From Okamejei kenojei (taxonomy: Eukaryota), in contig CM069131.1 of NCBI GenBank assembly GCA_035221665.1, forward strand, positions 22,878,001-22,942,000: a stretch of 64,000 bases of DNA, in the 5' to 3' direction. How positions within the stretch are numbered: position 1 is the first letter of the stretch; each line of letters starts with the position of its first letter. Positions 1 to 64,000 of this stretch are shown here, piece after piece. A program made the translations under genes and the position numbers. Under the pieces are notes generated by a model. That model saw nothing but the letters and a program-made list of their open reading frames with translations, was not told the origin of the DNA and made no database searches.

Positions 1-95
1 TATCTCTCGTTTCCCTTTCCCCTGACTTTCAGTCTGAAGAAGTATCTCGACCCGAATCTCTGCCTGACCCGCTGAGCTACTCCAGCTTTTTGTGT
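1..95 (+). mobile_element. Penelope-like element terminal repeat fragment (hammerhead-like core, internally deleted)
   Basis: GTCTGAAGAAGTATCTCGACCCGAA...TGCCTGACCCGCTGAGCTACTCCAGC matches the repeat recurring through the window and attached to GIY-YIG remnants at 28.9 and 33.2 kb. Confidence 0.65.
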
Positions 96-774
96 AATTG
101 TATGTTTATGTAACCCTGCTTCTGATTGAGATCATGAATCATTCCTTATTCACAGCAGAGCTTTTGCCTTGAGCTTGACCTATGCTGTATAATTGGTATC
201 CTCAATATCGCTAACATTTAAAGCTGCCTTTGAACTTAAAGGAATATTGAATTGTTAATCAAACTTTTCTTGAAAGATGAGAAAAGGGCTTGAAGAACAG
301 AGCACAGATTTCATAACAATGCCCAAAAAAATATGATGGTTTCCTTGATAGAAACTACATTGATTCAGAATAAATAAATGCTAGCAAATTTCCTACTATC
401 TGCTTGATGCCTTGTTCCCTTTATGATGTTATTTCATGTCAATATATTTTGTGTTGATTGCAATCTTCCATTTGTAAATTAAATTGCTGCAATTAATGAC
501 ATGTCAAACTCCCACACACCCATTTGCTGCTTTGTAAAGAAGGCATTTGTGTTTCAGATCAATGAAATGTTCATCCCTATTCCTTAATATCCAAATAGAA
601 ACAGAGGTTACAGTATTTCAAAACTCAAACTCTGAACCTTCTGAATGATAGAAGTAAAATGCATGCAATAATCAACTCAAGTAATTAACTTTAATATTAA
701 CTATATCATCATCATTAATATCTATTGATTTTTTACCAGGGTCTGAATGTCATGTTAAGGTTCGTCTAGAGAAA

Positions 775-1005
775 TTGATATTGTTGGTAGAGTGACCTAG
801 GTTAAATCCTGACTTCTGGTGCTGTCTATGTGTGAAACTTGCACATTATTTTTGTGACTGGGTGGGTGTCTTGTTAGGTTAATAGGCAACTGGTGGGGTG
901 TGGGGAGAAAATATTGCAGAGAAAATTAATGGAGGAATGGGGTTACTCTGTGATCCAATTAGACCTGAGGTTTTGAATTGCCTCCTTCTATGATGCAGGA
1001 ATTAT
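775..1005 (+). mobile_element. Old, degraded tRNA-derived SINE
   Basis: Weak similarity to the SINE copies at 1710 and 5458 (GGTTAAATCCTGACTTCTGGTGCTGTCTATGTG; GTTAGGTTAATAGGC). Confidence 0.45.
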
Positions 1006-1709
1006 GGAAGTATTATAAATTCTAGGAACTAATAGTATAGAACATTTCTTATATCTTACCGTATTAATTGCTGGTACTTTGTACTACTCAGTGGTAGGAC
1101 TCGGTAAAAATGTGAAAAACTAATTATCGTGGCTCCACTTCTTCCTTTAAGATCAATGGTGTGATTGAATTTGCTGCAATTACACACTGATCATCACAAA
1201 TACTTAAACCATTACAGAGTGGCTCTGGAAGGCTTCGAATCACTTACTGTAAGTGTTTAACTGCTCAGCAGGTTTTAGTACAGTTGCATGAAGTTCCGAC
1301 AAAACAATATTCACTAGGTCTAAATTGTTGAAGTGTTATACTCAAGTGCAACTATTTGCAACAATCTAATTGCATGTCAGGGGAATTTAATTAATTTACC
1401 AACAGGATACACAAGTACTTCCTGACACTGTGGTTTAGAGACATTTCATTTCATTTTAGCCCAGCCAGAAAAGAGATATAAACAATTTGATCAGATGCAT
1501 TTAATTCTTGTTACAGATGAAGTTTGTAAATAATTAAATCCCCAGCATTTGACTAATAAGACATCTGGCACAGTATAACCTGGAGCTAATATAATGTGAC
1601 AACTTAGCATGGCATTGATTGGAAGTGAAATGATGGGCATTGGTTTCTGGGCCACTGCTAAACCAGATAATTATTTTTAGGACTTTCTTGTAGTTAACTA
1701 AATTACTTT

Positions 1710-2014
1710 TGTTTTAGTTTTAGTTTTAGAGACACAGTGTGGAAACAGGCCTTTCGGCCCACGGACTCCACGCCGAACAGCGATCACCCGTGCACTAGTT
1801 CTATCCTACACGCTAGGGACAATTTACAAAACCAATTAATCTACAAACGTCCACGTCTTTGGAGTGTGGGATTAATCCGGAGCTCCTGGAGGAAAATCAC
1901 GCGGTCACAGGGAGAACGTGCAAACTCCATACAGACAGCGCCCGTAGTCAGGATCAAACCCGGGTCTCTGGCGCTGTAAGGCAGCAACTCTACCGCCACA
2001 CCACTGTGCAGCCC
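1710..2014 (-). mobile_element. tRNA-derived SINE (HE1/V-SINE-like), near full length
   Basis: Minus strand begins GGGCTGCACAGTGGTGTGGCGGTAGAG (A-box-like) then GGTTTGATCCTGA (B-box-like); CR1-type 3' end GGGCCGAAAGGCCTGTTTCC with a (CTAAAA)n tail. Confidence 0.85.
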
Positions 2015-2199
2015 TCACTAAAATGAAGCCCTCATCATATTTTAGAATCTTTAAAAAATATTCCAGCAAAAGTCACATAGAGAAAGTACCCTATAACCTC
2101 CTAAATAATTAAAGCATGAAGAAATATAAATATAACAATTGCATGTATAATTGCTGTCTAAAAATTCAGCAAAAATATACAGCTGACTTTAAAACTTAA

Positions 2200-3598
2200 C
2201 TGGACTAAGCGGGACCCGTTGGATCCCTGTCACACGGGAGGCCTGGTCTCGCAAACCATTCCCCCAATGCAATATTCCACCACTCACGCATAGCCCCTAA
2301 TTACGCAGGCGCGGCTCATTTCCCCTCATCCCCGAGCACTCCCTCCCCCTCCTCTTCAAGTGTGGGAGGAGAGGAGGGGAGGGAAGTGGGGTCTATGGCG
2401 GGGTGGATGTGGGGTGGGCGGGGAGGAGCGGTGTGTGGTCGGAGGGGAGGAGGGGTGTGCGTGGACAGGGAGGTGTAGGAGGAGGCGAGAGGGTGGTGTG
2501 GGAGAGGTGTGTATTGCGGGAGAGGTGTGTATGTGGGAGGGGGGGAGGAGGGATGTGTGGGGGTGGGTATGTGTGTGAGAGGGGGATGTGTGTGGGATGG
2601 GGGTGTGTGGGTGTGTGTGTGTGGGGGGGGGTGTGGGAGGTAGGGGTTTGTGGGTGGGGGAAGGGGTGTGGGGGTGGTGGATGGGTTGTGGGGGGCGGGG
2701 GCTTGTGGGGGCAAGAGGGTTGTGGGAGCGGTGGGGTTTGTGGGCGCGGGGGTTTGTGGGGGGAGGTGTTGTGGGGAGAGAAGAGGTGTGGGTGTGGGGG
2801 TGTTGTTTGGGGGGAGGGGTGTGTGGGCGGGGGGGGGGAGCTGTGGGGGAGAGGGTTGCGTGGCCGGGGGTTAAGGGGGGAGTGAGCTCGGAGAAAAGAC
2901 GGGGAAGAGCCATGGGGAAGAGGGGGGTATCACGGGGGGGGGGGGGGGAGGAGGAGCCAACGAGGGGGACCAGAGGGGTAGTGACTGGAATTGGTGGTGC
3001 AATGGGGACTCACAGCGGGCGCTGGTTGCTGGCCGTTCTCCGCCGGGATCAGAGTCTCCGCATTCCGTTTGGCGACATCAGCGGCATCTCTGACTCCGGG
3101 CTGGGCTGGGTCTCCGATTCTGGGCTTGGCTAGGCAGGGTCTCCAACGCTGTGCTGGGTCTCCAACACTGGGTCTCTGATGCTGGGTCCCCGATGCCGGG
3201 GCTGCTTGGGGCTGCTTGGGGCTGGGCTGCTTTGGGTCCCTCCGAAAATTGTGTCTGGTTGGAAACCTCCGCTGGCCATCCTCAGCTCTAGTAAAGACGC
3301 GATAGTGCAGGAAGGGGCGGACCATCCCGGTGAGTGACAGGGGAAAAGACTAATCCGCGTGACGCTGAACGGCAGGAGAAGAGATCGATCTGCGCCAGTG
3401 CGGTTTTTAAGACTTTTTAAACCTCGCTAACTTTTACCACATTCAACCGATCGGAATGAAACTTGGTGCAATCGCAGGACAGGAGAACGGCGAGTGAACT
3501 GGCGAAAAATCGTAGCGCTACCGCAAACCGTTTTTGCGCAAATAGAAGGACCGCACAAACAGGAAGATAACAAGATCAGAGTTTTAGTTATGTATAGA
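2200..3598 (-). mobile_element. Non-autonomous Helitron
   Basis: Minus strand reads host A|TCTATACATAACTAAAA...GGGATCC-AAC-GGGTCCC hairpin (2211-2227, one mismatch)-GCTTAGT-CCAG|host T; no TSD; terminus CCAG is one change from CTAG. Confidence 0.65.
2358..2965 (+). repeat. G/T-rich low-complexity tract (G-quadruplex-prone) inside the Helitron
   Basis: About 600 bp dominated by G runs, GTGTGGG motifs and very few C. Confidence 0.9.
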
Positions 3599-3607
3599 TG
3601 GATAGAT

Positions 3608-3737
3608 NNNNNNNNNNNNNNNNNNNNNNNNNNNNNNNNNNNNNNNNNNNNNNNNNNNNNNNNNNNNNNNNNNNNNNNNNNNNNNNNNNNNNNNNNNNNN
3701 NNNNNNNNNNNNNNNNNNNNNNNNNNNNNNNNNNNNN
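3608..3737. other. Assembly gap (130 N)
   Basis: Run of n. Confidence 1.
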
Positions 3738-3959
3738 ATATTGTCTGCAGGACAATCCAAAACATCACCATCTAAATAAGAGACCGTTTCTGGGCTAGTG
3801 TCACATTACCATACTTCAACTGGATGTGACATCATCACTTCTACAATGTTCAAAATCCATTTTGATGCATTCCAAAACCAACTCCATAAAACCATGTCTT
3901 AACTGTTCTTCAATCAATCAAATGCCATAAAAATGGTGGTGTATTTTATCGTCAATGTC

Positions 3960-4400
3960 TGCCTTTACCATGAGGTGGTCATTGTTTCCAGGCTCTCGCC
4001 CTGAACTTTATTATTAGAAGATAGTGTGGTGCACTGGAGGCAGGTTGGTGGAGGGGCTTGTAGTTACTTAATGCAAGGCCATATGCGTATGCATATGTGA
4101 ATGAGTTGGCTATGGTTTGGAAATTAGCCTCTGAGTGTGTGTAAATGCAAGTGCTGTTGTTAAATTGCAGCTCATCTGAGTTTGGATGACTTTGGTTTTG
4201 GAGACATTACTGTGTAGGTTGAACATTTTCTCATTGGTTTGATGATTAGCTCCACTCCCATGGGATGTTTGTTGGAGGTGAGGTGGAACATTGTGGACAG
4301 AAAGATTGAGAAAAGTATTGGGGCAATATCACATCCTTGCTTGCATTCATCTTCACTGTATACCTTTAGCAGGGCAACATTTTGTTCATTTGGTCTTGCT
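3960..4400 (-). mobile_element. RTE-clade LINE reverse transcriptase remnant
   Basis: ORF 4172-4432(-) contains CKQGCDIAPILFSIFL and GVELI, matching RTE RT motifs (GVKQGCVxAPTLF); degraded. Confidence 0.65.
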
Positions 4401-4659
4401 CCGAGGATCCTGATATTCCAAATCCAAACCACATCTTATGGAGTGGAAATTACTTGTCTGTAGCTGTTTTAACACTAGCCACAATATAGGCTTCACAGAG
4501 CAAAGTTGATGTTTTATTGGTTGTATCTACAGGACTTTGTTATTAACCAGATGCCTTAATTAAGCATTCTTTAGTGCATGTTAACTGTAATGAATTGTGT
4601 TAAATACTTTTGAGACTTTTCAGTGTCATGAGGAACTAACTAAATATACAGTGTTGTGA

Positions 4660-4878
4660 AACCGGGTGGGTCTCCCTGTGACCTCGTAGGTTTTCTCTGG
4701 ATCCTCCGGTTTCCTCCCACACTCCAAATATATACAGATTTGTGGGTTAAGTGGCTTCAGTAAAATTGTAAATTGTCCATACTGTGTAGGTTTGTTTTTG
4801 TATACAGGGCGATCGCTGGTCGGAGTGGACACTATGGGCTGAAGGGCCTGTTCCCGCGCTGAATGTCTAAAGTCTAAT
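4660..4878 (+). mobile_element. 5'-truncated HE1-like SINE
   Basis: CTCCGGTTTCCTCCCACACTCCAAA core and GGGCTGAAGGGCCTGTTCCCGCGCTG 3' end. Confidence 0.8.
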
Positions 4879-5457
4879 GTTTCCATATCGCCAAAGCCCT
4901 ACACAATGGCACCAAAACTTCCTTGCTCTTCTTATCCAAATTGTACTTTAGACGTGAAATTAGCATTTGCATTTCCAGATACTTGTGCATTAGATATCTG
5001 TGGCTTAAGTACAACAATACCCTCTGAACAACAACATCCATTAAAATCCTCCCAAAACAGAGATTTTATTCCAAAAGGTACCAATATCCTTGCAATTTGT
5101 GCCAGGATTTAGAAGAACCAGATGGGTTTTCCATGGGCTATTTCCATGGGCGTTAACCATATGACAATTACAGCACGGAAACAGGCCCTCTCGGCCCTTC
5201 CAGTCCGTTTATTTATTTTCCCCTAGTCCCATCTACCTGCACTCAGACCAATATAACTATATAACAATTACAAGCATGTCATTAGCTTGTAAAATATAAT
5301 TGTATCTACCTTTCATTAATGGGGATCATTGGCACTCACTGCATCAATTATAAACACATGAAACAACAGGATTGTTATCATTTCCTAGGAATTCCTGGCT
5401 AATGTCCCCCCAAAATGGAGAAGGAGCATTTGGAAAAGCATTAGGAAGCTGAGAAGA

Positions 5458-5780
5458 TGGCACAGTGGCACTGCAAGTAGAGTTGTTACCTCACAGCGCT
5501 GAAGACTCAGGTTCCATCCTGACCGCGGCTGATGACTGTTTGGGGTTTGCACATTCTCCCTGTGACTCCATGGGTGCTCTGGTTTCCTCGCACATCCCAA
5601 AGATGTGCAGTTTGGTGCATTAATTAGCCATTTTAAGTTGCTTCTAATATGTGGGTGGGGGTAGAACCTGATAAGGGTTGACGGGAAAGTGGGGAGAATA
5701 AAAATGCACGATTAGTGTAGGTGGGTGGTTGATGTCAGCATGGAGATGGGGGGCCAAAAGATCTGCTTCTGTGATCAAAC
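5458..5780 (+). mobile_element. HE1-like SINE
   Basis: TGGCACAGTGGCAC..GTAGAGTTG (A box), GGTTCCATCCTGA (B box), CTCTGGTTTCCTCGCACATCCCAAAGA core. Confidence 0.8.
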
Positions 5781-7664
5781 TCCAAGCTCGTGTCCATACA
5801 CTGCCAGTGCTCAGAAGCCCATTGTAAATGGAGGAAAGATACATATCTCACTCCTCACTGATGGCCATTTCATCAGCAAGGACAAGATACTATTTATAGA
5901 ACTGTCACACACACTATCACTAAATGTCAATTGCTATGAAGGAGGAGGCAAGTTAAAGTTCCCGTAGAGATGTATAGCATAACCCAAGATTTTCTCAGTT
6001 TCACCAGGGTCACAGTGGGGATAACACCAGCAGACTGTCCACTCTAGCCTGGTCAACCTTTGGGAATGGGGGGTCTTCCCCTCCGAACTGATTAAATGGT
6101 TGCTGGGTCCCAGGATGTCCTACAAGGAGTAGGAAGTTCACATCAAGGTGCAACAATTACCTAATTGTCACAGTTCACTTTCTGCACTGAGTGTGATGTG
6201 TGAGTCACGGAATTTTGAGGAAGTGTTAGGTAGCAACCGATATGCTCTCCATGGTGGGACACCTGTCTATGTATGTGTGTGTGAGCTGAGCTGCGAAATG
6301 TGTGAGTGCTGTCACTGTGGATTGTGTCCATTTCGCGGCTTTTTTTTAAATGATTTTAAATTCTAAGGGTCAGCAGACACACATTGTTAAAGTGAGTGAG
6401 GACATTGAATTTCCTCCTTAACTGTTCCCAGGATACGAGGCACCCACTTCCAGTAATTTAAACTTCCATCCTTTTTCATTTCTGAAAGCCCATCAGACTT
6501 CACAAGCACAAGAGTTGGAACTTTTTTAATTTTGAACTTGTCCAAGGAACATGAAGATTTGTAATATTGAAAAAGGTTTGGGGCGGTGGGGGGTAGGGGG
6601 TTAGGCATGAAGGGGAGAGGGGTGGAGGGGGAGGGGGCTTGGGCTTTCTCTGTCCTTCCTTACATTCCTGTCCTTGCAACCGTTTGACGTGCACCACAGA
6701 CACTTCCAGCCATTTTCTGGATCAGTGGACAGGTCCTATTTAAAAGCTACTATTGTAAGCGTGGGTCAGTAGGTGTCCATGTTTAAAGTACCAATCATGT
6801 TTAACCATGCACTGCTCTGAAGCATTTAAACGTCAAGGCTGGATGTCGAAACCCATTTATTCAGTTAATTCTGATATTCTCCCTTTTGCTCCCATCTGGA
6901 AATGTATCCGGCACTTCAGAGACCATATCATTTTCAAAATTATATTTCATCATAGGGTAGAGCTACTACTTGCAGGAAATGGCAAAACTGGTGAGATCAG
7001 CAACTAATGCCTATCGTGAGGAAGTGACAATAACCTGGTCTCTTGAATCGCTGCCTTGTGATGGGAGTATTGCCATAGCTTTGTAAGGGGAGACATTTCA
7101 GGGTGTTCATGATGAGCAGAATTAGGTTTAATCTGAAAAAAAGCTAGGAGAGCATGCATGCTAAACAAAGGAAGTAGCATGTTGTTAAACTATCCTATGA
7201 CCAATGGATCATATTACAGCCATGCAATGCTGCCATGGTCATGGCTAGATAGGGGTGGGCTATTAACTGGAGAAGTGGAGAAGACGAATATCACCATCCT
7301 TAAATATAGATGAGTTCAAAAGACAAAGTTGGAGTATTTGTAACCACAGTCCAACTGATTTCCGGTAAACCCTCCACAATGATCACACTCTGCTTGTGGT
7401 ATCTACCTTCAAACAGCTGGTCCTCAGCCAATTATATGTACTCCACATGAATTCAAGAAATCAATGATCGTTGGATATAGAAAAAGCAATGAATAATGGA
7501 CCAACCACTTCCAGCTTTCCTTGTAAATCAGCCCTTTCAAGCTTGTGAATCAAGCTTGTGAATCATTCCGGAACCGCTTCCAACACAAGTATATTCCTTA
7601 AGTTTATTCTCTCATCATCTACTATAAATCCAAGCTGGCAGCTGAGTCCTCCTCAGCTAACTCA

Positions 7665-8301
7665 AGGATCTGTCCCACTGCGGCGATCTAATCCGTGAGT
7701 TCAGAAGAGTGTGCCCTCGACTCACGCTCACAGCATGGTCGACATGAGGTCCTAGGAGGTATTTGTAACTCTCCTTCATGCTCGAGAGTAGTCCCCACGT
7801 ACTCGAGGCCTCAGCTAGGTCGCGGCGTATTTTTCAACATGCTGAAAAATGCCCGCGAGTAAAAAAAGGTTGCCATGGAAAAAATCGATATTTTTTTACT
7901 CGTAGGTTTAGTCAAGGAAGGTCGTAGTAGGTCGGCATGTTATTCGTAGGTAATCGAAGGCAATAGAAGGTAATCTAGGGTAGTCGAAGAAAAAGGTAAG
8001 TAAACCGACCGGTAATGTTAAATGCCTGCTAAACTTTATTAAAAGTTGTCTGCCTTCTTAAAAGTGTCTCCACTCCTTCTCTCCCCCTTCTCCCCCTTCT
8101 CTCCCCTTCTCTCCCATTCTCTTCCCATCTTTTCCCTTCTCTATCCTTCTTTCCCCTTCTCTCCCCCTCTCTCCCCCCACCCCTCTCCACGCTCTCTAAA
8201 GGACTTACCGTAACTGTGTCAACCGTGTCTTACCTTCCTGTTCATCACGGGTGTGAATTTCAGACAGCGCTCCCCCTCTTTCCCTGGCCTCCGCCTTGGT
8301 G

Positions 8302-8341
<40 letters not shown>

Positions 8342-8465
8342 ACGGTCGATCCTGCTCGTGGTTTCATTGCTGACGGTCGATCCAGTTCGAGGTTTTTCTG
8401 GCGAGTGCCCTCGAGCTTGAAGGTTGAAGACAGTCGCTGAAAAGTCGCGTTGTGGGACAGGCCCT
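7665..8465. mobile_element. PIF/Harbinger-type MITE (about 800 bp)
   Basis: Termini AGGATCTGTCCCACTGCG and CGTTGTGGGACAGGCCCT with flanks TCA/TTA; contains internal CT-rich repeats and (GT)n at 8303-8338. Confidence 0.7.
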
Positions 8466-9026
8466 TTAGTGGGACACACACACGAATAATACTGGATAAC
8501 AGGGCAATCGGTACGCGTGTTATGCAAGGCCATAAAAAAATTACAATTGCACATGTTTCTGTCTGATTTTTATTCACTTTCGATTGGGAAACACTGACAA
8601 GTTCTTGGGAATACGTTGTTAAAAACGTTGATGGAAAAGTAAAACTCAGTGCATCTGGTGCATGTTTTGCGTTTAGTGCGTGCAGTTGGCGTGAAAGTTC
8701 AAATACAAAAGCTTTTTCCAAACAAGTTTAATATTCATGTAGATCACCTACCCGACAACCATGTTGCATAAAGATAAATGTTGCATAATAGTTTCCATAA
8801 TAGTTTCCATCTCTGTCTTAAAGCAGCCGGGTTATTTCCTTTGCACACAAAACTCGTTGTATTAAAAAAAAACTTTTTAAAAACGTGTCCACCTCATAGA
8901 TGAGAATGAAAATGCTGCTATCCACGAACAACTCTTTGAAGCGCACGAGTATGGAGGGGAAAAAGTCGGTTGCAAGTAAATCATATGAAGTCAATTTTCT
9001 GGCTACAACAGAAGGGCCAAGGAATT

Positions 9027-9130
9027 TCAATAGACAATAGACAATAGGTGCAGTAGTAGGCTATTCGGTCTCTCGAGCCAGCGTGAGCATGGCTGATCAT
9101 CCACAATCAGTACCCCGTTCCTGCCTTCTC
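9027..9130 (-). mobile_element. CR1 LINE 3' end
   Basis: (CAATAGA)n tail followed by GGTGCAGTAGTAGGCTATTCGG and ATGGCTGATCATCC. Confidence 0.75.
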
Positions 9131-10627
9131 ATTTCAATATGAAATGTATCATCGTCTTGCATTACGCATTGTGTTCGATGCATTTCTACTTATAGTATAA
9201 AATATTTTACTCAACGTGCTACAAAAACCTGAGCATGCAAAATGTTGCCTTAAAGCATGACCTGTAAGAGGCTAGGTATTTCCAGATCAATACAACACTT
9301 ATACTTTAGTGGTCTTTCGAAAACTTTGTTTTTAATTCATAAAGCAATATCAAAATTATAAAGTATTATTTGCTCTAATGTGGTTGGGTCAAAATGTAAA
9401 GTCACGCTCCGGCCATAAATTTACCGTCAACTGCGAGTTTTAGGATTATTTACATGTTGCCAAAGAATTTTAAACATTAATGCTAGATACGCGGCCAAAT
9501 GTCACATTAACTCTGAAAGCAAATAGATCTCAAGCGATTCTGAATCAATCTTGCCAAAAAAAGGTGTTACCTGTGCACATTTATTGAATTTATTTTGACA
9601 TAGATAGAGTGCTGTGTGAAATGTAAGAAATAAAGTATATTACATCAACAAATGGGATTTTAAATTTCAATCTGGCTCGATAAGTTATGTTTGCCACTTC
9701 TATTGGTCGCTATAACGTATTGATCAATAGCCTTGATTCGTCAAATTTCGACTGCAATTTACTACATACTTTTCAGAAGACGCTTTCAATCAGATAGTTT
9801 CGGGAGTAGTCCTTGGTTCACGACTAAACTAGTTGCGGGATTTAAAAAAAGAGGACAAGTAAAATTTCTTAAGTTAGAGAAGGGGGTGAGAGGTACCACC
9901 CATAAAGTACACACCAGGATTATTATAAATTGGAAAGCCAAAACAATGCATAAGTTCTCTGCCTGTAGCCCAAACTGAAGAAATTTCAGATGGGACCAGT
10001 TCAATTTTCAGGGCAGTTTAAAGGCTCATTATTAATGCTCTTGTAATGGGGAGGATTTAATGTTGGTGTCAAACCTTTCAAAATGGCGTCAAGGGTGTTA
10101 TATTGTTCCAATTTCTTAATTAAAAAAATAGCTCCACACATGTTCATCTGAGCAGTTCAGAAATCCGTAATTTCAATGTGAGTCACAAGCGTATTGACAG
10201 AATATTTTTGAGATCTGAGGACCGCTCGTCATCTTTCCAGAGATACAGGATGGAAACAGGCCCTTCGGCTCACCGAGTCCACGCTGACCATTGATCACCC
10301 GTTCATACTATTATTGTGGAATTCTTGTGGAGGCTCTTAACAGGTCATACCAAGGGTTTGGCATAGAGCAGGGGGAATCTTCATTCCCAAAGAGAAAGAG
10401 TCTTCAGAGTTAAGTCAGTTCAGGTCTACATTTCTCCTAAATGTAGAAGGCAACATTTTCTTTAGTAGAGTGGCACAGAGGCTGGCAGTCATTTAGAAAG
10501 GAACAGGTTAATAGACACAACAGTGCAGAAAGCAGGAATCCTGCGTTTTGCAGGTTGCTTAGAGCACATTAGTGTAACATGGCAACAGATTCAGGCAGCC
10601 GAGCTCCAGAGGAGAGATTTATATGTA

Positions 10628-10852
10628 AGGGCCTGTCCCACTTGGGCGTCATTTGCGCATCACGCAGATGGCGCGTGAAGATTTTATACATCACAAAATC
10701 CTGGGACGCCTATCACTGCCAATGTCATCACGCACCATGCGTGCTTATGCGCACCATGTGCGCATCACGTGCATGTCACGATGTGCGCGTCGTGACGCGT
10801 AAATGATGTCCCATAAATTACGCGCAAATGACGGCCAAGTGGGACAGGCCCT
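10628..10852. mobile_element. PIF/Harbinger-type MITE (225 bp)
   Basis: TIRs AGGGCCTGTCCCACTTGG / CCAAGTGGGACAGGCCCT, 3-bp direct repeat GTA on both sides, palindromic CpG-rich interior. Confidence 0.85.
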
Positions 10853-11869
10853 GTAGTGTTTTTGGACCTGGTAAATGTGTTTGGCTCTGCACCAAATAGT
10901 CTTATTTGGAGTGCTTTTGAATTCCAGGATCAATAGTAAATTTAGTAACATATTTCCAAAATGTTCAAATGTGTTTGAGTCCAGTAGACTTCACAATGGC
11001 ATGGCAGAGACTAGAGATAGGCATTATGGCAGGGTGTACTATTTCCCCGTTAGGTTTTACTATACAGGATGGAGCTAGTGATTAGAGCATCACGGTGGGT
11101 CATCAGCGAGGTGGGATGGCAGGGCAGGTTGCGTATCCCTCCAATCAGGGCGTATATGGACTCTATGCCCTCGGTGACCACAACATACAAGAAGGTTATT
11201 AGAGAAATGAAATGAAAATCTTAAATGGGCTAAATTTAAGATTAAGCCTCGTAAATCATGTAGTATTTCTTTGGCTAGAGGAAAGGTTGTAGAGAAAAAG
11301 TTTTATGTAGATGAAGAAGAATTCCTGTCTGTAATGGAAAAGCCAGTTAAAAACGTGGGTAGATGGTATAACAAGAAGTTGGATGACACTGAACAGGTTC
11401 AGCAACTTAGGAAATATGTTATTGCTGAGTTAGAAAGGATAAAGAAGTTAGGGTCTCTTGACAAGTTGATGTTGTGATGTTTGTAATTTGGGCTATTCCC
11501 TAGGGTGATATGGCCATTAACGGTATATAAAGTGCCAGTATCTAAGATTGGAGAGTTCACATATTAGGAAATGGTTAGGAGTTCTACGATGTCTTAGTAA
11601 TGTGGCTTCATATGGAAAAGGTATTCTCCATTTACCATTGTCTAACCTGACAGAGGAGTTTAAGTGTGCGAAGATGAGGTTAGAGTTGCATTTATCAGGG
11701 AGCAAGGATATCCTAGTTAGTAATCTGATGCAAATATTACTGGAGGGTGGAAGTGGAAGTCAAAGTAGGCAGGACAAGCAACACAAGCAACTCTGAGGCA
11801 TACAAACATTGTTGGTAGTGCAGCAAGGGAAAGGAGGCCTAAAACTTAGCACAAGGAAACCAGAGAGGA

Positions 11870-11995
11870 GAAAGACACAAAATGCTGGAGTAACTCAGCG
11901 GGACAGGCAACATCTCTGGAGAGAAGGAATGGTTGATATTTCAGGTCGAGACACTTCTTCAGACTCAGGGAAGAGGGAGACATAGAGATATGGAA
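11870..11995 (-). mobile_element. Penelope-like terminal repeat inserted in the Hero element
   Basis: GACACAAAATGCTGGAGTAACTCAGCGGGACAGGC...TTTCAGGTCGAGACACTTCTTCAGACT. Confidence 0.75.
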
Positions 11996-12849
11996 GGTAC
12001 GGTGTGAAAACAAGCGAGAGAAGGTGTTGCAGAATTCTCATCGGAGAGAAGAGGAGAACTTCAAAGGAGGCATAACGAGGCTTGAGAAATTGGATGCAGA
12101 GCAGGTACATCATCAGAAAGAAGCAGTGAGATGTATAAGGGCAGTGTATGAATTGAGAAAGTGTAGAAAAAAGGAGGTTTGATGGAGGAGCTGTGGTGTA
12201 TGGAGGCGGATCATGTAAGTTTCCTCTGAGGGGCTATTTATGATGCACTGCCTTCAGTGCACAATCTCAAACAGTGGGTATGTGGGGATCCGGCTTATCC
12301 CCTGTGTTCAGAGGAGGCAACGTAAGGCATATTTTTGTCAGAATGTAAGACTAGTCATTCTCAGGGTTGATATACTTGGCGGCATAACCAGGTCTTGAAG
12401 TGTATACAGTAGCTGCAGCAATTAAGAGGAGGAGAACATGGGTGAATTGAGTAGGCATCAGGACTGAGAGTGTAGCTATTAATTTTGCCTGTGAGGGAGG
12501 GAAAGGTAGAGGAGGGAAGTTTGCAGACAGGCATGAGTCAGGCGAGTTACTGGGAGCCAATGATTGGGAGATGCTGGTAGATTTGGGAGGAAAGTGTTGT
12601 TCCACAGGAAATTATTAGTACTAGTTTGAGGCCTGATATGGTGTTATGGTCAGTTAGTTAGCGGATGGTGTATTTTATGGAACCGACGGTGCATTAAGAG
12701 AACGTAGTAAATGAGGCTTATGAAAGGAAAAGGCTTAGATATGTAGATTTGGCAGGCAGACGTTGAGCAGCAAGGATGTGCATCCGGTAGAGGCAGGTTG
12801 TAGAGGTTTCACCGTGCGATCGATCACGTCGCTTTGGAGAGCTAGGAAT

Positions 12850-14375
12850 AAGCGAGTTCGGTATTCCGATAAACGCAAGGAATCATGGGATTTGTCAAAG
12901 GTCATTCAGGAAAAAAAGCGAACGCAGCGCTGTATAAATTGTGTATAAATTGTTAATTATTCTACCAATTAATTAATCTAGAATTCTATCAAGTCAATAG
13001 CTTCCTTTCTTGTTCTGCTGTTCACACACTTCTTACGCAGTCCCAGTTCTAGTTCAGTTCATTAATCTGCAATTATGAGATCATCAAAAAGTTAAAGAAT
13101 TTATTATTTTCATTTAATCCTTAATGTATTTGCTACTGGAATAAGAAAATATTACGGTGGTGTAAAAATATATTTAATCTGAGGCAGGCAGTGACTGTAT
13201 CAGTGTGATGTGGGCTGATGCTTTACCTACAGGCCGTGTGAATGTACCGTTAAGGCACGGGTCAGCCTGCAACCCAAAATCATCCGGCCCGCAGGCGGAT
13301 TTTTTTAGTGACTAGAATGTTGTTCTTGCCTTCAGTGGGACCTTGCCCAGAGTTGTCCCAATGCTCGGGCAAGGCAGCTCTCCGGGACGGTTTGACTGGG
13401 ATGGTTTTACATTGCCTGAGTTATTGATCAGAGTGAACACCCACTCCTGTGAACACGTATTACTGTGGAGTCTGTCACAGATGGATTTCACTGCCTGTTG
13501 GTCAATAATTGAATCGCTCTCCTGAACCAGTGGCCGCGGATCTACCGGCATGTGTTCTTTCTGAACTGAACTCACTGTGGAATGAATCCATTAACAGAGC
13601 CACTCTGCTGCCGGATTCTGAGTTGTCCCTGCCTTCCCTATTGAACCCCCCTCATCCCCATCAGATGCCGAGTTCCTAGAGCCCTGGTTAAACGCGGCCG
13701 GCCACGGTTAAGTCTGTGAAACCGGCCCCATCAGAGACTGCGGGCAGGATTAACGAAAGAAAGGACCATTCTGCCTATTGTAGTGGGTGGCTGTTTGTGA
13801 GATGTGTGAGAGAGAGAGTGGAGGAGTTTGGGGCAAGATTTAATTTCCAGTGGCATGTAAATGATGGACCCACAAGGGTTGACACTACAATGGCAGTAGC
13901 GAGAGTGAGATAAAAAAATAAAACAGAAAGCGACCTCAATGATCGACATACTTACTGCCGATGTCTTACATACTGCCATTGATAAAGTTACATTACCACA
14001 GCGCAAGGAGTGAACAAATCCAAATATATCACAGAAAACTGTAAACATTTGTTTGCCAAAGTTCTTACCAGGTACACCAATAACTACAATGAGCATATAA
14101 CTGTTATACCAGTGTCTCAAACTAACTGCTATGTTCAGTAGACATAATATTGCTTAAAGCAATAAAATCAACAAAATCATCGTAGTTTTATGCAAATGAA
14201 CCATGAATACATCGTTAATAGTTTTGAAAACAGTATTTTCTTACCTCGAAGAAGCAAAACTGGAAAATACGGATGAAATGCAGGTCTGTATACATGCAGC
14301 AGCTCGGCAGGTGAGAATGTTTATCGTGAATGACCTATGACCTGGGCATGCACAGTTGAAATACCGAACTTGCTC
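12850..14375. mobile_element. Unclassified 1.5 kb DNA transposon with bipartite TIRs
   Basis: Left end AAGCGAGTTCGGTATTCC..GTCAAAGGTCATTCAGG vs right end (reverse complement) GAGCAAGTTCGGTATTTC..GTCATAGGTCATTCACG; AT on both flanks; removing it rejoins Hero codons ELG-I-CGQSLRQ. Confidence 0.75.
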
Positions 14376-14859
14376 ATTTGTGGACAGAGTTTACGTCAGA
14401 CCGTAAAGGAGATGTCAGAAGCAGCCGAGCAAGGCAGTAGGTGAATTTAGTCGAGAAGAAACAGTGTCAATTGGGGGCAAAAGGAAATATATAAATCGCT
14501 GTATGTGTATTTATTTGTACATGTATTCCGTGTACAGGTAAGTGTATCCCGGTTCTATATTTGAGGTTGATATTTGTGACACTACGATTGTTTAATGATG
14601 GGTTAGGATAAGTGTAAGACAGGATGCAAGTGTTTAGCATATATTTGAGTTAATTAAAGTTTCCTTTAGTTAGTAGATACTGGTAGCATAGGTGGTGAGG
14701 GCAGGTATTGAAGGGGGTTGTTCTGGGACACCGGAACTAATTGTTGAGTGAGGTGTCCTGGGCCTAACCTAACGAAACACCAGTGAAGGGAGGTGCCCAC
14801 TTGTTAACCCCAATGATATACTTGCATCTACACCATCAGTCCTTATGTGGTTGTTAACG

Positions 14860-14918
14860 CATGGATCAAGTTATCCAACAACTTTAGACTGTGCGCGCCA
14901 CACGAAAGACGAAGAACG
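14860..14918 (+). mobile_element. Short non-LTR 3' end (same family as 37578-37755)
   Basis: CAAGTTATCCAACAACTTTAGACTGTGCGCGCCACACGAAAGACGAAGAA resembles the 37700-37755 terminus. Confidence 0.55.
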
Positions 14919-15111
14919 GATGGATAATTTATTATTGCAGATGGAGTTAGTTATTGTCCTCTAGTAGTGTGTTAGTTATTGTCCTCTAAGCAGTTATTGC
15001 AGATGGAGTTTTCCTTTGGCTTTGGGTTGGTTTTCTTGATTCAGCGCTTATCCTGGTGCTGTACACGCATTTTGTGTTTTAATAGTGGTGTTATCCCACT
15101 TTTGCAGCCGC

Positions 15112-15265
15112 TCTCTGCACACCAGAGACAATTTGCACAGGCCAATTAACCTGCAAACCCACGGGTCTTTGGGATGTGTGAGGAAAACGGAGCGCCCGGA
15201 GAAAACCCACGCGATCACAGGGAGAACGTACAAACTCCACGCAGACAGCACCCGAGGTCAGGGTA
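15112..15265 (-). mobile_element. HE1-like SINE fragment
   Basis: GGCCAATTAACCTGCAAACCC..TCTTTGGGATGTGTGAGGAAAACGGAGC..CAGGGAGAACGTACAAACTCC. Confidence 0.8.
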
Positions 15266-18262
15266 AGACCTGTCTCTGAGGGACAGAGACATCGAACAAT
15301 AGAGCAGAGGAACAAACCCTTCGGCCCATTATGCATGTACTTGCCATGATGTCAATTTAAACAGAACATCCTCTATCTCCCTCCATTCTCTGCCTGTCCA
15401 CGTGACTGTTTAAATGCCTTTAAAACCATAGGTACTAATTAAACGTTTGGTTCCTTTCATTGATATGGAATTGAATCTGGAGAACACAAGCGCAAGTTAC
15501 GCCACTTGACATGAGGGGCAAATAAGAGTGATCTGCAGCTTGGGATATTTCTTTAAGGCATGGGCGTAAGATGCTTGGGAAATCAAACTGGTCGGTTAAA
15601 TAACTTAAGCACGTCCTTACAAAAATCAAACTGATCCCGAACTAAGCTCAAACGTCGTTGTATTCTCTTATTCACAACGATCTCTCAGAACCAGCTTTGT
15701 ACACAGAGAAGGCAGTCACAACCGCCACGTTTTCCTGATGCCTTAAAATCAAAGGGGTAAAAAACAGTTTTGTTTAATGGGTTTTCTGAGGTCACAGAAG
15801 ATTTATTGTCTACAACCGGGAGTTAACTATGCAGAGTAGTTCTTGATGTTAACATTCATAAAGTAACACATTTAATACATCCGAGATATGAGAATGTCTG
15901 CGCCCTGCGCGGGTTGCGGTCACTTGGGGCGAGAGTTAATATATGTTACTCACAGAAGAGTGCGAACCAAAAGATGAAAACACCGATCGGGTGTATGCCT
16001 GGTGAGAAGCGCGGTATTTTTTTCTATCCTTGCTGTTGTCAGCCAAAGGAAAGTTCTGTTCCAATTGGTTTTTTTTTAAATTTGAACTTTCCGTCCCTGC
16101 GATAAACCGGGATCCTGTTTTGGACTGTCTGAAACGGAAACAGACTCCCTGGGTGAATTTGTGAGTGTAAGGTACCAAGACCACTCAATCTCACCCCCAC
16201 CCTTCCTTCCTTCCTTCATTCGGCCCTTCGAGCGGTGCAGGCTCGAAGGGCCGAATGGCCTGCTCCTGCACCTAATTTCCTAATTTCTATGTTTCAACTC
16301 GCATTCTATCGAAATCCTCATCTTTACCCGTATTGCTCCTCGACATGACTTTTCCAAGTCATTATTGTTTGCCTTCCTTGCTTATGTCAATTATGGACCT
16401 CCGATAACGCTTCGTTTTTAAGCGTTTACTGTTTTAAATTGATCCCCTACAACACTAGGTTTTAAAATTCCCATTCAGATTTCGAAATCTGCGTCAATCT
16501 GACAGTCCAACCTAATACCCAACCTCTTACCATTCTGACCGCTTAATCACAATTGAATTTAGTTTTAACTACAAAAGCCCTAAACTTTGAAACAATCTCA
16601 GTCGGGCCTCTCAACCCTCTTGTTAGACATCCCTTAAAACACCTCTACGTTTTGTGTAGATTTCTTTAGTATTTACTTAAGCGGGTCGTATAAAAGACTT
16701 TGGGACATGTTGCTTCGTCATAGAGTTCCACAAATAAACGTGTCAGTGTTAAACTTCATTGTACTGTTGCATTTAGGTGGTGCCGTAACTGAGCTATGAC
16801 AGTTCGCATGGGTGGAAATGTATTTATCTGAAACTGGTGTATTTGCATTTTCATAACATGTGGAGTAATATCACAGGATCAAAATTTGGATCCCGAAGGA
16901 ATACAGATTACCCTCAAAGTTTATTACAGGAAATGTTTATCGGCACAAAAATATACTCCACAAATCAAAACTTAATTTTGGGAAAAAATAAAGGAACCGT
17001 TACGCTAAATTTGTCCGCAAATCATGACTGCATAATCAGACAATATTTTAGGTTATGTAAACAAATAATTTCTTACACACAGGAAATATAATTTACTTTG
17101 TATTCAAATGTGAAGCACGGTATAAGAAAACAAAATAACACCAGGTCCCAATGACATATATTGACTATAAAATATTTAGAATGGCAATAAAATATTTAGA
17201 ATAATGCTAAAATATTTGCAATTCCACGTAATAAAGGTTTTTCAGTTCCCAACTCTAGAGAGACACAAAACTTCCTCGTGGTTTTTACAATTAATACTAC
17301 AGTATTTTCAAAATAACCAGTTCTAGCTGTAACTTTCTTGGGTCACTATTTGTACTTATATTTCATACTCATGGTTTGGTAGTACACACAAATAAATTAT
17401 ATATATTATAAAGTAAATGTTTTTGGCTTGTTACCTTAGTAGAACTTTAACGAGGACCACGTAGCCCTCGGAGGGGTTTTAAAAAATATATAATCTGAAT
17501 GGTAACTATAATGGAAAAGTTACATTCTCCTTTAACATACAGTATATGTCACCATGATAAAAAAATATGCAGCGATTTAGACTCTCTGAAATATAAATGA
17601 TTTCGTTAAACTTTTATTATAAATCAGAACATGCATCTATGCGAGGAGACAGTGATTTCCCTCGGTGTCTGTGGACTTGGATTATGAAGGCTGTGCAAAT
17701 GTGAAGCAGTCCATTTGTGTGCGAAAGCTGGGTGAAGACTGATGGTATCTTGCATGATAGTGAATGCACTACACATCTGCTTGCAGTTTGCCATTGCTTA
17801 GGGACATTAGAAAAGGTCTCGGTGCATCCAGATATGGGGAGGTGACAGAAGCTATTACCAAACAAAGAGGTTGACTTGACCATCTTGATACGCACTCCGC
17901 GCTAACCCATCCCTCTTCTTCATTTCCTGCTCCATCATTGTTATTCTGTCTCCTCTGAAAATATTTAACTTATCTTCACCGTTCCCCCATATATTGTATT
18001 CTGCATTTGATTATGAATATAGATGGATGGCCATTTTGCTCACCACCTTGTGACGGTCCCTGTTTGTATCTTTGCTTCACTCACTCATTTAACTGCTAAG
18101 GTTCTTATATTGTATCGTCTATTTCCAATTTACGCCTATTTTATATCCATGATTTCTCGTTGCACTGACTTCTGCCTATCCCCACGTCCTCGGCATATTC
18201 CATTTACTAATAAAAGGCCTCCGCCCCAGTTTCAGTTGGACCCACTTTCTTACTATTCACTT

Positions 18263-18472
18263 GATAGACATACAAAGTACTGGAGTAACTCAGCGGGTCA
18301 GGCAGCACCTCTGGAGAAAGCAGATGGGTGACGTTTCGGGTCGGGACCCTTCTTTAAACTCGAAACGACACCCACCCTTTTTTCCCCAGAGATGTTGCCT
18401 GATCCTCTGAGTTACGCCAGGACTTTGTGTCAATCGTCGGTATAAACGAGCATTTGTAGTTCCTTTCTACAC
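18263..18472. mobile_element. Head-to-head palindrome of two Penelope-like terminal repeats
   Basis: Minus copy 18263-18358 directly followed by a plus copy 18359-18472. Confidence 0.75.
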
Positions 18473-19928
18473 TTCCTATTTACCTTGTTCTTTAGACTTG
18501 TCATCTTTTAGGTATATAATCTTAATTTGCTCTTTATCCACGTATCAACCTTGCCGCCTCGGACGCCTGGCCCATAAGTTCATATACATTCGCTTAATTC
18601 TCTCTCTCCAATTTCGGAATTTCGGCAGAACCGAGCTGGCTCCTACAAATACCAAACGACAGTAGAAGTGGCGAGCGCACTTGCTGAATGTATAGAGAAT
18701 GAATAAGGTATCATTTATATTGATCGGGTACGACAAAACTATTTGTCTTTGGTAAGCAGTGTAACAGAGCCAGATATTTTCATATTGCATACATTATTGC
18801 ATCAAAGCTCTCTACACAAGATTTCTCAAACATGTTCATAGTCATCTACAAATTAATCAAAATGTTCCTCACCGTTTCGGTTTGTAGAACCGATGTGCGC
18901 CTCTTTAATGCGTTCTTGTTTACTTCGGTATGACACCTGTGGCGTGTGTTTCCAGCAAACCCTATGGCACACCGAGAAAAAGCGACTTGAGAAGGTTATT
19001 TCTATCTCGAGATTCTATCAGTAGTCGCATCTCCATATTATACACTTTCCCCCAGACTTGAAACGCATGAGCCCAAGTGTATCCTCAACGTGACCAAGGA
19101 CGCCTGTTAGCACGATTTATCGTCTAAAATACTAATTCACACCCAAAGTATGTTATTGTTGTTTTCCACCATCGATCCAGAATAACGTGAAATTGCATTA
19201 CTCTTTTTCGCACGTTTTCACAACAGAAAAAAAAAAATGCCACATCCCTGCCGTCGGGTGTACCTTAGCTGGATTTATAACAGAGTCGTGTAATCTTGAT
19301 AAACATGCCCATAACTGGATTTTATTTTTAAAGTTTGTTGTCAATTGTAATGGCAGTGCACAATGCGGAGCGTTATGTGAATGTGTGTGTTGGAAGTAAC
19401 GTAACTCGATGTGTCTCGCGTGGGCAAGTGCTTGCGCGGATGGGAAGGAATGGGGGTATGCTCTGCTGTTACGACAAATCATTTGTATTTAAAACGGGTG
19501 CTTTTAAATAATCTTATCCATGTAAAAGATTCTGCCATCATCAAGAACTAAAATGAAATAAGAAACGACAGAACGTATCAATGAAAAGATCAATCTGCAT
19601 TTACATCGTGAATTTCGCGCAGTCAAAAATAGAAACACGCCAAAAGTAGTTTAGAGTGGCGGTGTCAATTGATCCTTTACATTCACCCGTGAGCTCAGTC
19701 TTTTCTAAAAGTCAACAACTTAAGAACTCTCTCAGTAGACACTGGAAGGTCAACCGTGATGTTTGTTTTCAAGTTTCTTGGGTGAAGTTTGAACGCTGAT
19801 TCACCGATGAGTGTTTTGCACTGAAGTACGAATGACACTTATCAACTAACAAATAACCCAGAGCCAAAGATAGACACGAAATTCTGCAGTAGCTCAGCGG
19901 GACAGGTGCCATCCCTGGAGAAGGAATA

Positions 19929-21540
19929 CAGTGCCCTCCATAATGTTTGGGACAAAGACACATCATTTATTTATTTGTCGCTGTACTCCACAATTTGAGA
20001 TTTGTAATAGAAAAAAAATCACAAATGCACATTGTCAGATTTTAATAAAGGCCATTTTTATACATTTTGGTTTCACCATGTAGGAATTACAGCAGTGTTT
20101 ATACATAGTCCCCCCATTTCAGGGCACCATAATGTTTGGGAAATATGGCTTCACAGGTATTTGTAATTGCTCAGATGTGTTTCATTGCCTCCCTCATGCA
20201 GATATAAGAGCTCTCGGCACCTAGTCTTTCCTACAGTCTTTCCATCACCTTTGGAAACTTTTATTGCTGTTTATCAACATGCGGACCAAAGTTGTGCCAA
20301 TGAAAGTGAAATAAGCCATTATGAGACTGAGGAACAAGAATAAAACTGTTAGAGACATCAGCCAAACCTTAGGCTTACCAAAAGAAACTCTTTGGAACAT
20401 CATTAAGAAGAAAGAGAGCACTGGTGAGCTTACTATTCGCAAAGGGACAGGCAGGCCAAGGAAGAACTCCACAGCTGATGACAGAAGAAATTCTCTATAA
20501 TAGGCAAAAATCCCCAAACACCTCTCCGACAGATCAGAAACACTCTTCGAGAGTCAGGTGTGGATTTGCCAATGACCACTGTCTGCAGAAGACTTCATGA
20601 ATAGAAATACAGAGGCTACACTGCAAGATGCAAACCACTGGTTAGCCGCAAAAATAGGATGGCCTGGTTACAGTTGGCCATGAGTACTTAAAAGAACAAC
20701 CACAGTTCTGGAAAAAGGTCATGTGGACAGATGATTAACATATCAGAGTGATGGCAAGAGCAAAGTATGGAGGAGAGAAGGAATTGCCCAGGATCCAAAT
20801 CATACCCCCTGCTCTGTGAAACACGGTGGTGGAGTGCTATGGCCTGGGCATGTATGGTACTGGCTATCTTATCTTCATTGATGATACAACTGCTGATGGT
20901 AGTAGCATAATGAATTCTGAAGTGTATGGACACATCCTATCTGCTCAAGTTCAAACAAATGCCTCAAAACATTGGCTGGCAGATCATTCTACAGCAAGAC
21001 AATGGTCCCAGACATACTGCTCAAGCAACAAAGTTTTTCAAGGCTAAAAAATGATCGATTCTTGAGTGGCCGAGTCAATCATCGATCTGAACCCAATTGA
21101 GCATGGTTTTTATATGCTGAAGAGAAAACTGAAGGGGACTAGCCCCCAAAACAGGCAAAAGCTAAAGATGGCTGCAATAGAGGCCTGGCAGAGCATCACC
21201 AGAGAAGACATCCAGCAACTGGTGATGTCCATGAATCACAGACTTCAAGCAGTCATTGTATGTAAAGAATATGCAACAAAATACAAAACATGTCTACTTT
21301 CATTTACATGACATTGCTGTGTCCCAAACATTATGGTGCCCTGAAATGGGGGGATTATGTATAAACACTGCTGTAATTTCTACAAGGTGAAACCAAAATG
21401 TATTAAAATGGCCTTTATTAAAATCTGACAATGTGCACTTTAACCACGTGATTTTTTTCTATTACAAAACTCAAATTGTGGAGTACAGAGGCAAATAAAT
21501 CAATGATGGGTCTTTGTCCCAAACATTATGGAGGGCAGTG
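19929..21540 (+). mobile_element. Tc1/mariner (IR/DR type, DDE) transposon, full length, transposase decayed
   Basis: TA|CAGTGCCCTCCATAATGTTTGGGAC...GTCCCAAACATTATGGAGGGCAGTG|TA; about 210 bp TIRs with inner repeat CCATAATGTTTGGGA; motifs GRPRK, WTD, QQDN, DLNPIEH with stops and frameshifts; splits a Penelope repeat (19868-19928 / 21541-21572). Confidence 0.92.
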
Positions 21541-22829
21541 TAGGTGACGTTGCGGGTCGGGAACCTTCTTCAACCTAGAGCCACCTTTATTTAGGTACAG
21601 TAAGTTAGAATCCTTCGCTTAATCCACTCTTGTATGAAAATAAATAACGGAATTAATGCATATCCGCCTGACAGAACATAAAATAAAATGGCCTGTTTAC
21701 TATTAATCCATAAGAATTTAACTAGAAATAGAGAAGTGGTGCCAAAGGCATATTTTGAGCTTTCTAACTCAACGCAGTGTGATATTCTGTTCTGCAAGAA
21801 TATCAGCAGTGTGTTCTGGACTCCAGAGTGGTCGGTTAACAACACAAATGCAACATCTTTCCTAAGAACTTATGCATTGCATACTGAAATGAGTGCGAAC
21901 AATCCCAGAGAAGAATAAATCAGTTCTGTTTAAATTGTATAATAGGTTAAACAAATTGAACAATCCTTGTTAATTAGAACGCAATTTCGGGGTCTAATTA
22001 TATTTCTGATGATGTAGCAACATGACTATTCAGTTCGTATTAATAATCTTCTGCTGCGGCTGCATGTTACATTGTATGGTTCTTTATCAGGTACTAAATC
22101 TGGTGAAGGGATACCCATTTCAAATTCCCATAAATATTAGACCGTGTAGACTAGCCTTCACGAGTGACACATGTACAATTTAATGATACAAGATATTAGC
22201 CCTCTGCTTCTCAATTTTTTCACTATTATGAAAACTAATAAATTTGTCAACGAGAATTACGCATACAAATCAGATGAGGCATAGCAGATTACATATTGCA
22301 GTCCCGTGCCTCTCGAGTTTAAATGAAATTTCAATCTAATAATTCCTTTCTGGCCTGGTCATAATTTGCTTAGAGATGCTGCTTGACTTCTTTTCGGGCG
22401 CAATGAAAGCCCTATTCGCGCGATAATTAAATGAGAGTCAGGCTTTTAAGTTTGATTTATTTTCTTCCACCGTGCTATGAGAAGAAAGGTGGAGCAAGTA
22501 GTGTAATATAATTTCTTGATTTCTTCCGGAAACTGCAAAGAGAAATGTTATAAAATATAATGAAAACAGTCAGCGATTTAATAAGCAAAACGGCAACAAG
22601 ATGCAATATTAGGTATACCTCACATCACTTACAGGACAGGACTAGTGGAGTTGAAAATCTAAATATTACACACATTTTAATAAATGTGTAAAACAATTTC
22701 CTTATTTGAAATTCACGGAGAATTTCCCTTGCTGCCATCAATTGAAAAATGAGCATTATTGACACAGTTTTTCCGACCAGCGGCATATAAAAGCAGAACA
22801 ATATTATGCTGCTTGCCAAAATAAACTCT

Positions 22830-23300
22830 AAACTGTGCGACTAATGTTCCTTATGATAGCAGCCTATTAAGTGATAATGTGGTGACGGTATCTACAGATC
22901 CATAATGCTCCCGGAGGTGGGGTGGCTGTAAAGCTGTTAAGGGGTAATCGTACAGCTTTATTTCGGGACTGTTAACCATAACGCGCGCGTGGATAATTTG
23001 AAAGGAAGGAGGGAGGACATCCCGCATGCGTGCTATCCCACTTGCACGTCGCATGCTAATGGCTAAAAATCATCCGAAGTGGAACCTGAGTCTCCCCCCA
23101 CCCCCCCATCTTTTCCCACCAGGTGAAACGCGATAGATTGCAGCGCGAACAGCTTTCCGCCTGTGCCACGAGCAGCCGAGCCAGCCCGCGACCAATAGGC
23201 TCTCAGGATCAGCACACATACAGTACACAAACACACACACACGCACACACTCGGACGGGCAGAGACACGCACACACACCCTTGACACCCCGAAAGTCCCT
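22830..23300 (+). promoter_or_regulatory. Proximal promoter / CpG island edge of POU4F2
   Basis: CpG-rich unique sequence just upstream of the gene; CCAAT at about 23192; octamer-like ATGCTAAT at about 23053; TSS not determinable. Confidence 0.6.
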
Positions 23301-23425
23301 TCATGTCGTTCCACGAGCTACCTGCTCGGGCAAGGTGTGCGGCAGCGGCAACATTCCCGGGCAACATTCCAAACCGAGCACCGGCCCGGCCGCCGCCGCG
23401 GCGCGAGCCCCGAGCAGCCCAGCCC

Positions 23426-23574
23426 CCCGCCCGCGCCCCGCGCCAGCACCGCTCTCCCGCCCGCGCCCCGCGCCAGCACCGCTCTCCCGCCCGCGCCCCG
23501 CACTAGGAGCCCGCCAGCGCCCCGCACCAGCACCGCTCTCCCGCCCGCGCCCCGCACTAGGAGCCCGCCAGCGC
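23426..23574 (+). repeat. GC-rich minisatellite in the putative 5' UTR
   Basis: 30-bp unit CCCGCCCGCGCCCCGCGCCAGCACCGCTCT twice, then a 54-bp variant and a partial copy. Confidence 0.9.
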
Positions 23575-23651
23575 TCGGCACCGGTCCCTGGCTCCCTCCA
23601 GCGATTCGCACCGGCACCGGGCGCCCGCCGGCAGAGCGCCGCCGCTGCAAG

Positions 23652-23834
23652 ATGATGATGATGATGTCGATGAACGGGAAGCAGGCGTTCGGCATGCCGC
23701 CGCCGCACTCGTCCAACCTGCCCGAGCACAAGTACTCGAGCCTGCACACGTCCTCTACTTCCAACTCGTCGTCCACTCAATCCAGCAGCAGCAGCTCAGA
23801 GGCGATGTGCCGAGCCTGTCTCCCAACCCCACCG
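23652..23834 (+). CDS. POU4F2: POU class 4 homeobox 2 (Brn-3b), coding exon 1
   Basis: MMMMMSMNGKQAFGMP...SEAMCRACLPTPP (POU-IV box start), 61 codons, followed by donor CCG|GTACGT. Confidence 0.9.
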
Positions 23835-24134
23835 GTACGTATATGCATAATCACCGCTTAGAGGCACATTTTGACAGCCCCCTCTTTTTTTCCCTTTGCT
23901 TGATGTTTTTTTCATGTCTGTACAGCAAATCACCCAACACCTCGGATACTTTCAACTTATGTATTCAGACTGGCTTGCCGTTCATATTAATTTTTATGAC
24001 CTGGGTAGTGTATGTGTGTGTGTGTGTGTGTGTGTTTAAAGGTTTTTTTTTTTAACATTCTGGAAATGTTTTAATCCTGGAGTCGAGCGAATTCCCTGCT
24101 GACAGGAATGTGTGCATTCTATTTGCAATTGCAG
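23835..24134 (+). other. POU4F2 intron (300 bp, phase 0) containing (GT)n
   Basis: GT...TTGCAG; joins LPTPP to SNIFGGLDE as in vertebrate POU4F2. Confidence 0.88.
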
Positions 24135-24333
24135 AGCAATATATTCGGCGGGCTGGATGAAAGTTTGGTGGCCCGCGCCGAAGCTCTGGCGGCTGTGGAC
24201 ATTGTACCGCAGAGCACCAAGAGCCACCCGTTCAAGCCGGACGCCACGTACCACACCATGAACAGCATCCCGTGCACCTCCACCTCCTCCTCTGGCCCCA
24301 TCTCCCACCCTTCCGCGCTGGGCTCGCACCCGC

Positions 24334-24364
<31 letters not shown>

Positions 24365-25082
24365 CCACCAACAGCACCACCAGCAGCAACAGCAGCCGCC
24401 TCACCCGAGCCTGGAGGGCGAGTTGCTTGAGCACCTGTCCCCGGGCCTGGGGCTGGGCGCCATGGCAGCGCCCGACGGCAGCGTGGTGTCCCCGCCGGCG
24501 GCACCGCCGCACCTGGGCGGCCTGGCCCACATGCACCAGGCCATGAGCATGGCGAGCCACGGGCTGGCCGCATCGCACGGCGCCCTGGGCTGCATGGGCG
24601 AGGTGGACGCCGACCCCCGCGACTTGGAAGCGTTCGCCGAGCGCTTCAAGCAGCGGCGGATCAAGCTCGGCGTGACCCAGGCCGACGTGGGCTCGGCGCT
24701 CGCCAACTTGAAGATCCCGGGCGTGGGCTCGCTCAGCCAGAGCACCATCTGCCGCTTCGAGTCGCTGACGCTGTCGCACAACAACATGATCGCTCTCAAG
24801 CCCATCCTGCAGGCGTGGCTGGAGGAGGCCGAGAAGTCTCACCGCGACAAGCTCAACAAGCCCGAGCTCTTCAACGGCGCCGACAAGAAGCGGAAGCGCA
24901 CGTCGATCGCCGCGCCCGAGAAGCGCTCCCTCGAAGCCTACTTCGCCATCCAGCCCAGGCCGTCGTCCGAGAAAATCGCCGCCATCGCCGAGAAACTCGA
25001 CCTGAAGAAGAACGTGGTCCGGGTCTGGTTTTGCAACCAGAGACAGAAACAGAAACGGATGAAATACTCCGCGGGCCATTAG
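24135..25082 (+). CDS. POU4F2: POU class 4 homeobox 2 (Brn-3b), coding exon 2 with POU-specific domain and homeodomain
   Basis: SNIFGGLDES..ARAEALAAVDI, His tract, EGELLEHLSPGL, DADPRDLEAFAERFKQRRIKLG, EEAEKSHR, YFAIQPRPSSEK, WFCNQRQKQKRMKYSAG; these residues favour POU4F2 over POU4F1/3. Confidence 0.95.
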
Positions 25083-27055
25083 TGCCACTCCCCGGGGCAG
25101 GAGAGAGCGAGAAAGGCGGACTGCAACTCCTCTCGCCCGTCCTCGGTCAACCGCACTGCCTGAATCTGTCAGGACCTTGCCGTGGGCCGCCAACAAGTAA
25201 GACAGGTTTTGTTTTGTTTTGTCTAATGCCACCCACTGCCACCGAAAGAGGACACATCAAAACCCCGACTGTCACTTGGTGCGAGCCGAGAGTTGCAGTT
25301 TACAGATCAACAAATGACATCATTGTTTATAAATCGTTTACACAAGGACCCGCTGATTTGAAATTATAGTGTATCGCGAATTGCTGTGTAGTTTATCTGA
25401 GGATTATGTTTTGGGTTGCATTCGTTTTTATTTCCTCCTCCAAACATCACCTCTTGCACAACTATTTGCCCTCTGCGCCCCGCACAGACACATGCAGGAG
25501 GTTCAGCTCCAGTAAGTGCAGCACTTGTAGCTGAACATTTGATGGACCGTCCCGTGTAATCTCCAGCTATTGATTGCTTGAGGTATGCCCCCAATACTCT
25601 AGCCACCGAGCTCTTCTGTCATCGCAGGAGCCTACAATTTTGTCTCCGCTTTATTCGGAAGTCATAACTCCGCCAAGCAATCAGCAACCTCCCGCTTACG
25701 GCTACCGTTTCATTACAAACCTGTGGGTGATGGCCCGATTTTTCTTCCAAATATCGCTTTGAAACCCCATTCACCGCCCCCGCCTCCCCTCCCCAGCATG
25801 GACGGAAATAGCTGCTAAGAACAAGCTCGAAGCCTCTCCCTCTGTCTGAAGGCTATTATTAGATTACTGCCAAAACAGCCTGAGCTTGAATTATTCATTC
25901 AAACCGTCTACAAAGTTAATTTCGTGTTCACTCGAATTAATTCCGCCTGTTTAATTCAAGTTGTGATAACAGCAGGGCAAATAAAAGGATTATTAAATTA
26001 TTTAATATTTAACACAGTATGTTGGTTGCTAGAATATAAGAAAGAAAGTGGTCGGGAAAAATAGGCGGCGATTTTTTAAAGAAAATATGTTTGAGCAGAC
26101 CGTGGATAGCGTTTTCTATAGAAAAAAAATTGCATACGATTCACCCGGTATATATGTGTATGAATATCAAAATATGATCTAATTAAATGTTGGTCTGGGA
26201 ACCCCCTCGTAAATTCTGCTACATCGCACAAAATGGGTTAATACAGCGGCTGTAAAGATTTTAATCTTTCAAAGCTAAGACCGACAATTAAAAATGCAAC
26301 TTAGTTGCAACTGTCTTGGGTCTGTTTTGATTTTGAATGAAGTTTATTTTTACTTAAATGCTTTGTTGCTCTTGTGGAGGGGAAAGATTGTAGAGGTGCA
26401 TTTATCAATGTTGAAAGAAAGCTGCACAATTCAATGAAAATTAACGATTGATGCACTGTAATACCTTGTTGTTTGGTACTGGCCTATCTTTTTAAAATAT
26501 TAAAAGAAAGGTACATGGGACTGTACCTGTATATTGTAAATATCATTCAGTGGACGATGCACATATAGATATATTCTTACAGATTTTGACGTGTTGCAGT
26601 TATAGCAAAAACATTTTTACGTGACAAGCGCACGGTTTCTGTATGGTATTTGGTCCCTTAAACATTCTGTTCCTTTGTTTGTTCTAGAGCGATTTACCAG
26701 TTTATTTATTGTTGTGATTTAATGTTAATTTATTGACATTCTGGTTATTAAAATGATTCATTTCATTCTGCAAATCCCTTTAACATTGTTTCGAAGTTGA
26801 ATCCTTTTAGTAGAATATGACATATGTTGTATGTTTTCATTGCAGTCGTGTTCTTGGGTATTTGTTTAACTATCTCTTTTATGTAGGTAGTTTTATCAGG
26901 ATGGGTTTTTACTTCTTAGCATGTAAACATCGTGTTTTTGAATTAAAACCCATCGGCTCCTAACCTAAAAAATACAGCTTTCATAAACTCAAACAAAATC
27001 ATTGTACTTTTTACTTTACCTTATCATGTAAGATTATGCACATCTTTAAAATAAA
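25083..27055 (+). other. Putative POU4F2 3' UTR with candidate poly(A) signals
   Basis: Repeat-free, U-rich distal part; ATTAAA at about 26747 and AATAAA at 27050-27055; true 3' end uncertain. Confidence 0.5.
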
Positions 27056-28884
27056 AGGTAATCTATTGACCTCATTGTTGATCTTTATTATTAAATGACC
27101 CTACGCTAAATGTTTACAATAAATCCTATATGTGGTTGCATTCGCTATAATGCGGTTTTAATCTAAACATAAACATATTTTATAACCTGTAAAAAAGCGG
27201 TTAAAAGATCGAACTGAAACTATTGGTTGGACTAAAAACAACGGTTCCTACAATTTTACATAAATCGAATGATCGCGTCTTATAGACTACCGATCAGTGC
27301 TGTTTTGCGGCGTGGTGAAGGAAACATGATTCTGTTGCTAATGCTTTAGCACTTAATGCCTGTATTGCCAGTAACGGGTAAAAGGTACCTCGGAGAGATT
27401 GCAAATATTCTATTAGACTCCAATCAGAGAGTCTGTGGAGACTAGGATTTGTCCCAGGAGCTCCAGGCTGCCAGATGTCAACGCTCGGTGCTCTCACACT
27501 GTCAGCCAGGAGTCTGTATCAGGGTATACATATAACCTGTTTTCCGGTCCATCTATTGCACGCCGATCGTCTAATAAAACTAGTGAAAACAAACAAAAAT
27601 AAAACTAGTGTATGGATGTTTATGCGATTTGAATCGTTTAAATGTGGCAATTTGTCAGAGCCGTATCCGGAGACTAGGGAATCAATGCCACCGAGAGTCG
27701 GCATCCAAACGCTTTGAGTTTGGCTTAACTAAAAAAAGCAACGTAATTCTCCCAAATCAAACAACCCATCACATTTTCAGTGTGCAATCTGTTATATTAT
27801 AGTTTTAAATACTGTGTTCAATTTACACTTATCCGATGTGTAGATTAAATTTCGCAGAAATAAGGCATTTTATATATTGTTGGCAATTCATCGTAGCTGT
27901 TTATGGGAATATAGCTTCTATTAATAATATAATTCTTCATGTTGGATGGTTTCAAATAATACCGAATGATAATGGGATTGGTGCGTTCAGTTCGGAATTA
28001 GTTTATTTACCCTTTATTCCCCTGTAGACTAATTACACATTGAACTACACCAAAGCACTGAATTCCCCATAGCAAGACTGTTGGTACCTGTAAATCTATT
28101 ATCTTCATAGAATTAGGAGACACAAATGAGTCTCCATTATTAAAGACTAAGCAGCTTTCTTCAAGTGATATGTTTAAAAATATATATTTTGGATGGAGCG
28201 TAAAGTAGTTATTTGAGCGACAGTAGAATTGACCAGAGGCTTAACGGATAGTGAACGAGTGCAGGGAGGCGGTCCCCAAAGTCAATATTATTTCAATTGG
28301 AATGTGCCTTAGAAGATTCTTAGAATGGATGTTCCTCATGCCAAAAGATGATGCTGTCGCATATTCCTTCCTATTTTGTTAAGTAAACATCACCAGACCC
28401 TTAACACGGGAAGCAATGCATATTTACCAGATTGTTTTATCAGTTTCTCCAATCAGAGTATTTACATGTCAGCCAAGGTTTTACTGCTCAGTGACCCATA
28501 TTACTTGAACTTGATCATCGAGTCTTTAACGGATCTGGTGAATATATAAGTGTAAACAGTCATATATTATTTCACAATCTCTCGATAATGTTCTATTTCA
28601 TTTCGATTACATTAATAAGGAGCAATGCTATGCATTTCGGGTCACGTTCCTCTTGTTAGGAGTTATACTCACTCGATTGTGTTGACTGATGGGAGAAGAG
28701 TTGTAAAAATGAACAAATGATGATCACATTTTATAAAGTCGACATAACGTCCTTTAAAATATGCCTAATTTGATTAAACGAAATGAAGAATTGTCTTTAA
28801 ATTCAACACTGTAGCATGCTTCTCCAATATACAAGCACAGAAGGGAGGGGGGGGGGGGAGGAGTATATGTATTCATCCTGAAAA

Positions 28885-29058
28885 TACACACAAAATGCTA
28901 TAGTAACTCAGCGGGACAGGCAGCATCTTGGAGAGAAGGAACGGGTGATGTTTCGGGTTGAGACCGTTCTTCAGCCTTTCTGTCCTAGGCCTCCTCCAAT
29001 GCCAGAGTGAGGCCAAACGCAAATTGGAGGAACAGCACCTCATATTTCGCTTGGGTTC
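28885..29058. mobile_element. Penelope-like element remnant: inverted terminal repeat fused to GIY-YIG C-terminus
   Basis: Minus repeat 28885-28975 joined to plus-strand LSVLGLLQCQSEAKRKLEEQHLIFRLG. Confidence 0.8.
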
Positions 29059-30861
29059 CTTTTTGTTTGCATTACAAAGCAGTTTCGGATGTGACTTTGT
29101 TAAATATTCTCATATGCCCTGTCTGCTGATAAAAGACACGACACAAAACTACCCATTAGCCATTCTGGAAGAACTTTTCGATTATTTCATCTAAAGTTGT
29201 AAAACTACTACTTTCCCTGTTTGACTGAAGCCCACGAATGATTATCAGCTAAATGTAATGAATCATACTCACAATCCATACAAGCCAAACAAGTGACAGC
29301 TGTTGGCAGTACAGAGGCTCCGTATCTTGGTAATTACATTAGAGGAACGCTGCAAAGTTCCTGCTTAAAGAACACAACCCGAAACTATGTAATTCCCGTT
29401 ATCCTGCTAATATTCATTATAGAGAGTTGCTTATCTTCAATTATCATGGAATAATCAATCTTCCACAAGGAATACACTTGTGCAACAATGATTAATACCT
29501 ACTGCTAATAATTCTGAATACAGCTGTCTAAACAACGCATCAATACACTGAATAGGTGACTATCTTTAGAACACTTGGAAGAGCCATGAAACTTACCCAC
29601 CATTTTTTTTTAACCTTATGGTAGAAGGTAGAAATTATTGAAAACGTCTTCTTTGGGTGATCCAAGTGTAGTTGTAGATGACCTCCTAACATTGTCTTTA
29701 ACGTGCTCATTTCATACTCGACCTTGTGAGGCTAGGTGTAATAAACGCAAAATTACTACAATTATGTGGTTGTGCGACTTCTGAAATCTGATAAAAGAGT
29801 TACAATTGGAAACTTAGTTGCGTCAGCAACTATTTTTAGATGGTATTGCCACTATTTTTGTTTCCCATTGGCTATTTTTATTTTTCATATTCGACATTAT
29901 ATTATCGTGCCTATTTTTGTTGGGGAGGGGGAGGAGTAAGTCGGACTTCCATTTAAAAGACAGGCTTGTTAACACTGATTGAGTTTGTAAATACTTAAAA
30001 CTTAGAAATAATTCTTAATAATTATTGATCTAAGGCGTCTGAAATTACCCGTCTGAATGCAGCGATAACGATCGAAATGCCAATAAAATATTACAAATTA
30101 ATCAGATAAACACAACTACCACCATGAGGATGGGGGCTGGAGGTGGAGATGTCGTTTATGTCAAATTAACCACTGAACAGGCAGCAGGAGAAGAATCTAA
30201 CATTTACCTCGCCCTCTAAATGAGTCATTCACTAAAAGGCCATTACGGGAATTAATAAATTACACAGCGAAAAGCGAAATCCAGATAATTACAACGAATA
30301 AGTAAGTAATCATTAGTTATCTGAGCTAATTACTCTGGGTCACAGAGAGTTGGAATTTGAAATCCTCACCGGGAATTAAAATTAACTTTGCATAGTGCGC
30401 GTCTCTGCTTGACATCCTCAATCTAGTCACATGTCAGTTCCCGAGTGAGAAACCTCTCGGTTAATTTAAGAGGGGAGGAGGAATCTGAATGAGAGTACTG
30501 CGAACTGGGATTGCTTCATGTTTTCATTTCTAACGCTTGAATAGATATTTTTATCAACGTATGTCTACGTTTGTTTATCATTTTAATGAAATATCAAGAT
30601 TACAATTGCAAATTTCCATTTCAACAGTTCACTTCTTTATATTAAATAAGACATTCTGAAGACGTTAAATTAAGAACGTATAACATCATGTTATTACGTT
30701 GTATGCTGAATTCCCGGTGTTTCCAATATCACATATAATATGTTTTTCTTGATTTATACTATTCACGCAAGAAAATATAACGTCTATTCCTTGTGACAAT
30801 TTGTGTGATCTCGTCAATCCTTAATTAGGGAAGGCTTTGCTTCTTCAAGAACGGAGGATTA

Positions 30862-30864
30862 AAA

Positions 30865-30899
<35 letters not shown>

Positions 30900-30901
30900 A
30901 T
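30862..30901. repeat. (AAAT)10 microsatellite
   Basis: Direct reading. Confidence 0.95.
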
Positions 30902-32857
30902 GTGACGATATTCTTTGGTACTGGTAAAATTTTAATGAAGTCTGGGATCGGTGGAACCCTGCCTTGGGAGAGCGAGAATATTTTAACTGTATATTTACAA
31001 TAACCGGCTGGCCTTCAAAGACGTGATTGCTTTTAATCTTGAATTAAAAGAACTATAGAATAAAAGTTGAAATTTCCCAGGCCTCTCAAATACGTTATAT
31101 TTTCAAATAAAACCGAGAGCCCATTTCGGAGTGTTTGTCCTTCAGCAGCTCTAAACCATCACACATTAGGTCTCCAATTACATTTTCGTTAATAATAAAT
31201 GGATTTGGTATAGAGGTGGCATTATATCGTGCTTTTGTAAGTTAAAAAAAATACGGTTAATGCAATATTAATCGGTTGAAGTGGTATAAGAATGTGTGGT
31301 GTTTTTTTTCAACCAGAAATCAACGGGCACGGGACACGAGTGAAGGAGAATAAAACGTCCATTGTGCCATTGTATTTTAAACAATGGTTTTTGGGTGAGT
31401 AGATGAAAATATTCTGTACTATTTAATACAAAAGGGTTGGCGTGGAAGCAACGCGGCTGTATTTAATGGTATTGTGCCCCACGTTTTCCATATACGAATG
31501 AAATAATGGGTTTACGTTCTGGGAATAAACAGGAATCGTCCTTCATGATTATACTTATCTATTAGTAGTAAATACGAATGAATAGGAAGACAACTAATAT
31601 TGCAGCCCAACCAGTGGATATTTAAACTAACAGGTTGTACGCTTTGAATAACTATTCTATGCAACATCTATAACATAGCGCACTGGATACCTTTTCGGTC
31701 ATGCAATGGAAACACAATGGCCCAATACGCCTTAACAGGATTAAATTATGACAACGATGTTGCAAGAGGCAAAAATAACAAACATCTAAATCATAATTTC
31801 CAGGAATATTACGCCCATCCTTATTCAAAAGAGGTACCGTTCCCTGATTCCATGTATTATTTGTTTTGTTTGACCGAGTATGCGATTGTTAATTCACGAT
31901 TCCGATAATTAGAATACATTTGTAATAAATAATTGGAGTTGCAAACGTGTTCCTTGTTCAACGTTATTATTATTTTTTTACCATTTAATAAGAAAACAAG
32001 CGCATTTGTTGTTCCAGTTAATATGGAGACGATACACAGCAAGTGCACAGCCTCACGTTAATCTTATATCAGTGTTCACTGTTTTCGAAGAACTGCGTGT
32101 TTCAGTACTATATTTTATTTTCTGGGGGATTTCTCGATATTTATTTCCAAATTGTAGCCTAATATAAATAACCACATAATCCAAAAAAAGAGACCAGTCG
32201 CGTGATTGCTTTAGTTTGTCAACTGTTATGTATAATATTTCTTTGATAAACCCATTCCCATATTTTCCCCAAAGATTGTCCAGTACATCCTCATCTGTCT
32301 GTGTGAGTCTACCTATTTATCAGACTGCCTGTCTATCTATTCATTCTTTCATTACTGTCACTTCCTTTGCTGAGACGGACGTGCATCTGCAGTGCACCTT
32401 TATGCCTTTATCCCTGTGCATTTTCCACACTGCGTCCATGTGTCCTTTTTACGATATCTTCCATGTTGTCTTATGATACTCAACTTATGAGACAATAACG
32501 CATCCCCCCCCCCCTTTTTTTTATTGCAACGCGATTCACGTCAGTTAATCTAACCGCACCACCATTATGGACACTATGGAGAAGTTAACAAATAAAGAGG
32601 TGGGTTTAATGCCTGTCAGCACATAAACATTTCTAAGTATATATTTAAAGATATCTGGAAGTTCGTACCATAAAAACTGCCTTAGCGTTTCGATCTTTAA
32701 CGATTCTGTGTACTAATCTATATAAAGAATTGAATGTTGTAGTTAAAGAACATTTTTAGTAAAATCAGCGCAGTCGAATTGAAAAATGTGAAAAAAACCT
32801 CAACTTATGTTTAAGCAAATAGTTTAATTGGATTATTTTATTGTGTGTGTGCAAATG

Positions 32858-32860
<3 letters not shown>

Positions 32861-32891
<31 letters not shown>

Positions 32892-32917
32892 TGGGGGGGG
32901 GGGGGGGGGGGGGGGGG
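32861..32917. repeat. (TG)n followed by a poly-G run
   Basis: Direct reading. Confidence 0.95.
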
Positions 32918-33194
32918 CGCTTAACCTGAGCTGCTATCCTTAAACTGCAATGATAATGATGGCTGCACTCTGAGATGTTTTCTGATTCAGTATTTGAAGT
33001 TTATCACAGATTCCTCGATTAAACACTAACATTAACATTCCACGGACTACAATAAATATTTACGCGTTAAAACGTGGGATAAAGACAAGTTTGCAATTGC
33101 GTTTTAAGCGCAGTACTCCACCATTGTTGCCTGGTCCAATTTAAATCGGGAAATTAACTGGGAACAAGTGCTGATGAGCTGTAGAGGAAGCAGC

Positions 33195-33862
33195 GGGACC
33201 ACACGCAAACTAGAACAGCACCTCATAGTCCGCGTGGGTAGCCCACATCCCAATGGCACGAACATTGATTTCTCCAATTTCAGATACCTCCTCCTTCCCT
33301 TTTTATCTTCTCAGCTTCCCTCCCACACCCCCCGTCGCGCACACTTTACCGTCCACTTTGACGGCTCCCATCGCCCAGTTCCTTCCCCTTCCTCCACCCG
33401 CTCATCATCAACTCTTCCCTATTTCTCACCTGTATTTTTAATTCCCCACTTCACCCGTTCCCTTCTTCCCACCATCTCGCCCTCTGGTTCTACATTCCAC
33501 CTCCCGCTTCCTTTCTGATCGGAGTTCATTATTTGCACCCTTGTTTCTTCTCTGCGTCATCTCCAGCTTCGGTTGTTATCTCCATTATTCTCTTCCCCGC
33601 CTGATTCATCTGCCAATCCACCCCTCCTTAACTGGGACCACCGATCAATTGCCAGCTCTCGCCCCATCGTAAACCATCACCCCTGAGTCCACCGATCAAT
33701 TGACAGTTCTTGCCCCACCGTACACCCGTCCCCCTCCCTCCACCCCCCCCCCCCCCCCCCGCTATCCATCAATCTGAAGTAGGGTCGTGACCCGCAGCGT
33801 CGTCTCTGAGCCTCCATGGATGCTGTCTGTCCTGCTGAGTTTCTTCAGTAATTTGTGTTTTG
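33195..33862 (+). mobile_element. Penelope-like element 3' portion
   Basis: TTRKLEQHLIVRVGSPHPNGTNIDFSNFR (GIY-YIG C-terminal E..LI..LG..P.G.N pattern), pyrimidine-rich UTR, then terminal CTGAAGTAGGGTCGTGACCCGCAGCGTC repeat. Confidence 0.8.
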
Positions 33863-35438
33863 GAAAATAAGCAACGCTGTTATTTCAAATTCTTTCGATG
33901 ACCTCATCAAAGTCACATTCAATATTTAGCTTTATAAACACTCTATGATCAACAAGTCCGTCACGATTTTTTATGTCATTTTTTATTTTTTATGATGATC
34001 CAGTGCAGTTGGAGTCTGCATTTCAATAGGCGAACCCAATGTTAAGTAGATTTTTAATTTCAAAAGGACACCGCCACTGAACCCAGATGGAATGTTAGAT
34101 TCCAATTGGAAGATGCTTACCTGTAAAATTGTGCTTTATAAATTGCGCCGAAAAATAGATCAAAACCAACTCCAACATCGCTAGTAACAATGCACTACTT
34201 CAGCCATACGTCAGAATGACTGAACAGTGCACATTTCCTGAAATGTCCCGATGCATCAATGGAAATCCGTTACAATAGTCTGACAAAAAAAATCAATCCA
34301 ACTGCGGAAGTAATGCCTGATATCCAACACATTTATATTTGAAGTGATGAAATATCCGCGACAAATTCATCTGTCCCTTGCACTACGTTGGGCGAAATAT
34401 TTAATCATTGCCTAATCCGATAAGATAAATAATTTTATAAAACGTGGAACCGCCATTTCTTATACCCCAGTTACTAAATCCTCTAACCTTTTTTATCCTT
34501 CCACCCCGGACTTTTCTACAGAATTAATAACATCTAACACGTTAATATTGTTCTAGATCAAGATGTACCGTAGGAAGGAGTCTTTTATCCCTGAAATATA
34601 CAGCGATTCCTAATTGCACGCGTAAAGACGTACACTCTAATAGCAAGCAATAAGCAAACACCGCCAGGATTACTATAATGTTCCACAACATGTATTTTCA
34701 ACGCTTAAGACAGGGCTACTCGGGATTGTCTTTAAAAAGAGCAAGGGATCAACATGATTTGAATTAGGATTTGATTTGTGCATGGACGTATTTTCTGTAT
34801 AGTGTATATTGTGTAGCTCCTTGTCAGGCACATTCTGCCGCAGATCTATTAATCATTCCCACAAGGAGTGCCAGTATGTCAGCGCTTTACTCGCTCTTCA
34901 GTTTATACAGAACGGAATCATTTACATAAAGTCCTTTAGGCAAATAACTGTTGGGGCTCTAATTTATATCTGATCGAAAATTAGCCGTCATTATGCGCTC
35001 CATTAGCACTGTCTTTAATGTGGTTCTAAGCACCATTTGTCAAGGCGCTTGTTAATATCCTTCAAGTCTTTAAACTTGAGAGCTCATTAAAGTGTGGGCC
35101 CCATTATTGATGTCATTTAGATGAGAGTTTGGACAATTTACTCGGTGCACTGTCTTTTCTTGAATCTCCATTGCATATGCAGTTCACAGGCAGGAACATA
35201 ACTGATTGTGGAAAATTGCTGCGAAATTCAAAAAGTGATTTTTAAACGACATTAGTACGTTCTTTTCTTCCATCTATATTTTGTTTCTTTGTACAAAAAG
35301 CTCACCTTCCAAGCTGAATGAATTCTATATGTTCAAATAATTTGTGTTGTTATTGCATGTTCGCTTTGATTTCTATTAATCTGGAACTTTAAGGAATGGA
35401 ATACAAAAAACGGAAGCAAGTCAGTTTGCTGGTTTATA

Positions 35439-37577
35439 CAGTGCTCTCCACAATGGCAGTGTATAAACATTATAGACCTAACGTTTATTTATTTGCCTCT
35501 GTACTCCACAATTTGAGATTTGTGATAGAAAAAAGTCACATGTGGGTAAAATGCACATTGTCAGATTTTATTAAAAGCCATTTTTATACATTTTGATTTC
35601 ACCATATAGAAATTACAGCTGTATTTATACATTGTCCCCCCCATTTCAGGGCACCACAATGTTTGGGACACATGGCTTCACAGGTGTTTGTAACTGCTAA
35701 GGTGCGTAATAATTGCCTCCTTAATGCAGGTATAAGCTCTCAGCACCTAGTCTTTCCTCCAGTCTTTCCATCACCTTTGGAAACTTTTATTGCTGTTTAT
35801 CAACATGAGGACCAAAGTTGTGCCAATGAAAGTCAAGAAGCCATTATGAAACTGAGAAATAAGAATAAAACTGTTAAGGGCCTGTCCCACCAGCGTGCGA
35901 CTGCATGTGGCGAGCGCGACCAAACGTGGTGGCCTGAGGCGTACGGCCTCGCGGGGCCAGTCCCATTTCCAACTGAGCCGTATGGAGCGGGTCCCGACAT
36001 CATACTCACCAACCAGCTGGGCAGGAGGTGGGCCGAGTGGACATCGCACTGCGTCTGGCGGTGACGCCATCATGCGACGGCACGCCGGACGGTGATGCCA
36101 TCGCGCAACGCCATGCGCTAGGCGTACGGTGTCCAGACTCTGTGTACAGCGTCATGACGCTGCGTACGACATCGCGACGGTGCACACGTCCTCGATGTGG
36201 CTGCGGGCCGACAGGCCGTTGCCGCGCGGGATTTTTGGACAGTGTCAGTTTTTCGGAGCCCCGCACGATGTCGGGACCAGCCCTGCACAACTCCATATGG
36301 CTCCGGCGATCGAAGTGGGACCGGCCCCGCGAGGCCGTACGGCTCAAGCGACCACTTTAGGTCGCGCTCGCCGCATGCAGTCGCATGTTGGTGGGACAGG
36401 TCCTTTACAGACATCAGCCAAACTTTAGGCTTACCAAAATCAACTGTTTGGAACATCATTAAGAAGAAAGAGAGCACTGGTGAGCTTACTAATCGCAAAG
36501 TGATTGGCAGGCCAAGGAAGACCTCCGCAGCTGATGACAGAGCATTCTCTCTATGATAAAGAAAAATCCCCAAACACCTGTCCGACAGATCAGAAGCACT
36601 CTCCAGGTCAGGTGTGGATTTGCCAATGACCACTGTCTGCAGAAGACTTCATGAACAGAAATACAGAGGCGACACAGCAAGATGCAAACCACTGGCTAGC
36701 CGCAAAAATAGGATGGCCAGGTTACAGTTTGCCAAGAAGTACTTAAAAGAGCAACCACAGTTCTGAAAAAAGGTCATGTGGACAGATGAGATGAAGATTA
36801 ACTTGTATCAGAGTGATGGCAAGAGAAAATTATTGAGGAGAGAAGGAACTGCCCAAGATCCAAAGCATACCACCTCATCTGTGAAACACGGTGGTGGGGG
36901 TGTTATGGCCTGGGCATGTATGGCTGCTGAAGGTACTGGCTCACTTATCTTCATTGATGATACAACTGCTGATGGTAGTAGCATAATGAATTCTGAAGTG
37001 TAGAGATGCATCCTATCTGCTCAACTTCAAATAAATGCATCAAAACTCATTGGCTGGCGGTTCATTCTACAGCAAGACAATGATCCCAAACATACTGCTA
37101 AAGCAACAAAGGAGTTTTTCAAAGCTAAAAAATTGTCAATTCTTGAGTGGCCAAGTCAATCACCTGATCTGGTCCCAATTGAGCATGTCTTATATATTCT
37201 GAAGAGAAAACTGAAGGGGACTAGCCCCCAAAACTAGCATAAGCTAATATGGCTGCAATACAGGCCTAGCAGAGCATCACCAGAGAAGACACTCAGCTAC
37301 TGGTGATGTCCATGAATCACAGACTTCAAGCAGTCATTGCATGCAAAAGATATGCAACAAATACTAAACATGACTACTTTCATTTATGTGACATTACTGT
37401 GTCCCAAACATTATGGTACCCTGAAAAGAGGGGCCTATGTATAAACACTGCTGTAATTTCTACATGGTGGCACCAAATTGCATAGAAATTGCCTTTATTG
37501 AAATCTGACAATGTGCACTTTAACCACATGTGATTTTTTAATGTGATTACAAATCTCAAATTGTGGAGTACAGAGGC
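35439..37577 (+). mobile_element. Second Tc1 copy (same family as 19929-21540), interrupted by a MITE, right end truncated
   Basis: TA|CAGTGCTCTCCACAATG start; MRTKVVPMKVK from 35805; WTDEMKINLY, VKHGGGGVMAWAC, QQDNDPKHT, SPDLVPIEH; in-frame stops. Confidence 0.92.
35877..36404. mobile_element. PIF/Harbinger-type MITE (528 bp) inserted in the Tc1 ORF
   Basis: TTA|AGGGCCTGTCCCACCAGC...GTTGGTGGGACAGGTCCT|TTA; the empty site CTGTTAGAGAC is visible in Tc1 copy 1; long internal inverted arms. Confidence 0.9.
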
Positions 37578-37755
37578 CTTCCTGGTACCTTAGTAGATTG
37601 TGGTGGGGTGGGAGATTGCAACCTTCACGTGGTCCGCCCTGAGATCGATCTCAACGAATGCAATCAGCCTGGCGTGCACAATCAAATAAGATCAAATAGA
37701 ACAAGTTGTCCCACAACTTTAGGCTGTGCACGCCATACGCAAGAATACGAAGAAG
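37578..37755 (+). mobile_element. Short non-LTR/SINE-like element ending in a GAA-rich tail
   Basis: Ends GCTGTGCACGCCATACGCAAGAATACGAAGAAG; same terminus as 14860-14918; replaces the Tc1 right tip. Confidence 0.55.
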
Positions 37756-39009
37756 TACATTGTGGCAAGTATAATAACTGCTCACAATAGAATTATCCAC
37801 TTTAATTTATCAAACATAAACAACCCAGGAATCCATTTGGTATGAATTTAATCTTCCAGGTTTAGCTGAATCACAGCCCAGTTTCTACTTGGCCCTATTG
37901 GAAAGTGTTAATATTTGTGAGGATACAGCTCCAGCTTTCCCAGGCTTCCTTTGTTATTTCCAGTTGTCCCTCCCATTTCGGTAATGTGCCACAGCGGGGC
38001 TCTTGCTGGCTGTAACTGGGAAATTGTCCCTCGATGTTTGCTGGTTGCTCAGCGATTACTCAACACCGAGCAGCAGAGAGAGCTGCGTGACAGACAGCAA
38101 AACTGCTCTCATTTGATGATTAAGTTGCGCTCGCTTAATTACGTCGGCATTATTGCATTATCTATCAGTTGCTCATATGGCAACACAAAGGACAATAAAT
38201 TATCACCAAAAATTGGAAAGAATCCGTACATTAAATTGAACCCTGATGCCATTACACAGCATACTGAATTACTGACAGATACACATTATCCCACCAGGGC
38301 AACCATGCATCCTCGCATTTACTGGCATAAAGATAGATACATGTTCACAGACAGGAATCCGCAGAACAGCCAAAATGGACACGATGAATACAGACATGTG
38401 TCAATGACAACACAATTAAAAATCGCCTTGAAGATATATTATATCCATTAAAAAAAAACCTAAACCAACTGATTAGGTATGAATGATTCCTAAAACACCT
38501 TGCGGAAAGTATCTGAAATACTCGGTCAACGCACCACTAGATTCGATTCCTGGAGACTGCATAACTTTAGAGATTTTTACTCAGTTACAACCAATAGTTA
38601 AGTGGTGGGCATAGAGTTAAGTGGTGGGCATAAAACAACATTAGGAAATGTACTTATTCTATTGCCCACTCCCTCGCCACCCTCACCCCCACCCCCACCC
38701 CCACCCCCATGTTAATCTAACATATAAATGAACTGGCCCTTATTTATTTACTTTGCTCCCATGACCTTCAGGAATACAAAAATAAGCTACGGACGATATT
38801 TTGTAACCATACACTGATCTCACGATAATAGCGGGGGCGGGGAGAAGTTTTCTCTGTAAACCGTCGTAGTTTAATCGTAATTATGTTCCTTGTTAATGTA
38901 ATTAAGATTTGCCAACAATAAGACGCAGGGTAGGACCTTTCTGGAGCTGGATTGTGCCTCATTAAACGAAAAACGTCCGAAGATTAAACTGTGCACCACA
39001 TTAAGTAAA

Positions 39010-39200
39010 ATGCACTTGGTACTTGATGTATTCAGAGTTAGATATAGCTCTTTGGGCTCGCGGAATCAAGGGATATAAGGAGAAAGCAGGGGAGAGCTAC
39101 TGATTTTGGATGATCAGCCATGATCAGATTGTATGGCGGTGCTGGCTCGAAGGGCCGAATGGCCTACTCCTGCACCTATTGTCTACGTTTCTCTGTTTCT
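39010..39200 (+). mobile_element. CR1 LINE 3' end
   Basis: GAATCAAGGGATATAAGGAGAAAGCAGG..GATCAGCCATGATC..GGCTCGAAGGGCCGAATGGCCTACTCCTGCACC. Confidence 0.85.
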
Positions 39201-40109
39201 ATTAACTCAATAAACAGTTACGCACACAAAAAAAACAGCTTTCATATATTAAACCTTCCTCTACGGAAAAAATGATGCAGAGATAACGTGAACGCCGCAA
39301 GAGATAAAATACTCTAATTAAAGATGAAACTGCAACCAAACAATCTGCAATGGAAAGCGAGATAGTTAGTTATAATAGTTAGTTATAATAGTTAGTTATA
39401 AGCAGGTTTTCCTTCAATTAAATTGGGTACCCCTTCTTGATATAATTCCACGCGTAGTCAATAACCTAACGGCGCAATCTGACTCCTAATGGCTAATTTC
39501 TTGAAAGGACACCTATAGGTCATTACAGCAGCAAACACTGGAAGGTAGCAAATATGAGAACCTTTATTGTTATGGAAATCTCCGGGCCCTTGTTTTTACG
39601 GGTTCCTTTAGGCTATAGTAATAAACAGAGTAATTAGAATGCTAAAGACAGATGTAAATAAAAGAAAGTAGGCTGCGCTGATGGATGAGTCGCTGGGTCA
39701 GGCCCTCATCAAACAGCCCAGTTGGTAGCAAATGATCCTCTCCATGCCAATGGCCTTGGGCAAAAACAAAGGACAGAGAAAGGGAGGGGAGAGAGATACT
39801 GGGGAGCGCTTTTACGCAATAATTACATCAAAATGTCATCGCATCTGAATAGCAGGCAGAAGCGCAACCAGACACGGTCACATGTGGGCCGTGCAGTGTT
39901 ATTTATTATTTTGACGGAGTATTGACCTCCAGTAACGCACCGCACATTTCCCTTTTTCACTCTTCTCCGTTCTCTAGTTGGTTCAGAAAATATGTCTATG
40001 AAGGCATACACCGCCAGTATTGACATATTGACATATTTTACAAGAAAATCGACATTCGTAATCTAAAACAAAATAAAAGACCAAAGTGCAGGAGGAATTT
40101 AGTGGGGCA

Positions 40110-41272
40110 GACAGCGTCTGACCCGAAACACCGAGTGTTCCTTTCCCTCCGCACATGCTGGCTGCTCCGCTCAGTTTCTCTAGCACGTAAAAAAAGGCAC
40201 AAAGTGCTGGAATAACTAGGCGGGCCATGCAGCAGCTCTGGGGAACAAGGACATGTGACTCTTCGGTCCGGGACCCTTCCTGAGACGTATTGTGGTGGGA
40301 TGGGGAGAGAAAGTTGGAAGAGAAGAGGGGCAGCACTTCGCTTTGTATTTGCTGAAGATTCCAGCACTACAAGACACTTGATCTACCTGGTCAATCAGAC
40401 TTCTTCGTGTTGATGAACAAAACTCCAACCGTTTATTTATTTCCCTCTAAAACGTTGACGCGTATCCTGGAAGTTAATTCTTACAGGTGTTCCAAGTAGA
40501 TGTTTTTCAGATAAAAGTGAACGTATCATTCTTGCACTAATCCTTTATATGTTGGCAGCTAAAAGGAAAGCACAGAGGAGATGGGTGATACCAGGACATC
40601 GTGACCCTGCCAACAACCATTCCCGGTATTGGTCAAGAGCTAAGACAATTTATTTTAAAATATAACGCAAACATTCCATGCAGCAACTGCGATAACAAAT
40701 CGATGCTTTTTGGATATATACTTTTAAATCAGTCACCAATATAAATTAAAGAATTTGCTGGGATCCCTAACCTGTTTTTTAAGTCTACTTCGGTATAACA
40801 GTCTGAAGAAGGGTCGGAAACGTCGCCCATTCCTTCTCCCCAGAGATGCTGCCGGTCCCGCTGAGTTAATTCAGCATTGTGAGTCCACCTTCAGTTTAAA
40901 CCAGCATCTGCAGTTCCTTCCTACTCTATATAACAGCAGTTGACACTAAGAGCACTTTTTAAAAGGATCAAATATCCTATCATGACGTGCTACGAAATTC
41001 TTCAAGATGATACTTTTTGTTCACACACAAAGTGCTGTAGGCATGGTGTTCATTTTAAATCTGCATGTGTGTGACCCTTACATTTACTGATCTTGTAACT
41101 GTCCTCTCAGAAACGTGCAACAGCTAGAAGAACTAGTACGGGTTTTGAAGAAAGGTCTCGACCCGAAACGTCACCCATTCCTTCTCTCCAGAGATGCTGC
41201 CTGTCCCGCTGAGTTACTCCAGCTTTTTGTGTCTGTCTTCGGTTTAAACCAGCATCTGCAGTTCTTTCTTAC
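40110..41272. mobile_element. Cluster of four Penelope-like terminal repeats (about 40110+, 40195-, 40798+, 41143+)
   Basis: For example 41143 TTGAAGAAAGGTCTCGACCCGAAACGTCACCCATTCC...CCAGCATCTGCAGTTC; interspersed with unique DNA. Confidence 0.75.
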
Positions 41273-43614
41273 ACTTAGTACGGGTTTTATCTTGGTTTCT
41301 TGGAAAAGTTGACACAGTCTTAAACTTGGTAAAACATACTCAGATACCTTTTCAAACATACCTTTTAAAAAAAGTATTTCTTGATCCTACACACACCATT
41401 ATTGCACGAATTCTAAATTCTCATTTCATCTCCATTAAAGTGACAGGGAATGTGTAATCTAACGATGCTTTTAAATTCTGGAAGTTCAATCGTGCCTGTA
41501 ACCCTTGATTTGGCATAACGAGAGCTGCAAGTTCCTCGAATCAGCGAGCAAACTGCGTAAAAAATTCAGTAGATCTCAAATACGATCGTGTGATGGCAGC
41601 AAATTGACGGATAACAAGATGTAAGGGATTATAAGGTACACGGGCACGATCCCTGCACTTTTTCAAATCATGAGGTTTTCAAGATAATTTAAATACCTTC
41701 TAAGTTCTTATCTTATCTGTCTTCGTATCTGTCGCTCTCTAGGATATGAACTATTAGCAGTTAAATATAACAGGAGAGATAATAAGAGCGCTGTCCGCAT
41801 TTCAAATTCACACCCACACTCATCTATGGGGAGGAACTGGTGCAATTGGTAATAGTTGAAACAATGAATGGAATATTGGGATAAACTTTTAAACTTTGCC
41901 TGCGTCAGAAACGCGTCGCCTCTTGTGTACTGCCTAGGTGAGTGAGGTCCCCGTCGCATGATTTACCGGATTGTATGCAAAATAAAGCATTTCACAGCAC
42001 CTGTGTACATGTGACAATAGAGTATCATCGTAAGCATCACATCATCATAACTTGAGCATTTCAGTGGATCAGTCTACTGAAAGAATTGGCAGTTCGACCG
42101 GCTGTTAGCAGCTGATATTAAAATGCCTGACTACAATTATAACTTCCCCACCGCTACCTCCAGCTATCAATAACCATATTTATTAAAAAAAAATAAGGAC
42201 GATGCGTTTGAACATCACGGTTTGTCGTTGTTTTCAATTGACAATTTCGCGATGCATTAAATTCCTCCGCGTTTTACAGCAACTAATCGCATATTAAATT
42301 GAAACAAATTTATTCTATCAATTCTAAAACGCTCGCTATAAAATAATTTAATGAGAAGAAATTGGTGACAACGTCTCCTAATTTTATATACATTTAAAAC
42401 ATCTTAATTTCCTGCAATATGCCGCGTTTGACAGGGTCAAAGGATTGTAGCCTGAAGCCGGCGGCCGGTCAATACTTTTTAAACAGAACGACCCTTCCCC
42501 CTCCGAGCACAGAGGAGAATACGTGACCTTGTAGGTATGAAACATCTTGAAATTGATGCGAAGAAACCCAGCAGTAAATGCAGTGAAATACTTTGGTGCT
42601 TTTATCTGCAGCTGAACCCTGGTCACAATTCTTCATACAATGAGTTTTGAAAATAAAATGACCTCAGCTGTTTGGTTCGACAATCTTTACCTAGGCTTGG
42701 CGTAAACGGTGAAAGAACTACACTTGCAAAAGCCAACGATGCAAGTCGAAAAGAGTTCACGGTGAAAGGATGAAAAAAATGCGGAGTACCATTAATCAAA
42801 CTTAAAATTCCCTTTGCTGAACTTTATACATCTTTACACTTGATCACCCCGCATGAAGACACAACCCATGGAGACACTGTCCGAGTGGTAGAAGGCAGGT
42901 CTTGTAGATATGGAGGTCAAGACAATGACGGAACTAGCTGAAAGAAAAATAAGGACGAATTTCGGAAGCAGAGGGAAGACATGAAAGGAAAAGAAAGATC
43001 GGGAAATGAAAAGGGTGAAATAATTGGCGGTATAAACCAGCTTCTGGAATGTCAAAAGCAGGAAAAATAGAGGTTGAAAGTTAAATAAAAGTTAAACGAT
43101 AATCAGAAACAACGTTGAAGTTACTGTGAAATTCAGACGAGAAAGTGTTTTTTGTTCTTTCCGCAGTTATCACTATGTCATATAACCGAGACCAAACAAA
43201 CATTAAACAGGCATAATATCACACCCGAAAGGTTTAAAACGCGTGGCATACATGGCCTGGCAACCTAGTAAACTGAAAACTTATTGTTTATTTATTTAAG
43301 GCGGAGATTGATAGATTCATGACCAGTCTGGGTGTCAAGGGTTATGGGCAGGAGAATGGGGTTGAGAGGGAAAGATAGATTGAATGGCAGAGTAGACTTG
43401 ATGGGCCGAATAGACCAATTCTGCTCCTATAACTTATGGATATGTAATTATGACATGATTTATTTGTTGTGTTGCGTTAATGTGCATGTAAAAGCTACAG
43501 AAAATAAGAATTTCTCCCCTATGCAGTTGGCAATTAAACACTATTGAATCATAACTTTTGAACGGCCTAAGGATATAAATGGGAGTCTTCACTTTCAAAC
43601 CACTGCCTTACAAC

Positions 43615-43842
43615 GTGTGTAGGAAGGAACTATGGACGCTGGTTTATACCGAAGATAGGCACAACGTGCAGGAGAAACTCAGCGGGTCAGGAGGCATCTT
43701 TGGAGGAAATGGGTGGGTGATATTTCGGGTCGGGACCTATCTTCCAGTCTGAAGAATGGTTTCGACCCGAAAGGTCACCCATCCCTTTTCTCCCGAGAAG
43801 CTGCCTGACACGCCGAGTTACTCCAGCACGTTGTGTCCATCC
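43615..43842. mobile_element. Head-to-head palindrome of two Penelope-like terminal repeats
   Basis: Minus copy ending ..GGGACCTATCTTCCAG abuts a plus copy TCTGAAGAATGGTTTCGACCCGAAAGGTCACC. Confidence 0.75.
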
Positions 43843-44494
43843 ATACTGCCTTACACCTTCCTCTTGAAGGCTGGTGCTTTTGCTTTTCCTTGTAGGACTG
43901 GTTCCTGCACTGATCCAGTGGACGGCAGAAGATGTCGGATCATGGTATGGTCGTTTTTTTCACTTTAAATCGGTTTTGCCTTGTACTTCCCGTAATTATT
44001 GGCCGTTTTCCAACATTATATTCTCAATATATATTTATGCAGATGGTTTTTGTTTGGCCTCGAGCGGCTGGGTTAATGACATATGTGTAGTGGTCTCCAG
44101 GGTATAAATGTCTCCACCTGTCCGCAGGTCCACAGAAAATGGAGCCCCCAAACCAATTGAACGCATATGTTTTGACACAGGGAACAGCAGATGCTGGAAT
44201 CTTGAACAAACCACAACGTGGCGGAGACTATACTCTACTGGACTGTTTGTAAGAATACGGATTTCACTTTGTTAGCACTTCGTATATGTGTCAATAAGAG
44301 CATCATTGAACTCAGCGGGCCAGGCAGCATCTCTGGAGAGAACATGGACAGGCGGCGTTTAGGGCCAGATACCGCCTGACCCGCTGAGTTGCTCCTGCGC
44401 TTGCTTTTTGAACGCATATGGTTGTTCCTCTACATTGCCGTGTGACATAACAGTAATGACTAGACCGACGTCTAGTTGCACACGCTCTATTCCC

Positions 44495-44812
44495 GGGTTT
44501 AGAAGTACAGCGTGGAAACAGGCTCTTGGGCTCAAAAAGTCGACACCGACCACTCACACTATCCATTCACACTAGTTTTATGTTATCCCACAATCACATC
44601 CTCTCTCTACACATAAGGGACAATTTTACGGAAACCAATAAGCCTACAAACTTGCACATCTTCAGGAGGTGGGAGGGAAATGGAGCCCAGAGGAAACCCA
44701 CGTGGCCAGAGGGAGAAGTGCAAACACCACACAGACAGCAGCTGAGGTCAGGATGGAACCTGGTGGCTGGCGCTGTGAAGCAGCAGCTCTCCCAGATGCA
44801 CCACTGCACTGT
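44495..44812 (-). mobile_element. HE1-like SINE
   Basis: Same layout as 1710-2014 (ACAGCGTGGAAACAGGC...GAGGTCAGGATGGAACC...CACCACTGCACTGTCC). Confidence 0.8.
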
Positions 44813-44828
44813 CCTAATGTTCTACTTA

Positions 44829-45267
44829 GGGGCCTGTCCCAGCAGCATGCAACTCCATGCGATGAGCGCGACCTAACGTGGTCGCTTGAGCCGTCCAGCG
44901 TCGCGGGGCCGGTCTCACTTCGATCGCCGGAGCCGTGCGGAATTGTGCGGAGTTCGTCCCGACATTGCGCGGGGCTCCGAAAAACTGACCATGCTCAAAA
45001 ATTCCGCGCGGCAACGGCTTGTCGGCTCGCAGTCGCCTCGACGCATTACACACCGCCTCGACATCGTGCCTCTGTGCCCCTCTGTGTGTGCCTCCGTGAC
45101 CCTCTCTGTGTGTCCCTCTCTGTCCTGGCGAACTTATCTTTAAGACTTCGCTCCAAGTTCGCCTCACTTTGCGCCGCGTTGCGCCGCTCACCCCACCTCC
45201 GCGCGGCCCCCGCTGCCGGTTTGATCGCGCTCTTCGCATGGAGTCGGATGCTGGTAGGACAGGCCCT
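44829..45267. mobile_element. PIF/Harbinger-type MITE related to 35877-36404
   Basis: TTA|GGGGCCTGTCCCAGCAGC...GCTGGTAGGACAGGCCCT|TCA; shares SRPASRGRSHFDRRS-encoding arm sequence with the 36.0-36.4 kb copy (opposite orientation). Confidence 0.85.
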
Positions 45268-46439
45268 TCAGATAGTGAAAAGATACAATCCAAAGCAATG
45301 GGCCTATTCATAAACGAATTTGGGCAGGAATGAACCTGGTAGCCTCACGATTAAGGCCTCATCTTAGTTCTACCAACTATGGGCAAACATGCGTTTATAT
45401 TTGGCAATCAGCGCTTCCAAACAAATTGCTTGGATCAGGGTGAAAGGTTATTATAGACAAGCAAATCACGGAGGTCCCACACTCCTGATCCTTGTCCTCT
45501 GGGGTCTCAGCGCAAAGGTTGCAAGGTTTGCACATTTCTTGACTACTCTCTCAAAGATTATACTACATTTAAACATAGGCTTGACTCAAGTTTGTTAAAT
45601 GGCATAGAATTAACAGTTCAAGTCCCTTTCTAGCCATCATCAGGCAATCTGGGCTTGCACTGCAGTGTCAGAGGTGCTGTCTTTTAGAATTGACATTGAA
45701 CTGAAGTCCTACCTGCCATTTCATGTAGATGCAAAATATACAGGAGTCTGGTATTGGAGGAGAGCAGGGTAACTATTCTGGTTTCCTGGCCCAATGAACA
45801 AGAACAATTATTACCACTTGGCATTCATAACTTTATGGTTATTGGTACTCTTTCCCCAACATTGCAACCATTAATACACTTCAAAGATAACTGACTGGCA
45901 ATGAAATGTTTTACCGTGTCCTTTTACTCATGAAAGAGTTTCACATCCTAGGTTTGCATAGAAACATAGAAACATAGAAATTAGGTGCAGGAGTAGGCCA
46001 TTCAGCCCTTCGAGCCTGCACCGCCATTCAATATGATCATGGCTGATGGCATGGAGTCCACTTGTTCAGTCTCTGCCACATGGAGTTAATTTTTATGTAC
46101 AATGAATTACAATGTCCACACTTTTAATGAAAGATGCATGTCATGACTAGTGGGCACATGTAACGGGACAGCTACCTCTTTATCATTATTTTTGTATGTT
46201 CATAATTTCATTCAGAATACCCAGTTTAGTCGTTGGGGATTTAGTTTCAGTCTGAATCTGTTTCCTGATCCAAACTCAGTGTTGCCTGAACACCTTTTCT
46301 CTTACCAAAAAAGGTTGTCTAAAACTGGACTCTAGATTTCACCGGCTTTCACATCCGTAAGGCGTGTGTCTCACTGATAGATGCACTTAAGTAAGTCCTG
46401 GCACAGGAGTCAGAGTGGCCCACGAAAGTCATAAGGTCT

Positions 46440-46740
46440 TAAGATCATGTGATATGAGCAGAATTAGGCCATTCGGCCCATCAAGTCTACTACACCATTC
46501 AATCATGGCTGACCTAGCTCACTCTCCTAACTACATTCTCCTACCTTCCCCCCCATAACCCCTGACACCCATACTAATCAAGAATCTATCTATCTCTGCC
46601 TTAAAAATACCCATTGACTTGGCCTCCACCGCCTTCTGTGACAAAGAATTCCACAGATTCACCACTGTCTGACTAAAGAAATTCCTCCTCATTTCGTTCC
46701 TAAAGGAAGGTCCTTTAATTCTGAGGTTATGACCTCTGGT
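46440..46740 (-). mobile_element. CR1 LINE 3' fragment
   Basis: GGCCATTCGGCCCATCAAGTCTAC..ATCATGGCTGA..GAATTCCACAGATTCACCAC..AAGAAATTCCTCCTCAT. Confidence 0.85.
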
Positions 46741-46824
46741 CGGGGTCTGTTTGCAACTCCAAGAAACAGAACATTTCTGTTTGTCTTGCAGGTAGATGCT
46801 GGTGGAAAGAGCTCCTGAAGATTT

Positions 46825-48015
46825 GTGAATGGCAGATGAGTTGAACAGTTACTTTGGATCTGTCTTCACTAAGGAAAACACAAACAATCTCCCAGATGTA
46901 CTAGTGGCCAGAGGACCCAGGAAATTCACATTAGGCAGGAAATGGTGTTGGGTAGACTGATGGGACTGAAGGCTGATAAATCCCCAGGGCCTGATGGTCT
47001 GCATCCCAGGGTACTTAAGGAAGTGACTCTAGAAATCGTGGACGCATTGGTGATTATTTTCCAATGTTCCATAGATTCAGGATGAGTTCTTGTGGATTGG
47101 AGGGTAGCTAATGTTATCCCACTTTTTAAGAAAGGAGGGAGAGAGAAAACAGGGAATTATAGACCAATGGATTTATAATGGGGAAATCATGCTTGACTAA
47201 TCTTCTGGAATTTTTTGAGGATGTAACTAGGAAAATGGACAAGGGAGACCCAGTGGATGAAGTGTACCTGTACTTTCAGAAAGCATTTGATAAGGTCCCA
47301 CATAGGAGATTAGTGGGCATAATTAGAGCACATGGTATTAGGGGTAGGCTACTGACAGGGATAGAAAATTGGCTGGCAGACAGAAAACAAAGAGTAGGGA
47401 TAAACGGGTCTCTTTCAGAATGTCAGGCAGGAATTATTGGGGTACCGCAAGGCTAGGTGCTGGGACCGCAGCTATTTACAATTTACAATAATGATTTAGA
47501 TGAACGGATTAAGAGTAACATTAGCAAATATGCAGAAGACACAAAGCTGGGTGGCAGTGTGAACTGTGAGGAGGATGCTATGAGGATGCAGGGTGACTGG
47601 GACAGGTTAGGTGAGTGGGCATATGCATGGCAGAAACAGTTTAATGTGGATAAATGTGCGGTTATCCACTTTGGAGGCAAGAACAGGAAGGCAGATTATT
47701 ATCTGAATGGTGTCAAGTTAGTCTTTTACCCAGGGTAGAGGGACCAAGGAACCAGTGGACGTAGGTTTAAAGTGAGAGGGGAAAAAGTTAATAGGAACCT
47801 CTTGGGCAATTTTTTCACTCAGATGGTGGTGTGAATATAGAATGAGCACCGGAGGAGGTGGTTGAGGAGGTACTACAAGAGCATTTAAAACACACTTGCA
47901 TAGGAAAGATTTGGAGGGATATGGGCCAAAGGTAGGCACAAGGACGTAGCGTGGATGGGGCATTTTGTTCGTCATGGGCAACTTAGGCTGAGGGGCCTGT
48001 TATTTATATGGCTCT
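46825..48015 (+). mobile_element. CR1 LINE ORF2 (RT) remnant with internal deletions and 3' end
   Basis: KSPGPDGLHPRVLKE, GKSCLTNLLEFFE, FQKAFDKVPH, GVPQG*VLGPQLF, SKYAEDTKLGG. Confidence 0.92.
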
Positions 48016-48819
48016 ATGAGATCTAATAGATTTCAACTGGGAGAATCAGGAGATAAGGTAATAATACAGTAAGGTAAATTTGAGCAAAGAATCAGCCATT
48101 ACCTTGATTGAATGATACAACTTTGTTTTAAGAGACATGTGGCATGTTCCTGCTCTATTTCCTGTTATTGATTATGTTTCATGCTGGAGCAAGAAGTTCA
48201 TATGAGGTTCTTGAACCACTTGTGGTGTGATAGCATAATGATTCATTGACTATCAGCAAAAGTCCTGGATCATTAATCCAGAGACATGATTTTGAATCTT
48301 ACCATGACAGCTGGGAAATTAAATACATCTGCACTTAAATAGCTTCAATTAGCGAAAATGTGAGACTACTGGATTTATTAATGTATTTCAGGGAATGATG
48401 TGTTCTGTACTTACCTGGTCTAGCCTCTATGTGACTCCAAGCCACACAATATTTCCACTACTTGGAAAATCTCAAAGAAGGGAACAGTAGTCATAATAAG
48501 CGGTGGGCCATTTAAAACCGAAGTGAATAGATATTTATTTTTGCAGATTGCGATGAATCCCTGTAATTCTCAAGGCCAGAAATTGTGGAAGCCAGATCAT
48601 TATAACTATTTAAAGTAGAGACAGATACATTAAAAAAAAAACAGAGCTGGCATAAAAGAGGAGTTGAGGCTTGGGGTAGATCAGCTGTACAAAGCTATGT
48701 TCAGGTTGCACTTGAAGTATTGTGTACAGTTTAGGTCACCACACTACAGGAAGGCAGTAACATAAAGAGTGCAGTCGGATGTTGTATGGAATGGTGAGAT
48801 TTAATTATAAGGGAAAAAA

Positions 48820-49185
48820 AGACACAATGTACTGGAGCAACTCAGCAGGTCTAGTAGCATCTCTGAAGGTAAGGAATAGGTGATGTTTCCGGACGGGACC
48901 CTTCTTCAGACTGATTGCGGTGAGAGGGGGAAAGAGTTAGACGTGAAGTTGGGGGTGGACAAAGCCTGGCGAGTGACAGGTGGATACAGGTGAGGGTTTT
49001 TTTGATTGACAGATGATTGGATAAAGGCCAGAGATGTAATGAAGAAAAGACACTCTCTACCAGGTTTCTAACCCCGAACAAATTCTGTCTGAAGAAGTGT
49101 CTAGATCTGAAACATCATCTAATCATGTTCTCCAGAGATGCTGCCTCATCCTCTGAGTTACTCCAGCACTTTCTGTCTTTTCTTC
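48820..49185. mobile_element. Inverted pair of Penelope-like terminal repeats within CR1 debris
   Basis: Minus copy 48820-49050 (with purine-rich extension) and plus copy 49085-49185. Confidence 0.7.
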
Positions 49186-49589
49186 TTGTAAGCTGCCATA
49201 TGCGGTTTCTTATGATACTTATAATGAAAGCTTGGTTAAAGCTGGCTTTATTCTCACTGGAATGTAGGAGCCTAGGGTGTGATTTTATAGAGGTTTGTGA
49301 AATTCTGAGGGATGTAGTATAGATAAAAGTCTTTTGTTTGCAGATGGCGGAGTGTGAAACTAGAGGGCATAAGTTTAAGTTGAGAAGTAGGAAATGTAAA
49401 GGAGATCTGAGGAGTACATTTTTCACACTGGGTGGTGAATATTTGGAATGAGCTGCCAGAGGAGGTGGTGGAGGCAGATACAGTTACAGCACTTTCCTTT
49501 TTTGCCAGCATCCTGTGAACTGCTTTGTTATCGCTGGCTATGTTAAATGTGCTATATATACACAAATTTGTTAACTGATTTATCCCTTT

Positions 49590-50570
49590 GCAATGTCTGA
49601 TTTGCTTCCATTCACTCTACCTTGATGTCTTATTCACTCCCTTCTATGCCTTGATATCCCCATCACTCCACTTTCTTCCACCACTATACCCTATTCATTC
49701 CCCTCTGCCCCATTATATGCCATTCATTCCCCCTCCACTCACCGCTATATCCATTCACTTTCTTTCCACCCATCACCATAGCCAAGTCACTCTCCTTTCC
49801 ACCCCTCCAATGTTTATTCACATACCACTTAATGCGGCGTGCTATTCATTTTCTGCTCCCTGAAGCATTGCATTTAGTCTCACAACTCCCACATTAACGC
49901 CCTTGTTGTGTCATGTCGCCAACCCTTACAAATCCCCATTTACTACCTTGGAATGTTCCGTTCACTCGCTCTTCACTACTCACAATGCCCCATTAAAAAC
50001 CCACCTCTTCATGATAACCCTTCGATGATCCCCCAGCCTCTACTATATTTAATTCAACTTAACAAAGCTCAGCTCTCCCTATAACATCTGCCACCTGTGT
50101 CCCATTCAACCCTCATCTACCATCTATGGTAACCCATTCAGTCCTTCTCCAAATGCACATTCAAAGCCATTCCTCAAATATCCCATAACTTTGCCCCACC
50201 CCTCATGATTAGCATTCACACCCATTTAATGCCTTGCAATATTCCATGTTGCTCACTTCACTTTCTTCTCCCTAGTTCTGCAATGTCCTATTCCCACCAC
50301 ATGCTTTGTGCTATTCCTTTCATTTTCCTGCCATGTGTCACCATGTTTCATTCACTTCGTCATCAGTCCTGAAATGTGCCACATTCTGTCATCATCTGCA
50401 CACCCTACGAACCCCTCAGAACATCAATTGTATTTCCACCCACTCCCCATCCCTTTACCCTCTAATAATATCCTATTCACTTCCCACACTTACAGAATGA
50501 CATTCATTTTGCAATTCTTTGGACTGTGCCTTCACCTCATTCGGCCATATCCCATTAATCCCTATTCATA
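49590..50570. repeat. Degenerate C/T-rich minisatellite-like tract
   Basis: Recurrent CC(C/T)ATTCA(C/T) motif and strong G depletion over about 1 kb. Confidence 0.6.
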
Positions 50571-50739
50571 GAGCTGCAGAGTTACCCAGCACAGAAATAG
50601 GCCCTTTGGCCCAACTCCAACAACAGAGGGAACCAGAATTGGTGGTTAGAAATTGGAAGGAGAGATGAGAAGATAGAGGTTAGGACCAGTAAGTCTCAAA
50701 GAATGGACAGGCAGGGAGAAGTGAAGGAATATGATGATG

Positions 50740-51890
50740 ATGATGGACTAAAGTATGTTCAGTCCAATGCAAGGAGTATTATAGAGAAAGCAGATGAACT
50801 TGGATCAACTGTAATATTGTGGCCTTTGCGGAAATGTGGTTGCTAAAAGGTCATTAGTGGCAGCTCAATGTCCGGGGTTTCAATGTTTCAGATGTGATCA
50901 CGAGGGACGCAAATGAGATGGCAGAGTTGCACTATGAAGCGGCACTCAGTGGGGACATACTAGAGGGTTCAATCACTGAGGTAAAATGAGTAGAGCTTAA
51001 AAATAAGAAAGGTGCAAGCACTCTAATGGCATTGTACCATAGACTCCTCAACAGCAAGCAGGAGATAGAGGAACAGATATGTAGACAGATTACAGAAAGA
51101 TGCCAAAGGAACAAGGTCATATTAATGGGTGACTAACTTCCACAATATTGACTAGGACTTGCTTAGTCCGAGGACCCGACCATGGGAGGGCAACAGAGGA
51201 GGACGACTGGATTTTTGGAGCCTTCCCTCACAGTGGGAATTTGATCCCGCTGTGTGGGGATGTCTGTGTTAAAAAAAAAACTATTGTGTCCTGTGCTCTT
51301 TATTATTTATTTGTATGGCTGTATGGCGACCACACATTTCACTGTACCAATTAGTACATGTGACAAATAAATGTATCTTGTATCTTGTATCTTAGTACTA
51401 AAAGCTTAGATGGGGCAGAATTTGTGGAATGTATCCAAAGGGATTTTTTGAAACAGTGTGTGGATAGTCCAACCTGAGAAAGGAACATGCTGGACCTTGT
51501 GTTGTGAAATGAGTCCGGCCAGCTGACTGGTGTGACATTGGAAAGCATTTTGGGGATAGTGATCACAACATAAGCTTTCTCCCAGTCTGAAGAAGGGTTC
51601 CTAGCTGAAACATCACCTATTCCTTTTCTTCAGAGATGCTGCCTGACCTGATGAGGTACTCCAGCATTTTGTCTATCTTCCATAATTGTTAAGATTGTTT
51701 TGAATAGAGAGAAGGCTCGACCTTGAGAAAGGTACTAAATTGGAGCAGGGCAAACTACAGCATCATTGGACAGGTGATTGGGAGAGTACACTGGGAGCAC
51801 TAGTTTTGAATAAGTCCACATCTGACATGTTGGTGTTGTTTAAAGGGTATTTGATTGAAGTTCAGAACCAGCATGTTCCAGATGCATTTT
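50740..51890 (+). mobile_element. CR1 LINE apurinic-endonuclease region remnant with nested insertions
   Basis: NARSIIEKADEL, AEMWL, ILMGD, MLDLVL, HFGDSDH motifs; degraded. Confidence 0.75.
51168..51390 (+). mobile_element. Short retroposon with (GTATCTT)n tail and 6-bp TSD
   Basis: CTTAGT|CCGAGGACCC...ATGTGACAAATAAATGTATCTTGTATCTTGTAT|CTTAGT. Confidence 0.7.
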
Positions 51891-51989
51891 TCATAATTGC
51901 TGGGGTCTTCAGTCAGCCAAAGACAAGAGGATGCAACCAAAATACTTTCAACAGGTCTTCTGTCCCACCGGAGGCTCAAACACCCTTCA

Positions 51990-52365
51990 CCACTGTTACA
52001 CAACCACCAAAAATGACTAGTGCCCATCACTGTATTTTGGAAAATCTGACTATCCGACTGTGCTCCTAGTCCCCGTTAACAAGCAGAAAGTGATGATCCA
52101 GTACAGAAAGTCATACTGCGTTGGTCTAAGGAAACAGATGAGCTCCTATGTGACTATTTAGGCTTGGTGGACCGGGCCGCCAAGGACTCAGTAACCAACC
52201 TTCATCAGTAAGTGTGTTGAGGACAGAGTGCCTAAGGAATCAATCCGAGTGTTCCCCCATTAGAAAACAGAGATGGGCCTTGAGATCCACTTCCTAGTGA
52301 AGACTATATCTGTTGTGTTCATGTTGGGTGATTCCGACCTGAACAGGGAATCGAGATATGAATTC
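51990..52365 (+). mobile_element. Rex1/Babar-like LINE fragment
   Basis: HCILENLTI, DPVQKVILRWSKETDELLCDY and IRVFP motifs; degraded. Confidence 0.55.
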
Positions 52366-52670
52366 TGCCAATCGCCTCCCTCGCCCTCCCCCATCAGAAC
52401 TCACCAAGGTATTCCCTGGCTTTTCCTACCCCCACATCTCTTTTGCATTTTCAAGAAAGATACTGATCTGAAAGGTCATCTGTCCATTCCCCTCACAGAT
52501 GCTGCCTGACCCACTGCATTCCTTTAACACTTTGTGTTTTCGCTAAACATGGTATTGGGATATTGAATGGTTTGGTTACTCTGCTATTTTGTGGTTATTA
52601 CGATGTTTGTTTATGAAATTGACAGAGTTCCACCTCTTTATAGACGAGAAGCCATTTGAATATCATTGAT

Positions 52671-53389
52671 CAGGCACGGAACTCGCTATCAAAATATGGA
52701 GGGGACCGGGGGACAGGGGGGACACAATATTTTGGCGGCCGCTCGCGCATGTGCACACTCACACACACACGTGAGGCTTCGGAGGCCAATCCAGCGCTAA
52801 TTGCATTGCTCAACTCTGCCTGTCTCGCCCTACAAGCCCTGACTGGCTGACGGGACACCAGCGCTGCTTCTCCGCGCTGGCCATATATCCTGCAAGCCCA
52901 GGCAGGTTAACCTGGTGGAACAGGCAGTGTTGAGCTGGGTTTAGCGCTGCTTCTCTGCGCTGGCTGTGGGCCTGGGGGTACAGCTCGCGTCTGACTCCTG
53001 ACCTCTCTGGCCACCCGTGGGGGGGGGGGGGGGCACTCGGGTGGGGACAGGACAGCACCGGAGACCCGGCCGGGATTGATCCTGGCTGCGGATGAGGTGC
53101 AGGTCTGTGCCACGTCTCCCTCCACCAATCACCCCCCCCCCCACTCCTCCCTCCTCCAATCATCGCGCTGAATCCTCATGTCCCGTTTCCATTGCCTGCT
53201 GACCGACGTCTCTCTCGTCCAATCGGCGCCTTCGATCAGCAGTCCCACCTCCACTGTCTCGCGGAAAATGGAGATTTTAAAATCCGCATTACAAAAACTT
53301 GGGGGGGGGATATCCCCCACCTCTCAAAACATGGGGGGGGGGGGCGCGTGTCCCCTCTGCCCCCCCCCACTCCGGGTTTTCCGCCCCTG
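52671..53389. mobile_element. Non-autonomous hAT DNA transposon (719 bp)
   Basis: 8-bp TSD TCATTGAT on both sides; TIRs CAGGCACGGAA / TTCCGCCCCTG; GC-rich interior. Confidence 0.85.
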
Positions 53390-53823
53390 TCATTGATATA
53401 GATTCAAATGTTGTTGTGTTTATTGGTATTGTTTAGTTGACCAGTGGTCCTTATGAAGAGTCACTGAGGATTATGTAGATTATGGATGATATTCTGTGAT
53501 ATTTTTTCATTTTTCTGGATATCATAAATGCAGGGTTAGTCATTTTATATTCACAAATCAAGTGTTGTTGATTGGTGGCCATATGTTATCTTTGGGCAAT
53601 TCTCCATATTTCAGAAATGAATGACCATTCTCTCCATGATAAGCTTTCTCAGAAACAAAAAAGAATGTAAAAACAAGTAAGCAGCATCTCTGACTTACCA
53701 TATAATCCTTTGGGAGGTATATAATGCATGAAAACTCTTACAGCTACCTGTACTATAATCACAATTTTTCACTACACTCTCTCTTTAAAAAATGGAACTG
53801 CTGTTGTACATATAATCCACTGT

Positions 53824-54235
53824 ATGAATGAATGAATGAATACTTTATTGTCACGTGACAAGTCACAGTGAAATTCTTTGCTTGCATACCCAAGCTATGT
53901 AAATAGTCGCTATATAAAGACCGCTTACAAAGTTGTATCCCCCGCCCGGTCTACCTTTGTTTCCCCGCCCCCCCCCCCCCCCCTCACAGCGGTCCCCCCA
54001 CGCCGGGTCCTCCTTTGTTCTTTCTCCAGGCAGCGGCATTCTCACACCACGTGGTCTGTCTTTGTCCGTCGGTGCATCATTGACCGCCACGCCAACCTCT
54101 CCACTATCACTGCCAGGTGATAGTGCCGTGGTCATCCGAGGCATGGAGACCTCGGCACCTCGATAAAGGCCTCCGGTTGTGTACCTGGTCCGCAACTGCA
54201 GCTCGGCGGGAAGTCTTCTGCCATGCGGCTTGGCG
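53824..54235 (-). mobile_element. SINE-like element with GC-rich body and (ATTC)n tail
   Basis: Minus 3' end GAATTTCACTGTGACTTGTCACGTGACAATAAAGTATTCATTCATTC, similar to the tails at 51340-51390 and 41985-42030. Confidence 0.65.
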
Positions 54236-56811
54236 AGAATATTAATTACAATAATGAAGATTTATTAAAAATGTGAAGGTACGAGATGAAATCTTACTTC
54301 ACAAAGTAGAATAAATAAACTCTGAGTGTCCAGTTCACCTATTCCGAACCTCCTAACCACACTTCACCTGAAGACTGTATATCAACTTGATGTTTCATTT
54401 GTAATGCCTTGAGAGATTGATTGGTAAACTTATTCTTGAGAGTACTTTTCAACTTTTTGAACGATTAATTGCTACATTATGCAAACTGCTTTTGTGAACT
54501 TATCACCCTGTAATAAAGGACCTCGCAGTAAAGATGGAATTGTAAACTCTCAGGTTTGCATCTCACTGCTCCTCAGCTTTTAGTGCAGAAAAAAACTCTT
54601 CTTTTTCCAGTCCATTTATCTTCTTAATGTCACATTTTATTATTTAGCCATGATTAATAAATGAAATATAGATAATTATTTCTTGTCAAATTTTAATATC
54701 CACATTATTCCAAAAAGCACTTCCCTGAATATTTTAAAGAATCCCAATAACCAATGTCATTATTTGCAGGGGTATAGAGGCCCAATGAAGTGTACACATA
54801 AGAAATATTGATCACATCTATTATTAAACTTGAGAACCATGCAAAAAGGATGTGCCGAACCTCTTACTATATGTAGGTCTGTATGTTGGATCCAAATGGA
54901 GCAGGAACTGGACTGTGGATGGAAAAAGAGAAAATAATGGAGGAAACATAAAGGAAATGGAATATTCAAGCAACAGTAAAAGCAAACTATTTTATTGCTG
55001 TAATGTCAACCCTGTCATATAACAAGTGGAGTTATACAAACCACATTTATGATACGGAAAATGGGCAGCGAAAATGAATCTGAGGAGAATCGGCAATGAA
55101 AATAAATCTGGGATTGGTGCCCACTAATATACTGTACATGGTTCAAACGTGATGGTAACTGTGTTTAGACCTTTGAACAAAAAGCTAGCAGGTAAACCAA
55201 TGTGCAAGATGAAAGATAATCCCAAAGGTTTTATAACACTGGAACTGGACTAATTGTAAATCAGATTGCAAACAAATTCTAATATTTCTTTACCAGTTTT
55301 AAGTTCATATATTTTGGAAACCCAATATTTGTGTTGGCAAAATGTTTACTTTGCCATAGCAAATGAAAAATGTTTCCGTCAGCACAGATATATTCTTATA
55401 TGTATCATCAAATCTATGCTCACATTTAAGAATTATTTCTAAGCACTGTAAACAAAATAATTTCTGGGACATAGATCTGAAATATGAATAGCATTCTAAC
55501 GATTAAACATTCATTTACATGTAGCAATATGTAATTTTGTATGGCAATTGTACATATTAGTATTCTAGGTTCATTCTGGTTTGAATGAGAGTTCGATATG
55601 AGAGTTGTGTGAATGTTTCTAAGGAGACTCAGGGTCAGCAGACCTTTCGTAACATATACATCTTGGGCAAATCTAACAATGAATTCTCTCAACCAGTTCA
55701 ACATTGGGGGCCATCATGACTGGTGCCAATGTTGACTGTTCAATGGATTTTCTGAATGGTAATTGTTGACATTGCAGAGATGTAAAATAAATGATTTGCA
55801 GAATATTGAAGTGCAGATTAATATTATAAATGTCTCCCACAGTGTTGGAATTTGACATCTTTATTTCAAAATATTTTGCATTGTGGGGATAAATTATATT
55901 GATAGCATATGGCAATGATCCATTGTTTAAATAGCACTGGCAATCATGAATGAGGTCAAATCCACAAGTTGTGGTTTAATTGAATATCTTTCTAAACCAG
56001 CAGTAAGAAAACTGACAGTGTTAACTTGTGATTCCATGTCATCTGCTGAGGTAATTGTGCACCGACGGTTTAAGTACTGTTTTGCGCTCCTCCTGGTAAT
56101 GAATGACTGCAGCTAGGAATCAGAATATCTTTCTCTTTGTCCTCAGTGACACCATTTTAAGTTCAAATTTACGATTGGATATTCTCCCTAGTGGCTTAAT
56201 AATGTTGCTTCAAACCATCGACCACATATGCATTATTGGCAGAGAAAGTGAGTTTTATTTTTGGAAGTACACGCAGTATTGGAAAATATTTAAATTGTCA
56301 GCAAGTATGCGTAATGTATTGAAGTAGCAGTAAAATGGCAACTGTTGATTGACTGTATAGATACAGGGATAAGAAGGCAGAAAAATGAGTTAGCAAACTT
56401 AGATACTCAGCATGTGACACTTCCTCCCCACATCAGGTTTTAATTTGTAGGATTCTACAAATGAACATTGCTTCTAAAGCATACGCAGACCTCACCACAT
56501 TAAATTGGTGTATGGAAGGATATTATGGAGATCATAGTTTTGCTGTGTCCATCATACAAAGCCAAATGTCGTGATTTCTTGATTTCATGAGCTAATTCCA
56601 GAAAGCAGAGAATGGACTCCATATAGGATATTATTGGAAACTCAACAGCGCCATAGATTTTCAACACCGTAGTGCCTTTTAAAACAGTGGCTTTCCTAGA
56701 TACTTTGTCCTTCCTCACTTGCTTCGGTGACAGATGCTTGCACTAAAACCCAATTGCCTCTAGGTCAGAAAGGATAAAAAATAACAATTGGAAGATGCTA
56801 GTCTGAAGATC

Positions 56812-58680
56812 AAGAGTCAAGAATCAAGAGTGTATAATTGTCAGATCTACCGAAACGGAACTATGAAACTCTTACTGGCAACACCATAACAGGTTTGTAA
56901 ATACAGTACTTAATAGATAATGCAATAAACAAACAAAAAAAGTTCCATATGTAAAAACTCAATATAATGCAAAACAAAACAAAGTCAGAAGTCCTTAGTG
57001 TAACCAAGGCAGTTCATAGTTTAGAGTTTAGTTGGAGTTTGTAGTGTTTAATAGCCCGATGATTGTTGGGAAGAAACTGTTCCTGAACCCAGAGGTCACA
57101 TTTTTCAGATTCCTTTTTCCAGATATCTTCTTCCCGATGGCAGGAGTAATAAGAGAGCGTGGCCAGGGTGGTGTGAGACCTTAATGATGCTGGCTTCATT
57201 TTTGAGATGCCTTCTATCGATCCCATCAATGATGGGAAGGTCAGTGTCTGTGATGGACCGGGGAGTGTTCACTCCTTTGTTCCTGGGTGTTCAAGTTGCT
57301 GAATGCAACCAGTCAATGGTCTTAATGCAACCAGTCAATGGTCTCTACTATACACCTGTAGAAGTTCAAGAGAGTATTCATTGATATACAGAATCTCCTA
57401 ATTCTTCTCAGGAAGTTGTGGTATTGATGGGCTTTCTTTATGATTGCATCGACATGCTGGGACCAGAAATATGCAAGCCCAGGAACTTGAAATTGTTCAT
57501 TCACTCCACCACCCATACATTCATGAAGAAAGGTTTGTGGTTCTTCGGCGTTCCTCTTCTAAAGTCACCAATCAACTCCTTGGTCTTACTGTCATTGAGA
57601 GCAAGGTTGTTGTTCTGGTAACGTTTGCATATTTAAAGATGGAGTTGCAACTGTGGCCGGCTACAAAGTCATGGGTATAGAGTGAGTAGATCAGGGGACT
57701 GAGCACACAGCTCTGAGGTGCCCCTGTGCTGATGGTTATCGAGGAGGAAGAGTGCTATCTGCACGGAGTTTGTATGTTCTCCTCGTGACTGTGTGAGTTT
57801 TCTCCAAGATCTTCAGTTTCCTCCCACACTCCAAAGATGTAAAGGTTTGTAGGTTAATTGGTTTGGTATAAATGTAAATTGCCGCTCGTGTGTGTAGGCT
57901 AGTGTTAATGTGCAGGGATCACTGGTCGGTGCGGACTTGGTGGGTCGCACGGCCTTTCTCCACGCTGTATCTCTAAATTAAACTAAACTGCTGAGAAAGT
58001 CGAGGATCCTGTTGCAAGGGGATGTGTTTTTATTGTTCAAGTGGTCCAGTGCAGAGTGGCGAGCCAGTGTGATTGCATCCTCCATTGATCTATTGTGGCA
58101 GTAGGCGAACTATAGTAGGTCCAGGTTCTTGCTGAAGTAAACATAGAAACATAGAAAATAGGTGCAGGAGGAGGCTATTCGGCCCTTCGAGCCAGCACCG
58201 CCATTCAATATGATCATGGCTGATCATCCAGAATCAGTACCCTGTTCCCCATATCCCATGATTCCGTTAGCCCTAAGAGCTAAGAACTATATCCAACTCT
58301 AGTTAGGAGTTCTAACTCCAGTACTCTATCTAATTGTAGTAGGAGTTGATAGCGTCATAACCAACCACTCAAAGCACTTCACCACGGACGTTAGTGCCAC
58401 TGGTTGGTCGTCATTGAGGCATGTCACCTTACTTTTCTTGGGCAATGGTATTATTGATGCCTTTTTAAAGCAGGAGGGAACCTAAATCCTCAGCAATGAG
58501 AGGTTGAAGATGTCCGCAAAAACTCCTGCCAGCTCGTTTTGAGAACATGACCAAGTACACTTTTAGTTCTAGATGCTTTCCAAGGATTCACCCTCCTGAA
58601 TGATCTTCTGATATCGACCTCACTGACTGAGGTTGCGAGAACATCAGGGACTAGGGAGGCCTGAGAAGCCACATCAGTGT
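56812..58680 (-). mobile_element. Rex1/Babar-like LINE remnant interrupted by a SINE and a CR1 end
   Basis: IIKKAHQYHNFLRRIRRF..TLLNFYRCIVE and VSEVDIRRSFRRVNPWKA motifs; (TCAAGA)n tail at 56810-56830. Confidence 0.75.
57755..57990 (+). mobile_element. 5'-truncated HE1-like SINE
   Basis: GGAGTTTGTATGTTCTCC..TTTCCTCCCACACTCCAAAGA..CTGTATCTCTAAATTAAAACTAAAC. Confidence 0.8.
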
Positions 58681-60184
58681 TCTTGGTCTACAGCAGGGTC
58701 CCGACCCGAAACGTCACCTATCCATGTCCTCCAGACATGCTGCCGATCCCACTGAGCTATTCGAACACTGTATTTTTTTTTGTAAAACTAGAATGTGCAG
58801 TTCCATGTTTCTACATTTCTTTATTGAAATATGCTGTTGCAATAGCTTGTTGCACATTCCCTCTGCTTGAATGTGTGCAACGAACGATTGCTGTTCAACA
58901 TCCTTCCATGTAATTCTGACACTTAAATAAGATCTCTGATTTCCAGTTGATAATTCCCTCACAATTCTGTGGGATGTGTTCCTTAAAATCTTGAAATTAC
59001 ACTGTGTGCAGGAGGGACATAGAGGGCTGAAGGTTGTGAACAATACTGTCGCAGTACCCAGTGCACTTCCTCAGCCCCATGTCAGTGCAGTTTTGTTGCC
59101 TCTCAGCACAAAGAACAGATCAACTTGTTAAAACAATACTGGTTGCTTCACCAGGGATCTGGGCTGAGTAATCACATTTGTTGGTGCAAAGAATGTGAGA
59201 ATCAATTACATTAGTTAGGAACTCCTATAAATAGTGACTAATGTGTATTTTAGACTGTTCTCCTGAATCGCTTGACTCAAAATGAGGTTTGATGGCCAAC
59301 CCAAAAAGGGCTTTACAGTCTTGGTACCTTTAACCCATCAATGTTCCTCCTTATCCTCTGCATGCGAACTATTGGTTATTTATGTTAATTGTATTGCCTC
59401 AGATGTTAATTCTGGGACATATGATAATAAAACAATCTTGACTCTCATGACTTGTAGCCCAAAGTTTTATAACATTTCACTGAAGCAAAGTAGGTTTTCT
59501 GTGAGAATATAAAATGTGTAGAGTAATGGAGGGTTTAAGCAATGTAGTGTTCGCAATAAATAATGTTCACCTGCATATATTCACTTAATGAAACCAGTTT
59601 CATACAATAAACTGTAACTCTGTGTGAAGAAGGGCAATTAAAAAAATTGCATCAAATTATTTTTTTGTGACATGATGGTAAGGATTTAAAGATAGCATTA
59701 GATCCTCACCATATCTGTGGAGTGTGTTAATGTCTCAGGTTAATCTTGAGGTGTGGGTTTGAATCCCACAATGTCAGCTTTGGAATCTGAATAGAAATGA
59801 TTAAATAAGACTATCTTTTAGAAATGGTGATCTTGAAACTGGTGATTGTCTTTAAAAATGCAACTTGTTACTGATGTCATGAATGAAAGAAAATCTGCTG
59901 TCCTTTGCCAATCTGGCTTGGATGTACTTCAGACTCATCAATCTCATTGATTCTTATCTGTCTTCAGAAATGGACATGGAACAAATCAAGGATGGACAGT
60001 TAGTGCTGAACTTGTCACCAATGTCCACATTGTGAATAAATAAATTAAAATGTTCTGGATTATGTAAATATAACCCCTAATATATTTGTGTGTGTGTTTT
60101 AATGGTATACTGCACATAATAATGTGTAGATATTGAGTTTAAACTGGGTATTCGCCCGATGAAAATTGGCACGGACATCTTACC

Positions 60185-60342
60185 CAAAGATCTTAGAGCG
60201 GAGCAAGATAGACCACTTCTGCAAGATCCAATGGACTGTCGTGTAGTAAGCATAATTTCCGCCATTTCAGTAAACCCGACCCTATCTTTGACCCGACCCG
60301 ACTTCAGTTTTGCATTCAGTTAAAACCGCTCTAGGATCTTTG
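60185..60342. mobile_element. 158-bp MITE with 17-bp TIRs and 8-bp TSD (hAT- or P-like)
   Basis: ATCTTACC|CAAAGATCTTAGAGCGG...CCGCTCTAGGATCTTTG|ATCTTATC. Confidence 0.8.
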
Positions 60343-60779
60343 ATCTTATCTACTTGGGAAAAACTGGGCAGGCAGTTAAATCCATGTCTTTGCTGGGCAA
60401 CAGTGAGCTATCCAGCCAAAATTTACTGATCAACACTGCACCTGCAGCTTTGTAAGTCATGGGTCTTCAAGTGTGTCTTTGAATAATTATTAAATGTGAC
60501 AAGGGCTTTTGTCCTGAACAGAATTACAGGCAAAAAAGTTTCAGATCCCTACTACTTTCTGGGTGATTTTTTTTCTCAATTACCCTCAAATTCTTCTACT
60601 AGTTAGTTTGATTATCTTCCCTGGTGTTTTAACCATTTTGCTGAAAGAATTGGGTCCTCATTATCGGCCTATTTACTGTACTTCATGTGGAATACACATA
60701 ATTTTATTCACCCTATTCAAATCCGTTCTCAGTATCTATTCTGAACCCCCCCCCCCCCCGGCCTATCTAATCTTTTCTC

Positions 60780-61235
60780 ATAACTACAAATATATATGTT
60801 TATCAACATCCTCCTAAATATCCGTTGCACCCTCTCCAATGCAATCATTTTTTTCCCGATAAAATTGTAACCAGAACTGTCTACACTACTGAAACTGTGG
60901 TCCAAATCATGTTATGTAGAGTTCCAGCATATCCTCCCTGTTCTTAAATTCTATGCCTTGACATAATTTCCATGTGCGTTTTTAATCACCTTATCTTCTC
61001 CCCTGTTAGTTTAAAGGGTCTGTGGACATATACTCCAGGGCCCTTCTGTTCCTCCACACCTTTCACTATCATCCTATTTATTGAATATTCCCTTGTCTTA
61101 TACCATTCTCTAATATTACAACAGTCACCGCTCTGATTGAATTCCCTTTGCCACTCTTCTATCCAATACTCATTCCATTGGTATCCTCCTGCAACCTGAG
61201 ACTGCCAGCAGCACGGCCAATTGTCATATCATCTT
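60780..61235 (-). mobile_element. Old CR1 LINE RT-to-3' fragment
   Basis: TCCGTTGCACCCTCTCCAA, CCAGAACTGTCTACACTACT, TTGAATTCCCTTTGCCAC, GTATCCTCCTGCAA. Confidence 0.7.
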
Positions 61236-61804
61236 CAGATCATTATTGGATTGATCTGCATAATGATGAAGTGGAATGTATACTTTGTGGAATGTGAAAT
61301 CATAACACGTTGCTTGCCAGAGTTACATCTCTCAACAAAAAGCATGACAAGAAATTCATCCTCTGTGTTAAGTCAATAGTTAAGTCAATAGAATGAATTT
61401 CAGAGGCAGGGCAACATGCTAATGCAACTGTTAAGCTTGTTTGCTGCTTCCGATGGGGATGAACTACCAAGCAGGTGATTCTTAACACACTAACGTCTGT
61501 CCTAAAAAGGCAAATATGCAATGAGGTGTCCTGTTCCATTTCTGAATACTATAAAGCATCATAAAGCAACATGAAACAGTATACAATAAAAAAATAATGT
61601 AGGATGTTATAAGATATATTAACATAGAATCCTTCCCATCCTAATTAACACTGTGGAATTATAGCAGCTTAACTTGCCTCATCCTGGTTTGTTCTGCATG
61701 CTTTAAAACTTTTTGCCAACAATATGTGAGACTTGGAAGTTTCAAGAGACCCAACATCCAAAATAGAATTCAGATCTCCTTACTGAGAAAACATGCATTC
61801 CTAT

Positions 61805-62520
61805 TTCTAAAATGCACTGGGATGTAATGCTGAGGGTTTATAAGTCACTGATCAGACCTCATTTGAAGTATTGTGAGCAGTTTTGGATCCCATATCTAAG
61901 TATTGTGAGCAGTTTTGGATCCCATATCTTTTATTGTTTACCATTGAAGGAGATGCACATGAAATTTCGTTGTACAGTTGCTGTGCAATGACAAATAAAC
62001 GTATTTGATTTGATTTGATTTGATTTGAAAGGTGTTAGAGTGGGTCCCATGCTGGTTTATGAGAATAATACTGGAGATGATTGGGTTAACATAGGATGTG
62101 CGTTTGATGGCACTGGGCCTGTACTCACTGGAGTTTAGAAGGATGAGAGGGGGACCTCATTGAAACTGACCGAATAGTGAAAGCCCTGAATAGAGTGGAT
62201 GTGGAGAGGATGTTTCCACTAGTGGAAGAGTATAGGACCAGAGGGCACAGCTACAGAATAAAAGAACATAGCTTTAGAAAGGAGATGAGGAGGAATTTCT
62301 TCATTTTGAGGGTGGTGAATCAGTGGAATTCATTGCCACAGACGCTGTGGAGACCAGCATCTGGTATTTTTAAGCAGAGATTGACCGATTCTTGATAAGT
62401 AGGGGTGTCAAGAGTTATGGAGAGAAGTCTGGAGAATGGGGTTGAGAGGGAAAGATGGATCAGCCATGATTGAAGGCCGGAATAGACTCGAAGGGCCGAA
62501 TCGCCTAATTCTGTTCTTGT
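61805..62520 (+). mobile_element. CR1 LINE 3' portion with a 32-bp tandem duplication and a short insertion
   Basis: RVDVERMFPLVEEYRTRGHS..EMRRNFF; 3' GACTCGAAGGGCCGAATCGCCTAATTCTG; duplication 61866-61929; (ATTTG)n-tailed insert about 61930-62027. Confidence 0.85.
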
Positions 62521-63017
62521 GACTAATGAACAAGACGCATTTGATTTTCTTGTGGAAAGATGTGATAAAAAAAAATAGAGAGGTGCTTTTGAATTAGTCA
62601 GAGATGAAAAATGTACAGCAATATTGAAAGATATTATGAGGGACATGGCATACCCATATTCGCTTGTTAAATAATGTTATGCCTCCTGTAATAAATATTT
62701 TGTCTGTACACGGTACAAGCATAGACAAACCATGAATAACATAGACTTGCTGCATGGATGATCATCACAATTAGCCTGTGGTTACTGTATTGGGCCAATA
62801 CCCGGAGACTGAGCTCAAGGCAAAATTTGAAATTGAATTCAAAATTGTTTATTTAGTGAACTAGCACCAGAAAATTATTTTGTTCATTATTTAATTGCCA
62901 TAAAGGTGCATTTGATATTTCATTGGAGTTTGTTATCCCAATTTTATCTAGCCCATCGTTGACTCCAACCCTACATCATAGGGTGCGGTTACAGGGCAAA
63001 AAGATATTCTTATTTTC

Positions 63018-63367
63018 TATTTACCCTTTAGGAACAGACATCTCTGTGTTAAGATTCACATGGTTGGAAGTTCATCCCTATTGGAAGCAACATAGTTTTC
63101 ACATACATCACCGCATTGTCCTGCCTCTGAAATTCACTTCATTGACTAATACAAAGGATGAATTTCTAGTCATGCTGTTTGATGAGATATGGAACTCTGA
63201 CAAGAACTGTGCTACAATCTCACATTCCATAAGGTATACCATCCTTCATCATTATGCAGATCAATAATGATTCGGAGATCATTGGCTGTGTTATTGGCAC
63301 CTTTGTGTTGCAGGAGGATACCAATGGACTGGGCAATTGGATAGTAGAGGTGCAAAGGGAATTCAAT
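63018..63367 (+). repeat. Inverted diverged copy of 61135-61520
   Basis: Shared blocks in reverse complement: TTGATCTGCATAATGATGAAG, AGAAATTCATCCT, TGAATTTCAGAGGCAGG, CCATTGGTATCCTCCTGCAAC. Confidence 0.85.
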
Positions 63368-64000
63368 GCTTTGTGACATGACAATAAGAAATTAAGGAAA
63401 ACACAGTGTTCAAATGGACTTGCACAAATAATAACAAAACCAGAGTAAGTCCTCTACCCAGATTCACAACATCTACTGTACCAAAGAATGAAGGTATGGT
63501 ACAAATTATATCCACATTTGCAACCAAGCCAATCACATCTAAATCCACACAAAGTTAAACCAAGGAAGTTATTTAATGTTTTTCCAATACATTTCAACTG
63601 AAAGTTCTTTTTCAGATTTTACTTTATTGTTTAAGGCCTCAGATGATTAAAAAGGAACAGTATTTTATTGGAAATGTTGACTTCAAATTATAAACTGGTT
63701 TGAAAATTGATATTTTAAAAATGCTTATGGATAATTAAATATAGAAAGAGAGCTAGCATAATATGCTCCAACAGGGTAAGAACAAATATAATCCTGTTTT
63801 TGATAGTCACTGACGTATACATTCCTAAACTGTTCATTAACTCAGGTTATGTAAAAAATAATCTATCCATTAAAAAATAATAGATTCTACCTATTTTATG
63901 TCACCCAAATTAAAATAATTTTGGAGAAACCCACTAACATGTGAATGGTTGACGGTACTGCACGATGATAAATTTGATAGTTATGTAAGGAAATAATCTA

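Follow-up and report, generated by a model that had tools for sequence, protein, structure and literature searches.

A very abundant Penelope-like pseudo-LTR with a minimal hammerhead motif in Okamejei kenojei

Known relatives of the family

Minimal hammerheads of metazoan Penelope-like elements (PLEs) have, as the survey in PMC4209133 describes them, CUGANGA and GAAA boxes, an extra nucleotide between A9 and G10.1, a G10.1-C11.1 pair, palindromic positions 15.2-16.2 and no loop 3, and they occur mainly singly and dispersed, in association with truncated PLEs. The EN+ PLEs of Neptune and Nematis type combine a reverse transcriptase (RT), a cysteine linker and, at the C terminus, a GIY-YIG endonuclease, and their copies are described with a 30-40 bp tail at one end, head-to-head inversion, target-site duplications (TSDs) near 8-16 bp, partial tandems and an inverted 5' copy (PMC8557442, PMC3846280); the linker, CX2-5CxxC between RT and endonuclease, is given as a feature of the Neptune/Nematis clades (PMC8557442). 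For one element, Poseidon PAc of the green anole (Frangieh et al. 2024, PMC11167929), two internal RT starts and the nicking and extension of both strands have been reported in vitro, and its ribozyme is said there to need protein and to be dispensable for insertion. Non-LTR retrozymes (bioRxiv 10.64898/2026.07.22.740005) also contain a type I hammerhead and are pLTR-related; they are described as tandem complete-ribozyme units, with a mean of 363 bp in the one chondrichthyan sampled in which they occur. An expansion of PLEs in the whale shark is already in print (10.1101/443036); no paper on the PLE hammerheads of cartilaginous fish was found in our literature search, and the supplements of existing surveys may list such motifs.

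The family analysed here is of a previously known kind, a PLE pseudo-LTR (pLTR) with a minimal hammerhead, and it is very abundant in Okamejei kenojei. It was encountered in a stretch of 64,000 nucleotides (assembly GCA_035221665.1, contig CM069131.1, positions 22,878,001 to 22,942,000), hereafter called the window. Its majority sequence carries each feature that PMC4209133 lists for PLE minimal hammerheads, and its copies likewise are mainly single and dispersed. Helix II here has 4 bp and a tetraloop (5 bp if intermolecular), against 7-8 bp in Schistosoma, and helix I has 2 bp against 4-5 bp, while the D. virilis motif in the same survey also has a helix I of 2 bp. The domain order, the one-sided tail, the head-to-head inversions and the length of the TSDs are those of Neptune/Nematis elements as published, whereas the short copies, or stubs, differ from what is described for these elements in sharing a fixed 5' base and in dominating the family by about 35:1. 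Like Poseidon PAc, the family has two internal end sites one tail apart, and it is a further likeness that the account of that element reports neither RNAs nor copies ending at the ribozyme cut site; in PAc, however, the ribozyme contains the ORF start and the RT sites are part of the ORF, whereas here both end sites precede the ATG. Unlike the non-LTR retrozymes, the copies are monomers of 95-135 bp or inverted pairs. The value of the family is mechanistic, for it bears on how PLEs insert and on the role of their ribozyme; the motif itself is unsurprising.

Identity and abundance of the repeat

A first-pass annotation of the window, made from the sequence by eye, had listed about 20 copies of the repeat. 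An iterated nhmmer profile, built from one window copy, matches at every position on that list and finds 22 pieces (E 1e-47 to 2e-4; Table 1), which represent 21 copies because the pieces at 19863-19928 and 21529-21579 are a single copy split by a Tc1 insertion. The consensus motif drawn by eye agrees with the majority sequence of the copies. The same annotation had described two copies as joined to GIY-YIG endonuclease C-termini. Both C-terminal fragments are real, matching the shark PLE protein P0001 in tblastn searches (64%, E 3e-7; 45%, E 3e-5), but only the one at 33171-33860 is colinear with its repeat; the junction at 28976 is inverted: a plus-strand endonuclease fragment meets a minus-strand repeat. 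A 31-aa window fragment gave no pairwise BLAST match to a distant PLE protein, Pfam searches with single frames gave no match for the window endonuclease fragments, and a spacer of about 480 nt within 33171-33860 has no good match among the fetched loci. The ORF-start fragment, UTR and pLTR that follow one another near 12 kb suggest an internally deleted element.

Table 1. Repeat copies and associated coding fragments in the window
Position	Strand	Feature
14..95	+	pLTR copy with UTR stub and internal deletion, without tail
11869..11977	-	pLTR copy without tail; UTR and PLE ORF-start fragment (~12013-12074) directly upstream on its strand
18264..18472	.	Head-to-head pair: untailed minus arm (starts at -4 of C3), tailed plus arm
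19863..21579	-	Single pLTR copy interrupted by Tc1/mariner insertion of ~1.6 kb (19927-21542)
28877..28978	-	pLTR copy, inverted relative to adjoining endonuclease fragment
28976..29059	+	GIY-YIG endonuclease C-terminal fragment, 28 aa
33171..33860	+	End of a 5'-truncated element, comprising endonuclease C-terminus, pyrimidine-rich spacer, decayed hammerhead and pLTR
40082..40313	.	Three old pLTR pieces, clustered, in alternating orientation
40794..40924	+	Solo pLTR, tailed, target duplication of 8 bp
41142..41274	+	Solo pLTR, tailed, target duplication of 13 bp; top-scoring window copy, without C3
43617..43841	.	Head-to-head pair, one arm tailed, target duplication of 11 bp
44309..44400	.	Short head-to-head pair
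48814..48941	-	pLTR copy with UTR stub, without tail
49080..49207	+	pLTR copy, tailed
51582..51682	+	pLTR copy without tail
52417..52539	+	Old pLTR copy with UTR stub
58683..58809	+	pLTR copy, tailed

The Tc1/mariner element in the split copy is decayed, has terminal inverted repeats of 91 nt and was inserted at a TA; pieces related to it lie near 35500-37540. A POU class IV gene of Brn-3 type, with Pou and homeodomain matches, occupies 23655-25082 (+), and no repeat copy is found around it between 21579 and 28877. Positions 3608-3737 of the window are a run of 130 N.

The identity of the repeat follows from its place in longer copies. Among 20 loci selected on the endonuclease C-terminus, most run from the stop codon through a pyrimidine-rich UTR of about 115 nt into the motif; and in 7 of 25 loci picked by the 5' part of the ORF, pLTR and tail continue into the ORF start, so that the repeat is the element's own pLTR. 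The order within the element is endonuclease stop, UTR, hammerhead motif, first end site, second end site and ATG, the last lying about 35 nt past the tail, or second end site, in most loci that reach the ORF. Upstream, the PLE RT motifs, a C-x4-C-x2-C linker and a GIY-YIG domain are recognisable with all frames broken (L061, L064, L057), and no intact element ORF was found among the loci examined. A 215-aa RT piece has 158 homologous proteins, the top four being shark proteins (62-66%), which points to a cartilaginous fish as host, and the matches carry the precomputed domains PF00078, PF26215, PF28514 and PF01541, while Pfam on single frames responds weakly (RVT_1, E 0.19). The repeat is the pLTR, with an optional tail of 35-40 bp, of an EN+ Penelope-like element, and the linker points to the Neptune or Nematis type. 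The Penelope origin assumed at first pass is thus upheld by the position of the motif after the endonuclease stop, that of the pLTR before the ORF start, and the PLE character of the RT homologs. Within a random sample of loci (L011-L145), several unrelated 3' UTR families share one pLTR, and copies of the youngest pLTR subfamily diverge by about 5%. The ATG at the ORF start (L286-L298) lies within AAG/GTATGT, which can also be read as a strong splice donor.

Abundance was estimated from 98 stretches of 10 kb (980 kb) taken at round coordinates of the 2.76-Gb genome. They contain 465 profile matches, covering 4.9% of the bases, of which 382 are pLTR copies, and the reversed-sequence control of the same sample contains none; extrapolated, this gives some 1.07 million copies genome-wide. 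Exact whole-genome counts are 33,470 for the 31-nt motif and 60,556 for the intact core with stem II, with zero in either control, and the sample is representative of both, holding 12 of the former for an expectation of 11.9 and 24 of the latter for one of 21.5. The massive amplification proposed earlier is therefore borne out by the sampled copies and the exact matches alike. These exact intact motifs are 7-15 times the highest counts in PMC4209133 (about 4,000 minimal hammerheads in the coelacanth and about 9,000 in Xenopus), although that survey used another search method. The ratio of stubs to copies reaching the endonuclease rests on 382 of the former against 11 contiguous examples of the latter in the 980-kb sample.

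The hammerhead motif

The reading of the repeat as a minimal type I hammerhead pattern is supported by the majority sequence, by pair counts and by the exact matches to core and stem II. Core boxes, the extra base after A9, helix II and a palindromic minimal helix III are all present, and a minimal-hammerhead descriptor has 17 matches in 580 kb against none in 10 shuffles. None of the window copies passes this descriptor, as the remark at first pass that no copy there has a perfect core would lead one to expect; six retain both boxes, but their stem III letters fail to pair. The absence of intact cores from the window is unremarkable, since a stretch of 64 kb should on average hold only 1.4 intact motifs. 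Rfam hammerhead models gave no match in the window at E<=10.

Helix I is limited to 2 bp in most copies, with an A-C mismatch at the third position in 158 of 225, and all core letters are kept in 55 of the 243 copies that span the core. Non-CpG core positions are conserved at 0.92, compared with 0.91 at comparable downstream sites, and CpG positions, of which two pairs lie inside the core, at only 0.69-0.82. No double or compensatory changes were seen above the level of CpG decay, in a set of neutrally decaying copies from one genome that has little power for such a test. In four intact copies the ribozyme fold is unfavoured, stem II having a predicted probability of 0-0.24, and the best predicted dimer pairs stem II between molecules. 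A fossil of self-cleavage, in the form of a peak of 5' ends at the cut site, is absent, since only two of the 382 copies start there. By these measures (the 2-bp helix I, core conservation, covariation and cut-site starts), genomic signs of ribozyme activity are absent. This picture fits the anole element, whose ribozyme is reported to depend on protein and to be dispensable for insertion (PMC11167929).

Copy ends and the probable origin of the short copies

Counted from C3, the 3' ends of the 382 copies fall into two clusters one tail apart, at +83 to +100 (177 copies) and +123 to +129 (126 copies); the pile-up at +129 coincides with the end of the model, and flanks beginning at +127 to +130 support the site. 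At the other end, 160 copies begin within -8 to +3, while 117 start inside or after the core, so the 5' boundary is not absolute. The favoured boundary is an A, at -3, that precedes the CUGANGA box by three bases. It was scored where the first box is good and 150 nt of sequence lie upstream, which holds for 184 copies, the other 198 being left out. Of the 184, 47 bear UTR, 75 are flanked by unique sequence and 62 by an inverted partner. The 137 without UTR keep A(-3) in 89 cases and C(-4) in 49 (background frequencies 0.285 for A and 0.214 for C), and the 47 with UTR keep each in 42. Of nine copies that run on into the ORF, only L255, L286 and L296 start at the boundary, while five retain some UTR and L293 starts at +20. 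In a run from another organism, contigs have loose ends at identical bases, although these are ends of contigs and not RNA 5' ends. At two loci (oriented, L255:750-900 and L268:714-920) the pLTR tail is joined to a nearly identical ORF-internal point about 20 nt before a pyrimidine-rich CAG, which may mark a family with one deletion in common, or else a hotspot of processing.

Target duplications, where found, are of 9-16 bp, with one of 8 bp among the window copies (Table 1). They are exact in 13 of the 75 unique-flank copies and in one of the 62 with an inverted partner, for which the range searched falls short of the outer flank. Of 20 G-class loci that have a TSD, 10 show the duplication abutting AGT or overlapping it by 0-3 nt. 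In a test for a cap-derived G, G at -4 occurs at 1.1-1.5 times expectation, depending on the background, and a single untemplated letter occurs at 2 of the 20 G loci that have a TSD, compared with 1 of 7 A loci, the A count being inflated by a composite present in 6 of 20 A loci. A head-to-head partner accompanies 145 of the 382 copies and a tandem upstream partner 14, and in 39 of 50 head-to-head pairs the tail is on one arm only (p=4e-5).

The short copies are probably abortive insertion products, formed when RT primes internally and runs off the nearby 5' end of the RNA. The two 3' end sites would then be two internal RT start sites, as in the anole element, and A(-3) would be the start of transcription, to which RT would proceed from either site. 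Priming of both nicked strands would give two cDNAs joined head to head, one tailed and one tailless; longer copies would stem from read-through transcripts on which RT primes in the downstream pLTR; and the hammerhead would be copied uncut and then decay neutrally, fastest at the two CpGs within the core. The TCAGT context of A(-3) resembles an initiator, and the hammerhead core may resemble MTE/DPE promoter motifs. Penelope is reported to have an internal promoter (PMC2377424). It is nearly as likely as not that promoter and ribozyme are one stretch of 31 nt, with transcription from the first base of helix I, RT priming sites about 90 and 130 nt from the cap, and twin priming that mass-produces solo and palindromic pLTRs. 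If so, a million stubs, making up about 5% of the genome and holding more than 60,000 intact cores, would amount to a record of PLE insertion in vivo, and pLTR stubs could seed promoters genome-wide. Start and end points that are precise to the base over about a million events fit the internal, two-strand priming seen in vitro, and the copies indicate that uncut RNA is the usual template.

An unlikely but serious alternative leaves the pLTR identity as it is and attributes the boundary not to the RNA start but to stalling or fold-back self-priming of RT, at the TCAG-N-CTGA palindrome or the edge of the folded ribozyme. It would account for the many head-to-head partners and for 10 perfect palindromic junctions in the 980 kb, and palindromes at the inverted pLTR junctions of rotifer PLEs have been read as self-priming (PMC3846280). 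Against this, the 75 unique-flank copies among the 137 without UTR stop at the identical base with no inverted partner; fold-back predicts that -4 and -5 are kept, yet most copies lose both; and stalling at a ribozyme edge agrees poorly with a fold that predictions disfavour.

It is distinctly improbable that the short copies form a non-autonomous, SINE- or retrozyme-like family with masters of its own and RNA processed by the ribozyme, a fuller form of the SINE-like derivative that the first-pass annotation proposed. Most copies are indeed short with fixed ends, solo copies could retain an internal promoter, and some tandem partners and contigs with head-to-tail joints exist. A separate short lineage was nevertheless not found, since short and UTR-bearing copies intermix within subfamilies. 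Among 169 copies the nearest neighbour shares the short or UTR-bearing label in 83, compared with 107+/-13 in shuffles; all larger subfamilies mix short and long copies, and at a finer cut all six clusters of at least four copies contain both. At a coarser cut three small clusters (5, 5 and 4 copies) lack a UTR-bearing member, so that minor short-only lineages may exist. This reading is further opposed by the two cut-site starts, by the lack of core selection or covariation, and by the arrangement of the copies: tandem complete-ribozyme units are what defines a retrozyme, but the 14 tandem partners compare with 145 inverted ones, and no long tandem unit arrays occur within the 980-kb sample.

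Least probable of all is a 3' splice site at the boundary, with short copies derived from spliced or splicing-intermediate RNA. In its favour, the intron of D. virilis Penelope is reported to end at helix I (PMC4209133), and a pyrimidine tract followed by YCAGT closes the UTR in 34 of the 47 UTR-bearing copies, in different UTR families. Against it, no shared upstream exon is seen, the flanks being unique and the TSDs abutting AGT; searches of the 980 kb with two junction words found no join of endonuclease end to motif; and contig joints that cross the UTR are rare and lack GT..AG ends.

Seven loci (L246-L252) share an element of about 650 bp with terminal inverted repeats of about 15 bp, which carries a head-to-head pLTR insertion with a TSD of 13 bp; a pLTR segment of about 57 nt in this insertion is tandemly expanded to a variable extent. 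This composite was considered as a self-amplifying derivative and rejected, since it resides inside the element bounded by inverted repeats and has spread as its passenger.
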